Notes: generated from the sequence alone by a model not told the origin. A stretch of DNA of 52,144 bases from a virus (IMGVR_UViG_3300024042_000034:1-52144); one strand, 5' to 3'; numbered from the stretch's first letter, positions 1-52,144 are shown. Translations and numbers: made by a program.

Positions 1-240
1 ATGAACACACAAAACACTCAATTCGTGCCAGTGGCACCATCAATACAACACGTTTCTAACGGTATATATTTCGCGATTACCAAAGACGGACAAAAGTGCT
101 GTGGGCCTATCTATTTGGACAGCATATCCCTTATGTTCTACTGCGAAGATTCGAGATTCAACGACGATAATGTAAATGACAGCGATCATGGTACTGTGAT
201 CGAATATGTAATAGAGGAAAGCGAGGTTTCAGGTGAATAA
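1..240 (+). CDS. Hypothetical phage protein
   Basis: 79 aa ORF overlapping the next gene in a tightly packed + strand operon. Confidence 0.55.
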   Translation: MNTQNTQFVPVAPSIQHVSNGIYFAITKDGQKCCGPIYLDSISLMFYCEDSRFNDDNVNDSDHGTVIEYVIEESEVSGE

Positions 241-715
241 CGAAAAGAAAGCGCCAGTACTGACACTGGAACATCTAGCGCCGTATTTGCCTTATGGGGT
301 TGAAGTAAAAACAAAGGATGGAATTTTTAAGGTAGTTGGATGGGTTGATGATATAGGTGTATGCCTAGATACAATTTTGTATGGGGCAAACGCTATACCA
401 GAATATAAATTAATCCTTCGCCCATTATCCGACCTTACCAAAGAGATTGAGCATAAGGGTGAAAGGTTTGTGCCAAAAGAACTATTAAGGGAAATTAGCG
501 GAGCTTTTAAGCCAACTGATGATATTAAAAATACATTTACTATATGTATAGTAGATGAAACAGTTACAAGATTTTCCGCACTATGTGTACATATAAACCA
601 ATTAGAATTGTTTCAAAAACTATTCGAATGGCACTTCGACGTATTCGGCCTAATCGAAAAAGGCTTGGCTATAGACATCAATTCTATCGAAGGAAAGGAG
701 GTTGGAAATGGATAG
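233..715 (+). CDS. Hypothetical phage protein (LRPLSDLT-type accessory family)
   Basis: 160 aa ORF with LAPYLPYG...LILRPLSDLT...WHFDVFGLIEKGLAID; weak resemblance to 38170..38604. Confidence 0.75.
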   Translation: MNNEKKAPVLTLEHLAPYLPYGVEVKTKDGIFKVVGWVDDIGVCLDTILYGANAIPEYKLILRPLSDLTKEIEHKGERFVPKELLREISGAFKPTDDIKNTFTICIVDETVTRFSALCVHINQLELFQKLFEWHFDVFGLIEKGLAIDINSIEGKEVGNG

Positions 716-1067
716 GCTATTTAGACAGGTGTCAGTCAAAGATCGCCTGCCGGAGAAAGAAGGAAAATATCACACCAATGTTGGATTAGTGTACTTCCAC
801 GGTAAAGAGTTCTATCATTGGATTGAATGGTGGCTCGAAGAAATAACCCTAGAATCCATCCAAGACAAAAGAGAACTAACGGCTACATTTTTGGTCAACT
901 CCATTCGATTACTTGATGAGCAGGGAGCTAGGCACTTGGTTAAGGAGCTGTGTGAACGGTTTCATTTGTTGCCTAGTGAGGAAATTCTTGATGCGATAGA
1001 CTACAATGGTGGCTTCAAGGATGGGGTAAAATGGATTATTGACAAATTGAAAGGTACTAAAAAATGA
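702..1067 (+). CDS. Hypothetical phage protein
   Basis: 121 aa ORF with SVKDRLPE N-terminal motif common in phage accessory proteins; overlaps neighbours. Confidence 0.7.
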   Translation: MEMDRLFRQVSVKDRLPEKEGKYHTNVGLVYFHGKEFYHWIEWWLEEITLESIQDKRELTATFLVNSIRLLDEQGARHLVKELCERFHLLPSEEILDAIDYNGGFKDGVKWIIDKLKGTKK

Positions 1068-1252
1068 CCCCACGACACCCCCACAATATCATCGGTCTCG
1101 TCATCGAGCAATGGGTAGGCACCAATAGAAAACGCAGGCATATCTGCAAGGAATTTGGTGTGTGCTACAAGACTGCAGCTAGATGGGTAGCTATGTATCA
1201 TACTGAGCCGGATGTTGTGGGGCAGGTGTTGGTGATGGAGAGTAAAGTTTAA
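1064..1252 (+). CDS. Small putative HTH protein
   Basis: 62 aa, ATGA-coupled; RRHICKEFGVCYKTAARWV resembles a helix-turn-helix. Confidence 0.55.
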   Translation: MTPRHPHNIIGLVIEQWVGTNRKRRHICKEFGVCYKTAARWVAMYHTEPDVVGQVLVMESKV

Positions 1253-1263
1253 AGGAGAAAGGA

Positions 1264-1551
1264 ATGATAAAAATAAGTATTACCAAATTTAAGGCTCTTG
1301 AAAGAAAGGCTATAACTCATTTAGAAAAACACTCATCCACATGCGATGATATGCTAGTATTAATACGACCATTGATCTCGTTTGATCTTGACCCTAATGA
1401 TTGTGTTTTTTACCAAACGGGAGATGGATATTGTTTATCGTGGGAGTCAAAGAGAAATGCGACAAACACCCCTGTCTTTGCGATTATTAACCAATTTTAT
1501 TCATTAGGCAGAACACTCGACGAAGACGATTTATTAACCATCAGTATTTAA
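1264..1551 (+). CDS. Hypothetical protein
   Basis: 95 aa ORF within the operon. Confidence 0.6.
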   Translation: MIKISITKFKALERKAITHLEKHSSTCDDMLVLIRPLISFDLDPNDCVFYQTGDGYCLSWESKRNATNTPVFAIINQFYSLGRTLDEDDLLTISI

Positions 1552-1554
1552 AAT

Positions 1555-2457
1555 ATGTACAGACCAACAGCAAAAGGATATTTTTCAGGGATTGGAATAT
1601 TCGAAATGGGTCTACAAGATTCAGGAATAGACCTAATACAGTCGTTAGACTTTGATAAAGGCGCTACCCGTATAATGAATTTAAATCCTCATTACTTTTC
1701 TCATAAAGTGTTGCATGAAGATATAAAGGAAATGAGGGTAACAAAGCAACCAAAATCAGATATAGTTATAGGTACTTATCCGTGTACCAAATATTCAGAT
1801 ATTGGAGATATTCACCACGTACGGACAGGTGATGAATTGTATCTGCATTTTTTCAGACATGTTGCAATAGAATTGCCGGAGGTCTTCATCTTAGAAAATG
1901 TTCCAGGAATGCGTAAGTTCCCTGTAGTAATGGAGGCCATGACCCGGTTACCTAACTATTACGTAAAAGTGTTTTGTCCAGTAAACGCCTTGAATTGGCT
2001 TCCACAAGATCGGAAACGAGTGATAATTATTGGCACAAAAAGACAATTCAGACTTAGAGGGCCAAAGAATACCAGGAGCCTTTCTATAAAGGATATCCTA
2101 GAAAAAGATCCTGAATTAGATATACCTCCTAATTTTTATTCAAGATTTCACGGGAATTACAGAGACAAGCCTATTATCGTTGATCCAAATGATAGAAATT
2201 CGTTTGCCCCATGCTGTGTAGCGCATTACTATAAAGACCAGGGTACCCGGGTTGTAAAAGACAAAAGATACCCTTTCGGTATTCGCCCGTTTTCCCTTAG
2301 AGAGTACGCTAGATTGCAAGGGGTGCCTGATGATTTCATTTTCCCAACCCATAAAGATGGTTCTTACATTAAGAAGAATTACATGTACATCGGTAATGGT
2401 GTTCCGTTCCAAATTGGGCAATGGGCAGGAAAAGAACTAATGAGATATTTTAATTAA
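1555..2457 (+). CDS. DNA (cytosine-5) methyltransferase, orphan
   Basis: Motif I YFSGIG, catalytic YPC, ENV, QDRKR, RLQG and GNGV in canonical order; no adjacent restriction enzyme recognised. Confidence 0.92.
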   Translation: MYRPTAKGYFSGIGIFEMGLQDSGIDLIQSLDFDKGATRIMNLNPHYFSHKVLHEDIKEMRVTKQPKSDIVIGTYPCTKYSDIGDIHHVRTGDELYLHFFRHVAIELPEVFILENVPGMRKFPVVMEAMTRLPNYYVKVFCPVNALNWLPQDRKRVIIIGTKRQFRLRGPKNTRSLSIKDILEKDPELDIPPNFYSRFHGNYRDKPIIVDPNDRNSFAPCCVAHYYKDQGTRVVKDKRYPFGIRPFSLREYARLQGVPDDFIFPTHKDGSYIKKNYMYIGNGVPFQIGQWAGKELMRYFN

Positions 2458-2499
2458 CCCCCACCCTAGTATAGTCTAGGGTGGTAAAGAAGAAATAAT

Positions 2500-2766
2500 A
2501 TGACAAAAGAACAACCATACTTCGATGAAAACGGAGTCGAAATAAAAGAGTTCGCCGTTATTCGTGTATTTCACTTTATCGGCGCTAGGCGCAAGAAGCA
2601 CTATATGTACAAATGGGTGAAATTAAAAGAATTCAAAGGCACCTTATACTGGGTTGCTTATCACCTAGTAGATGATACCGATTCTATTCATGGATATTAT
2701 CATTTACGGAGCTGCGCGGATGAAAACCGAGTTATTAAAGGAACAGTGGTAGTACAACAATATTGA
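2500..2766 (+). CDS. Hypothetical phage protein
   Basis: 88 aa ORF coupled to the next gene. Confidence 0.6.
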   Translation: MTKEQPYFDENGVEIKEFAVIRVFHFIGARRKKHYMYKWVKLKEFKGTLYWVAYHLVDDTDSIHGYYHLRSCADENRVIKGTVVVQQY

Positions 2767-3191
2767 TTATGATAACAGCAAACCAACTACGAATCGGAAA
2801 TTACATAGCATCCGATCATTTCAAAGACCGTGATGTAATTGTCAAAGTACGGTTTATATTAAACGATCATGCAATTGTAGAGCATCCTAATGGCGTATCA
2901 GATCCTTTGCTATACAAAGGAGAAATGCGAGCTATCAAGCTGACAGAGGAAATACTATTGAAGTGTGGGTTCAGGTTTGACAAAAGCACATCTGATATAA
3001 AGCTTTTCCTTACTGTACCAAACCTAAGTTTAGAAATTCATGCGACATTTTACCACGGAAAATTTGTAATTGAATTGGTAAATCACTTAGTGCCTATAGT
3101 AACGGAAGTAGAATACCTCCACCAACTCCAAAACCTATACTTCGCACTTACTGGAAAAGAACTGGAGGTAAATTTATTCGATCTTCTCTAA
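2763..3191 (+). CDS. Phage protein of the LRIGN...YLHQLQN family (paralog 1 of 3)
   Basis: Shares QLRIGNY, LTEEILLKCGF and YLHQLQNLYFALTGKEL with 31538..31927 and 31920..32357. Confidence 0.8.
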   Translation: MIMITANQLRIGNYIASDHFKDRDVIVKVRFILNDHAIVEHPNGVSDPLLYKGEMRAIKLTEEILLKCGFRFDKSTSDIKLFLTVPNLSLEIHATFYHGKFVIELVNHLVPIVTEVEYLHQLQNLYFALTGKELEVNLFDLL

Positions 3192-3398
3192 TAAAATATT
3201 TAATTCCTCACTATCCGTAGGTGATTTATTAACACCTTTGGTAATATCTATGATAATGTAATCCTCTTTTAGAAAAGATATTTTCGAACCTACAAATAAG
3301 TTATCGAATGGAATTCCTTCTGTCTTTAAGATTTCGTTCTTATCATTATCAAAAAGTGGGCTATTAATATTACCCTCAGTGTAAAAAATATACCTCAT
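3174..3398 (-). CDS. Hypothetical protein (AT-rich)
   Basis: 74 aa ORF convergent with the operon. Confidence 0.45.
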   Translation of the reverse strand: MRYIFYTEGNINSPLFDNDKNEILKTEGIPFDNLFVGSKISFLKEDYIIIDITKGVNKSPTDSEELNILLEKIE

Positions 3399-3434
3399 GC
3401 TTATTTATTAATATCCATAAATATATAAAATTTC

Positions 3435-3518
3435 ATGCCCCTCACCAAACAACAAAGTGAAGCGCTCCGACTAAAGTATTCGGGGCGCTTGTTGTGTATG
3501 ATTAATATTTTATTTTGA
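3435..3518 (+). pseudogene. Possible remnant of a phage HNH endonuclease N-terminus
   Basis: Translates MPLTKQQSEALRLKYSGR then degenerates; resembles MALTKKQR..LR.KFGGRCAYCG starts of phage HNH proteins (recalled, not searched). Confidence 0.4.
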
Positions 3519-3543
3519 AAATTAAACTTAAAAAAATATATTC

Positions 3544-4647
3544 GTGAAAAACCTATCAATTATGGCATACACCCCAATACCTACTGAATCAAAAACCAAG
3601 ATTGATAAATCTGGACGGGTATTAACTGATTTTCATAATGACAAACTGGCTGATATGAAAACTTTCTTGGAAGCAATTGATTTAGCCAATAGATGGAGGG
3701 CATGCCATGCTTATCCGTTGAATACATTTCAAGCTACCCTAAGAACAAAATTGAAATCTTTCAAAGGAAGTCCTTTAGTAGCCCAAAGATTAAAACGTAT
3801 GCCAACAATTATAGATAAATTAAGTCGATATCCTAAAATGAGACTTTCTCAATTACAGGATATAGCTGGGGTTAGGGCAATTTTAAACGATGTTGATGAC
3901 GTTTACTTACTTGTTGATAAGTACGTAAAAAACAATAACTTCCCACACACTCATGTTGAACCAATATTCGACTATATACAGCATCCAAGAAATGAAGATG
4001 GGTACAGGAGTGTTCATCTAATTTACAAATACAGTAATAAGAAAGTTAAAGATTTCGATGGGTTAAAAATTGAGATTCAAATAAGAACTAAATTACAGCA
4101 CATATGGGCCACCGCTGTTGAAACCGTTGGCAGCATTATAGGTCAACAATTAAAATCACGTCAAGGAGAAGAGAATTGGTTGGATTTTTTTGCATTGGTT
4201 TCGTCCGCATTTGCCATTGAAGAAAATGCTCCCAAAGTTCCTAGATTTGCGGAGTTGTCAAGGAATGAAACATACCAAGAAATAGCTCGATTAGAAAGGG
4301 AAGTTGGGGTACTTGATAAAATTAGGGGGTTTAATTCCGTCGTAAGCTTTGATCATTCAAGTAAAGGTTATTCTTATCACCTTATTATAATTGATAAATC
4401 AGAAAGCAAGATTGAAGTAATCGCCTATGATAGGGATAGCTATCAAAAAGCTCTTACTGACTATGCAGAGTACGAGTCAAAAGCATCATCTATTTATGAT
4501 GTAGTATTAGTTTCTGCTGGCCCTATTGAAGCCCTTAAAAAAGCTTATCCTAATTTATTTCTTGACCTATCAGTATTTGAGAGACTATTAACAAAAATGA
4601 TCGATGAAGGAGGTATATATTTAGACTTCGCAGAGTTTTCAAGTTAA
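3544..4647 (+). CDS. RelA/SpoT synthetase-domain protein, CapRel-like fused toxin-antitoxin
   Basis: SYNTH motifs RLK, QDIAGVR, DYI..P...GYRSVHL, EIQIRT..QH.WA; N-terminal WRACHAYPL and C-terminal VVLVSA...LKKAYPN as in CapRel; 367 aa; no hydrolase domain. Confidence 0.85.
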   Translation: MKNLSIMAYTPIPTESKTKIDKSGRVLTDFHNDKLADMKTFLEAIDLANRWRACHAYPLNTFQATLRTKLKSFKGSPLVAQRLKRMPTIIDKLSRYPKMRLSQLQDIAGVRAILNDVDDVYLLVDKYVKNNNFPHTHVEPIFDYIQHPRNEDGYRSVHLIYKYSNKKVKDFDGLKIEIQIRTKLQHIWATAVETVGSIIGQQLKSRQGEENWLDFFALVSSAFAIEENAPKVPRFAELSRNETYQEIARLEREVGVLDKIRGFNSVVSFDHSSKGYSYHLIIIDKSESKIEVIAYDRDSYQKALTDYAEYESKASSIYDVVLVSAGPIEALKKAYPNLFLDLSVFERLLTKMIDEGGIYLDFAEFSS

Positions 4648-4684
4648 ACAATTTCGTATATTAGGCAAACCAAAACCAACAATT

Positions 4685-4981
4685 ATGACAGTATTTAAAG
4701 GATATATAAATGGTATTGAAGCATACAGAGTTGATGGTACTGATATTGGATCTAAAGACGAAGATGCGCTTCAAATTATCGTAACCCTCCAGTTTGTATC
4801 AGAGGGAGATATTAAACATTTTGTCCACTCTAATGGCGAAGATGTTATTCATGACAGAATTTACAGGCATCTAAAAAGGCTTAGAAAAATGATTGAAAAT
4901 TACAAAGTTAGAGTACCTCAACCCAAAACTAAGACTTCACTACCGGATCAACCCAATAAATCTCGTGATCCGTCAAAGTAA
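4685..4981 (+). CDS. Hypothetical protein
   Basis: 98 aa ORF downstream of the CapRel-like gene. Confidence 0.5.
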   Translation: MTVFKGYINGIEAYRVDGTDIGSKDEDALQIIVTLQFVSEGDIKHFVHSNGEDVIHDRIYRHLKRLRKMIENYKVRVPQPKTKTSLPDQPNKSRDPSK

Positions 4982-5522
4982 GCACGTCATTCGGTGAGAC
5001 ATGGCATTCGATCAAATCTTCTAATCCATCGCCAAGGACATATTTTAATGTATCATCAGACTCAACAGAGCCTTCCAAAATAGAGCCTTCATTCAATACA
5101 TATAGATCAGATGTAATCATATTGACTCGGCTCCTAGATATCCAGTCTTTAAGCTGATCTTTGGTCATTTTAACAACTCGATTGCCTGCTGCCCTGGCTT
5201 CTGCTATCTCCTTTTCAGCATCATTTGGAAATTCTTCCTTTACGGTAGCTTCGTAAAGATCCCAATTACCAGTACGTATCGCTACATTTCGTAAATACAG
5301 CTTCCTTCCGTATTCCCCAACCTCATCATAATATTTTTGTCCGTCGATCATATCAATTTCGTTTTGATTCCAAGTTAACAAGTCTTCTAAGACAAATACC
5401 CCCGTTTCTTCCTCGTCCAGTTCTTGCAGGTAAGAAAGGGTATCAGACACGAAAATAGGTCGTCCATTCTCCAATATATTATACCCTAAACAAATAAACT
5501 GCAATACTTGTTCTCTTGTCAT
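4929..5522 (-). CDS. Hypothetical acidic protein
   Basis: Long ORF (track start 5552; ATG at 5522 preferred because a TATCTTTG -7 box lies at 5542-5549); divergent from SRAP. Confidence 0.7.
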   Translation of the reverse strand: MTREQVLQFICLGYNILENGRPIFVSDTLSYLQELDEEETGVFVLEDLLTWNQNEIDMIDGQKYYDEVGEYGRKLYLRNVAIRTGNWDLYEATVKEEFPNDAEKEIAEARAAGNRVVKMTKDQLKDWISRSRVNMITSDLYVLNEGSILEGSVESDDTLKYVLGDGLEDLIECHVSPNDVLTLTDHEIYWVDPVVKS

Positions 5523-5556
5523 TATTGTATTACTTTTAAACCAAAGATACAAAACT

Positions 5557-6243
5557 ATGTGTTATCATACCTCAGCTCCTAGTACAGCCCAATTGGTGAA
5601 AGAGTTTAAGAATCTTTCGGTTCACTACCAACATGATGAAATATTCCATGTCACCGGCTTCACCCGTCCCTATCTTCCGGTTACGTTGAACACTGATCCA
5701 GGATCTATTGTTCCGGCCAGGTGGAAACTCATACCTTTTTGGGTAAAGACCGAAGATGATGCAGCCAAATATGCTAACACATTGAATGCAGAATCGGAAT
5801 CTATTTTTGAAAAGGCATCTTATAAAAATTACATCGGCAAAACCCGGGGCTTGCTTTATGTTAATGGTTTCTATGAACCTCACAAAGTCGCCGGGCAAAA
5901 GGAAACCGAGAACTATTACATCTACACTCCTACCAAAGATATCTTTACAATTGGCGTTGTATACAGTGATTTCAAGGATTACGAGACAAATAAAGTATAC
6001 CCGACATTTTCGGTAATCACTACTAAGGCCAATCCATTACTCGAGGAAATACACAATGAGAAAAAGAGAATGCCGCTTATTATTCCTCCATCCAGCAGGG
6101 AAGCGTGGCTTTCTGCGAGTACCAAGGAAGAAGTACAGCAACTAATGATACCATATGAAGGTGAACTTTCTGCTCATAAAGTATTTCGTGTGACTGGGGC
6201 CAAAGGAGATACCAATCGTCCAGATATCCAAGACGCTATTTAA
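5557..6243 (+). CDS. SOS response-associated peptidase (SRAP/YedK/HMCES family)
   Basis: N-terminal MC (catalytic Cys2), W.LIP.W, NA.SE, GFYE, IH...RMP motifs. Confidence 0.92.
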   Translation: MCYHTSAPSTAQLVKEFKNLSVHYQHDEIFHVTGFTRPYLPVTLNTDPGSIVPARWKLIPFWVKTEDDAAKYANTLNAESESIFEKASYKNYIGKTRGLLYVNGFYEPHKVAGQKETENYYIYTPTKDIFTIGVVYSDFKDYETNKVYPTFSVITTKANPLLEEIHNEKKRMPLIIPPSSREAWLSASTKEEVQQLMIPYEGELSAHKVFRVTGAKGDTNRPDIQDAI

Positions 6244-6421
6244 GTTTCTTCCGTTCCATTACAATCCATTTTATCGCGGCATCCAATTCCTCAGGCCACT
6301 GTTTTAGTCCCTCTTCTAAAATGCGTGCGCCGGCTTCTATACCTACGCCCTGAGCTGCTGATAAAGCCGTTTTTCTGATATGATCTACATACCCAATTGG
6401 TGGTTGCTTACTAAGTTTCAT
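6236..6421 (-). CDS. Hypothetical protein
   Basis: 61 aa ORF divergent from 6479 across a palindromic site. Confidence 0.6.
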   Translation of the reverse strand: MKLSKQPPIGYVDHIRKTALSAAQGVGIEAGARILEEGLKQWPEELDAAIKWIVMERKKLK

Positions 6422-6450
6422 ACACCAAAATTAAAATTAATATTGATAAT

Positions 6451-6474
6451 ATACTAATAATATTAGTATTTTTG
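6451..6474. promoter_or_regulatory. Palindromic operator (CTAA-N5-TTAG core, candidate Bacteroidota SOS box) overlapping a TATTTTTG -7 box
   Basis: ATACTAATAATATTAGTAT at 6451-6469; -7 box at 6467-6474 just before ATG 6479. Confidence 0.6.
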
Positions 6475-6478
6475 ATTC

Positions 6479-6940
6479 ATGAAACCGTTAGAAGTCCACT
6501 GCCGAAATCGTGTCCTGTTCGTAAAAATGAGCATTGAAGATAAAGGCATGGGCATGCGTGACTACTACTTGTATGATAAAAACGGCAAATCGTTCTACAT
6601 TTTCAGACGGTCGCAGGGTATTTGGGAGTTGGCCTACGGCAATCTTGCGGATGATGTCCGTGAAGCTTGCATCGACGCGTTAATCCTAAGGTACGATCAC
6701 GATTCACCGGAGTTATTCTACAAAGATGGGAAGCGAAATGTTGTCAAGATCAGCGCCAAAAAAGGCGGCCTTTGGCATGTGTATGTGAACAATACCTACG
6801 TTGCATCAATCCAGTATGATGAGTTTGCGAAAAAGTTCGAATATTACTTGGAAGCTGAGACACCCCTTACTGTTGAGCATATAGAAAAGTATATCGGAAT
6901 GATCCAGCGTGGTGAGATTAAATGGGTTCGTGAGCGATGA
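6479..6940 (+). CDS. Hypothetical protein
   Basis: 153 aa ORF with its own promoter. Confidence 0.75.
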   Translation: MKPLEVHCRNRVLFVKMSIEDKGMGMRDYYLYDKNGKSFYIFRRSQGIWELAYGNLADDVREACIDALILRYDHDSPELFYKDGKRNVVKISAKKGGLWHVYVNNTYVASIQYDEFAKKFEYYLEAETPLTVEHIEKYIGMIQRGEIKWVRER

Positions 6941-7179
6941 TGAAGTCAATTATGTTCCGGTGTTTGGTTGATGGCTGCTTGAAATATGTGGATATATCTA
7001 AGTTGTATGGCGACAAGGATTTCCAGGTGATGATAAATCGTAGGTTCAATAATGATATTACTTTTAGGGATGGTGATTGGGTATTGCTCCCGAATAATGA
7101 AAGCTGGCTGACTACTGATGAGCTTACTATTTTTATGGATCACTTTGATGCGGAAATTGTGTTTGAGGAGGAGATTTAA
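6937..7179 (+). CDS. Hypothetical protein
   Basis: 80 aa, ATGA-coupled to the previous gene, followed by a terminator. Confidence 0.6.
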   Translation: MMKSIMFRCLVDGCLKYVDISKLYGDKDFQVMINRRFNNDITFRDGDWVLLPNNESWLTTDELTIFMDHFDAEIVFEEEI

Positions 7180-7210
7180 AAAGGCTATGAGCGGGCGCCC
7201 ATAGCCTTTT
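7179..7210. terminator. Bidirectional intrinsic terminator
   Basis: AAAAGGCTATG-N10-CATAGCCTTTT between convergent genes. Confidence 0.8.
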
Positions 7211-7248
7211 AGCCATATATTAACCTATTTTATGAATAACTAAGATAG

Positions 7249-7761
7249 TCACTTCCTCCTTAAAAACCAAATCAGCCCCGCTGCAATAATCAACACCCCG
7301 ACAGCCAAACCAATCCAATTCGAAAATATCCCAGTAGCGCTTGACCGCCGATCGACATCTTTTGTCTCAACCTGTTTTTTATCCGAACTATCTTTTTTTG
7401 AAACCACGCCAATCTTTTGACTGAGATCTTCTTTAATATCATTCAATATCTGCCTAGCCTGATTGGTCTTGTGTTTGGTATAAGAGACAATACTATCGGC
7501 TTTAAAAGTCACTGATCCATCAGGAGCCACTTTTACTTCTGTTCCTGGTGTTGGATAAACCTTGACTTTATCTTCACTCTCAGATGACATATTGGATATC
7601 TCCTTGGACTTATCCACCTTTCCTGTTGAAACCTTGCTGGACACTTTTACATCACTGGAAACAGACACAGCATCAAGCTGCTTATTGGTCTTTGTGGTCT
7701 TTCGGAAAAGCCCGCACCCCGATAACAGGATGCAGACTATTATTATTAAAAATATCCTCAT
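7249..7761 (-). CDS. Lipoprotein with C-terminal TM helix; putative unimolecular spanin
   Basis: Lipobox LLSG-C after a hydrophobic signal, C-terminal WIGLAVGVLIIAAGLIWF followed by RRK; last gene of the lysis cassette. Confidence 0.7.
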   Translation of the reverse strand: MRIFLIIIVCILLSGCGLFRKTTKTNKQLDAVSVSSDVKVSSKVSTGKVDKSKEISNMSSESEDKVKVYPTPGTEVKVAPDGSVTFKADSIVSYTKHKTNQARQILNDIKEDLSQKIGVVSKKDSSDKKQVETKDVDRRSSATGIFSNWIGLAVGVLIIAAGLIWFLRRK

Positions 7762-7931
7762 AGCTTTTCAATTTTAGTGGACAGATCCGTTAGTTTCCCA
7801 GCTAAGCTGTCTAGCTTTGGGATTACGTCCTCTATAGGCTTTGCAAGATCATTTACCTTGACGATCTCCACCTTTGGCCTTGCATCCGAATATGCCGAAC
7901 TGACCATTAGAATTAAAATAAACCATTTCAT
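7758..7931 (-). CDS. Small secreted or membrane protein in the lysis cassette (57 aa, absent from ORF track)
   Basis: MKWFILILMVSSAYSDARPKVEIVKVNDLAKPIEDVIPKLDSLAGKLTDLSTKIEKL; ATGA overlaps at both ends. Confidence 0.75.
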   Translation of the reverse strand: MKWFILILMVSSAYSDARPKVEIVKVNDLAKPIEDVIPKLDSLAGKLTDLSTKIEKL

Positions 7932-8245
7932 TTCCTACCTCCCATTTTATCTTTTTGCTGCTGGGCCACGCTGTCAACCTTAACCGCTGCGCTATCCACC
8001 TTTGTGGCAGCTTGATTAACTTTTTCCACTGCCGGCTCCATCCTGTTCTTAACCTCTAATAACATTTGATTATACAGGCGATCCTGCATTTCAGACTTAT
8101 CTTCCTGCAAGCTGTTTATCTTATTGAATAGGACAATGATTGCTGTTAGCATTATCCCCATAATTCCAGTTACCAGACCTGTCCGTAATTTCCCCGTAAT
8201 TCCGAAGTCCTTGAACTCCTTTTCTTGCTTGCTTTCTACTGCCAT
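7928..8245 (-). CDS. Single-TM coiled-coil protein; putative holin or inner spanin-like component
   Basis: One TM (GLVTGIMGIMLTAIIVLF) then a coiled coil; directly downstream of the endolysin. Confidence 0.55.
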   Translation of the reverse strand: MAVESKQEKEFKDFGITGKLRTGLVTGIMGIMLTAIIVLFNKINSLQEDKSEMQDRLYNQMLLEVKNRMEPAVEKVNQAATKVDSAAVKVDSVAQQQKDKMGGRK

Positions 8246-8862
8246 TACTTCATCATATTATAAAATTGCTTTACTAATGGAATAACTTTGTCTATTCCGA
8301 TCAATCCACCATTTACCCGTCGACGGATAACTTTGATATCCTCATCGCTAACTGACTTTACCAGGTTCCACAACCGCTTTTGATTGAATATGAACACCGC
8401 GCTTTCGAGAGGGTATTTGGTTGCTACCAAGTCAGGATTGGCAACACAATCCTCACCAATGTATTTGCTGAATAATGCGTACATTTCTTTTCCTGTTAAC
8501 TGCATCCATCCACGACCACGGTATTTGTACCCCTCACCTTTGCCGTTACCCATACGATTATCATACACGAAGTTTCCTAGCTTCTCAGGCTGTCTAAGAT
8601 ATTGTTCTGCCAATGCATCGCTGGTGAATCTCGAAGGCCAAGTGTTGCGGAGCGCGCGAACCGTAGTGTATCGCATGTCCTCAACTACTATCGAAAAATC
8701 TCCACTTTCATGTACAAGGTTACCCCAAAAATGGGCCACCATGGCCTTTGTGGGTATTCCGAAATGACATTGAAACTTAGTCAATGTTTCGTTACCAAGC
8801 ACGCCGTCAGGATAAGCCCCGACGACACGCTGTATATATTGTATGCTTTCTTTCTTTGTCAT
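8245..8862 (-). CDS. Endolysin, glycoside hydrolase family 19
   Basis: HESG and YRGRGWMQLTG motifs, VNGG near the C-terminus; short N-terminal PG-binding-like DGVLG.ET. Confidence 0.9.
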   Translation of the reverse strand: MTKKESIQYIQRVVGAYPDGVLGNETLTKFQCHFGIPTKAMVAHFWGNLVHESGDFSIVVEDMRYTTVRALRNTWPSRFTSDALAEQYLRQPEKLGNFVYDNRMGNGKGEGYKYRGRGWMQLTGKEMYALFSKYIGEDCVANPDLVATKYPLESAVFIFNQKRLWNLVKSVSDEDIKVIRRRVNGGLIGIDKVIPLVKQFYNMMK

Positions 8863-11672
8863 TACACCAAATCATTATCACTTGTATTCCCGGTGAAAAC
8901 AGCTCCAGTTTTAGTAACTGTTCCTCGAATAGAATTGCGTTTGAATACCATATCGTTATGAGTTCCGGTAATAATCAAATCCCTATTCGCTCCTGAAGAT
9001 CTTATTTTATTCCCTTCGAAATAGGCATCATCGCTGTTGCCACGTATATCTACACCGATATTATTGGCTGTTAGCTTGTTGTTGACAAAATCAAAATTCT
9101 TTGACAGGGTACCGTTAAAGTAAATACCTGTGTCCGTGCTCCCCTTGATCGTATTTCCAGTAAACTCACAATCATAGCTATTCTCTTGTTGCATTAGGTA
9201 CATCCCATATTTATTAGCTATAAATGAATTGCCTTGTACACGCTGATCTCTCATGTAATGATCCGCAAAGAATCCAGCATTTTTGTTGTTGTAAACAATG
9301 TTATTAGACCACTGGACTAACGTGTTACCTCTCGAAGCGAGTCCATTATGACGGCCATTTATGACGATATTATCAGCGATAAGAGGACATCTTGACGGCT
9401 GTGTGGCTGGGCCTCCAAACAAGCCCTGATCTTCAATAAAGATTCCATTCTGCCCACACCCCTCAACGAGGTTGTTGGTGACAATAAAGTTTTCATATAA
9501 TGACTTTCCTGTGCCGATCCCGATTCCTGATCCTCCTTGCATTATAGCCTCACCTGTAGGCATCCAAAGGCGTCCACATTTAATAACACGGTTGTTAGTG
9601 ATGTTGACCCTAACCAGGTAATCTATTCCTAATCCCGTTGCTGGTGTTCCTTGCAAAGTCAGGCCTGAAAAATCACAATCTAAAACCTCATGGAAATTGA
9701 AGGCTTTCATGTCTGTCGTGTATATTCCATTAGCCGGATTGAGTCCATATCCATCTACCGTGAAATCCAAGTATTTACAATTTGATAGCGGATAATACTG
9801 ATTGTCGAATAGCGAAAATGCTGCATCTCCTACCATTCTCAAGACGGTTTTATCAGCACCATATCCAACTAAATCGACATTAGATTTTACTATGATCCTC
9901 TGACGGAAATCAAAGGTTCCTACAGGTAATATGATACGTCCACCACCACTTCTGAATACTGCATTGATGAGATCCTGTAAAGCAGGAGAGTTATCGTAAT
10001 TATCAATCCTTAAACCATACTCGTCAGCATTGTAGTTGCTTTTATGTAGTTTGGCGTTTAGGTTCATAAAGCCTGTTGTGACTTTAGTTTCATCAACTTT
10101 TACAAAGTCAAGACCGATAACCTCCGTTCCATTATAATCTGTAAAGTCGCGTTTACCAACAGCTACTGTAATATTTTGGTTTTTATAGAGATTTATCCCC
10201 ACGAATGGCCTTGCCGTTTTTGTGACAACAAGCTTCCAGTTGTCGTTTGCATCTTTTTCCCATATAGAATAATTGATAAAGAACAATGGGTTTACACTGA
10301 TATAAATATACTCATTGGTAGCTGCTGTATGATCTACTGATTTTTTATCAGCCGTGGGGACGAATACACGCGTAGTGTAATTATAGTATCCATTAACATA
10401 AGACACGACTATTTGCTCAGTCCTTCTTGCTTTAGCTAATCTTCTGACATCACGATAAGATTCTGTCACTCCAGTAATTGTCAATCCAGTATTGACAATG
10501 TCAGAAGGTAAAAGAATATCAGTATTATTGTCGGATGCGACAACCAATCGCACATAGTATACCCCATCTAAGTTAATGGTATGACTAACTGCAGATGCAT
10601 GTGTGCTTACTATATTCTCCTTACTTCCTTCCGGACCCTTGTAAATCTTAACGCGAACTTTATACCCAACGTTTACCGACACTGTTAGTGTATTGCCTAT
10701 TGATTTATAGAATGAGGAAAAAAGAGCATGCTTAAATTTATAAATCTCCTGTTCGTCGGTATCGTCAATACTTCCTTGAGTCCAAAAAACATTGTATGAT
10801 GTGGTTCCCATTAAAGACTCGACTTTATCAAGGCCGTTCATGCTTTTTAACGAAAGTTCTTGAGTATTGATCACAACATCTGATTGCAAATCGAGATCAG
10901 AAATAATGCTGTCATCCGCCTTTTTAGCAACAATACGGAAATAGCCGTTATCTGGATTTATGGTATAGTTATTAATAAATCCGACATCAGTTGTTCGGTA
11001 TCTGAATCTCTTTGTAATATCATATACATATATTAAAACCTGATTGGCTACAGATGAAATATTGATTCTAGTATTTTTTAAGCTAATAAATCCAGTACGC
11101 ATCCTTGGTTGGGTAGAAACGTATGGAATATCAACCCCGGCGCTATCAATACTACCACGTTCAAAAATCAAATCATAAGACCCACCAGCGGAGTAACCAA
11201 CCTTAGCGGTTATTTTCATGTTAGATTCAAAAACACCGCCCCCAGGAGGAGCTTTAATATTCCCTTTTGACACAATACCATCGGCTATTGCTTGAGGAAG
11301 TTCTTGCATCTTACTAATTTTCCAAGTAAGTGCAGTACCATCCCAATAAAGAGTACCATCATTCCCTTGCGGAATACCGTCCGTCCCCAACGGATTCTTT
11401 AATACAACATTGTTATATTTCCAATATCCCCATGACGCATCGAACCAACGATTTTGTCCTGTTGGGCCCGCTGACAAGGCTACTGCTGTTCCAGTGGTAG
11501 TCCCACCTTGAATAGCTGGCATAGATTCCCCCTGCACAACAATAATTTCATTCAACTTTTCCTTCTTAATCTTCATGATAGGATCATTATTATTTCCAAC
11601 CATCATGAAAGTAAAATCGGATGCCTCATTAGCTTCTCTAGGCCATTCCATTGGATTCTTTTCTTCTGCCAT
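8862..11672 (-). CDS. Tailspike/tail fibre with pectate-lyase-like right-handed beta-helix (putative depolymerase)
   Basis: DNSPALQDLIN...GGGRIILPVG...LVGYG..KTVL entry motif followed by Asn-ladder repeats; position after the hub gene. Confidence 0.82.
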   Translation of the reverse strand: MAEEKNPMEWPREANEASDFTFMMVGNNNDPIMKIKKEKLNEIIVVQGESMPAIQGGTTTGTAVALSAGPTGQNRWFDASWGYWKYNNVVLKNPLGTDGIPQGNDGTLYWDGTALTWKISKMQELPQAIADGIVSKGNIKAPPGGGVFESNMKITAKVGYSAGGSYDLIFERGSIDSAGVDIPYVSTQPRMRTGFISLKNTRINISSVANQVLIYVYDITKRFRYRTTDVGFINNYTINPDNGYFRIVAKKADDSIISDLDLQSDVVINTQELSLKSMNGLDKVESLMGTTSYNVFWTQGSIDDTDEQEIYKFKHALFSSFYKSIGNTLTVSVNVGYKVRVKIYKGPEGSKENIVSTHASAVSHTINLDGVYYVRLVVASDNNTDILLPSDIVNTGLTITGVTESYRDVRRLAKARRTEQIVVSYVNGYYNYTTRVFVPTADKKSVDHTAATNEYIYISVNPLFFINYSIWEKDANDNWKLVVTKTARPFVGINLYKNQNITVAVGKRDFTDYNGTEVIGLDFVKVDETKVTTGFMNLNAKLHKSNYNADEYGLRIDNYDNSPALQDLINAVFRSGGGRIILPVGTFDFRQRIIVKSNVDLVGYGADKTVLRMVGDAAFSLFDNQYYPLSNCKYLDFTVDGYGLNPANGIYTTDMKAFNFHEVLDCDFSGLTLQGTPATGLGIDYLVRVNITNNRVIKCGRLWMPTGEAIMQGGSGIGIGTGKSLYENFIVTNNLVEGCGQNGIFIEDQGLFGGPATQPSRCPLIADNIVINGRHNGLASRGNTLVQWSNNIVYNNKNAGFFADHYMRDQRVQGNSFIANKYGMYLMQQENSYDCEFTGNTIKGSTDTGIYFNGTLSKNFDFVNNKLTANNIGVDIRGNSDDAYFEGNKIRSSGANRDLIITGTHNDMVFKRNSIRGTVTKTGAVFTGNTSDNDLV

Positions 11673-11706
11673 CTCTATATTTATTTAGTTGCTCATTAAT
11701 TCTTTT

Positions 11707-14454
11707 TTATGTCGTATACTGACCGAACTCTACCCACTGTGATCCTGTGAAACGATATTTCCTAGAATTATACCTAGGTAATTCAGTTTCGGTAACCGCA
11801 GTATTTAAAAGGGTATAAATCTGACTTCCATTGCCATTAATTGTTATTGAGAAAGCCGATCCATTCGTATTTCTTACTTCTACTACCCGGCCAATCTCCA
11901 AATTATCAACAGGTAAATAAATTTTCCCAGATCCCGTTTTTGTTATCGCATAATCATTCCCTGACATATAGTAATCACCCGTATCGTTAACTACCTTTAT
12001 AGGCTCATATTTAGCTCCTAAAAGCTTGATAGAACTAAACATTGCCCCATATCTTCCCCATGCTCCTAAGAGCTGATCTAAAGCATCCTGAGTAAGTTCC
12101 TGTCTTCTGATACCGAAAACACCAGCGCGAACGTCGGCGATGAAAATTGGGCCAGTTGGAGGCATTGCAGCAGCAGATTCGCCTATCAACGAAGCTCTAA
12201 AATCTAGGCCGGTGGATGCAGGTAAGAATGAAATCCGACTATTACGGGATAGTATACCATCATCCCCCATTATGACGCCAACTTGAGGATCGTCCTCACC
12301 AGGGAATGGGATGGGAGTTGTTGTCAGTAACCCATTTTGAATTAGAAAGTCTGCTATTTTACCTTTACTTGCTTCCATTGATCCATCATCAAGAACCTGG
12401 AATGGAGCTTCATAGCGATTTTCTTCAATTGCTCCTGACCAATAACGTTGACTTAACGAACCTCTGTCGTTTAAACCACTGATACCGGCGTTAACAAAAC
12501 CATCACTTCCCACAGTAATCACCTGTGCAAATAACCGACGGACATTTATCAGGTAGGCTGTGATAACATCAGTTTCAATTTGTCCTCCTGAAATCAAAGT
12601 GAAACCTTTAGTTGCCTGAAAACTTCTGACGCCTTCGATCACGCTTGAAAGGATTCCAAAATTGAAATACCAATAACCTGGTTCTGAATCAGTCATCTTT
12701 TTATCTTTGGACAACACCCACTCTCCCGTTAGGGCAGTTTGGCTCACTTTAGCAGATAAGTAGTATTTTTCCAATGGCTCCAAGTTGATGACAGAAAAAG
12801 CAGTCAAATTCCAAATGTTGCCTAACCCAACTATCTCATATGATTTATGAATCAACCGGCCAGCAGACATTCCAAAAGAATTGGGATTACCTCCGGCATT
12901 AACAGTCATCATTACTCCATCTAGGTCATAATATTGTGATGGTGTTCCATACCATCCTACAATCGCCTGTTGAATTGCCTCTGCCAAGTTCCCGTCAGGA
13001 TCAAAGACACCTGATTTGAATTCAGTCAATGCTTGAACATTACGCCGATCGCGTTCCCATGATTGCTTGTTGTATTGCGTTACGACTTCCTTTTGTTCCT
13101 TGATATCGTTTTGAATTTTCTCGAATAGCGTATAAGTAACCTCATTTCCGATCACTGCACTGAATGACATACCATTCTCAATAACATCAGGATAAATCGC
13201 CGGGTATGATAGTTCAGTGACACGGATTTGGTCATCAATACCTTTTTCTTCATCGACCAATCGAATAATATCGCCTGCATTAAGTTCAGTGGCCCATCTT
13301 TTCAATTGGATATAATCAACTTCCAGTTCATACACCACCCTCGGAATAGAGTTGCTATCCAAATATTCCTGTCTTTTGGTTGTCAATTCAGCTGCTGCAG
13401 CATCAATATAAGATTGAGGCATACGAATACCAATAAGGGTATATTTATCTCCTACATCTGCATGTACAACCTCTGTGGGAATTAGTAAACCATTACCTTC
13501 GTCGTTCGCTTTGAAACGTATTGTTTTGGTCGTGTGATTGTAACTAGTTATTTCGAACTGATTCCCTTCAAGAAAGCCCGATTTGAAAACGATGTATGCC
13601 GTTTCCCCATCAACGCGCTGACCATTTAAATCGAAATCAATTGATGTGTCGGTAACAGTGAATAGCTGTTTATCGATCTGTGCTACAGATGTAACAGTAC
13701 CAGTCCTTTGAGGATAGATTTCCTCATCTATAAATTCGCCTTCTCGGATACCGTACAATGCAGTGTTTTTTTCTACATAACCAGGAATAGTGAAGTAGTT
13801 AAAGGTGCCCTCGGGCAGGTTCTTATCACCTCCACGAGCATAAGCCCGGGTAACGATCTTTTTATCCTGTAATGACTTGCGTGTAAGACTGTATAAACCT
13901 TTATTTTTCCCATATTCAAGCGTCAACGATCTAGGTGTTCCTACTGTCTTCTTTAATGAAATCACTTTGCCTTTGATCCCCCATTCGGCTCTCATTGCCT
14001 GCGCAACCATGGTAAGGGCATCTAGGATGTAGGTACTATCGAATTCCACGGTAACACGTCCGAGGTCTTCAAATTCTCCAACTGACCACCCGCTGCTCTT
14101 TGAATTTGCACAATCGACAAATAAATGAAGCCACTCTTCGGCGGTACCGGAAAAAGAGAACTTGCGCGCTCCAAGATGATCAAGGAACAGATATCCCAAA
14201 GTATGGCGTGATCCTTCAAAAACAAAATCGTACCCAGCGACAAATCGGCTCATTTTCTTGAAGTCCTCGACCTGGTTCAACGTGTATTCCTCCCCTTTGT
14301 ACATCAACGTATCACCGACTCGCAATCCTAAAGTAGCAACGTCACCCAAACTAAATGATAGTCCATGCTCCGCCATTACCTTATTGCTGAAAGTTGAAGC
14401 GTTTAAAGGAAGCTGTATGGTATTTACCCCGTTTCTCTTTACCTGTACTAGCAT
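11707..14454 (-). CDS. Baseplate hub / central tail protein
   Basis: 915 aa after the Dit-like gene; YGKNKGL and VTRAYARGG.KNLP motifs typical of siphophage hub proteins. Confidence 0.75.
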   Translation of the reverse strand: MLVQVKRNGVNTIQLPLNASTFSNKVMAEHGLSFSLGDVATLGLRVGDTLMYKGEEYTLNQVEDFKKMSRFVAGYDFVFEGSRHTLGYLFLDHLGARKFSFSGTAEEWLHLFVDCANSKSSGWSVGEFEDLGRVTVEFDSTYILDALTMVAQAMRAEWGIKGKVISLKKTVGTPRSLTLEYGKNKGLYSLTRKSLQDKKIVTRAYARGGDKNLPEGTFNYFTIPGYVEKNTALYGIREGEFIDEEIYPQRTGTVTSVAQIDKQLFTVTDTSIDFDLNGQRVDGETAYIVFKSGFLEGNQFEITSYNHTTKTIRFKANDEGNGLLIPTEVVHADVGDKYTLIGIRMPQSYIDAAAAELTTKRQEYLDSNSIPRVVYELEVDYIQLKRWATELNAGDIIRLVDEEKGIDDQIRVTELSYPAIYPDVIENGMSFSAVIGNEVTYTLFEKIQNDIKEQKEVVTQYNKQSWERDRRNVQALTEFKSGVFDPDGNLAEAIQQAIVGWYGTPSQYYDLDGVMMTVNAGGNPNSFGMSAGRLIHKSYEIVGLGNIWNLTAFSVINLEPLEKYYLSAKVSQTALTGEWVLSKDKKMTDSEPGYWYFNFGILSSVIEGVRSFQATKGFTLISGGQIETDVITAYLINVRRLFAQVITVGSDGFVNAGISGLNDRGSLSQRYWSGAIEENRYEAPFQVLDDGSMEASKGKIADFLIQNGLLTTTPIPFPGEDDPQVGVIMGDDGILSRNSRISFLPASTGLDFRASLIGESAAAMPPTGPIFIADVRAGVFGIRRQELTQDALDQLLGAWGRYGAMFSSIKLLGAKYEPIKVVNDTGDYYMSGNDYAITKTGSGKIYLPVDNLEIGRVVEVRNTNGSAFSITINGNGSQIYTLLNTAVTETELPRYNSRKYRFTGSQWVEFGQYTT

Positions 14455-14966
14455 TAGAATAGTTGTTTTTGTTGTTCAAACTGGATTGGCTTGTCAGGGT
14501 AACTCAGGATTAAACCGTTTACATCCGCTAGATAGAAATCGACACCAACAGGAGCGAAGTTGTTTTCTAACACCAAGGTGAAATCAGTATACATATAGCC
14601 GCTCTGCTTCCGAGGGTTCATAACATTAAAATCGGGCGAGCTCACATAGCGTAAAGAGAATGACCGCCCCAAAGCATCCACTCGCAAATTGAATCCTTCA
14701 GGCTTAGCCAATATTTCCAAAAGCGCGTCTCTTTGATTTTGCAAATCGGTAAGACTGGTAGATTTCAAATAGCACTTGATACTGTATTGGATCGACTGGA
14801 AGAAGGTTGGTGATGTGGTATCGTAATCTTTTCCATGCTCATCAGCCCAATCGTGGAATGCACGTTCCTTTGGAGTAGGCAGCTTAAGCAACTCACTCCA
14901 TGTGCCACGCTGAAAAAATAGCCCGAAAGCAGTGCTTGCAACTTTATCTTCTATCTCGAAACTCAT
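14454..14966 (-). CDS. Putative distal tail protein
   Basis: 170 aa between tape measure and hub; DWADEHG motif; synteny. Confidence 0.6.
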   Translation of the reverse strand: MSFEIEDKVASTAFGLFFQRGTWSELLKLPTPKERAFHDWADEHGKDYDTTSPTFFQSIQYSIKCYLKSTSLTDLQNQRDALLEILAKPEGFNLRVDALGRSFSLRYVSSPDFNVMNPRKQSGYMYTDFTLVLENNFAPVGVDFYLADVNGLILSYPDKPIQFEQQKQLF

Positions 14967-15391
14967 TTTTTAAACTCCCTCACTTTAGCGTTTCCAAATA
15001 CTTCTTTAATCAGCTGACCTTCCTTTATTTCCGCAGTGACAAATGAATTTTCTATGGCGGTTAATTTGACAACTCCACGTTTAGCATAAATTTGGCTAAC
15101 CTCGTATCCATTCACCTCAACATTGACCTGACCTCCAAGAACCAAAAGAAAGCGCGGATTGATCACAGTGTGAACTCCATCGAAATAGATACCTTCGGAC
15201 TCCAACTCTTTCCGGTATTTCTGCAGAACTTTCAATGTGAGGAAATCAGTGACCATTGCGAACTCCACACCTTTTGGGGATTTGAGTAAGCGGACTAACT
15301 CCTGAATTCCGTTAGCCGTGGCAACTTTGCTAAGCCCCCAACCACACCCCTTGCTCTTCTTAACCAGATTATATATTTCTTGACTAAACAT
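14963..15391 (-). CDS. Hypothetical tail-region protein
   Basis: 142 aa, coupled to the tape measure gene. Confidence 0.65.
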   Translation of the reverse strand: MFSQEIYNLVKKSKGCGWGLSKVATANGIQELVRLLKSPKGVEFAMVTDFLTLKVLQKYRKELESEGIYFDGVHTVINPRFLLVLGGQVNVEVNGYEVSQIYAKRGVVKLTAIENSFVTAEIKEGQLIKEVFGNAKVREFKK

Positions 15392-18300
15392 TAGAATCGT
15401 CCTCCTAAACTTTTATTGATTGATTGAAGCTCACTCACGGCTGTATCCAGGCGTTTAACTGTTTCTCCGGTATTCACTTGAATAGCGTTCAAAGCTGTTA
15501 ATTGATCTATGGCAACCGCCAATTGCTTACCCATTGTAATTCCTTGGGATTTGCTTTCATCAAATGATCTTTTTAACAACTCGGTTTGGGATCTAGCTAG
15601 TCCAGTCAACTCGCTTGCGGTAGATTCGGTCAACTCCCGTTGAATCGACCCCTTCAATCCTCCACTGGTAGAAGTTCCATCCTTGCTCAATCCCAATTGC
15701 TTGTAGGCCTCCTCCAATGTCTTGGTAAATTCTGTTCCGGCGCCGTCAATCTTATCTTTCCAAACAGCGAAATTGAAACCGGTTAATGAGTTATTATTGG
15801 ACTTCATGTAATCAGCCAACTGATTCACCATGTCGTTGACAATCGGTTCAATCATCTTCAACTTGAGTGAGTTTACCAGGGCGTTTTTGATGAATTTATC
15901 AAACGTTTCATCCAAAGAATCAACAGCGCTTTCGCCTGCTTCAAATGCGGTAACCAATGCATCAGCAAGAGAAGCTGATAAATCTTTGAAAGTGGTTTGT
16001 ACAAGGTTCTCAGTTATAGATTTTTGGATATCTTCGATTTGTTTATTGATAGAATCAATCTCGTCATAATAACCCCTAACCTTGTCCTTGTCTGTCTTTT
16101 TCTTGTCCTCCTCAGCACGGGCCATCTCTGCAAGGATGCGTTGCTGCTCTTTAAGGTTGGCGATAGCCTTATCACTATCACTGTAATAATTTTCACCAAC
16201 GCTATTGGAAATACGGCGCTGCAAAGTATCGTATGCTTTTCCAAGGTTATCCAACTGTCCTTTGTAGGCATCAATTTGCTTTTGTAGTTTCTTATCTTTA
16301 GTATTGAAAAGGTCGAGTGCGGAGGTTAGGGTTTTGATGGATCCACTGATGATTGAAATTGGGTTTCCACTGGCAATCCCAGCCGCTAACTCTCCCATTC
16401 CGCCAACCAAGTTGCCGATCTGGTTAACGGTATTTTGTAAGCCGTCGCTAGCGCCAATGGAACCTAACAATCCATTTACATCGCCAATAATTTGTTGAGC
16501 ATTTTTAAGATCCGAAGCCAATGCGGTAAACATATCTTTTTGCGCTTGTTTGGCCTGATCGGAATCTTTACCGTATAATTGAACTTGCTCTCTGTACTTT
16601 TTCAAAGCTCCTGTGGATGCAATCCAGGATTTATCTAAGTTTACTTGAGCTTCTGCGCTATCTAACTGAAATAATTCCCTCTCAAAATCCTTATCGGACA
16701 TTCCCTTTTTCCTCTGTTCCAGCAAAGCTTTCCTTGCTTGCGCGATAGCATCAATTGAAGCTTTTTTACTGAGAATAGAAAGCCTATAGTACATTTTTTC
16801 TGTATCTACTTCGCGCTGATACTGAGCTACAAGAATTGCACTTGTCTCGTCTTTTAGCCCTTTTGCTAATTGATCCTTTTGCTCTTTTGTTGCTTTTTCT
16901 CCTAAATCAGCATAAGCTTTCTTATATTTTTCCTGAACCTTTAATATTTTATCAGAATAGGTCTCTGACAATTGAAGAGCTTCTATTATTCTTTTGCTCT
17001 CCCGTTGACGATTTTCATTAACAATATCCTCTCTACGCTTGCTTAATGCCTTAAACTGCTCCTCTTCTGCTTGTGTAAATTTGATCGTACTATTTAACCC
17101 TTCCAAATCAGCAGTTTTCTTTTTTGCCAAAAGATCAAAGTATGCTTTTTCAACATTTTCTTCATATCCTTTAAAGGCAGCCAATTCACTGGCAAAACGT
17201 TTGTCTGCAGCTTCTTTGGATGTTTGTTCAGCATATGAATTATATTCATCCAGTAACTTTTTCTGAGCATCAAAAGATTGCTCAAGTCTCTTAGTATCTT
17301 GACGGGTGGTTGCTTCGGCAACTTCGAAATTTTCCGATCGTTGCAATCCGCTCATATCTACACGCAAACCCTTGTTTTTAGGATCAGCAAAGAACTTGCG
17401 AACCTCCTCCTTGATCTTAGCATATTTATCCTTTACAGAAGCGACCTCTGATTCATCACGGGAAAGTTGGTTCCTGGATGCGGTCTCGTTGATCTTGTCG
17501 ATTTCTAGTTGTAGTGAACGTTGGCGTTCGGTGGCTTGGCGCGTTTGCTCTGCAAGCTTAGCTGCTTTAGCTTGTAACCTTTCTTTTGCTTTTGCATCTT
17601 TTTCGCTTTCACCAAATTCAACACCTTTAACATCAGTCTTCAATAATGACCTCATTTTCTTAAGGTTCTCAGCATACATTGGGTTATTGAAGGCTTTATT
17701 CAGTGTTCCTTGGTTTTTAATCATTTCCTCTTGATTTGCAATCATCTTTAATTGCTCCTCACGGGTTTTGCTAGAAAATTCTGTAAAGAACTTGGCAGCA
17801 TCCTCGCCATTATTCTTATTAGCCGCAGGAAACCAATCATCCATGATATCATTAGCTTTGGACGCGCCATTAGCTCCAAATAAAGCACCTCCTAAAATGG
17901 TGCCCGTGTGCCTAGTAAATAACTCAACCCATCCTTTAGATGAAACAACTTTGTTTACGCTTTCAATAATGTCAGCAAAGAACCCAATAGTAGCTACTGA
18001 AAACTTACCAATTGCCCCAGTTCCGTTTTCAATTGATAGAACTACATTGTCCCAAGCTATTCCAATTCTTTTGGATTGATTTACCAACTTACCAGCGCCA
18101 GTTTCAAATTCCGCCTGCATTGCTCCATGAGCATTTTTAGCAGTATTCATAGCGTTAGTCAATGTATCATAACCTGTTGATGCAAGAGAAGCTATCACCC
18201 TTTGGTCACGTACCGCAATGATTCCTGTTCTTTCTAATGCTTCGTTTACCGAACCACCCGCTTGATTAATCTTGTTCAATCCAGCAATATAATCCATAAA

Positions 18301-19929
18301 TACACCACTAGCATCCGTTTTGAATCGTTTCTCTAGTTCAGCTTGGTTACCTCCAATGATTTTTAATAAATCCGCTACTCCTTTGCCAGATCTAGTCATC
18401 TTTTCAAACTGCCCTAAAGTACGAGCGAACGTTGAACCGACAACCTCAGCTTCGAGACCTACAGCTTTTGTTGCTGTAGCATATGCAAGGACGTCTTTAC
18501 GGCCAATTTTGTACAAACCAACGTTTTGAGCGATAGCTTCGGCATTACCTAATATCTCTGATTCGGTCGCAGCGAAGTTGTTACCAAGATTTACGATCTC
18601 ATCACCAAACTCCTTAACATTTTGAACGCCGCCATCAGTAAGTGTAAGCAAGCGAGCTATCTTAGTGGCCCCTTCTTCACCTTTGATATCAGATGCAGTT
18701 TCCAGCTTAGCCAACGCATCGGAGAAATTCAGAAGATCTTGCCTGCCTTTTACACCAAGTTGACCGGCTACAGCGGAATATTCAAGAAGTTGTTTAGATT
18801 CTACTGTTTTAAGTGAACGTGATAACTGAATAACATCATCTGAATAAGATTGTAGATCCTTCCCTGCTAATCCAGTAGTTTTGGAAACCGACTTCAATCC
18901 ATCATCAAAATCAATTACAGTTTGTTTATTCTTTTGGAACAGCATAAACAATCCTGTGATTGCAGTTATTGCTAATCCAATTGGTGAAACGAGGAAGTTT
19001 AATATATTGGTTCCGGCAGTGACGAATGCTTTGCCCAGTTCTTTAACTGATCCAGGTTTACCAGCTAAATCATCAATGGAAGTTCCAAATGAAGCTAACT
19101 GGCTATTGATTCGCCCAATAATTGGAATAAGGCCGTCCAGTTCACCTGCGTAGTTACCTACATTTCGTTGATGGAGTCCAAGGGTGGCATCAATATTCTT
19201 GATACCTTTATCTAAAATTTGGGTTTCTTTGACAAGATCCTTAGATTTCTTCTCCAACTCTTCATAAGCTGCGCTATTTTTTAGCCCTTGCCGTTCCAAA
19301 CTAAACATCTCCGCAAGGACATCTTTTGATTCCTTCCGAACGTTTCCTAGGGCCTTATTTAGTTGATAATAGGCGCTGTTTTCTTTTTCGAGTTCCTTAC
19401 GGCGTTTTTCCGCAGCTTTACGTTGTCGCTCTGCATTCGCCTCTGCGTCTTTACGGGCTTTTTCCGCCGCCTTTACAGCTTTTTCGGCTTCTCGTTCAAC
19501 TTCATTAGCAGCACGTCTCTCCTCCGCCTGCTCCTTCAATTCTCGTGTATACTCTTGAAGCTCAATCTGTCCCTGCTTATACTGAATATTAAGCTCTTTT
19601 TCGGTTTGGGTAAGAGATTCTGTCGCTGCTTTCTTTTCAGCCAAAACAGTCTTTGCGTCTTGCTCCAACTGTTTCAACACATTCAAATCAGAAATCTCTT
19701 TGGAACGCTCCTCACGTAATTTCCGCAAGGATTCCATGTTTTGTAATTGAACTTCCTTTAACTTACGTTGAGCATCACTGAGTTGATTTACAGCAGAAGT
19801 TGACTTTTTAACGTCACCTGATCCATCTCCCATTCCACTGGCAGACACACCACTCCCCTTCAACAATTCGCTTATTTTGCGCTTTGCTTCATCATCATCA
19901 ACTACTACTTTATACCGTAAATCAGCCAT
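15391..19929 (-). CDS. Tail tape measure protein
   Basis: 1512 aa, Ala/Lys/Glu-rich coiled coil, QRNVGNY motif and TP901-like core; follows the chaperone gene. Confidence 0.93.
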   Translation of the reverse strand: MADLRYKVVVDDDEAKRKISELLKGSGVSASGMGDGSGDVKKSTSAVNQLSDAQRKLKEVQLQNMESLRKLREERSKEISDLNVLKQLEQDAKTVLAEKKAATESLTQTEKELNIQYKQGQIELQEYTRELKEQAEERRAANEVEREAEKAVKAAEKARKDAEANAERQRKAAEKRRKELEKENSAYYQLNKALGNVRKESKDVLAEMFSLERQGLKNSAAYEELEKKSKDLVKETQILDKGIKNIDATLGLHQRNVGNYAGELDGLIPIIGRINSQLASFGTSIDDLAGKPGSVKELGKAFVTAGTNILNFLVSPIGLAITAITGLFMLFQKNKQTVIDFDDGLKSVSKTTGLAGKDLQSYSDDVIQLSRSLKTVESKQLLEYSAVAGQLGVKGRQDLLNFSDALAKLETASDIKGEEGATKIARLLTLTDGGVQNVKEFGDEIVNLGNNFAATESEILGNAEAIAQNVGLYKIGRKDVLAYATATKAVGLEAEVVGSTFARTLGQFEKMTRSGKGVADLLKIIGGNQAELEKRFKTDASGVFMDYIAGLNKINQAGGSVNEALERTGIIAVRDQRVIASLASTGYDTLTNAMNTAKNAHGAMQAEFETGAGKLVNQSKRIGIAWDNVVLSIENGTGAIGKFSVATIGFFADIIESVNKVVSSKGWVELFTRHTGTILGGALFGANGASKANDIMDDWFPAANKNNGEDAAKFFTEFSSKTREEQLKMIANQEEMIKNQGTLNKAFNNPMYAENLKKMRSLLKTDVKGVEFGESEKDAKAKERLQAKAAKLAEQTRQATERQRSLQLEIDKINETASRNQLSRDESEVASVKDKYAKIKEEVRKFFADPKNKGLRVDMSGLQRSENFEVAEATTRQDTKRLEQSFDAQKKLLDEYNSYAEQTSKEAADKRFASELAAFKGYEENVEKAYFDLLAKKKTADLEGLNSTIKFTQAEEEQFKALSKRREDIVNENRQRESKRIIEALQLSETYSDKILKVQEKYKKAYADLGEKATKEQKDQLAKGLKDETSAILVAQYQREVDTEKMYYRLSILSKKASIDAIAQARKALLEQRKKGMSDKDFERELFQLDSAEAQVNLDKSWIASTGALKKYREQVQLYGKDSDQAKQAQKDMFTALASDLKNAQQIIGDVNGLLGSIGASDGLQNTVNQIGNLVGGMGELAAGIASGNPISIISGSIKTLTSALDLFNTKDKKLQKQIDAYKGQLDNLGKAYDTLQRRISNSVGENYYSDSDKAIANLKEQQRILAEMARAEEDKKKTDKDKVRGYYDEIDSINKQIEDIQKSITENLVQTTFKDLSASLADALVTAFEAGESAVDSLDETFDKFIKNALVNSLKLKMIEPIVNDMVNQLADYMKSNNNSLTGFNFAVWKDKIDGAGTEFTKTLEEAYKQLGLSKDGTSTSGGLKGSIQRELTESTASELTGLARSQTELLKRSFDESKSQGITMGKQLAVAIDQLTALNAIQVNTGETVKRLDTAVSELQSINKSLGGRF

Positions 19930-19933
19930 TAAA

Positions 19934-19997
19934 CAAACTTACCAAAAACGTTATGTTGTGATAAGTTTTGGTAGTTGTCTTAAAGGTAAATGACAAC
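19934..19997 (-). promoter_or_regulatory. Putative late promoter: TAAGTTTG -7 box plus upstream GTTGTC-N12-GACAAC palindrome
   Basis: -7 box 19934-19941; palindrome 19974-19997; same geometry as 25538-25601. Confidence 0.7.
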
Positions 19998-20264
19998 TTA
20001 GTCTGTGCTCAAGCCATTAAAGAAGTCGAACATATCAACAGGTTCACCTTCAACCGGAGTGGCTCCCGTATTATCATCTCCAATTGGCGGCAATACAAGG
20101 CTATACAACAAAAGATTTTGATAACTGACCTTATACTTTAACTCATCCTCAGTCATCCAGCCCTTAAAGGCGATTGCAGTATTGGCGACTATTGACCAAG
20201 GACTTCCTTGTCCTGGGTAAGATTTATCACTAGGCTTCTTGCTAAAGTTAAAGAGTCGAAAAAA
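19998..20264 (-). CDS. Tail assembly chaperone GT extension via programmed -1 frameshift
   Basis: T TTT TTC slippery heptamer at 20258-20264; the -1 frame stays open for 86 further codons (…GSPWSIVANTAIAFKGWMTEDELKYKVSYQNLLLYS…) to TAA at 19998. Confidence 0.82.
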   Translation of the reverse strand, partial: FFRLFNFSKKPSDKSYPGQGSPWSIVANTAIAFKGWMTEDELKYKVSYQNLLLYSLVLPPIGDDNTGATPVEGEPVDMFDFFNGLSTD

Positions 20265-20689
20265 GGCTCAAGGTCTAACCTCCCGTAGACCATGCGGAAC
20301 ATTGCGTTTATCTGTCCGTTTGTGAATTGGTATCTTAGCGCAATAGAAAGTTCTTGTGATGGCGTAGCGGGGTTATTGTTTATAGCCATTGCAATAACAT
20401 CAGTTAATCCGGCGACATTATCTCTAAGTAAGGTAAATATCTGGTCAGATGATGGAAGGTTTTGTATATCTTTTGCTCCCGTCATTTCCATGAGACGTAA
20501 AGCGATGTCCTGGGAAACACCAGCAGAAATACCGCGAAGTTGTAAGGAAACTGTACGCTTACGTTTGAATAGTTTACCAAAGAAATCTGTTCTCGGAAGT
20601 GTGACCTCTCCCAATTGTTCAGGATGGTCATTAAAAGTTTTAACAATTAGGCGTTGGGCCTCAAGTGGAGTTAATTCTTGTTCTTGCAT
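20189..20689 (-). CDS. Tail assembly chaperone (G-like)
   Basis: 166 aa between major tail and tape measure genes; contains the slippery site. Confidence 0.8.
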   Translation of the reverse strand: MQEQELTPLEAQRLIVKTFNDHPEQLGEVTLPRTDFFGKLFKRKRTVSLQLRGISAGVSQDIALRLMEMTGAKDIQNLPSSDQIFTLLRDNVAGLTDVIAMAINNNPATPSQELSIALRYQFTNGQINAMFRMVYGRLDLEPFFDSLTLARSLVINLTQDKEVLGQ

Positions 20690-20786
20690 TTTGGAAAGGT
20701 AAATGGCGAAATGCCGTTAAAAATAACCCCTACTCGCCAACCTTTTCCACAAGAGTGGTTTTCGGGGTAAAAATCGTGTACTGCGG

Positions 20787-21326
20787 TTAAGCCACTGCTA
20801 CTTTTTCGAAATACCATGGTGCTAATGCATCGCCGTCTGCGTCAACTACTCCTAACGCTTCAGCGGTGAAACCCAGCGCCAAGAAATCAGCTCCATCTTT
20901 TGTCAAGGTATTCTCAATTCGACCAATGATTGATCCGTTAAGAATAACCATAACAAACTTGTAGCCTAAACGAGGTTTACTTGTCAAACGAACCGCAAGG
21001 TTAACTTCCGCTGTTTGATCAATTGGCGCTTCGAATTTGGTCGTAGAAGTGGATGCGACATCTCCCTTAAAAATAAGGTCGGCTGATTTAGGTTCCATAT
21101 TTAGTGATTTACCTGTAATACTAGCTCCGTCACCCTCCTCTCCAACTACTGCCCAAGTACCAGGCTTATCTTCTACCTTAATTTTGGTTAGTACTTTTTC
21201 AGGAACATTGATTGATACTGATCCCATTTCGATATCAGTAATCTTTACCCATCCTGTAGTTGGTAAAGTCCCGTCCGCACTTACTTTTGCGAACTCAATC
21301 GATTCAACTCCTTTTACTGGAAACAT
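20787..21326 (-). CDS. Major tail (tube) protein
   Basis: 179 aa beta-rich protein, syntenic position before the chaperone. Confidence 0.75.
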   Translation of the reverse strand: MFPVKGVESIEFAKVSADGTLPTTGWVKITDIEMGSVSINVPEKVLTKIKVEDKPGTWAVVGEEGDGASITGKSLNMEPKSADLIFKGDVASTSTTKFEAPIDQTAEVNLAVRLTSKPRLGYKFVMVILNGSIIGRIENTLTKDGADFLALGFTAEALGVVDADGDALAPWYFEKVAVA

Positions 21327-21330
21327 ATTA

Positions 21331-21378
21331 TTCTTTGTTAGAGATCAAATCGGTTCTTTTGCCCTTCCCCGATTCGAT
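21331..21378 (-). promoter_or_regulatory. Repeated leader element, copy A (hairpin with AGGGCAA loop + TCTCTAACAAAG)
   Basis: Minus strand ATCGAATCGG-GGAAGGGCAAAAGAA-CCGATTTGAT-CTCTAACAAAGAA just before the major tail ATG. Confidence 0.7.
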
Positions 21379-21398
21379 AGTTAATATTCTATTTTTTA

Positions 21399-21839
21399 CT
21401 AGCTCGTGATATCTGTCCGAAGGAAATTATAGTATACTTGGATATTGTAAAGCCAATCTGTACCGAACCCTACAAGCTCTCCTGGATTCTTAAGTTTCAA
21501 TGAAAAATCAAAACCATGGTAATCATCAACAGCAGCAACAATTAACTCAGCTATTTCTTCCATTCTTGGTTCATCAGGTTGAGTATTATCTTTAGCAGTA
21601 GGATTTTCAGCAGTTTGATTTTTCAGGTTTGGAACATGAATATTAATATTAAACAAACCTTCCTGCGCTTGGTCCGCGTCATAAGTTGCGGAATTTAAAA
21701 CTAAATCCTCTTTAGTAGAGCCTAAGCGTCGTTGCGCTGTTCTAATCTCCCCTGAAATTAACAAGTCAATTCCTGAGTTTAATAAAACCTGTTTAATATC
21801 TCTTTTTGCTTGGAAATCAGTTTTTATTAACTTCTTCAT
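21399..21839 (-). CDS. Putative tail terminator/completion protein
   Basis: 146 aa; synteny directly upstream of the major tail gene. Confidence 0.6.
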   Translation of the reverse strand: MKKLIKTDFQAKRDIKQVLLNSGIDLLISGEIRTAQRRLGSTKEDLVLNSATYDADQAQEGLFNINIHVPNLKNQTAENPTAKDNTQPDEPRMEEIAELIVAAVDDYHGFDFSLKLKNPGELVGFGTDWLYNIQVYYNFLRTDITS

Positions 21840-22291
21840 ACGCTAATATTATTAAATGCCTGTTCCAAAGATTTTCTAACCTCAGATTCAGCGGTTGCTA
21901 AAACAGATAGACCTTTAGCTTGCACCCAACCTGCATATTCCTTTCCTGCTACTAAGACAATACCCCAACCTTGCGATTCTCTTAACTGAGAAAATGCAAG
22001 TTCTTTACCTTCTTTCATTCCTGGTGCCCTATTACTCCCATAAGGAGATAACTGAAAATCCTCAAACAACACTTTCCCGTCTTTAAAAATAATTCCACCA
22101 GTAGACGAACGTAATTGTCCGGTTAGATCATCATACCCGCCGTCCATTCTCATTCTAGCCCTCTGGATTTTCAGAGCTTCAGCTAGGACAAGTTTGAATG
22201 CTTCAAGCGTCTTACGATCAACTTCATCGTACATTTCCTTTTGGACTTGTTCAATCTCCGCAGGAGTCATATCTAAAACCAATTTTAACAT
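21836..22291 (-). CDS. HK97 gp10-like neck/tail completion protein
   Basis: D.TG.LRSS and EYA..V motifs. Confidence 0.7.
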   Translation of the reverse strand: MLKLVLDMTPAEIEQVQKEMYDEVDRKTLEAFKLVLAEALKIQRARMRMDGGYDDLTGQLRSSTGGIIFKDGKVLFEDFQLSPYGSNRAPGMKEGKELAFSQLRESQGWGIVLVAGKEYAGWVQAKGLSVLATAESEVRKSLEQAFNNISV

Positions 22292-22292
22292 A

Positions 22293-22568
22293 TCACACGT
22301 ACATTACACAATGAAGCTGGCCACGATGAAAAATTGCAACAGTCTCCTGCCAACATATAACTTCACCATTTCGATCATATCCAGTAATCACCTCGTCAAC
22401 TAAGAACATTGGAGAATCAACGGGTAGAGCAATGGTAAACTTCACATCAACCTCAACACCATCCTTCACTTTCTTCATACCAGCGCTTCGGTTGTTTGGA
22501 TAGAAACGGCAAGACAATTCGCTTCCGTCTTCCCTCACCAATTTATCTGGATACTGATCAGGATACAT
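22293..22568 (-). CDS. Putative head closure protein
   Basis: 91 aa; synteny in the head-tail joining cluster. Confidence 0.55.
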   Translation of the reverse strand: MYPDQYPDKLVREDGSELSCRFYPNNRSAGMKKVKDGVEVDVKFTIALPVDSPMFLVDEVITGYDRNGEVICWQETVAIFHRGQLHCVMYV

Positions 22569-22570
22569 GA

Positions 22571-22900
22571 TTAATGAGTATTTGAAAGGTCAACAAATCC
22601 CGATGTAACTGGCGTTTCATCAATCCCCCAACGAAGCAACAACCGTCTACGTAAAGCTTCCAAAGCAGTAGCATCCTGTTGAGTAAGTTGATAATCCAAT
22701 TCCTTGACAGATTTAGGCTGTGTTAAAAGGAAGTCAATCAACCCTGCCCGGGAAAGATCCAATGCTTTAGTCTGATCTTGATTTTGGGGCTCACGTTCCG
22801 CTACAGGATCTAACCCATTTTCCGCCAACATCATTTCAACGGTTGCATCAGGGAACTTAAACCCCATCGACGACACTAAGACTTCCTTTACACTTGCCAT
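22571..22900 (-). CDS. Putative head-tail adaptor
   Basis: 109 aa helical protein; synteny after the capsid genes. Confidence 0.55.
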   Translation of the reverse strand: MASVKEVLVSSMGFKFPDATVEMMLAENGLDPVAEREPQNQDQTKALDLSRAGLIDFLLTQPKSVKELDYQLTQQDATALEALRRRLLLRWGIDETPVTSGFVDLSNTH

Positions 22901-22919
22901 ATTATCTAAATACGGGTAA

Positions 22920-23309
22920 TTACCCTTTCTTTACCAAACCACGTTCAACACACAAATCCAAACGATCCTGAGAGAAATGAGACACATCATCACCTTCAAC
23001 CCATTTCTTGCCAAAGTTGTCTTTATCAGCAAATGGAGAAATGACAATGTATTTTTTCTTTGACGGTTTGGAGTCTCCTTTTACCTTGGCCGCGGCCGCT
23101 GCATCTTTCTGCGCACGTTCGTCAGCTTTAGCTTTAGCATCTTCTGGAATCTCTACCTCATCGCCAACTTTAATACCTCGTTTTTCAAGGTCAGGGTTGT
23201 GTTTTAGATCCGATTCCGTGACGATATGCTTAACCAACTTCGGCCCACCTTGTGGAGAAGCTGAAGGAGCACCTGATTGTGCTCCTGTTTTATTTTCTTG
23301 ATCTGCCAT
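22920..23309 (-). CDS. Hypothetical head-region protein
   Basis: 129 aa, coupled to the capsid stop codon; low-complexity Ala/Lys linker. Confidence 0.65.
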   Translation of the reverse strand: MADQENKTGAQSGAPSASPQGGPKLVKHIVTESDLKHNPDLEKRGIKVGDEVEIPEDAKAKADERAQKDAAAAAKVKGDSKPSKKKYIVISPFADKDNFGKKWVEGDDVSHFSQDRLDLCVERGLVKKG

Positions 23310-24397
23310 TATGCTTGTACGGTTTTAGTGTCCAACAAATAGATTTCGTCGATTGCAGTTACCACCGGAACTACGCGAGCCTGAGCACGTGTAACTTCTT
23401 TCAAGGAAGGTGTAGTTGTACGGAATTTGCTCACAAGAATGTATTCGTTAGCTTTTTGGTACTCAACCCCTGCCTGTTTGTGGTTTTCTTCCGCCAAACG
23501 AGCGTAAACCAATTCCCCAACCATTTGTGATGCAACAAAAACCATTGCCCCAGCTGCGAAAGGCTTAAACGATGTTCGTTTACCATCCTTTTCAACTTTG
23601 ATAGTACGATCAACTTTAATAAAAGTAAAGCCATAACGTTTGGTAACCAAAGTATTCAACTGATCAAAGTCAAGGTTTGGAATTTGCTTGTTGCCAGTGC
23701 TGTTTTGGCTAAAAGAATAGTACTCTTTCGCTTGATCAGTGGCCGCAATAGCATTGATTGTTGCTGTGTCAGTATAAACTTGGGTGATTGTCACACCATC
23801 TGCTGTTGCTTTATCGATAACTCTTTGAAAATCATCAAAAGGTTTCGCATTGACTTTATCTGAATACAGAGCAGCAACACCAAAAAGGTGATCAGCGCGA
23901 TATTTATAATCGCAGCGAACGCCTACGCCTACATTTTCGGGATCATCAACCAAGGTGATACCTGTAGAGAATCCACGTAAGAAAATAGCTTCGTTACGTT
24001 CATAAATTGCTCCAATAGCACGAGGAGTATCTGCAAATAACTTGGCGATTACCTGACCGTTAGTCGCTCCGTTCGCTATCAAAGTGTCCAATTGAGTAAG
24101 CTCTGTTTCATTAAGAGCTAATTCAATCCCCATTTTAGGGATATCACCTGAAGCTTGTGAGATAGAATCTCTAGTCTTCAAAGGAAGGCTAGAATCCATG
24201 GCCACAACATCGGCCGCAACTAGACTAAAAGAAGCAGATAGACTTTCCCATTTACCAGTTACCGAAAAAACTGGCTTTAACATTGTAGTGTGCAAGTAGA
24301 CCAATGGTCTCTTTGTATCGTTCAATGTCTCGACTGTTCGTACAATAATTCCTGGGAAGAATTTTTGTACCCATTGAATAAATAGTGATTTTTCCAT
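23309..24397 (-). CDS. Major capsid protein
   Basis: 362 aa after scaffold and decoration genes; AADVVAMDS.LPLK.R and G.IPK motifs resemble lambda gpE-like capsids. Confidence 0.85.
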   Translation of the reverse strand: MEKSLFIQWVQKFFPGIIVRTVETLNDTKRPLVYLHTTMLKPVFSVTGKWESLSASFSLVAADVVAMDSSLPLKTRDSISQASGDIPKMGIELALNETELTQLDTLIANGATNGQVIAKLFADTPRAIGAIYERNEAIFLRGFSTGITLVDDPENVGVGVRCDYKYRADHLFGVAALYSDKVNAKPFDDFQRVIDKATADGVTITQVYTDTATINAIAATDQAKEYYSFSQNSTGNKQIPNLDFDQLNTLVTKRYGFTFIKVDRTIKVEKDGKRTSFKPFAAGAMVFVASQMVGELVYARLAEENHKQAGVEYQKANEYILVSKFRTTTPSLKEVTRAQARVVPVVTAIDEIYLLDTKTVQA

Positions 24398-24795
24398 TAG
24401 TCTGCTCTAAAATCAATTAAAGGCTTTAATGCTTCCATTGCTTCCGCTGTCGGCTCAATGTAACATGCCTTATAGTTTACCGTTCCCCTCACTAATAATC
24501 CAGCAGCGGGTTTTGCTGTTAATATCGAATTGATCAAAATGTGCGCATACTCGTAACCTGCTGGCAAAGCTGCGTAAGCAGTTCCATCAGTGTTAACCGG
24601 CATGGGCTTATAAATATTTCCTGTCGCTGTATCTTTGATGATAACATGCCCCGCATAAATGACTTTAGGTGTGTAACCTGTCACCTCAAGAGCACGACCA
24701 CCACGAACAGACTGGAAATTGTCAACGATAATCACGGTGTCCCGTGAAGTATCGATGATTTGTTCGTCGTTGTTTAAATTTACTGTTGTTCCCAT
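24397..24795 (-). CDS. Head decoration protein
   Basis: 132 aa between scaffold and capsid; VIYAGHVI motif; synteny. Confidence 0.65.
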   Translation of the reverse strand: MGTTVNLNNDEQIIDTSRDTVIIVDNFQSVRGGRALEVTGYTPKVIYAGHVIIKDTATGNIYKPMPVNTDGTAYAALPAGYEYAHILINSILTAKPAAGLLVRGTVNYKACYIEPTAEAMEALKPLIDFRAD

Positions 24796-24803
24796 TTGAA
24801 TAA

Positions 24804-25469
24804 CTATTGTAATCCAATTTCGCTCATCACAGAATCCAACTCTTCCTTAGTTGCTTCCTTGACTTTGCCATCTTTACCTACACTCGAAAATGGACTATCC
24901 TTCCCCAATTTACTTTCAGCTTGCGTTTGCGTATGGTTAGCGAAGTCGGTTTCTACATCCGTCAGATAAGTATTAAAGTCATCATCAGTAGCAAAGTTCA
25001 TACGACCGAAATCACGTAATACCTTTGCGCTGTAGTCTTCCCCGGCGTCTTTGAGCTTAGCTTGGATGATTGATCGACGGTCATTAATTACCTTCTGCCC
25101 CTCAAGAGCAGCAAGTTTCTCTGTTACCGTTTTATTGCCATCAATAATAGCCTTGGCCCACGCTGGCACTTCTTCACTTGCCGCAGGAGCTGGAACAGGT
25201 GCTGGTTCAGGCGGAGTAGGTTGTGGTGCAGGAGCTGGTGTTTTTAATTTTTCCAATTCCGCTTGTACACTCCGAGCACGATCATCGTCCTTGGCCAAAT
25301 CTGTAAATGGCAAGTATTCATTGATCGCTCCCATCTTTGCTTCCAGTTCCTCTTCTGTTGTAACTTTACCTTCAAATCGTTTTGCCAACTCATCTACACG
25401 AGCTGCTGAAAGTTGAGCGCCCCCAAACTTGGTTTGAAGTAATGCTCTAATTGCTTTTTTGATATCCAT
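24804..25469 (-). CDS. Capsid scaffolding protein
   Basis: Charged helical protein with a Pro/Ala linker and EVPAWAK motif; first gene of the head operon. Confidence 0.75.
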   Translation of the reverse strand: MDIKKAIRALLQTKFGGAQLSAARVDELAKRFEGKVTTEEELEAKMGAINEYLPFTDLAKDDDRARSVQAELEKLKTPAPAPQPTPPEPAPVPAPAASEEVPAWAKAIIDGNKTVTEKLAALEGQKVINDRRSIIQAKLKDAGEDYSAKVLRDFGRMNFATDDDFNTYLTDVETDFANHTQTQAESKLGKDSPFSSVGKDGKVKEATKEELDSVMSEIGLQ

Positions 25470-25537
25470 TTGTCTTTGTTTTTACCAGTGTCTACCCATA
25501 TCGAATGGCCTTTCTAAACAGTTAGAACCCGATATAA

Positions 25538-25601
25538 CAAAAGTACCTTGAAGGGTTGGTGAAGGGAAATAGTCGTGGTTGTCATTCGTTCTGTGGACAA
25601 C
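25538..25601 (-). promoter_or_regulatory. Putative late promoter: TACTTTTG -7 box plus upstream GTTGTC-N12-GACAAC palindrome
   Basis: -7 box 25538-25545; palindrome 25578-25601; 40 bp offset identical to the tape measure promoter. Confidence 0.7.
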
Positions 25602-25647
25602 ATGTGTATTGCGAGTGTGGAAAACATAACGCAACATATCACAAATG

Positions 25648-25678
25648 TTTGGTTTGTTTAAAAAGTTTATTATATTTG
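25648..25678 (+). promoter_or_regulatory. Bacteroidota sigma-A type promoter
   Basis: TTTG (25648-25651), 19 bp spacer, TATATTTG (25671-25678) upstream of 25764. Confidence 0.65.
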
Positions 25679-25763
25679 TGAAGCCTAGGCGCGATGCTTA
25701 ATGGAAACCGTTTTGACAAATGGGGTGTAATGAATATATTTAAGGCAAAAATATATTAACGTT

Positions 25764-26420
25764 ATGAAAAGGGTTTTACTATTATTATCATTAATGGTAA
25801 GTATCAGCGCAGTTTTTAGTCAGCAAAAGAAGATTAATAATGATTTATCTATTTTAAAATCAAAAACAACAGCATGGTTTAAAAATGTATATGTGCCTCG
25901 TAACTTTAAAGACCCTTACTCATATAAACTCATGAATTGCATTGTGTCGCCAATAAGCTTGGCTGAAAAACTTGAAGAAAATGATAGGGATTTACAGTAT
26001 CAATTTGAAATTCTTAAAATAAGAAATAAAGATACCACCGATTATTTTGGAGATTACCAGAAATCGAAAAGAGATGCCTTAAAAGCTAAAGACGATTATG
26101 ACAGGATCGCTAAAAGTTCTGATACGACCGGCCTTAGTCGCCATAAAAAATATTATGACACATTTTTATGGTATTACAATAAGCAAATTAATAATTTTAC
26201 TGAAGTTAACAACTTAGTAAATAAAAATACAGAAATGCAGAAGGAATTAAAAAATATTAAATCAACTGCATCTCCACAAGAATTAAAAGAAACAGTTGAA
26301 TATATTGTATATATTGATGCTTATGGTAAGAATTCACTAGGTAACTCTGTTTTAGGTAAATACTATTATAAAATAGATAAAAGTGGAAAAACGATATCAG
26401 AAGTAAAGATGTTTGATTAA
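25764..26420 (+). CDS. Secreted hypothetical protein (moron)
   Basis: Sec signal MKRVLLLLSLMVSISAVFS-Q; FKDPYSYK and AYGKNSLG motifs; AT-rich; opposite strand to structural genes. Confidence 0.8.
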   Translation: MKRVLLLLSLMVSISAVFSQQKKINNDLSILKSKTTAWFKNVYVPRNFKDPYSYKLMNCIVSPISLAEKLEENDRDLQYQFEILKIRNKDTTDYFGDYQKSKRDALKAKDDYDRIAKSSDTTGLSRHKKYYDTFLWYYNKQINNFTEVNNLVNKNTEMQKELKNIKSTASPQELKETVEYIVYIDAYGKNSLGNSVLGKYYYKIDKSGKTISEVKMFD

Positions 26421-26455
26421 AATTTGGATATATAAAATTTGTTTTGCATTTTTGA

Positions 26456-26601
26456 AATGCGAACAGCGTGGAGTGAGTCCACGAATAATTTATTAACAAT
26501 ATAGCTCAGGCATACCGGTGAAAGTCCGGGAACTCATCGGTACTCCGACGCTGTTCGCGGTGACCTGGGCATTTTTAATATTTTCACTAATGCGAACAGC
26601 G
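26456..26601 (+). ncRNA. c4-like antisense RNA (about 26504-26570) with upstream and downstream target sites
   Basis: Closing stem GCTCAGG/CCTGGGC, inner hairpins CCGG/CCGG and TCGG/CCGA; CGCTGTTCGC (26549-26558) complementary to two copies of AATGCGAACAGCG (26456-26468, 26589-26601). Confidence 0.7.
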
Positions 26602-26835
26602 AAAAATCAAACCCACAAGCTACCATCCAACATAGTAGCTTTCATGACTGCACCATCTGTGCCAGTTGATCAAATCCAAGAAATTCAAACTATTTACAAT
26701 GTCTCCATACGGATCGCCGTTGACATCTACGAAGAAGTTGGCGAGCGTTACACAGATGAAATCTGGGTAGCTGCTGTATGTGGTATTGCTTCACCGGCTT
26801 ACCTTCAGGAAATGAAAGGAGGTTTGTCATGTTGA
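26590..26835 (+). CDS. Hypothetical protein, first gene of the putative antirepressor operon
   Basis: In-frame ATG at 26590 lies inside the antisense target (track start 26518 falls within the RNA structure). Confidence 0.65.
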   Translation: MRTAKNQTHKLPSNIVAFMTAPSVPVDQIQEIQTIYNVSIRIAVDIYEEVGERYTDEIWVAAVCGIASPAYLQEMKGGLSC

Positions 26836-27101
26836 GTACTCAAGAACTACCAAAGTCTATCGTAATGGACAAAGATACCATTGAGGACTTGCACAACCTT
26901 TTGTATCAACTCAATTGGTTAAACGATGTAATGCAGACCGACCGATGTAATTCAATTGTCAATGCCCTACTGATGTCTATTGATGATGAGAACAAAGACC
27001 AAATAACCGAAGCTGTCCAGGCATTAAGCAGAATTAATCTAAGTGATCGGCTTATCAAAAAATCAATTTCCATTTTACAAACAGAAGGAGGTGCTCAATG
27101 A
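26829..27101 (+). CDS. Hypothetical protein
   Basis: ATG at 26829 overlaps the previous gene's end (track start 26778); ATGA-coupled to the Rha gene. Confidence 0.65.
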   Translation: MLSTQELPKSIVMDKDTIEDLHNLLYQLNWLNDVMQTDRCNSIVNALLMSIDDENKDQITEAVQALSRINLSDRLIKKSISILQTEGGAQ

Positions 27102-27853
27102 ATCTGCCAGAATTAAAAACAACAATGTCAAGCCGGGAGATTGCGGAGTTGACAGGGAAAGAACATCGATCTGTGCTGCGTGACATCGATGTATTAAACG
27201 AACACTATGAAAAGTTAGGCATGCACAAAACTGTGCAGGGGTACTATACTCTTCCAGCTACAGGTAAACAACGCCACCGATGCTTTGAGCTAACCAAGAT
27301 TCAAACTATGGATCTAATGACCGGATATAATATTCCGCTTCGAATCAAGGTTAATCGTCGTTGGGAACAACTAGAACACCAACAATCCAACACAGGGAAT
27401 TTGATATCAATGACTGAAGAACTCCAAAGACAACGCCAGGAGTTACACGATGATATGAAGCAATTAGAAGCACGAGCTGAGAAATTGGAAATCATCGAAG
27501 AGTTTATACTGGAATCCATGGCTAAATCTGGGTACCGGCTAGACTCAGCAAAGGCAAATGATACCCCTATCATCCAGGAGCCGAAGCTTACTTGGCAAAA
27601 TTCTTTTATCCTCACCTACGAGCAGTATGTATATGACAACATCACAACTAATATAGATGAATGGTTAAGTCAAGGTACTATCCCAGTTGCTGACTTCAAT
27701 TCTAAATATAAACCAAAGGGGTTAGGTGTTAAAATGTACATTAGAGCGATCAAATGGTATTGTATACACTGTAATATTAGGTTCGTCCCTCATAAAGTTG
27801 TATATCTTACTCAAGCTGGAAGTATCCGATGTCGAATATTTGAATCACAGTAA
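27098..27853 (+). CDS. Rha-family phage regulatory/antirepressor protein
   Basis: MSSREIAELTGKEH..VLRDI and TGY...LR.KV..RW..LE motifs, then a coiled coil. Confidence 0.85.
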   Translation: MNLPELKTTMSSREIAELTGKEHRSVLRDIDVLNEHYEKLGMHKTVQGYYTLPATGKQRHRCFELTKIQTMDLMTGYNIPLRIKVNRRWEQLEHQQSNTGNLISMTEELQRQRQELHDDMKQLEARAEKLEIIEEFILESMAKSGYRLDSAKANDTPIIQEPKLTWQNSFILTYEQYVYDNITTNIDEWLSQGTIPVADFNSKYKPKGLGVKMYIRAIKWYCIHCNIRFVPHKVVYLTQAGSIRCRIFESQ

Positions 27854-27858
27854 ATAGT

Positions 27859-27882
27859 AAAAGCCCTCCTTTGAGGGCTTTT
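27859..27882. terminator. Bidirectional intrinsic terminator
   Basis: AAAAGCCCTC-CTTT-GAGGGCTTTT between convergent genes. Confidence 0.85.
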
Positions 27883-28806
27883 TTATTGAACTAATTCTCC
27901 TGTTTTCTTTTTAACTTTTAAAGTGCCTTTTTCTGTATAATCTTGTAGATCACCTTTTGCATCATATTTTTTACCCGTTGCTGTATATGTTACAATAGCA
28001 TTATCCCTATCGTCAGAAATTTCTAAATCTGTGTTTATTGTTTCTCCCGTTTTCGGAATCCAATTCAAAATTGAAAAGGACTTAGCCCAATTTGTTGTTG
28101 TTTGACCAAATGGTGTATGAATATTAAGGTTTCTAAGATATACTTTTGAATCACCGCCCACGGAAGCTTTTATCAACTGGTCTTTATTGATGATAACGTA
28201 TTTACCACCCTCAACAATATCATTAAACGATGAAATTATATTCAACAATTCACCTTTTTGTGAATACAATCTAAGTTTACCTGCCGAAATGAATGAAATT
28301 ACTTCGTAAGATTTGTTTAACCTAACAAGTTTCTCCATCTCGGCGTTATTATCCCTTAATGGATATACTTTACCATCAACAACATTTATAAGTATCAAAT
28401 GTCCAGGATAAGTTGAAAAATTACCATCGCTAAGCGAAAAGTAGAACAAATCATCATACCCCTTGACTGGAGAAACTATCACCTTCTTGAACTTCCCTTT
28501 TGCGTCAGCCTCAAGTGAATTAATATACTTAGTAACAACCTTATTTTCCTTGGAAAACAAAGAAAATAAATATTTCTCATTGTTGATACCTCCAACGATA
28601 TAATGGCCTTCTTCAGAAATTTGGCTAATTCCTATCGTTGGAAATTCTTTCATTTCAGGGATGGCTTTTTCGAGTTTTGCAATAAGTATCTCTAAAGGTG
28701 TCTTCGGTTGTTCCACCTCTTTCTCCGTCTCACCAGGAACATCACTCTTACTACAGCCGTTAAAAGCCAAGGAAGCTGCTAATATAAATGGAAAAAATCT
28801 TTTCAT
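27883..28806 (-). CDS. Lipoprotein (moron)
   Basis: Signal with AFNG-C lipobox followed by SKSD; own TAAGTTTG -7 box at 28825-28832; AT-rich. Confidence 0.8.
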   Translation of the reverse strand: MKRFFPFILAASLAFNGCSKSDVPGETEKEVEQPKTPLEILIAKLEKAIPEMKEFPTIGISQISEEGHYIVGGINNEKYLFSLFSKENKVVTKYINSLEADAKGKFKKVIVSPVKGYDDLFYFSLSDGNFSTYPGHLILINVVDGKVYPLRDNNAEMEKLVRLNKSYEVISFISAGKLRLYSQKGELLNIISSFNDIVEGGKYVIINKDQLIKASVGGDSKVYLRNLNIHTPFGQTTTNWAKSFSILNWIPKTGETINTDLEISDDRDNAIVTYTATGKKYDAKGDLQDYTEKGTLKVKKKTGELVQ

Positions 28807-28851
28807 AATTTGCGTATGTTAACACAAACTTAAGGAAAAGTTTGGAGAAAG

Positions 28852-28875
28852 AAAAAAGCCCTCGAGTGGAGGGCT
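28852..28875 (-). terminator. Intrinsic terminator
   Basis: AGCCCTC-N5-GAGGGCT followed by a T tract on the - strand. Confidence 0.7.
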
Positions 28876-28881
28876 ATACCT

Positions 28882-29040
28882 TTAATTTCGATAATAGACA
28901 CCTTTCATTATCGCAACACGTCTAAACATTTCTAACGCAAATAATATCCTCCCCCATGCGTAATCCTCTTCTATACTCTCTGACAGATCCGCCATCCTTG
29001 ATAGCTGATCGTTGATAAAATAAAATTCACTTCTTGTCAT
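28882..29040 (-). CDS. Small hypothetical protein (52 aa, absent from ORF track)
   Basis: MTRSEFYFINDQLSRMADLSESIEEDYAWGRILFALEMFRRVAIMKGVYYRN, directly followed by a terminator. Confidence 0.5.
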   Translation of the reverse strand: MTRSEFYFINDQLSRMADLSESIEEDYAWGRILFALEMFRRVAIMKGVYYRN

Positions 29041-29546
29041 ACATAACAAAGAAATCCAATATCAACAGCTTATAATGGGGAATTTTGGTTTAATCAATTG
29101 ATAAGTTGGAGTTATCAATTTTTGTGTACGATCCGGATAGTGTTACATATATACATTGTCATAAATATTTGACAAATTTTAACAATTTTATTTCACTTCG
29201 TTTAACATTATTTAGATTGTTTGTAATAGTTTATTTTGTTTGGATATGTTTGGAGATCACCAATTTTATAAAAACTTTTCTATGGGGCTAAAAAGTGTAT
29301 CTTTTTGTATTTAAATATATCTATTACACCATTATTGTCAACAGTACCGCCTCCAGCAAGTACATCATCATAAAGTTTGTTTATTTGAAAATTATACTTT
29401 AAACTTGTTTCATAAGCATGTTCTAGAGCAGCTGCATGATCACAGTTTTCTCTAGTATATACTTATTATTTGGCACTATTTTTAAACCTTTTATGGGAAA
29501 CAGTAGTTCTAAATATATTATGAGCATACACAAGAGAATTATCGTC

Positions 29547-29693
29547 ATGAAACCTACAATCACAAAAGAGAAGGTAATGGAGGCCATTAACCGAGCTCTT
29601 GCGCAGAAAGAAGAAACCTTGAAATTTTTGAAGGGAGAAATTACTAAGGAAGAATTGGAAGCAAAAGGAGTAAAGCTTGCCAAACCATTATAA
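29547..29693 (+). CDS. Small helical protein upstream of the DUF6169-like gene
   Basis: 48 aa from ATG 29547 (track start 29436); overlaps the next gene. Confidence 0.6.
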   Translation: MKPTITKEKVMEAINRALAQKEETLKFLKGEITKEELEAKGVKLAKPL

Positions 29694-30174
29694 TTTCGAA
29701 AAGGAAGAAGGGCAAGAATTTATCTACTGTTTTTCCACTGATAAAGGCATTCATTATAGAATTGCTTTTACAGAAGACCATAATTTAACACTGTTATCTA
29801 ACGAAAATTTTGACAATTTATACACTCTTAGTATTCTTAGGGAAGAGTGTATTAAGCCTGGACATGATCCTCGTATAAAGGCTACGGTATATGAAATTGT
29901 TAAAACTTTTTTCGCTTTTAGAGATAAGTGTGTAATTTATATTTGTAGTGAAGATGGTAATAAAGCTGCTGGACGACATAAAACTTTTAATAAATGGCAT
30001 GAAGAATGTGATTTTAAAGATGATTTAGTAAAGTATGACAATGTTATTGTAGAGGGTGAACGCCATGTTTATACATCACTTATTTATCACCAGGAATGTC
30101 CAAATATAGATAGAATATTAGAGGTTTTTAAAGAGATTGAAAACCTATATAAGGATATGCAGGCATCTGCTTAA
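29677..30174 (+). CDS. DUF6169-like protein
   Basis: Y.F.T.KGI.Y.I.F, D.RIK.TV..I...FF, YIC...G....R...F.KW pattern recalled from Bacteroidota DUF6169 proteins. Confidence 0.6.
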   Translation: MPNHYNFEKEEGQEFIYCFSTDKGIHYRIAFTEDHNLTLLSNENFDNLYTLSILREECIKPGHDPRIKATVYEIVKTFFAFRDKCVIYICSEDGNKAAGRHKTFNKWHEECDFKDDLVKYDNVIVEGERHVYTSLIYHQECPNIDRILEVFKEIENLYKDMQASA

Positions 30175-30200
30175 TCCCCTCCAAACCGAGGGGATTTTTT
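30173..30200 (+). terminator. Intrinsic terminator
   Basis: AATCCCCTC-N6-GAGGGGATT followed by a T tract. Confidence 0.8.
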
Positions 30201-30249
30201 ATTTCCCCAAACATCACACGATGCTGGGGGATTTTCAAGTGAGCGCACG

Positions 30250-30684
30250 CTATTTCCTAAACGACCGCCTAAGCGCCGAATACATTACTCTATTTTCCAG
30301 TTCGTGATCACGTTCAAATCCATTCTTCCAAATATTACCACCCATTGGATTGTAAGGGTTGTGGACAACGACGCATTTTCCCTTGGGACAAACTTCAATC
30401 AGGCCCCAATTTTCAGGTAACTCATCTACTTTTACCAAGCCCTCTGGACAACAATAAAAACGATACTTACCCATAGCTTTACCGACCCGGTGTGGCTTCT
30501 TAAAATCACGGATGAAGTCCGATCGAGAAATCTTCACCTCAATGACGATGCTTTCACCTGACCGGAAACCAATAACATCAGGAATCTCACTCATAATAGA
30601 TTTCATCTCCTTGTAAGCAACAGGGAAACGTTTTAATGCCCATTTGTAGGCAATGTCTGTTATAGTAGCGTGGGTTAGTTGCAT
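30250..30684 (-). CDS. PD-(D/E)XK nuclease-fold protein, MmcB-like
   Basis: IPDVIG...IEVKISRSDF.RD motif; ELPENWGL. Confidence 0.72.
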   Translation of the reverse strand: MQLTHATITDIAYKWALKRFPVAYKEMKSIMSEIPDVIGFRSGESIVIEVKISRSDFIRDFKKPHRVGKAMGKYRFYCCPEGLVKVDELPENWGLIEVCPKGKCVVVHNPYNPMGGNIWKNGFERDHELENRVMYSALRRSFRK

Positions 30685-30691
30685 TCAATAT

Positions 30692-30895
30692 TTATTCACC
30701 ATCATACAACCCCAATTCCTCGTCACCTTTCATTATTTCAATCAATATCTTCTTGGTGTCAGGAGGATATTTACCTAGCTTCTTAAGCTTCTTTTTCAAC
30801 TTTCGGGGAACTTTTGTCAATGTAACCTTGGATTGCTTTGACGGATCTATATAGATCACTTTTCCCAAATCAGCTGATGTAATCATTTTTTCCAT
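30692..30895 (-). CDS. Hypothetical basic protein
   Basis: 67 aa with PRKLKKKLKK. Confidence 0.55.
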   Translation of the reverse strand: MEKMITSADLGKVIYIDPSKQSKVTLTKVPRKLKKKLKKLGKYPPDTKKILIEIMKGDEELGLYDGE

Positions 30896-30897
30896 AG

Positions 30898-31227
30898 CTA
30901 AAAATTAAAAGTATAAGATCCATAAACTTTTGATTTCCCCTGCTCTTTCAAATGATACCACTCGTTAATATCAAGTTCCGTTTTAAAAGGGCATTCAGAT
31001 TTTGTTGTGTCAAATACATTAAAGATTACTTCGTCTTTAATATGATCCGCAAATGCTTGTAAATTATAATTGTTTCGTGAAGCAAAATCTCTAATGTATA
31101 ACTCTGCAATTCCGCGGGTACATTTGTTAAAAGCATATTTCAATGAATCTCCATTGAAATCCGTATTATTAATTTCGTATGATGATTTGATAGTCTCCTT
31201 CATAACCCAAATATACTTTATTTCCAT
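30898..31227 (-). CDS. Hypothetical protein
   Basis: 109 aa within the operon. Confidence 0.55.
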   Translation of the reverse strand: MEIKYIWVMKETIKSSYEINNTDFNGDSLKYAFNKCTRGIAELYIRDFASRNNYNLQAFADHIKDEVIFNVFDTTKSECPFKTELDINEWYHLKEQGKSKVYGSYTFNF

Positions 31228-31541
31228 AAAAACTTATGCATCTCACCAACAACCCATCCAGTCAAATAAGCCTGCGGCTCATCGTTCAATGGGTCTAACG
31301 TCATCCTACTATCATTGTACACATGATTGACAACGTGCACTGCTTCATGAGCAATAATACCCGGAGATGGGTTGCTTCTGAAGCATGCAACATACCTATC
31401 CTTTGGATCTTTGTAAACGAAAGCGTCTGTGTCGTTGGAAAGCTCCAGGTTCAAGCGGCGTCCGAGTTTCTCCCAATTATCCGTTTGAATCAGGATCATC
31501 GTGCCGTGGTAGATCGGTATTTTGATTTTTTTGGTTTTCAT
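31218..31541 (-). CDS. Small HExxH (zincin-like) phage protein
   Basis: IIAHEAVH followed by EPQAYL. Confidence 0.7.
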   Translation of the reverse strand: MKTKKIKIPIYHGTMILIQTDNWEKLGRRLNLELSNDTDAFVYKDPKDRYVACFRSNPSPGIIAHEAVHVVNHVYNDSRMTLDPLNDEPQAYLTGWVVGEMHKFLWK

Positions 31542-31927
31542 AAAGTTACTTCCAGGTCATGACCAGTAATTCCAAAGAATAGATTTTGCAGTTGATGCAG
31601 ATATTTGATACTATTCTCATTTGTTCGAGTCCAATCTAATCTTTTGATAAAAAGACCATATCCTATAACCTCTTCTTTTGGGTAATCAGCCGCCAGCTTC
31701 CACAAGCCTTTTACATATTCTCCATCTTTGTAATTAAACCCACATTTTAACAATACATCCTCTGTCAAATGAATGGGTTCCAAATCGGAATAATCACATT
31801 TTATACCATCACCAATACGTAAGTTAGTTGGAGTCAAAGTGTGTATTCTTCCGTAGTGTTTAATCCCTGCAACACTTAATATTACCCAGTTGGCTATGCG
31901 AAGTTCACTTGCTTTCATATTATTCAT
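31538..31927 (-). CDS. LRIGN...YLHQLQN family protein (paralog 2)
   Basis: ELRIANW, PIHLTEDVLLKCGF, YLHQLQNLFFGITG. Confidence 0.8.
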   Translation of the reverse strand: MNNMKASELRIANWVILSVAGIKHYGRIHTLTPTNLRIGDGIKCDYSDLEPIHLTEDVLLKCGFNYKDGEYVKGLWKLAADYPKEEVIGYGLFIKRLDWTRTNENSIKYLHQLQNLFFGITGHDLEVTL

Positions 31928-32357
31928 TTAAAGCTTTATCCAGCTTATCTTTCATTTGTTGACGCTCAGCTGGAGAATATGAATCAATTAATAATTCTTG
32001 TCCAGTTATCAAGTGGTAAAAGTTCTGCAATTGGTGAAGGTATTTTAATGAGGTAAGCTTTGAGCCACTTCCTGTTTTCACCAAATAATAACCACATTCT
32101 GAAAAAGGTTTTGAAATGAAAATTTCTCCTAAGTCTGGGCGAAAATATCCATTCTGTGTGGCAACAAACAAGCATCTTTCTATAAGATCATCAGTTAAAT
32201 TTATCCCTTTTACCCTTGGATCATCTAAAGGTAAATATGGATTCCACGTTTTACCATTTATCGTAAAACTAAAGCTGTCAACGTATAATGTCCCAATTGC
32301 AACTTCATGGCCATCTACTGAGATGTAGTTTCCAATTCGTAATCCTTGATCTTTCAT
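31920..32357 (-). CDS. LRIGN...YLHQLQN family protein (paralog 3)
   Basis: LRIGNY, INLTDDLIERCLF, YLHQLQNFYHLITGQEL. Confidence 0.8.
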   Translation of the reverse strand: MKDQGLRIGNYISVDGHEVAIGTLYVDSFSFTINGKTWNPYLPLDDPRVKGINLTDDLIERCLFVATQNGYFRPDLGEIFISKPFSECGYYLVKTGSGSKLTSLKYLHQLQNFYHLITGQELLIDSYSPAERQQMKDKLDKALNE

Positions 32358-32433
32358 ATAATTGATTTGATAATACTTCTATTCAACTTCCACAACCCCT
32401 GACCCAATAGTTCTTTATGCACCTTGCTTTGAA

Positions 32434-32535
32434 AACAACTGCCGCAGGTAAATTGGATGCATGTGACACCCGTCGGCGAAGCTCTATCGCCCCTTTTTGG
32501 TTTTTGATTACCTCACCCCGAAGGGAGCAGTTGTC
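32434..32535 (-). ncRNA. Structured leader RNA of unknown class
   Basis: Closing stem ACAACTGC/GCAGTTGT, CCC-TTCG-GGG tetraloop hairpin, AGGTAA/TTACCT stem, GGCGA/TCGCC hairpin; just downstream of a promoter. Confidence 0.55.
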
Positions 32536-32561
32536 TGTTGTACTTTAGCCTCGCGCTGAAA

Positions 32562-32620
32562 CAAATATACAACATATTTCAAACAAAACAAACATTTTGT
32601 AAACATTTTAAACATTTTGT
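32562..32620 (-). promoter_or_regulatory. Promoter (TATATTTG) with AAACATTT repeat array, putative repressor operators
   Basis: -7 box 32562-32569; tandem AAACATTTT units 32581-32620 matching arrays at 40295 and 50913. Confidence 0.65.
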
Positions 32621-32642
32621 TTTCAGCGCGGTGGCCGTTGTG

Positions 32643-34154
32643 TTACCCAGCGCCTTTCAATTTCATAACTGTCCCCTCGTCCCCTGCCGCCGATCCCTCA
32701 GCCTTAATCTTAGCCATCTCGTCCTGGACGTTTGTGATCAGTCCAGAAATACCCATGGCAGTTTCGTTGGATATTAGTCCCCCTTCCTTAGCTTGAATTG
32801 CTAATGCAACATCAGCTTCCAGATCTTCAAGTTTAAAATGAGGTGCTTCGAAGCCAACGTTAAGAGTTGAGAAAGCTGCTTTCAGCGATGTTTCCATACT
32901 TGCCAACAACGCTTTCTCAATATTGATTCCACGTTGTATAAGCTCACCATAACCGCCTTCAATTTCCTTACGGGCTGCCAAATGTGCGTCAATAAAAACA
33001 CGATCGAAAGCCACTCCGGAAAGGTCTCCCAGAGCCTTCATTTCCTCAAAGCTGATATTTGGTGTTTGGGTTAATGAGTAAATGAAGTTAACCAAAGTAT
33101 CAACCTCAAATTTTACCGCAGAGATAACCTGATCCCAAGTCACATATTTAACATCCGCCGGTGGCCCATCTTTTGCACCTTTCAATGCAACAGCTTTACC
33201 TTGTTCGCCTTTCTCCTGGGCCTGAGCACCATCAACATTTAAGAATGCAAGCAATGGTGAAGCATTATAAGAATTGGCATCTGATACGTCACTCAAACAA
33301 GTCTCTAACCTTTCAATAATCGGCTGAACTGGCGCCCAAATAGGTTTTTTCTTGAAATAATAACTTAAAGGCATTTTACCGTACGGCAGTTCAATTTTAC
33401 CAAGGTAAATCCAGTTTCCTTCTGCTTGCTCACCTTTTACTCCATCACCTTGTTCGAACCTGTAAAGAAAATCCTTACTATAGATATCTAAGCATTTTAT
33501 CTCTTTTTCTGCTTCTGCTGCATCGCCGCCATTCGCTATTAATTCCAATATATCTACAGTACGGGTATAACCACGCCCAAAATAAACTAGATTGGCTCTA
33601 GAATCAAATACAGGCAGAAGATTATCCCCCTTGCTAGGCGCAAGGATTTGCATCTTAAAATCCTTCTTTACATTAGATAAACCACCCCAGTGACTTGCAT
33701 CATCCGTATCAACTGAATAGTAAAGTTTGGCTACCTGTAATTCTTCATTTAGGATCGTTGCAATCTCGGATTCCTTGAAGGATACTTTATTATTTTCACG
33801 AAGACGTTGTAAAAGATTAAACGCACGTTTCTCCTGATCTGTGCTTGGTTCTGCTGTTAATTTTACCCTTCCAAGGTTCATGAACGCTACTCTACGAGTC
33901 ACAATAATATCCTGCAAAGAAAGCGAAAGCCTGGTTGGATCAATAGTTTCTGTTCGAGTTTTGATATTACCTTTATCATCCTTTTCAGGTTTACCGTCCG
34001 AACCCATAATAGGCTTTACAACCGTTTTACGTTTACGTTTTGATTCGTCATAAATAGCATGCTCCTTCGGATCTATCTCTTTATCCACTTCGTATGTAGG
34101 TTGCGCTTTGGCCCCTAGCTTCTCTATGATCGTTGGGTTAATTTCTACTGGCAT
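32643..34154 (-). CDS. Portal protein (SPP1-like)
   Basis: 503 aa after TerL; KYVTWDQ, TQTPNISFE, LSGVAF and ISNETAM motifs. Confidence 0.88.
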   Translation of the reverse strand: MPVEINPTIIEKLGAKAQPTYEVDKEIDPKEHAIYDESKRKRKTVVKPIMGSDGKPEKDDKGNIKTRTETIDPTRLSLSLQDIIVTRRVAFMNLGRVKLTAEPSTDQEKRAFNLLQRLRENNKVSFKESEIATILNEELQVAKLYYSVDTDDASHWGGLSNVKKDFKMQILAPSKGDNLLPVFDSRANLVYFGRGYTRTVDILELIANGGDAAEAEKEIKCLDIYSKDFLYRFEQGDGVKGEQAEGNWIYLGKIELPYGKMPLSYYFKKKPIWAPVQPIIERLETCLSDVSDANSYNASPLLAFLNVDGAQAQEKGEQGKAVALKGAKDGPPADVKYVTWDQVISAVKFEVDTLVNFIYSLTQTPNISFEEMKALGDLSGVAFDRVFIDAHLAARKEIEGGYGELIQRGINIEKALLASMETSLKAAFSTLNVGFEAPHFKLEDLEADVALAIQAKEGGLISNETAMGISGLITNVQDEMAKIKAEGSAAGDEGTVMKLKGAG

Positions 34155-34165
34155 AATTGCTTATT

Positions 34166-35680
34166 TTAATAAAACATCCCTAATACTGTAGGATCTATTT
34201 CTGTTTCGTTAGTCTCTCCAAAATTTTCAACAACACCTGTTATACAGTCGGCACAATCATCATGCGCATTTTTGCCTGATTTCAAGTAAGCTTTGACATG
34301 CTTAGCGAATACCGGCCACATCTTCTCCCATCCTACTGGCATATGAACCAATTGATTGACCTTATTTGAGTTGGAGAATATCCTTGCAGCTTTATTTGCG
34401 CTTTGATGAAACCATTCAATTTTCGTGTCGAAATGATTCATTTTGGTTAGCTCGGTTTCGACGTTACGGGCAAAACCCTTACCTCCGTTGTTGGATTCAA
34501 TCTTAGCGAACTCCACTTTATTAAAAGCGAACTGCTGCGCGGTCAATGGTTCCGTCAGTTCCATAGGATCCTGCGTATAGATCACATCCGTAATGTAGAT
34601 TGCTGTGTCAGTCTCCTCGTAAGCGATGCTACATAGATAATCTTTTCCTTCATCTGCGGTATCTGTGTATGACTTCCTTGTAATGGCCCCATTAGGTCTA
34701 ACACTGTACAATTTGAACTCATTATACATCAACCCTTCCTTAGGCTGCGGATTCTGCATGTACTGCCTGCCAAAGTTGATTGGGTTGATATCGTTCATTT
34801 TTAGGAGCTCATCAAGCGTATGCTTGAACTCCCATAACGCACGCCCATCTTTCAATTCCTGTCCATCTTCAACAATGATACAAGGAAGCGACAGAACCGT
34901 CCATTCACCTGGATAATTTTCTAATACATGACCACATAAATCATTCTCATGTAATCGTTGCATAATGATGATGATCGGAGTATTACGAGAGTTCACCCGG
35001 TTGATGATAGTTGAGTCAAAGCGATTATTTACCCGGCCACGAACAACATCGCTATCAGCATCATCAGGTTTGATAGGGTCATCAATGATCAATGCGCCGC
35101 CGAATGTTGTTACGCCGGTGTCGGCAGTAAGTTCGTCCATGGCTGCTTTGAATTCCTCCTCGTCTGCATCAGCACCGTCACCTGGTTCAAGATCGACCTG
35201 TCCAGCACCAAAACCTGTAACCTGTCCACCAGCGGCACGAGCATATACCCCACCGCCTTGTGTCGTATACCATTTATTCTTAGCCGTGGCACCTTGTTTT
35301 AATTGCACATCAGGAAATAGCGCCTGATAGTCTGGACTCGTAACCAAGTCTTTTACAGCTTCCGAGTTATCCAAAGCAAGATCGTCCGAGTAGCTCAAGT
35401 GGATGAATTTCGAAGCAGGATTTATTGCAAGACCAGCGGAGATAAGGTTCTTAACTGCCAATTCAGTTTTACCATAACGAGGAGCAATGTTTATTATCAA
35501 CCGCTTAAGACGGCCCATAAGGACATCATCCAGCGCATTGGCTATTTTAGTATGATGCTCACCAACAACGAAACTCCTTCCATATTGCTTTTGGAAGAAG
35601 TACTTCGTGTAGTTCATTATGGATGACTTACACCAAAGGGCTATGATATCTCGCTTTGTGAATCCTGCTGTTGGTGTCAT
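34166..35680 (-). CDS. terL: Terminase large subunit
   Basis: Walker A APRYGKT, Walker B IIDDP, MQRLHE.DL, QYMQ.P, C-terminal HDD..D nuclease motif. Confidence 0.95.
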   Translation of the reverse strand: MTPTAGFTKRDIIALWCKSSIMNYTKYFFQKQYGRSFVVGEHHTKIANALDDVLMGRLKRLIINIAPRYGKTELAVKNLISAGLAINPASKFIHLSYSDDLALDNSEAVKDLVTSPDYQALFPDVQLKQGATAKNKWYTTQGGGVYARAAGGQVTGFGAGQVDLEPGDGADADEEEFKAAMDELTADTGVTTFGGALIIDDPIKPDDADSDVVRGRVNNRFDSTIINRVNSRNTPIIIIMQRLHENDLCGHVLENYPGEWTVLSLPCIIVEDGQELKDGRALWEFKHTLDELLKMNDINPINFGRQYMQNPQPKEGLMYNEFKLYSVRPNGAITRKSYTDTADEGKDYLCSIAYEETDTAIYITDVIYTQDPMELTEPLTAQQFAFNKVEFAKIESNNGGKGFARNVETELTKMNHFDTKIEWFHQSANKAARIFSNSNKVNQLVHMPVGWEKMWPVFAKHVKAYLKSGKNAHDDCADCITGVVENFGETNETEIDPTVLGMFY

Positions 35681-35684
35681 CCAG

Positions 35685-36455
35685 TTACCCCTCCTCTACA
35701 TTAAAATTCCCACTGGAAAGCTGTTTCAATAATCGTTGCGCTTCCTCAGGCGATACTTTTTCGTTTAGTGATTGATCCTTGGTTGTGATGTCCAATTTAT
35801 CTTTAAACATACCTCTGACACGCATTAAACGATCCATTGCGGCATCAGCTGCGTAAAGTTCTACTTCCAAACCATTCTTGCCGTATTTGAAAGATTTAAT
35901 GATACCACGCTCTTTATCTGCCAATAGCTTTGGCATGTCAACCTCGACTTGGGGAACCAACTCAGGCTCCCCATCGACATACCGGTAAGCGTCCGGATTG
36001 TGTTTCAACTCAATTGAATATTTTAGGATCTTATCCTGGATAGGCTCTACAACATTGGTTTGAAAATCATCGTACTGATCTTCAGTATATCCTTTCTCAG
36101 CGCAAAACTCTTCTTGAAGTATTAGATTGAATTCGAGATCGCTTATGATATCCCTAAGCCCTTTCTTTACCCTTGGTCGATACTCAACCATTCGAGTTAT
36201 CATATAGTCAGCAAGGTTGCCTTTGGCGATATCTGCCGTCTTTTTGGTAAGTTCCTCAGCTGTAAGGGTTAGTTGATCTAAGCGAATCTTAATTTCTTCG
36301 GAAATATTAGGTTTTCTTAGGTTCTCATGTCCAACAACAGCTGCAGTCTTCTCGCTATATCCAGCACGAATAGCAGCCTGCGTTGCATTGAAATCTTTGC
36401 AATACTCTTCAACAAACCTACGTTGATTCACTGTCAACTTCGCTTCCTCACTCAT
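35685..36455 (-). CDS. terS: Terminase small subunit
   Basis: LT..Q.RFVEEY..DFNATQAAIRAGYS N-terminus. Confidence 0.92.
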   Translation of the reverse strand: MSEEAKLTVNQRRFVEEYCKDFNATQAAIRAGYSEKTAAVVGHENLRKPNISEEIKIRLDQLTLTAEELTKKTADIAKGNLADYMITRMVEYRPRVKKGLRDIISDLEFNLILQEEFCAEKGYTEDQYDDFQTNVVEPIQDKILKYSIELKHNPDAYRYVDGEPELVPQVEVDMPKLLADKERGIIKSFKYGKNGLEVELYAADAAMDRLMRVRGMFKDKLDITTKDQSLNEKVSPEEAQRLLKQLSSGNFNVEEG

Positions 36456-36837
36456 CTCCCCTAACCTCCTCTAAAATTTCGTTTACTGTATCTTTTGCCC
36501 AAACTGTTTTGGTGTAGTAAAACCTACATTGTTCAAGCTTCTTGGCTATAGCCTGTTTACTTACGCCAAGAATCTCCGCAATAGTCAAAGCAACGCCTTT
36601 TCGTATCATTGTATCAGCATGAATAGATTCAGGTGAACAAAGCAAAAGAACTGCTGTTGTTGCTATCAGTCTGACTCTCCAAACTTCCTCGCTCCTGAGA
36701 TACGCTATATTCACCACACGTTCTACCAATTCAGGTGTGCAAGGAATCGACTGTAGTTTATCGGTTACCTCCTGGTACACATCTGGGTGATGTGATGAAA
36801 GGTATTTGGCAATATTATCTCCGGTGCGGTTACTCAT
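36448..36837 (-). CDS. HTH protein, candidate late transcriptional activator
   Basis: ATG 36837 is ATGA-coupled to VRR-NUC (track start 36936); C-terminal TIAEILGVSKQAIAKKL HTH; directly upstream of terS. Confidence 0.55.
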   Translation of the reverse strand: MSNRTGDNIAKYLSSHHPDVYQEVTDKLQSIPCTPELVERVVNIAYLRSEEVWRVRLIATTAVLLLCSPESIHADTMIRKGVALTIAEILGVSKQAIAKKLEQCRFYYTKTVWAKDTVNEILEEVRGDE

Positions 36838-37226
36838 GCTGTAAACTCCTTTCCTGGATTTATGATAGCTTTGAAATGCACTTGGAACTCCCACAACTCT
36901 CTCACTACTTTCACTGAAATCCCATTGGCTTCCCAAATATAATGAAGATCGGATTGAACTTTGCTCACTGTGCCAGTTAGTGTTTTCACCTCAAATCCGT
37001 ATGTCTGACCATTCCAAATAAAAAGTAGATCAGGAACACCAGCAATAACACCAGAAGCTTTGAATTGCATGCCCTCTCTTGCAGAGCGATTGCCACCATT
37101 AGGAACATGGAAAAGCAAACGACGTGTTTGTGGATATGTATTCCATGCCCACTGAAACATTTCAGTTTGAATCTGAATTTCGGATTTGTCCAACTGTTGG
37201 GTGATATTGTTTGATATTCTACTCAT
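36834..37226 (-). CDS. VRR-NUC domain nuclease
   Basis: E..IQ, FHVPNGG, GV.AGVPDL, EVK...G..S..Q motifs (track start 37256). Confidence 0.9.
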   Translation of the reverse strand: MSRISNNITQQLDKSEIQIQTEMFQWAWNTYPQTRRLLFHVPNGGNRSAREGMQFKASGVIAGVPDLLFIWNGQTYGFEVKTLTGTVSKVQSDLHYIWEANGISVKVVRELWEFQVHFKAIINPGKEFTA

Positions 37227-37377
37227 AACTTTAAATCTAGAAATAGGAGCCTTCACCCTTGACTGATCCGGCCCCCATTAACATACACAAAGTAAAAATA
37301 CAACATAACATTATATAACACAAATGATATGTAAAAAAAGGTTGGGGAGGGAGTCAAAACAGTGGAAATTCGGGTTT

Positions 37378-37720
37378 TCTTACAAAACGATAAGGTCGTC
37401 TTACAAAACGAAAATGGTTAAAAACGAGGAATGGAAGATGTGAGAGGGGTTTTCCTATCGTCTTACAAAATATACCCCTGTTTTCATAACTTTACTATAG
37501 AATATAATTTACATATACATCTTGTTTTTATGCAAACGTTTGCGTGTTATAACATATATATAGCAATTTTTAATAATTGTTTTTTTTAATAAAAAAAGGG
37601 TATTATTTTGTAAGATAGGTAAAAATATTGGTTTAAAGGCTGTGAAGGCTGTTTTTTCTTACAAAACGTTTTGTAATATACCTGTAAGAACCTGTAATAT
37701 GCTGTAATATTTTGTAAGAA
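37378..37720. repeat. Iteron-like TCTTACAAAA repeats in an AT-rich intergenic region; putative replication origin
   Basis: Direct copies at 37378, 37399, 37461, 37657; inverted copies at 37606, 37710; palindrome TTACAAAACGTTTTGTAA; ~10 bp periodic TGTAA run 37671-37720. Confidence 0.7.
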
Positions 37721-37866
37721 ATGGCTAATTTCACTTTTTTTTGGTGGTGTGGTGAAAAAGTTGTAAAGCAGGAGAACGGTTGTTAATTTGTCGTTTAATT
37801 TGACTTTCCACAATGTTTGTTTATGAGTATATTTGGTAGTAAGTGGAGTAATAAAACTATTGTAAT

Positions 37867-38076
37867 ATGATTATAAAAGCGGAATATTTTGGAATAGCAC
37901 GCGACTTGCTAAAACAGAAAAAAGCTAAAGGAGAAACCCAAATTTCAAGGGGTGAATTGAAGTTTTATACGCCAACTGAAGCGACGAAAATATTTGGAGC
38001 AATTGAGATACTTTGTGATACTAAGCCCGGTATCTTGCGTATTAAAAAACATCTAATCGACAAAGATACAAAATAG
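37867..38076 (+). CDS. Hypothetical protein
   Basis: 69 aa with a TATATTTG -7 box at 37828-37835. Confidence 0.5.
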   Translation: MIIKAEYFGIARDLLKQKKAKGETQISRGELKFYTPTEATKIFGAIEILCDTKPGILRIKKHLIDKDTK

Positions 38077-38104
38077 ACTATAATTGAGTTTTTCCCTGAG
38101 AAAT

Positions 38105-38132
38105 AAAAAAGCCCCAACTTTTCAGAAGGGGC
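38105..38132 (-). terminator. Intrinsic terminator
   Basis: GCCCC/GGGGC stem followed by a T tract on the - strand after 38170. Confidence 0.65.
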
Positions 38133-38169
38133 CGTATTGGGAAGTTATGAAGATATTTGCTGGTAGCGA

Positions 38170-38604
38170 TTACTCTATGAGCTTAACCCAACCATACTCT
38201 ATTTGCTTTTCGATAGATAATCCCGTCCACGGAATAGCGTAGCCTTTAGATCTGAGGTAATCTATAATATCCAAAACTCTTAATGTAGGTTTGCTATCTG
38301 TTAAAGCGAAATAATTAAGGTCGTCATAATCCTTATAGAGAGGTGTAAGCCATCTTTTTACTAGCATTATACCGCCTTCCGAATTATCATATCCTACCAA
38401 TGGTCTAATATATTCCAAATCTTCATTTGTAATATCTTTTAATGATTTAAGTGTGGCATACCATCCCGTAAGATCACCTTTGCTCGTACTTAAAGCAGTT
38501 TGCAATGTTTCTTGTCCATGCCAAACGAAATCATCATTTGAAATGCAATTTACACCCCAATAGAGAGAAAAAAACTTTTGCCTGTTTTGGCTTGAATTAT
38601 CCAT
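38170..38604 (-). CDS. Hypothetical phage protein
   Basis: 144 aa with LKSLKDIT and DYLRSKGYA motifs. Confidence 0.75.
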   Translation of the reverse strand: MDNSSQNRQKFFSLYWGVNCISNDDFVWHGQETLQTALSTSKGDLTGWYATLKSLKDITNEDLEYIRPLVGYDNSEGGIMLVKRWLTPLYKDYDDLNYFALTDSKPTLRVLDIIDYLRSKGYAIPWTGLSIEKQIEYGWVKLIE

Positions 38605-38782
38605 TTTCGGACTCCTTTCCGTAAACTGGCGCCACAGTTACTGCATAGTTGTTCGGCAAATACTGAACAAGATGCTGATCGCATAATTCAGTATAATCAT
38701 CAGGTTTACCCGAATAAATAATTGTTCTTGTTGCGTTTTGATTGCAATCAATATGGCAACAGTGGTTTTTAATATTTTCCAT
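38597..38782 (-). CDS. Small Cys/His protein
   Basis: 61 aa; CCHIDC...LCDQH possible zinc ligands. Confidence 0.6.
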   Translation of the reverse strand: MENIKNHCCHIDCNQNATRTIIYSGKPDDYTELCDQHLVQYLPNNYAVTVAPVYGKESENG

Positions 38783-38882
38783 TTCTTTCGTCTCTTTTAG
38801 TTATTACTTTAATTGCTATTAGCATTATTACTGATACCGCTAAGGCTACCAATACATCTGGGCTTGGGTTATTCATACTCAT
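38769..38882 (-). CDS. Small single-TM peptide (37 aa, absent from ORF track)
   Basis: MSMNNPSPDVLVALAVSVIMLIAIKVITKRDERNGKY; fills the gap and overlaps the next start. Confidence 0.55.
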   Translation of the reverse strand: MSMNNPSPDVLVALAVSVIMLIAIKVITKRDERNGKY

Positions 38883-38920
38883 ATTTTTTAACAAGGCGGC
38901 TTTTAGACCTCCCTTTTGGT

Positions 38921-39250
38921 TTAACCTTTAATTTTCTTGTACAGAGCATTTATTGCTGTCCGATTTGTTTCGGGCTCACCTCGTTCAGAGGAAAGCCAGT
39001 ACGCTTCCTGGAGTATCTTAGTCAGCAATTCAGTCTCAATCTCATCAAAATATAATGGCTCCTTATTATCCATAAGTGAAACCTCATACGTGTATTTCTT
39101 TCTTTTGCTGTGAACGATGGTTGTTTCACCAGTACCAAGTTGTTCAATTGTTATACTGGTGGGTTCCTTTGCTATGACAATAAATTCTTTACCCCAAATC
39201 TTGCCGTCAAAAGTGAACTTTTGCCCTATCTGTAATTCGTAAAATTTCAT
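38921..39250 (-). CDS. Hypothetical protein
   Basis: 109 aa ORF. Confidence 0.65.
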   Translation of the reverse strand: MKFYELQIGQKFTFDGKIWGKEFIVIAKEPTSITIEQLGTGETTIVHSKRKKYTYEVSLMDNKEPLYFDEIETELLTKILQEAYWLSSERGEPETNRTAINALYKKIKG

Positions 39251-39505
39251 ATTCTAGTGTGTTTAAAAATGGCCCTCAAAATAGAGAGCCAAACCGGTTT
39301 TTAAATCCTAATCGCAAACTCAATAAATATCAGTCTGCGCAGTTCCTCTAAAGATCACGGCGCTCTGGGAAGGCATACGACCTTTCTGTGGTACGCCATG
39401 TGTAACGATCCGTCAAGGTGGATCAGTTTAATTCCGTATTGTTGCTGTAAAGTGTGTATGTTCATTTTTAGATCGGGCAAAGCCCTGTGCTTTCGTGAAT
39501 AAAAA

Positions 39506-39844
39506 TTAATCAGGGAAGTATACTCCCAGAAGTAGGCCGAGAAGTATGCATAGTGAGAATATTATTGCACCAATTACAAATAATGCTTTCTCTGACTGCA
39601 TAAATTCGTTCCACTTGTCACCCATTACCTGTACGCGGAAAACCAACCGTCTCCAAATACTTCGTATTCTACGCATCAGATATTCCATTCTTGTAGTTGG
39701 CTTAAACTTATTCTTTTGCCAGGCCTGTTGGAGGCGCGAAAGGCGATCGGCAACTTCGTCACGATCAGTACGATCATTCGTTGCATCCCATACCTTTGGT
39801 GGCTGGATCTGATCCAACCTACCATTAACTTCCCGGGTGCTCAT
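39506..39844 (-). CDS. Hypothetical protein with C-terminal TM helix
   Basis: 112 aa; ALFVIGAIIFSLCILLGLLLGVYF. Confidence 0.7.
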   Translation of the reverse strand: MSTREVNGRLDQIQPPKVWDATNDRTDRDEVADRLSRLQQAWQKNKFKPTTRMEYLMRRIRSIWRRLVFRVQVMGDKWNEFMQSEKALFVIGAIIFSLCILLGLLLGVYFPD

Positions 39845-40143
39845 GCGGTTATCTTTAACCAGGTTTCAAAATCGGGTTTTTCAAGAGAGCTTGCAGATAA
39901 CTCTACTCGGCAACATGGGCATTCGTTATGAGCTTCTGCCGGATCTTCCCAGCTGCCTCCTGCATCTTCTACATAAACCAATTGATCTTCGCTCACAGAA
40001 GAATCACAGAAAGGACAAATAGTTGTGTGGTTATCAATTTGGTATTCTTCGTGCATTGCGATTGCTTCATCCAATCCAATGTCACCCACTACCTCTTTTA
40101 CAGATTTGTGGATTTCGGTTAAAATTTCGTTACTTTGCATCAC
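39841..40143 (-). CDS. Zinc-ribbon protein
   Basis: CPFC...CPCC, 100 aa. Confidence 0.7.
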   Translation of the reverse strand: MMQSNEILTEIHKSVKEVVGDIGLDEAIAMHEEYQIDNHTTICPFCDSSVSEDQLVYVEDAGGSWEDPAEAHNECPCCRVELSASSLEKPDFETWLKITA

Positions 40144-40150
40144 GTTTAAA

Positions 40151-40207
40151 TTCTTTGTTAGAGATTTTTTACTAGCGGTTAGTTAGGATTGCCCTCCTTC
40201 TAACCGC
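40151..40207 (-). promoter_or_regulatory. Repeated leader element, copy B
   Basis: Minus strand GCGGTTAG-AAGGAGGGCAATCCTAA-CTAACCGC then AAAAAATCTCTAACAAAGAA. Confidence 0.7.
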
Positions 40208-40285
40208 GCTTTTTTTACAGTACATCTAGGTGACTGCTTTCACCTTTTTGTCAAACTTGGGTACCGTTGTACCGTTTTGACAATA

Positions 40286-40330
40286 CAAACTTATTAAACA
40301 TTTTAAACTTTTCAAACATTTTAAACAATT
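40286..40330 (-). promoter_or_regulatory. Promoter (TAAGTTTG) with AAACATTT repeat array
   Basis: -7 box 40286-40293; TAAACATTT-like units 40295-40330. Confidence 0.65.
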
Positions 40331-40379
40331 AGTTTGTAAATAACTGTATTTCAATAAGAAAAAATCACCCGTGGAGTTA

Positions 40380-42941
40380 TCAAAACGGAAATCCATCATC
40401 TTCCACCAATTCTCCAGAATATTCACCGTTAAAAATATGCACACGTTTTGTTCCTTGATTAGGTATATACCTCGGTTGCGAATGTTCAAGTTGCAAACCA
40501 TATCGCTCGCAGAACTCTTTCACTGCATTGGATAGTGTCTTTTGAGAAAGCTTGTATTTCTCTTTCAATTCACCCGATACATACTCATCATACTGCCTTT
40601 GGAATACTGCTGACTCTACATAATCCATTTTTAGCCAATTGGTGATATTGTCCTTGAAAAACTCCAAAGTCTTTTCCCCGTATTGATTCGAGAACTTTTT
40701 GTCCCAACCGATATCGGATAGTTCAACAAGTTCCAATTTTCCATTTTGAGCCAAGTTGTACTGAATAGAGCCAATAACGAATTCATCAAAACCTTTCCAA
40801 TCTTCTTTTGTAAATCCAGACGGGAACATCTTCCCATGTACCACATCAACCCCACCATGAATTGTGTAGTAATCTGTGAACTCCACAGGACGGATACGTC
40901 TCTTTAATCCACCATCTAGATCTTCATAAGAATAGTTGGTATTGATAAGTATCTTAGGCATATCTTCAGGATTTACCTCTTTTTCATCCTTATACAACTT
41001 TTTAAGCAATCCGTACCCTGTCGTCTGTTCTTTCAAGAAAAGCCAGTCTATTTTTTTGGCGATATCTGCGAGGAAAAATACACGTTGTCCATTCCAAGGT
41101 TGTAGGAATTTCTCGTTGAATTGAATCATGGTGCCAGGTACCGTACAAACTGATGTCATTTCTCGAAGTATGTTACCGAAAATATTCTTTCCGGATCCAC
41201 CACCGTCTTTCGGGTTGATAACCATTTCCTGCATGACAATTAAATAACCGGCCGACTCTGACTTAAAATCATGTGACAGATATCCAATTACATTACGGAT
41301 ATAATCTTTAACATTGCCCTGTGTGTCGGTGCCAGTTGCATTTTTAAGATAGGTCTGGAATAACTGAGACGGAACCACACTATCATCTTGGTAATTTCTA
41401 CCCAACATTCGATCAGTCCATATCAAGCCGTCCAACTCAGAATAATCAACTTTACGAATGGAATCTGCTGTAATACGGATCGCAACGTTATTGTAGAACT
41501 TATAACAAGCATCAGCTGAGTCCCGGATTATATCTGAATCATCAAATCTTTCCAAACGATTATCCATGATAAACTTTCCAGACGATTGGATAAATTTTTC
41601 GTAGGCGTTGCATATATCCCTGTACTCCTTGGGGTCCTCCTCTTGGATATACTCTTTCATATTATCGAAGAAGGTCATAACATCGACTCGATCAACGAAT
41701 TTACCATTGATCTGTATTGCTGCCTGACGATAAGAGCGGAACCCAAGGTTTTTTGCAATATTTAGAAAATCCTCTCGACTAATCCTGATTTTATGTTCTT
41801 CATCATATTCCCAAAAAACACCATACGGATGCTGCTGGGCAAACTGCTCTTGCAATCGTAGGAAATCCTGTTTCGCTTCCTCGGAAAAATTTGGAGGGAT
41901 GGCGGCCTGTCCATTGATTACAGCTTTCTTGACCAATGACTGCTCAACGTTACGCTTTACCTGCCCGAATCCGCCTTGTACCAATTCACGAAAAGCCGCT
42001 TTCTTATCTCCGTTGTGCGTGAACTCGGCAAATAGAGTAGCCGGGTTGTAGCCTCTCTTTTCGTCCAAATCCGTTGAGGTGGTGAAAATAAAAAACACTC
42101 GCTTTTCACGGTTGAATGAAGCCGAAACACCATCCTCCTTACCCGGGCGTGTAAACCAAATAAAGCGTGCGTTTTCCCGAAGGAACTTCCACCCCTGAGA
42201 CTCCATGAGTTGCACGGGATCACACTGGTTATTGAAATCCTCAAATGGATTAGTAGTGTAAATCGAATCCTGTGTCTGTGTAAGCTTAGGCGATGGGGCC
42301 ACCTTGGTGATCTCACAGTAACTCTGACATAAATTGATCAATGAACAACGCTCTTCCCAAGTAATTACTGGAATAGGGTTATTTTGGTGAACAGTGTAAC
42401 CCAATGAAGGGGGAAAAAGAAAATAGCCGCCTTCGCCACGGGTTTCCAGGAAGTTCACCGTTTTGGTTGGCTTCCGTTTACCAGACGCATAATCCGCCTG
42501 TAATTCCTCGTCAGTCTTCATTCGCCCCGCAAGCTTTATGTTCCCCTGTGGTGCATGGTCGGCGATGCGGTATAAGATATGATAACCTCCGGAAGGTGTG
42601 CGGTGGATCCTTAGCCGAGCGTAAAGGTGTGGATAGAATTTTGCTATGTCACTAAGCAAAATTGCATCAATACCCGGATAATATTTTGAGTCAATATCAA
42701 TACACTCCAAGTTACCAGACACAACGCCACAGACGGCTGCAATTGCGGTAGTGTTCTTCTGCTCCATGACATACCACAACTCCCCCTCTTCGGCCACGCG
42801 CTGTTGAGCATCGGCCCACGATCCATAAGGAGTTTTTGCTGGACGGCTTGCATCAGCTTCCTCACGTACTGGAATTAGTGATATCCCATCATTCACCAAC
42901 TCGGAAATCATTGGCCATATTTTCCCTAATTCAACCCCCAT
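40380..42941 (-). CDS. Bifunctional primase-polymerase fused to a P-loop helicase
   Basis: N-terminal IDID and TPSGGYH Prim-Pol motifs; C-terminal Walker A GGSGKN, ILINTN, RRI. Confidence 0.88.
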   Translation of the reverse strand: MGVELGKIWPMISELVNDGISLIPVREEADASRPAKTPYGSWADAQQRVAEEGELWYVMEQKNTTAIAAVCGVVSGNLECIDIDSKYYPGIDAILLSDIAKFYPHLYARLRIHRTPSGGYHILYRIADHAPQGNIKLAGRMKTDEELQADYASGKRKPTKTVNFLETRGEGGYFLFPPSLGYTVHQNNPIPVITWEERCSLINLCQSYCEITKVAPSPKLTQTQDSIYTTNPFEDFNNQCDPVQLMESQGWKFLRENARFIWFTRPGKEDGVSASFNREKRVFFIFTTSTDLDEKRGYNPATLFAEFTHNGDKKAAFRELVQGGFGQVKRNVEQSLVKKAVINGQAAIPPNFSEEAKQDFLRLQEQFAQQHPYGVFWEYDEEHKIRISREDFLNIAKNLGFRSYRQAAIQINGKFVDRVDVMTFFDNMKEYIQEEDPKEYRDICNAYEKFIQSSGKFIMDNRLERFDDSDIIRDSADACYKFYNNVAIRITADSIRKVDYSELDGLIWTDRMLGRNYQDDSVVPSQLFQTYLKNATGTDTQGNVKDYIRNVIGYLSHDFKSESAGYLIVMQEMVINPKDGGGSGKNIFGNILREMTSVCTVPGTMIQFNEKFLQPWNGQRVFFLADIAKKIDWLFLKEQTTGYGLLKKLYKDEKEVNPEDMPKILINTNYSYEDLDGGLKRRIRPVEFTDYYTIHGGVDVVHGKMFPSGFTKEDWKGFDEFVIGSIQYNLAQNGKLELVELSDIGWDKKFSNQYGEKTLEFFKDNITNWLKMDYVESAVFQRQYDEYVSGELKEKYKLSQKTLSNAVKEFCERYGLQLEHSQPRYIPNQGTKRVHIFNGEYSGELVEDDGFPF

Positions 42942-42942
42942 C

Positions 42943-44418
42943 TTATCGTAATTGTATGTCTGTAAATTCTATTGTATTTGCTCCTATCATTCGAGATTGA
43001 ATATCTACCCAAGTAGACTTGTACCCCATTGCTGCTCCGAAAGCGGAAAGAAATCCCTTTTGCACCTGCTCTTTAGCTTTGGCAACACGGGTTGCAAAAA
43101 CCTGCTTCTTCTTCATCTTGGCGTAAATAGCAAGTTCTGCCGGCGTGAGCTCGCTGATCTTCCGGCCGACCAGATTCGTGTAATGACTAGTGACTTCCAC
43201 CAACTCCCCTTGCTCCAATTCCTTTTCTGTAAGTGGTCTTTCGTGTCCGCAGAATGGGCAGATACGCTGAGTGGTTGATATGATGGATTCGCATTCAGGG
43301 CATAGGGCAACAGGGGCAACGCCTTCGCCTTTTTTCCCTTTAGGTGGAGGAGTTTTCCATAGAGTTTTGTAATCCCTATCCTCAAAATACAGTCCATGCC
43401 TTAGATAATTTTCGCCGTAGTCAAGAGTTATAAAATGATTCTTGACACCAAAAATTACACGAGACCCTCTTCCTAATTCTTGCTGATAAACTGGTAATGA
43501 TAATGTGGCATGATTTAATACAACAAGATCAATAGGCTTAAAATCCCATCCTTTACTTAAACTTTTAATGGTAACCATAATGTTAGTCAATCCGAGTTCT
43601 GTAAACTTAGCCATCTCATACCTACCGTGTTCGGTTTTTGAATGATAACATGAAGCTGCAAATCCGTTATCGTTAAGTTTCTTGCTTAATTCATTAGCAT
43701 GTTTTATTGATGCAACAAATATTACACACTTATTGAATGGATATGATCTAAGATCTTCAAACAAACCATCGTATACCACAGAATTGTTAAATGCTATATC
43801 CTGAGATTTCTCAGTATACTCTCCATTCCTAACTTCCAATAGATCAAGGTTTGATCTAGTACGTGCAATGTGCTGATATGAACATAGAAACCCCATCTGT
43901 ATCAATTCGTCCACTTGAGGCCCTTCTACCAAATCATTATATATTTCAGGCAAATGAGGCGAATACTTGCAGTAGGGAGTTGCAGTAAAACCAATTAAAT
44001 ACACACCAGCGTCCCTTAGTTGAATTAATGTATCATACCCATTTCTAATGTGACATTCATCGACCATAACTATCAATTTACGGCCCAGTGCTTTCAATTG
44101 TTCTAAGATTAAAGGTCGCCTTTGAAGTGTTTGAATCATTCCAACGTAGCACTTACCTAAGCTTATTGATCTATGTTTAACTTTTGAGTTTATCTCTATA
44201 CCACTACATTCATCAACAAGCTGGTCATAAATTTTTCTCGTTTCTGACAACACTAACACAGTATTACCTTTAATAATACCTCGGAACGCTATATTGCTAA
44301 TTATTACAGATTTACCCCCGCCAGTAGGCGCATGAGCTATAATGCTTTGGTTTTCCTTTAAAGATTTGACGATCCTAGATATCAAATCTTCTTGCCAATC
44401 GTATGGTTTCTTAATCAT
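42943..44418 (-). CDS. SF2 (DExH) helicase with C-terminal zinc finger
   Basis: APTGGGKS, DECH, GFTAT, Q..GRG.R, CPEC...CPFC. Confidence 0.92.
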   Translation of the reverse strand: MIKKPYDWQEDLISRIVKSLKENQSIIAHAPTGGGKSVIISNIAFRGIIKGNTVLVLSETRKIYDQLVDECSGIEINSKVKHRSISLGKCYVGMIQTLQRRPLILEQLKALGRKLIVMVDECHIRNGYDTLIQLRDAGVYLIGFTATPYCKYSPHLPEIYNDLVEGPQVDELIQMGFLCSYQHIARTRSNLDLLEVRNGEYTEKSQDIAFNNSVVYDGLFEDLRSYPFNKCVIFVASIKHANELSKKLNDNGFAASCYHSKTEHGRYEMAKFTELGLTNIMVTIKSLSKGWDFKPIDLVVLNHATLSLPVYQQELGRGSRVIFGVKNHFITLDYGENYLRHGLYFEDRDYKTLWKTPPPKGKKGEGVAPVALCPECESIISTTQRICPFCGHERPLTEKELEQGELVEVTSHYTNLVGRKISELTPAELAIYAKMKKKQVFATRVAKAKEQVQKGFLSAFGAAMGYKSTWVDIQSRMIGANTIEFTDIQLR

Positions 44419-45131
44419 AGCAATCTTAGATTTGATTTATTAGGGCGCTCACCCCGAAGAAATTTGTATAATGTAGACTGAGAAATACAATTCATTATTG
44501 CTGCCTCCCGAATAGTTGAATAGATCGTCCCAGTTTTTGTGTTCACAACTGATTTGGCTTTAGGATTGGCCCCACCTAAGAAAATAATCTTTTTAGATTC
44601 TGACATCCTGCGCTTAGACTGATCGCTGTGCTTCTTACCAAAGAATAAGTTGTCCGGCCCACTTTTACCTATACAGTCATTTATCCTCCTATAGTTGGCA
44701 TATGCATACTTCAACCCGTCTGATATAGCCTTTTTATGAGATTTGGGATATACATAGTATTTCCTTGCTTCTGATATCTTTGCTTTAGTCTCATCAGATA
44801 CAACAATACCCTTTGCATCAAGACATAGATTACATAAATTAGGATCATCCTTAAAAAGATCAATAAATAGTTGCTCCCTCTCGTCCAATCTTGAAATATC
44901 GCAAATATCAATTTCAAAAAAATAAGGGACGCCATATTTATTGAAGGCATTTTGAAGCTTAATGTTGCTATGTTTGCCTTTTCTTAGCTCACTTATATGT
45001 TGCCGATATCGCGCAAATAAGTTAACGGATTGCCCTACATAAAACTTTTGGAAGTCACCCCAAAGTATTAAGTAGATACCTGAAACACCTTCGTGTTCTT
45101 TGTAGGATATTTTTTTCAGCGTAACTTTCAT
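44415..45131 (-). CDS. GIY-YIG homing endonuclease with NUMOD3/NUMOD1-like domains
   Basis: SGIYLI...FYVGQS..L..R..QH; FFGKKHS..SK..MS; YSTIREAA. Confidence 0.9.
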   Translation of the reverse strand: MKVTLKKISYKEHEGVSGIYLILWGDFQKFYVGQSVNLFARYRQHISELRKGKHSNIKLQNAFNKYGVPYFFEIDICDISRLDEREQLFIDLFKDDPNLCNLCLDAKGIVVSDETKAKISEARKYYVYPKSHKKAISDGLKYAYANYRRINDCIGKSGPDNLFFGKKHSDQSKRRMSESKKIIFLGGANPKAKSVVNTKTGTIYSTIREAAIMNCISQSTLYKFLRGERPNKSNLRLL

Positions 45132-45209
45132 GCCACTACCTCACTTTCCGGTAGCGCGCAAAAAATCAATACAGTATTGTACATGTTCAAATTCTTTTAT
45201 GCCCTTGGG

Positions 45210-45268
45210 CTTTGTTAGAGATTTTTTAATGAAGCGGTGAAAGGGTTTGCCCTCCACAGTCACCGCTT
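45210..45268 (-). promoter_or_regulatory. Repeated leader element, copy C
   Basis: Minus strand AAGCGGTGA-CTGTGGAGGGCAAACCCTT-TCACCGCTT then AAAAAATCTCTAACAAAG. Confidence 0.7.
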
Positions 45269-45281
45269 TTAGTAATTGTGA

Positions 45282-45650
45282 CTAGAACGGTAGATCGTCG
45301 TCGTCGTCAACCGTGGCAACTGGTGCCGAATTACTCTGCAATGAGAAATCCTTGATATTGCCCAAGATCGGTTGTGCTGCCTTCAAAGCATCTGGCGTTT
45401 CTTTCAATGATTTGTACACTTCACTTGGAAGCCCCTTGCTGATAAATCCATTTTGGCCGTATTGATCAGTTTCCTCGCGTACAGTCACACGAACATCCAT
45501 ATATACAGCGCCGTCTTTTTCAGTTAAGTGGTTGCCATCTATTGGCAGGAAAATACCACGAACGATTCCTGATTTACCTTTATTTTCAAGGATTACGGAT
45601 TGAGGGAGTTTTGTTAGGGCAATTGACCCGTTTAAATTTCTGTTAGACAT
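45282..45650 (-). CDS. Putative single-stranded DNA-binding protein
   Basis: 122 aa with an acidic DDDDDLPF tail; in the replication module. Confidence 0.7.
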   Translation of the reverse strand: MSNRNLNGSIALTKLPQSVILENKGKSGIVRGIFLPIDGNHLTEKDGAVYMDVRVTVREETDQYGQNGFISKGLPSEVYKSLKETPDALKAAQPILGNIKDFSLQSNSAPVATVDDDDDLPF

Positions 45651-45686
45651 TTTTATAAAAATTATTGAGTGAAAAAATTGTTATTA

Positions 45687-46040
45687 CTATGCTGTTTGCT
45701 TACTGTGGCGCTGCTCCTCTTCCACGTTATCCATAATATCCGAAATAGTTCCCGGTGCTAGTCTGGAAAAGAAATCCATCGCGCGATATAGTTCCGCAGG
45801 CGCTTCGAATTGCACTGTGTCATTGTCCTTTGGTTTGAAGTGCTTTCGGAACTCTTTGAGCAAGAATGCGGAACTTTCCCGTGCTTTCCGCAGATGATTA
45901 TTCATTAGCGTGTTCCAAAATTTAATCGGCTCGAAGAAACATTTGTCAACGTTTTCCGCGCACTGCAAGAAAAGGTAATACGCATTGATCTGATAATACA
46001 TTTCCTCGGCTTGGTCTTGTGTTAGGTGGACTTGGTTCAT
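45687..46040 (-). CDS. Hypothetical protein
   Basis: 117 aa, ATGA-coupled. Confidence 0.7.
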   Translation of the reverse strand: MNQVHLTQDQAEEMYYQINAYYLFLQCAENVDKCFFEPIKFWNTLMNNHLRKARESSAFLLKEFRKHFKPKDNDTVQFEAPAELYRAMDFFSRLAPGTISDIMDNVEEEQRHSKQTA

Positions 46041-46606
46041 GGTGTAACCTCGCTTTCTTTCTTCAAGTAATCCCTCAACTTTGGGAGAAACTTAGACAGC
46101 CAAACATTTGTCAATGGAGGATCATTTACGATGAAATACCATGGTTCTGAACGTAAACTAAAAATCATTCTTCGGAATACTTCTTCTCCTTCGTAACAGT
46201 AGTATTCGTGTAAATCCAAATTGCTCATGGAACTAATGAACTCTTCGGAACAACTGGTTTGTCTTTGAATTCTATTAAGTTCGTCTCTTAGTTCTCTATC
46301 TCCTTCAGGGGAAATGTACCAAACCCAATCCGTTTCTTCTTTTATGAACTTCCTGACTTTAGCCATTGTCTTTTTCATATTTATTGGGCCGTCACCATCA
46401 CGTTTACCAAGTTTGTTAATCAGGTAGCCATTGTCTGTTTGAAGAATGAATTTTGAAAGGTTATACCCTTGGCCCATACAACTCCAATAGTATGACAGAT
46501 TAATATCACGATCATCATTTGAAATAATGATCTTACCTTTCCCATCTTCGTAATCTTGCAGGATCACGTCTGTGTAATCGATTCGGAAGTGTGTTATATT
46601 CCCCAT
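46037..46606 (-). CDS. Hypothetical phage protein
   Basis: 189 aa, coupled to neighbours. Confidence 0.7.
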   Translation of the reverse strand: MGNITHFRIDYTDVILQDYEDGKGKIIISNDDRDINLSYYWSCMGQGYNLSKFILQTDNGYLINKLGKRDGDGPINMKKTMAKVRKFIKEETDWVWYISPEGDRELRDELNRIQRQTSCSEEFISSMSNLDLHEYYCYEGEEVFRRMIFSLRSEPWYFIVNDPPLTNVWLSKFLPKLRDYLKKESEVTP

Positions 46607-47778
46607 TACGCCGCCCTCCTTTTTCCAGCGCGTGCCACAGCCTTATATTTAGGCTCATACGACACGTCCTTATGTTCAACCATTTCACCAGTTGCTTTAG
46701 CCTGCTTTTCAGCAAACATGCGCATCTGATCAAGTTTCACTTTTGCAAGATCTTCGACAGAGGCACCGCTATTGGTCAAGAAATACTCTATCACAGCACG
46801 CCACCCATCCACACTGCCAACCGACACTGCATACGATTCTACAGTCTTAGGAGCTTCCTCCTGCCGGTTCGCCTGTGCAACCATTACAGTAACATTCGCC
46901 TGTTGCTTCGCCTTGGCAGCTTCGTCGGCAGCACGTTTCTCTGCTGCAATACGAGCTTCCTCAGCTTCCTGCTCCTGATTTTGGCGAAGTTCCTCAGCCG
47001 CTTTATTATCAGCGATGCCTTGTTCTAATTCGGCAACGCGGGCAGGAAACATTTCCAAAATGTATTCTGCGTATTTGGTTACCTCGCTAGTAAAATGAGT
47101 TGAGCAAGTAGCGAAACGCTCCGCCGTTCTTACCTCGCCGATCAACTCTTCCGAGCCAACCAACGAAATAGTTTCCCACGCTTCATTTGAAAGCTTTGCA
47201 TTGACGAAACTTGCGATCGCTGCCCTAGCATCCTCTGCATTTTCCAAATCGAAATTGCTGTACACTTGTAGAATTGTGCGCTTAGTTTCTCCAAGCAATG
47301 CCGCATACCCATTCCTTAACTGAGTCTCCAAATTGGCAATGTCATCGATTCGCTTTTGTTTTGCGGCAAGTTCCTCCCGTTCTTTGCGGGCCGCTTCGGC
47401 CGCTTCTTCTGCGTGAATACGGGCGGAAGTGTCTCTCAAGCGCTGGATGGGTTCGTATAAATCTTTCCCCAACTCATTTTCGATCGCTGTGAATGCTTTG
47501 ATGAACGCGTGAGCTTTTTCGGTATATATCGCGCGAGTTTCATTCATGAACTTGACCGCCTTCTTCGCGGACACTTGCCAGTTCATCAATTCATCATCCA
47601 TTTCTTTAGGTAACTTGTCGCCAAATTTCTTGGCCTTCTCAATTAGCGCAGCTTGCTTAGTAGCATATTTCACAAGCATATTGGATGACGTTGTATAAAC
47701 AGCACCTGCACTTTGCAGGTCTGTTTGGGACAGGTGTATTGCTAGACCTGTGGCTTGTTGCTGAGATGTGTTGTTCAT
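46606..47778 (-). CDS. Coiled-coil protein of the recombination module
   Basis: Ala/Glu-rich helical protein; ATG 47778 is ATGA-coupled (track start 47832). Confidence 0.7.
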   Translation of the reverse strand: MNNTSQQQATGLAIHLSQTDLQSAGAVYTTSSNMLVKYATKQAALIEKAKKFGDKLPKEMDDELMNWQVSAKKAVKFMNETRAIYTEKAHAFIKAFTAIENELGKDLYEPIQRLRDTSARIHAEEAAEAARKEREELAAKQKRIDDIANLETQLRNGYAALLGETKRTILQVYSNFDLENAEDARAAIASFVNAKLSNEAWETISLVGSEELIGEVRTAERFATCSTHFTSEVTKYAEYILEMFPARVAELEQGIADNKAAEELRQNQEQEAEEARIAAEKRAADEAAKAKQQANVTVMVAQANRQEEAPKTVESYAVSVGSVDGWRAVIEYFLTNSGASVEDLAKVKLDQMRMFAEKQAKATGEMVEHKDVSYEPKYKAVARAGKRRAA

Positions 47779-47981
47779 GATCTCGAATATTTTTTGCTTT
47801 CGTTCTGTTTTGCTTCTTCCACGCTGAACCATTTTCCTTTTTGGTACGCAACCAAACGTCTTCTTACTCCGTGGATAATCAATGTATCCGAATCAGATAA
47901 ATACTCATAATTGATTATCATATATCCAAGCTTACTTGCTTTAAGAAGTAATTCTTCAATTTTATTTTGCTCTGCTTTCAT
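47775..47981 (-). CDS. Hypothetical protein
   Basis: 68 aa within the operon. Confidence 0.6.
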   Translation of the reverse strand: MKAEQNKIEELLLKASKLGYMIINYEYLSDSDTLIIHGVRRRLVAYQKGKWFSVEEAKQNESKKYSRS

Positions 47982-47984
47982 ATC

Positions 47985-49112
47985 TTAAAACGGTAATGGT
48001 TCAGAAACTGGTTCGTTAATAACTTTAGAGCTGGTGTCGGTATTACCGATAGCAGGTATCTCGCGTTTCACGATGCCCCTCTGTATCGGCTCCATTGTCT
48101 CCTCCGCAACCCCAAACTTTCTTCCAACAAATTCACCAATACCCTCCCGACGGATAACCGAGGATAGCCCCTGCTCACGATCTGCAATACTGAACACACC
48201 ACCAATAGTTGTATAAACTTTGGATTCTGCCTTACTTGCATACCGGATATCCGCAAGCGTCATAACAGCTTCCACCTCTGCTGTGGTTATCTCCCCTGTC
48301 CAATCTTTGAGATTATACGAAGGAGTTTCACCACGCCACTCTTTAGGCGACCAGTTATATGCAGCATCTAAAGGAAGATCCGGGAAATTTTCTTCCCACA
48401 ACTGGCGCTCGGCTTCAAGTTGTAAACCATTGCTGCGGTAAAAACCGTGACGACCTGATTTGAAGTTTATGATAGCACGGATCTGACGAGGGACTTTGCA
48501 TTCGCGAGGCTCACCTTTACGCGGTCCGGACTTATATGGGTTTTCGTAATCCAGTCCATCCTCTTGGATAGTCATATTGCAAACCAAGTCGATCAATGTG
48601 CCGTAGCCCCGTTCTGAAAGTAGAACATACTCAATGCCCAATGGCACCACTTGGTAATCCAAATAGAACTGAATGAATGCGCATAGGTCATTGCGCAATT
48701 TTTCCGCCCACTCTTTAGTTTCCGGCTGGTAAAAGTTGTTTTCCGATAGATAGTTCTCAACGACTGCATCCACTTCCTCAAAGTCGTAGTGTTGGTTAAT
48801 TAGGAATTTACCGATTTCGAGATGGAGAAGCGTGCCATATTCTTGAGCAATCTCCAATAGACGGCCAGCTTCTTTAGTACCATGTTTGCAATACCATTCC
48901 AATAATGGTTGCTCCATCGGACTACACTGGTTGATCGCTGTAGTAAGGCTGGTATACAATCTCAATGGTGATTCACATGGTTTGCAGTCTTCATTTAGAC
49001 GGATATATGATCGGCCAGCTCCAAAATTCACACGGCCAACTTTATAATTAGGTAGGCGCAACGCTGTTTCGTTGAACCAGTCTGGTAATATAATTTCGAA
49101 TGTGATTGACAT
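47985..49112 (-). CDS. PD-(D/E)XK-like exonuclease-fold protein
   Basis: S.TT.I, L.EW, GT.LH, E..L.S, G..IDLV, INFKSG, LQL motifs (track start 49160). Confidence 0.7.
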   Translation of the reverse strand: MSITFEIILPDWFNETALRLPNYKVGRVNFGAGRSYIRLNEDCKPCESPLRLYTSLTTAINQCSPMEQPLLEWYCKHGTKEAGRLLEIAQEYGTLLHLEIGKFLINQHYDFEEVDAVVENYLSENNFYQPETKEWAEKLRNDLCAFIQFYLDYQVVPLGIEYVLLSERGYGTLIDLVCNMTIQEDGLDYENPYKSGPRKGEPRECKVPRQIRAIINFKSGRHGFYRSNGLQLEAERQLWEENFPDLPLDAAYNWSPKEWRGETPSYNLKDWTGEITTAEVEAVMTLADIRYASKAESKVYTTIGGVFSIADREQGLSSVIRREGIGEFVGRKFGVAEETMEPIQRGIVKREIPAIGNTDTSSKVINEPVSEPLPF

Positions 49113-49123
49113 TGGTTTAGTTA

Positions 49124-49303
49124 TTAAGGGTAAATAAAATTTTGTCCGCAAGTAGTGCATCTATCAGTTTTAATGGATACAGAAATCCAATTGCACTCCT
49201 TTCTGTAAGGACATTCGGATATTGAATCCTCATAATCCTCTTGAATCTGTTTATCACGAAGGCAATCTTCGCAATCTCCAAAACACCATCGCGTAGTACA
49301 CAT
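49124..49303 (-). CDS. Small Cys-rich protein (59 aa, absent from ORF track)
   Basis: MCTTRWCFGDCEDCLRDKQIQEDYEDSISECPYRKECNWISVSIKTDRCTTCGQNFIYP; starts 2 nt after the previous stop. Confidence 0.65.
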   Translation of the reverse strand: MCTTRWCFGDCEDCLRDKQIQEDYEDSISECPYRKECNWISVSIKTDRCTTCGQNFIYP

Positions 49304-49304
49304 A

Positions 49305-50087
49305 TTACTTCACCTCCTCCACTTCTTGAAAATCCTCAGTTCCACCAACTGCCGGCCCTGATCCCAACTGCAACAAACTACCGCTAGTAATCATATTAGT
49401 TGTCAACCGAGAAAGATCCGCACCGCTTTCAACGTAAGCCCGTACAGCTTCGATTGTTTCCTCAGTAAAGTTTGGTATCAATTGAACTATTGGGTAGTTC
49501 TTCGCCATTCCAGGGGTGTAAGACTGTACCTTTTTCACCATCAAGCTAAATGGGAATCCGATAATGCTGCCCGATCGAGCCATAACCATATCGAATGCCT
49601 GAACAATACTAGGGATTGTTGTCTCTTTGGCTTTCGTAGAGAAAGTCCAATAACCAAGTATTCCCTTCATCTCCAAAAGAACAAACCTAAGGGTGAGTGT
49701 ACGTGCGAATAACTTACGAATCGCTTTCACGCGAGGATCGTTTGATGACAACCCTTCAACATATCCGCCTTTTCCGTCCTTGCCGCCTGTAGCATCCCAC
49801 ACAGTAAACACAGAGCCGTCACCCCATCCAAGGCGTTTACCTTTGTCCCATGCTTCGAATTGTTCGTTGCAAACCTCCTCGATATTATTGGATACGAATG
49901 CCACCTTTAGTTCCGTAGGTTTAGCACCAAATAGGTTGTGGAACCTTGTTGCAAAATCTCCACTGGCGCGGAAATAATCTAATGATGTAGGTAAACCGCG
50001 TTCGGTCTTCATTCCTACTTTAATTCTACCGATTTCGGGTAGCGTCCTGCCTTGCTGAACATTTCCCGTTGAAATACGTCCTTTCAT
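49305..50087 (-). CDS. Gp3-like (recombination directionality factor-like) ssDNA annealing candidate
   Basis: IGRIKVG...G.P..LDYF, L.F.L..G..G.W...T motifs; paired with the exonuclease-like gene (track start 50123). Confidence 0.6.
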   Translation of the reverse strand: MKGRISTGNVQQGRTLPEIGRIKVGMKTERGLPTSLDYFRASGDFATRFHNLFGAKPTELKVAFVSNNIEEVCNEQFEAWDKGKRLGWGDGSVFTVWDATGGKDGKGGYVEGLSSNDPRVKAIRKLFARTLTLRFVLLEMKGILGYWTFSTKAKETTIPSIVQAFDMVMARSGSIIGFPFSLMVKKVQSYTPGMAKNYPIVQLIPNFTEETIEAVRAYVESGADLSRLTTNMITSGSLLQLGSGPAVGGTEDFQEVEEVK

Positions 50088-50089
50088 TT

Positions 50090-50160
50090 TCTTTGTTAGA
50101 TTCTTTGCGGGCTCCTCGCCCATTTTCTACTAGCGCTTTAGTTTGCCCTCTGCGGCGCCT
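50090..50160 (-). promoter_or_regulatory. Repeated leader element, copy D
   Basis: Minus strand GGCGC-CGCAGAGGGCAAACTAAA-GCGCT, a small GGGC/GCCC hairpin, then AATCTAACAAAGAAAATG. Confidence 0.65.
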
Positions 50161-50162
50161 TT

Positions 50163-50276
50163 TTAAGCTATTCCCGCTGCTTCTGCGTCCTGTCTAATTT
50201 GTGCTACTGTCTGCCCCAGATCATGAACCTCGGCAAGTAACCCTTTCACAAGTTCGATTAATGATTCAGTTTCCAT
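50163..50276 (-). CDS. Small hypothetical protein (37 aa, absent from ORF track)
   Basis: METESLIELVKGLLAEVHDLGQTVAQIRQDAEAAGIA; overlaps the previous stop. Confidence 0.55.
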   Translation of the reverse strand: METESLIELVKGLLAEVHDLGQTVAQIRQDAEAAGIA

Positions 50277-50574
50277 TGTTTGTTGCGATGTACTGTACTA
50301 AATTCTGTGATGCTGCCACTGAGGCAAGTTCCTTACGGCATAACCGGACCTTACTGTTAGGGAAGTCCTGATGTTCTTTGACCACACCTTGTGTAATCCA
50401 GTTGTCAACTGCCGTACGTCCGTACTTCCGGTAAGCTTCAGCCTTTGACAGATATGGTTTCAATTGACCAACCTCCGTCAGAGCAACAATACCTCCCAGT
50501 TCGGCGGCTCCTTTAAGTAGCTGAGCCAGTCTAAAATCTAATGTCAATCCGTTCATTATTTTATCCTCCAACAT
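50266..50574 (-). CDS. Excisionase-like DNA-binding protein
   Basis: YLSKAEAYRKYGR..VD.WI..G winged-helix-like pattern; second gene of the early operon. Confidence 0.55.
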   Translation of the reverse strand: MLEDKIMNGLTLDFRLAQLLKGAAELGGIVALTEVGQLKPYLSKAEAYRKYGRTAVDNWITQGVVKEHQDFPNSKVRLCRKELASVAASQNLVQYIATNNGN

Positions 50575-50801
50575 CTAAAATTGTTCATGTCCCGTGGATC
50601 TCGTTTCGTTTTGAACCGTTTTTCAGAAACCGGAAGTCCATCGTCACCTTTCTTATGGAATAAATCCCACGCGATGTAACGCACCTCCCTCTCTTCTCCA
50701 TTGGGGACAGTAAATGAATGTCCTACATCCATTGTCTTCATTACAGCCCGATACTTGGTAACATTCTCGGGGATTGCAACTTGATCTGTTATTTCAACCA
50801 T
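50556..50801 (-). CDS. Small DNA-binding protein in the Cro position
   Basis: 81 aa, first gene divergent from the repressor; M.VG.SF.VP and CWR motifs. Confidence 0.5.
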   Translation of the reverse strand: MVEITDQVAIPENVTKYRAVMKTMDVGHSFTVPNGEEREVRYIAWDLFHKKGDDGLPVSEKRFKTKRDPRDMNNFRCWRIK

Positions 50802-50845
50802 CCTTAAAAAAGTTTAATTTGTTTACATTGTTTGTTTTTTCACTT

Positions 50846-50970
50846 TTTGGCACACACGTTGATGTTTTTTGCTAAATTTGTTTAACTTGATTACTTGACA
50901 AAACAAAAATACTAAACATTTTAAACATTTTAAACATTACACAAACAATTTAAACATAATAAACATTATT
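50846..50970. promoter_or_regulatory. Immunity switch: face-to-face promoters plus AAACATTT operator array
   Basis: + strand TAAATTTG 50873-50880; - strand TATTTTTG 50904-50911; six TAAACA/CAAACA units 50913-50970. Confidence 0.65.
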
Positions 50971-51015
50971 TAGCTGATTTTCAGCGTAATAATTTTTTAT
51001 CAACATACACACACG

Positions 51016-51780
51016 ATGAATAAATTATTTTCTAAGGGCAATTACATCAAGCGCTTGATGAAGCGCAAAGGTGTAACCCAGGAGGCCTTGACAGATATTA
51101 ATAGTGATGATTATATCGGCTACGGGAGGTCAACGCTTATTAACCTCCTGAAAAAAAACGAATTTGAAGATGGACTTGAAACAGAAAAAGTGAAAGTCCT
51201 ACTAAGCCGTCTTGATCCTTCCAAAGAGGATATGGAATATATTTTTCCAACCAAACGCAAAGCCAATGCAAAAGATCTGGGGGAACCAGACGAAGACTAC
51301 GATGAACAGTTACAGCCATTAGGGGATGGCCGTTATGCATTGACAGCTGAATTCGTACCAATTAAAGCAAGAGCAGGATACCTATTGGGGTATGCGGATC
51401 CTGAATATCTTGAAACATTACCAAAATACACAGCCACAGTAGACCATATGCCTAAAGGAAAGTATCGTTATTTCGAAGCAGAAGGAGACAGCATGAACGA
51501 CGGGACAATCGAACACGCTATTTTAGACGGAACAGTATTACAATGCAGAAGAGTTTTGCCACATCATTGGGCCGGCAGGCTGCATACTCATAAATGGTCC
51601 AGCTTCGTTTTCGTTCACCGGACCGAAGGCATAATTGTCAAGCAGGTTGCAGATCAGAACATCGAAACTGGCGACGTAGTATTGCGTTCATTGAATCCAG
51701 ACAAAACAAAATATCCTGACTTCACAGTCAACCTTGACGATATTCGGGAGATATACAACGTAGTAAAAAGAATCCTTTAA
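51016..51780 (+). CDS. CI/LexA-like repressor with S24 peptidase domain
   Basis: N-terminal HTH, A-G cleavage site (KARAGY), catalytic GDSM serine and IVK lysine, LRSLNP. Confidence 0.9.
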   Translation: MNKLFSKGNYIKRLMKRKGVTQEALTDINSDDYIGYGRSTLINLLKKNEFEDGLETEKVKVLLSRLDPSKEDMEYIFPTKRKANAKDLGEPDEDYDEQLQPLGDGRYALTAEFVPIKARAGYLLGYADPEYLETLPKYTATVDHMPKGKYRYFEAEGDSMNDGTIEHAILDGTVLQCRRVLPHHWAGRLHTHKWSSFVFVHRTEGIIVKQVADQNIETGDVVLRSLNPDKTKYPDFTVNLDDIREIYNVVKRIL

Positions 51781-51781
51781 C

Positions 51782-52144
51782 ATGGCGAGTGGATCTTTTA
51801 GGGAGATCGAACCAAAGAACGACACTCCTATAGTTTGGGATGTGGTCAATTATATTCGGGAGTGGTTGGTACCGGCGCCCAGGTATGGCATATCTCCAAA
51901 ATACAAACCTGCACCACGGCATTCAGATCGGATTGAGGTCAACTGTCTATATGAAGACGAGCGTTGCGCGAAACTAAATATATGGTGCTATCCACCTGAT
52001 TGGCTGCCAGCAACAATGCTAATTCTTGACAATGCATTGCTTCCCAATGGTAGCTATATAGAGTATACTCCGAAATACAGTGAGTTAAAGGTAGGCCACT
52101 TTAAAGTAACAGTACACAAACATACACACAATGGAAAAGAATAA
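51782..52144 (+). CDS. Hypothetical protein co-transcribed with the repressor
   Basis: 120 aa starting 1 nt after the repressor stop. Confidence 0.65.
   Translation: MASGSFREIEPKNDTPIVWDVVNYIREWLVPAPRYGISPKYKPAPRHSDRIEVNCLYEDERCAKLNIWCYPPDWLPATMLILDNALLPNGSYIEYTPKYSELKVGHFKVTVHKHTHNGKE

Follow-up and report, generated by a model that had tools for sequence, protein, structure and literature searches.

Gene control in Bacteroidota phages has, to our knowledge, been little characterised, and a short two-part motif recurring four times on one strand of a Sphingobacterium prophage raises the question of what kind of signal it is and at which level it acts. The window, that is, the whole stretch of viral DNA analysed, spans 52,144 nucleotides. 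The four sites are best explained as a single kind of cis-acting RNA element, specific to its lineage, that a siphovirus-type prophage of Sphingobacterium carries in four copies and that probably controls the expression of the genes downstream of it.

The element consists of a hairpin, in which a short apical stem closes the hexaloop RGGCAA above a lower stem of any sequence, followed 0–33 nt downstream, across an A-rich spacer of variable length, by an unpaired box with the extended form (TC)TCTAACAAAG(AA). The window holds four exact copies of the box TCTAACAAAG, all on the − strand and all between genes, and each is preceded by a hairpin carrying GGGCAA in its loop (Table 1); TCTCTAACA is found at three of the four. 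The sequence-only reading that singled out these sites had described just such pairs of hairpin and box, and its coordinates are confirmed. In shuffled sequence the box is rare (mean 0.25 in 100 dinucleotide shuffles, none reaching four). Allowing one mismatch yields no additional site in the window (4 found, 5.0 expected), and AGGGCAA by itself is mildly enriched there (12 against 6.9 expected; 5 of 100 shuffles reach 12). The combined pattern AGGGCAA-N12-42-box has no forward and four reverse matches, and its reversed control none in either direction. When the four sites are folded, the hairpin appears in the minimum-energy structure while the box and the stretch to the AUG are left unpaired. 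The fold z-scores for sites 1 to 4 are −2.0, −2.8, −3.1, and −0.8, the last value indicating a hairpin that is weak on its own.

Table 1. Coordinates of the element's parts and of nearby transcription signals in the window
Feature	Position	Strand	Detail
Site 1 linker motif	21391..21403	-	GCTAGTAAAAAAT, upstream of hairpin
Site 1 hairpin	21344..21378	-	10-bp stem ATCGAATCGG 21378-21369 / CCGATTTGAT 21353-21344, one G-U pair
Site 1 loop motif	21365-21359	-	AGGGCAA (GGGCAA 21364-21359) within a 15-nt loop
Site 1 box	21333..21344	-	TCTCTAACAAAG (core 21342-21333), 6 nt before ATG 21326
Site 2 hairpin	40175..40207	-	outer 8-bp stem GCGGTTAG 40207-40200 / CTAACCGC 40182-40175
Site 2 loop	40194-40189	-	hexaloop GGGCAA; inner stem AGGA/TCCT
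Site 2 linker	40176-40164	-	GCTAGTAAAAAAT
Site 2 box	40164-40153	-	TCTCTAACAAAG (core 40162-40153), 12 nt before ATG 40140
Site 3 hairpin	45232..45268	-	9-bp outer stem AAGCGGTGA 45268-45260 / TCACCGCTT 45240-45232
Site 3 loop	45253-45247	-	AGGGCAA (GGGCAA 45252-45247); apex GG/CC with A-A mismatch around GGGCAA, or alternatively AGGG/CCCT
Site 3 box	45210..45221	-	TCTCTAACAAAG (core 45219-45210), 25 nt before ATG 45184
Site 4 hairpin	50132..50159	-	weak 5-bp outer stem GGCGC 50159-50155 / GCGCT 50136-50132
Site 4 loop	50149-50143	-	AGGGCAA; AG/CT with A-A mismatch around GGGCAA 50148-50143
Site 4 linker	50134-50122	-	GCTAGTAGAAAAT
Site 4 small extra hairpin	50121-50109	-	GGGC-GAGGA-GCCC
Site 4 box	50100-50091	-	TCTAACAAAG, 3 nt before ATG 50087
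Promoter P2, host-type	40286..40315	-	TTG ... TAAGTTTG, ATGTTT repeats ahead
Strongest intrinsic-terminator-like site on the gene strand	39270..39291	-	8-bp stem, 5 GC pairs, TTTTT

At the intercistronic sites 1, 3, and 4 the hairpin begins 3–20 nt past the upstream stop codon: 20 nt past a TAG (21401-21399) at site 1, 13 nt past the TAG of an SSB-like gene at site 3, and 3 nt past the TAA of a 37-aa open reading frame (ORF; 50163-50276) at site 4. The ATG following site 1 opens the gene for a 179-aa protein, whose position ahead of tail chaperone-like and tape measure genes makes it the probable major tail protein. Site 2 precedes a gene for a 99-aa acidic zinc-ribbon-like protein, with a GTG also at 40143, and site 4 a gene for a Gp3-like protein (PF18897). 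At site 3 the ATG belongs to a mini-ORF of 18 codons (45184-45128), which ends in a TGA overlapping the ATG of the next gene at 45131.

Every copy is oriented as the genes are, on the gene strand, and lies in a transcribed leader or an intercistronic spacer; copies are spread over early, middle, and late operons. Those in 5′ leaders stand just downstream of host-type promoters and those between cistrons within long − strand operons. This placement, in transcribed sequence and not at promoters, supports the RNA-level reading proposed from the sequence. The Bacteroidota sigma-A promoter consensus is TTG, 17–23 nt, TAnnTTTG. No match to it was found inside the elements, clear − strand matches lie outside them (50911-50904, 32591-32562, and P2), and a role of the elements as promoters was rejected, host-type promoters being located elsewhere. 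Transcripts from P2 are expected to start ~70 nt ahead of the site 2 hairpin, and in the P2 and P3 leaders of relatives the −7 box is 20–88 nt upstream of the loop. Site 4 comes after the first three early ORFs following P1; by the window scan, sites 1 and 3 have no nearby promoter and few terminators downstream. The strongest terminator-like site follows site 2 by ~850 nt, past two small genes, and a hairpin with a T-run follows the tail gene; the same scan found few other convincing terminators on the gene strand. As gene-strand intrinsic terminators the elements themselves fail: in the window they are followed on the 3′ side by A-rich sequence, and the terminator scan flags none of them.

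The element recurs, at matching junctions, in ten contigs from related Sphingobacterium prophages, with 0–4 exact boxes apiece, and the window prophage and its close relatives hold 3–5 copies per genome. RGGCAA in the apical loop is the most conserved feature of the element; among 40 distinct copies it is missing only at two sites in one relative (G008), where the loop (CGGCAA) and the box (CTTAACAA) are altered together; the invariant portion of the box is TAACAA. The stems of these copies comprise ~14 unrelated sequences with pairing maintained, and of 30 distinct copies 29 have the loop enclosed by at least five pairs. The elements fold with a mean energy of −13.6 kcal/mol, versus −6.6 for 455 other RGGCAA windows from the same 11 genomes. 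The three apical pairs have a covariation score of 0.419 versus 0.108 in shuffles (0/500 as high), and of the 42 consensus pairs in the orthologous groups 16 have changed on both sides, as in the site 1 orthologues (site1a pairs 16-35 and 17-34). A fixed loop on variable, compensating stems, noticed initially in the four window copies, is thereby borne out. G-U pair counts do not distinguish the sense from the antisense strand.

Among relatives, site 1 adjoins two types of tail protein, and a GIY-YIG gene at site 3 is present only in the window; the element is retained in both cases. In three relatives (G007, G004, and G005) a T-run after the site 3 hairpin gives it a terminator-like appearance. 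The box stands 1–12 nt ahead of an ORF-opening ATG in 36 of 39 scanned copies, and overall 1 to 25 nt, the upper extreme being site 3 of the window. The element occurs only within a single small cluster of phages and is phage-specific: where a host genome contains a prophage with the canonical box, its exact boxes number 17, of which 4 are located within 27 kb of prophage sequence, and box totals in host genomes do not rise above the reversed-pattern control.

One copy departs from the usual setting. In three near-identical relatives (G001, G009, and G010) it lies 5 nt past the −7 box of P3, ahead of a tRNA unit: tRNA-Glu follows ~310 nt later in G001, and tRNA-Asp ~300 nt later in G009 and ~160 nt later in G010. 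No conserved ORF start adjoins it, and none occurs for 72 nt; a small ORF nearby is not conserved, at 39 codons in two genomes and 14 in the third. The three genomes are identical over this stretch and thus represent a single evolutionary instance.

Neither database nor literature searches yielded a match, in keeping with the initial impression that the element belongs to no recognised family. Rfam gives no match over the window at gathering score, and at E up to 5 over four 3-kb loci only three weak matches, none at an element; no description of it was found in the literature searched. The likening of the box to boxA fared worse. The host Sphingobacterium rrn leader carries a boxA-like GTTCTTTAAAGAA, and the rrn boxA GTTCTTTA(AAGAA) is present in two Sphingobacterium species. 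Eight bases of boxA form the core read by NusB-NusE, according to PMC3177189; of these, by direct count on the sequences, the phage box matches 3–5, reaching 5/8 in the best register, AATCTCTA, at sites 2 and 3 and 3–4/8 at sites 1 and 4, and its TAACAA falls outside the core. A boxA reading of the box is therefore weak on sequence grounds, and from the first interpretation the conserved structured element survives, and the identity of its box with boxA is unsupported as stated. Searches of PHROGs, Pfam, and NCBIfam returned no N-, Q-, or NusG-like protein and no family match for the small ORFs; N-like proteins are so short and divergent that such a negative carries no weight for them.

What, then, might the element do? 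We favour a nut-like loading site for processive antitermination, at a probability of about one in three; the RNA would be the active form, and both its partner and the effect on termination are predicted. A phage factor would read the hairpin loop on the nascent RNA, with the pyrimidine-then-A-rich box as a further point of contact that may represent a degenerate boxA recognised by host NusB/S10. Through the two contacts together, RNA polymerase would become resistant to termination and able to read through the terminator-like site beyond site 2, the hairpin that follows the tail gene, and regions that are not translated, among them the relatives' tRNA unit. More narrowly, and tentatively, this may be a first factor-dependent, nut-like antitermination system for a Bacteroidota phage, in which a predicted phage RNA-binding protein reading the RGGCAA hexaloop, together with the UAACAA box, would reprogram host polymerase along early, tRNA, and tail operons.

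Several features point this way. Lambda and P22 nut sites and rrn leaders likewise pair a conserved-loop hairpin with a short single-stranded box. They are transcribed between promoters and terminators, an arrangement seen here for site 2 and for the relatives' tRNA-leader copy; rrn leaders share the hairpin-then-box order, and the GGCAA of the phage loop may echo the P22 boxB loop, GACAA. The element has the boxB-like combination of conserved loop and variable paired stems, it lies past promoters at site 2 and in the relatives' P2 and P3 leaders, and terminator-like sites follow site 2 and the tail gene. Lambda nutR follows cro, and site 4 is comparably placed. The boxA-like sequence in the host rrn leader leads one to expect Nus machinery in the host, and the tRNA-leader copy may, by analogy, be a setting of the kind where rrn-type antitermination is used; together with the strong terminator downstream of site 2, this copy makes us lean towards the transcription level. 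Differences weigh against it: the low boxA match (core as in PMC3177189), the few gene-strand terminators, the lack of a recognisable N-like partner in the three protein databases, the strand-neutral G-U counts, a hexaloop, and 4–5 copies per genome, one deep in the late tail operon, compared with two nut sites in lambda. Nor does antitermination predict that the box should stand next to a start codon in almost every copy, an arrangement that close packing of the genes could nonetheless yield.

This proximity to the AUG leans instead towards translation, and the nut-like reading is closely followed in likelihood by translational control and by RNA processing. T4 gp43, RegA, and RNA-phage coat hairpins combine a loop-specific hairpin with a single-stranded stretch at the start codon, as the element does, and RegA is one protein controlling several messages. 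Possibly, though doubtfully, a phage or host RNA-binding protein on loop and box represses or activates initiation, implying what could be a small post-transcriptional regulon in a phylum that initiates translation without Shine-Dalgarno pairing. The unpaired box and start region suit such an operator, as does the retention of AAAGAATTTGAAC beside the ATG at site 3, which is split by a 12-nt insertion. Against it stand the tRNA-leader copy, which lacks a start codon, the drift in box-ATG and hairpin-box spacing, the restriction of the element to 4–5 of ~70 genes, the major capsid gene not among them, and 16S rRNA complementarity limited to short G-U-containing 8–9-mers that may be chance pairings. 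The architecture also parallels the SAS and ESAS of Cluster K mycobacteriophages, which are, according to PMC3203893, a short asymmetric phage motif a few bases before the starts of some genes, in a single orientation, absent from the host, kept across related phages beside different genes, and in many copies preceded by an inverted repeat. The SAS is GGGATAGGAGCCC, has a Shine-Dalgarno AGGAG core, and occurs in 11–19 copies in the non-structural half only; the ESAS are 17-bp inverted repeats with arms conserved in sequence, whose departures do not support RNA pairing, so that the authors favour DNA binding (PMC3203893). Their function is still given as unknown (PMC3203893, PMC12699233). Our element shares the SAS-type placement and shows no host excess; it has a different consensus, a conserved loop, arms that vary and compensate, only 3–5 copies, and one of these in the tail operon.

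The stop-abutting hairpins and the 0–33 nt spacing mean that the two parts could also be independent modules at operon junctions, a somewhat unlikely arrangement in which a processing or stability hairpin would protect the 3′ end of the upstream message or the 5′ end of leaders, a hairpin-specific or AU-specific endoribonuclease would perhaps cut in the A-rich linker, and the box would be the phage's preferred translation-start region. T7 has RNase III sites scattered through early and late regions, and the element resembles them as dispersed hairpins in leaders and between genes; the variable spacer, the abutting start codons, the tRNA-leader copy (compatible with precursor processing), and the terminator-like site 3 hairpin of three relatives fit as well. 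Yet a stability hairpin needs no fixed loop, the 8–14 bp stems are shorter than those of typical RNase III substrates, and hairpin and box co-occur far beyond what separate modules need, changing together in G008. Improbable, in our estimation, is a DNA-level signal, whether the box is an asymmetric, stoperator-style site for a phage DNA-binding protein or the whole cassette a recombination joint between modules with an incidental hairpin. The exact 10–12-base, singly oriented, intergenic box does resemble L5 stoperators (mentioned in PMC3203893), flanking genes at sites 1 and 3 differ among relatives while the element stays, and the G-U test leaves the strands unseparated; but a loop that is fixed on stems that compensate points to a single strand that folds rather than a duplex bound by protein, the ATGTTT promoter repeats, which are candidate operators, are unlike the box, and recombination joints leave per-base loop conservation unexplained. 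Terminators for antisense transcription are a very remote prospect: read on the + strand, three of the hairpins have a T-run behind them (GCTTTTTTT at site 2, TTTT at site 3, and TTTTT at site 4), but the T-run is absent at site 1 and from site 2 in G003, G006, and G007, no + strand promoter faces the sites, and neither conserved loop nor box is accounted for.

Whichever mechanism applies, the element is probably an RNA signal, one previously undescribed in Rfam and the literature searched. It presents a compact target of protein-sized extent, conserved over the 6 bases of the loop and the 10 of the box, at the junctions of early, replication, packaging, tRNA, and tail modules, and as such offers a concrete starting point, simple to mutate, in the search for a new RNA-binding regulator. 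In a mosaic phage family it also marks the boundaries between modules cleanly. It lets one ask whether Nus-type antitermination, translational operators, or processing set the timing of these phages.

The four minus-strand copies of the element, whose sequences agree with those described in the sequence-only reading, share a ten-base box, TCTAACAAAG, that occurs exactly four times in the window, always on the minus strand and always between genes. This exceeds chance in shuffling (mean 0.25 occurrences, with 0 of 100 shuffles reaching four), and allowing one mismatch yields no further site. The bipartite pattern of hairpin loop plus box is found four times on the reverse strand and never on the forward strand, and its reversed-pattern control on neither. 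In minimum-free-energy folds, the hairpin forms at each of the four sites, while the RNA from the box to the AUG stays unpaired. Fold z-scores for sites 1–4 are −2.0, −2.8, −3.1, and −0.8, so that the site 4 hairpin is weak on its own. No antisense partner of the box was found within the phage, one mismatch included, and complementarity of box or loop to 16S rRNA goes no further than 8–9-mers with G–U pairs.

Ten related Sphingobacterium prophage contigs, examined at full length, carry 0–4 exact boxes each. Those boxes that lie in a hairpin context are always on the gene strand, and the copies occupy the same four junctions as in the window, with a fifth class located directly downstream of a promoter. 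Thirty distinct copies were anchored on the loop, which makes the invariance of GGCA one of construction; the A that follows is kept in 29 of the 30, and the preceding base is A or G. The hairpin tip consists of a 2–5-bp stem closing the hexaloop RGGCAA (e.g., AGGA-GGGCAA-TCCT, GGGGG-AGGCAA-CCCCC, CGAGG-AGGCAA-CCTCG, and GATCG-GGGCAA-CGGTC).

The proposal of a fixed loop on a variable yet still-paired stem holds across these relatives in pairing, energy, and covariation counts. At least five pairs enclose the loop in 29/30 distinct copies, and the mean folding energy is −13.6 kcal/mol for the elements versus −6.6 for 455 other RGGCAA windows of the same genomes. An enclosing helix of at least five pairs that leaves GGCA unpaired is present in 22/30 elements versus 46/455 of these controls. 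Among 40 distinct copies, approximately 14 unrelated stem sequences surround the same loop. Counted across sites, the three apical pairs have 70% of cells paired (48.9% in shuffles), 18 cells changed on both sides (4.0 in shuffles), and a covariation score of 0.419 (0.108 in shuffles), values that none of 500 shuffles matched; slid registers score lower. Within orthologous groups, counted on per-site alignments, both-sided changes occur at 16 of 42 consensus pairs, these groups being small and site 4 aligning poorly; an example at site 2 is GCGGTTAG/CTAACCGC versus GCGGCCAG/CTGGCCGC. MAFFT alignments do not bring the outer stems of different sites into register, as the length of the internal loops varies by 1–3 nt between them.

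In one relative, G008, sites 2 and 4 each show a joint change of loop (now CGGCAA) and box (now CTTAACAA), site 3 keeps the canonical form, and site 1 retains only TAACAAAGAAT behind a different hairpin. With these variants, the invariant core shrinks to the loop bases GGCAA and the box bases TAACAA. Other arrangements also occur. In G006, the order is reversed within the gene after site 2, whose first 20 codons contain a second exact box followed by an 11-bp hairpin with the loop GAGGCAAA. The leader of promoter P2 in G003 (L161) has tandem GGGCAA hairpins: one of 19 bp abuts the −7 box, and that of site 2 comes 60 nt later. Several copies (site 2 of G003, G006, and G007, and site 1 of G007) carry a box-like TAACAAAG or TAAAAAG 5′ of the hairpin, and thus similar A-rich words on both hairpin flanks.

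The window is a provirus record in IMG/VR, annotated with PHROGs and Pfam as a siphovirus-type temperate phage with genes mostly on the minus strand. The early genes, divergent from a CI-like repressor, are followed by those for a Gp3-like protein, an SSB-like protein, helicase, primase-polymerase, and small genes, and then by terminase, portal, capsid, a putative major tail protein, tape measure, tail proteins, and endolysin. The host is a Sphingobacterium (Bacteroidota), given that close relatives of the Gp3-like protein reside in the genomes of Sphingobacterium corticibacter, S. spiritivorum, and S. chungjuense; sequenced strains of the first two carry relatives of this prophage. The left arm encodes an SRAP peptidase, a C-5 cytosine methylase, and a RelA/SpoT-domain protein of the small alarmone synthetase type, which may be a defence or toxin module.

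Bacteroidota promoters follow the consensus TTG, spacer, TAnnTTTG. Clear promoters of this type exist elsewhere in the window, on the minus strand (P1–P3) and also on the plus strand, and the elements themselves were rejected as promoters. Upstream of each strong host-type promoter stand (A)ATGTTT(A) repeats, two to four in tandem; they could be UP-like elements, or operators for the CI-like repressor to shut all promoters at once.

Coordinates of the element and associated features (window unless a relative is named)
Feature	Position	Strand	Basis or content
Site 1	21331-21378	-	hairpin and box
Site 2	40151-40207	-	hairpin and box
Site 3	45210-45268	-	hairpin and box
Site 4	50090-50160	-	hairpin and box
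CI-like repressor	51016-51780	+	PHROGs/Pfam
Early genes	first start 50801	-	PHROGs/Pfam
Putative major tail protein	20787-21326	-	PHROGs/Pfam
Promoter P1	50911-50904	-	consensus match, ATGTTT repeats upstream
Promoter P2	40315-40286	-	consensus match, ATGTTT repeats upstream
Promoter P3	32591-32562	-	consensus match, ATGTTT repeats upstream
(A)ATGTTT(A) repeat/promoter regions	50904-50960, 40286-40340, 32562-32620	-	
(A)ATGTTT(A) repeat/promoter regions	25640-25678, 29215-29252	+	
Strong terminator-like site	39291-39270	-	
Hairpin after tail gene	20700-20760	-	CCCC...GGGG, then TTATTTTTA
Mini-ORF	45128-45184	-	MYNTVLIFCALPESEVVA
GIY-YIG + NUMOD3 protein	44415-45131	-	homing-endonuclease type
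P3 leader	32561-32358	-	begins with GCGCGAGGCTAA
C-5 cytosine methylase	1555-2457	+	left arm
RelA/SpoT-domain protein	3544-4647	+	left arm
SRAP peptidase	5557-6243	+	left arm
Second box and hairpin, G006 (L180)	~9939-10030		box then hairpin
tRNA region, G001 (L156)	8045-8327		
tRNA region, G002 (L158)	18265-18337		
tRNA region, G004 (L163)	1776-2088		
tRNA regions, G009 and G010			

Site 2 starts about 70 nt downstream of P2, and the strongest terminator-like site on the gene strand lies two small genes downstream of it. Site 4 follows the first three early ORFs, its hairpin starting 3 nt past the end of a 37-aa ORF; at sites 1 and 3, the distance from the upstream stop codon to the hairpin is 20 and 13 nt. 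From the box to the next ATG, the distances at sites 1–4 are 6, 12, 25, and 3 nt, and across the family the box lies 1–12 nt upstream of an ATG in 36 of 39 copies scanned. The site 3 ATG opens a conserved 18-codon mini-ORF, between the box and the next gene, whose stop overlaps that gene's start (ATGA) and whose peptide is nearly unchanged in relatives, G008 among them. In the window, a GIY-YIG/NUMOD3 protein that tblastn detects in 0/10 relatives is inserted between this mini-ORF and the helicase gene; its opening codons are similar to those of the gene after the mini-ORF in G008. The hairpin directly 3′ of the putative major tail protein gene may be an attenuator controlling how much tail tube is made relative to downstream proteins.

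The three exceptions among the 39 copies belong to G001, G009, and G010, where a GGGCAA hairpin begins 5 nt past the P3 −7 box and is followed by the box TCTAACAAGAAA. There is no conserved ORF start at this copy, and the first ATG, 72 nt on, opens 39, 39, and 14 codons, respectively. In G001, tRNA-Glu lies about 310 nt downstream, followed by tRNA-Asp; in G009 and G010, tRNA-Asp lies about 300 and 160 nt downstream. The three contigs do not differ over this stretch and so count as one evolutionary instance, which shows that the element can occupy an untranslated RNA leader. More broadly, relatives have tRNA genes (Glu, Asp, Met) downstream of P3, and the window is without any. The window's P3 is followed by an untranslated leader of about 200 nt, common to G002 and partly G004, whose beginning looks like a degenerate site 4 hairpin; Rfam returns nothing for this leader, and its fold z-score is −0.3.

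That the loop is conserved while the stem sequence is free, and that a conserved single-stranded box accompanies it, suggests that a protein recognises the element. A nut-like loading site, at a probability of roughly one in three, is ranked first because it accounts for more features than any other reading: it would cover the post-promoter placement, the terminator after site 2, the hairpin and T-run that follow the tail gene, the copy in a tRNA leader, the hairpin-before-box order as in rrn, and the phage specificity. A translational operator or enhancer, a close rival that we rate somewhat less likely, would best explain why the box adjoins a start codon. Slightly less likely again is a pair of separate modules, with a hairpin for processing or stability and a preferred start region, which would best explain the hairpin adjoining a stop codon and the variable spacing. 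The sense strand is the more stable in 24 of 40 copies, with G–U pairs at 34 versus 34, and the sense RNA is assigned as the folding strand from orientation and context, not from G–U counts or energies, which do not distinguish the strands. Terminators for antisense transcription are unlikely, as is a signal acting at the DNA level. PHROGs, Pfam, and NCBIfam found no RNA-binding or antiterminator family among the phage proteins, an Atlas look-up of the first early ORF returned only unnamed viral clusters, below 0.9, and gene presence and absence across relatives singles out no gene as a trans-acting factor.

The likeness of the box to boxA, drawn in the sequence-only reading, survives in part. 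Its resemblance to the E. coli boxA (CTCT..AACAA) is real, but requires a two-base gap. The part of boxA read by NusB–NusE is eight bases long (PMC3177189). In two Sphingobacterium species, the rrn leader contains the shared sequence GTTCTTTAAAGAA about 150 nt upstream of the 16S gene, and the phage sequence in its best register matches 5/8 of the host octamer at sites 2 and 3 and 3–4/8 at the other two sites. TAACAA, the conserved part of the box, falls outside this octamer, and the box therefore does not qualify as a boxA in the host's terms. It may be a degenerate phage boxA, as in lambda.

Specificity was assessed in hosts and viruses. Exact boxes number 17, 5, and 13 in three host genomes versus 20, 23, and 14 for the reversed control, and 4 of the 17 in the first genome lie within 27 kb of prophage. 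Two pattern scans over 2.9 million viral contigs gave at least 120 stretches and 54 loci; in the second, 18 of 44 distinct sequences are true elements, the remainder being in coding sequence. Among the matches listed, true copies belong only to this one cluster of at least 15 contigs. Four look-alike contigs were dismissed as chance matches, having a single box each. In the more distant Croceibacter phage P2559S, the Gp3-like gene starts 2 nt past the upstream gene, leaving no room for the element. The window's tail protein has no match in the phage collection. In one RNA-labelled run, the region is a single 123-kb contig identical to that of the DNA run, showing neither RNA ends nor strand nor level.

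The element matches no Rfam family, and the titles and abstracts searched on Bacteroidetes phage antitermination, boxA/NusB, and Sphingobacterium prophages contain no description of such an element. Of the architectures described there and in related papers, the nearest is that of SAS and ESAS in Cluster K mycobacteriophages, motifs without an established function; the inverted repeats of ESAS lie upstream and are sequence-conserved and non-compensating, whereas the phage element shows the opposite (PMC3203893, PMC12699233). The element is a real, conserved, lineage-restricted cis element and, relative to the literature as consulted, a previously undescribed, probably regulatory form of the hairpin-plus-box sites of phages.
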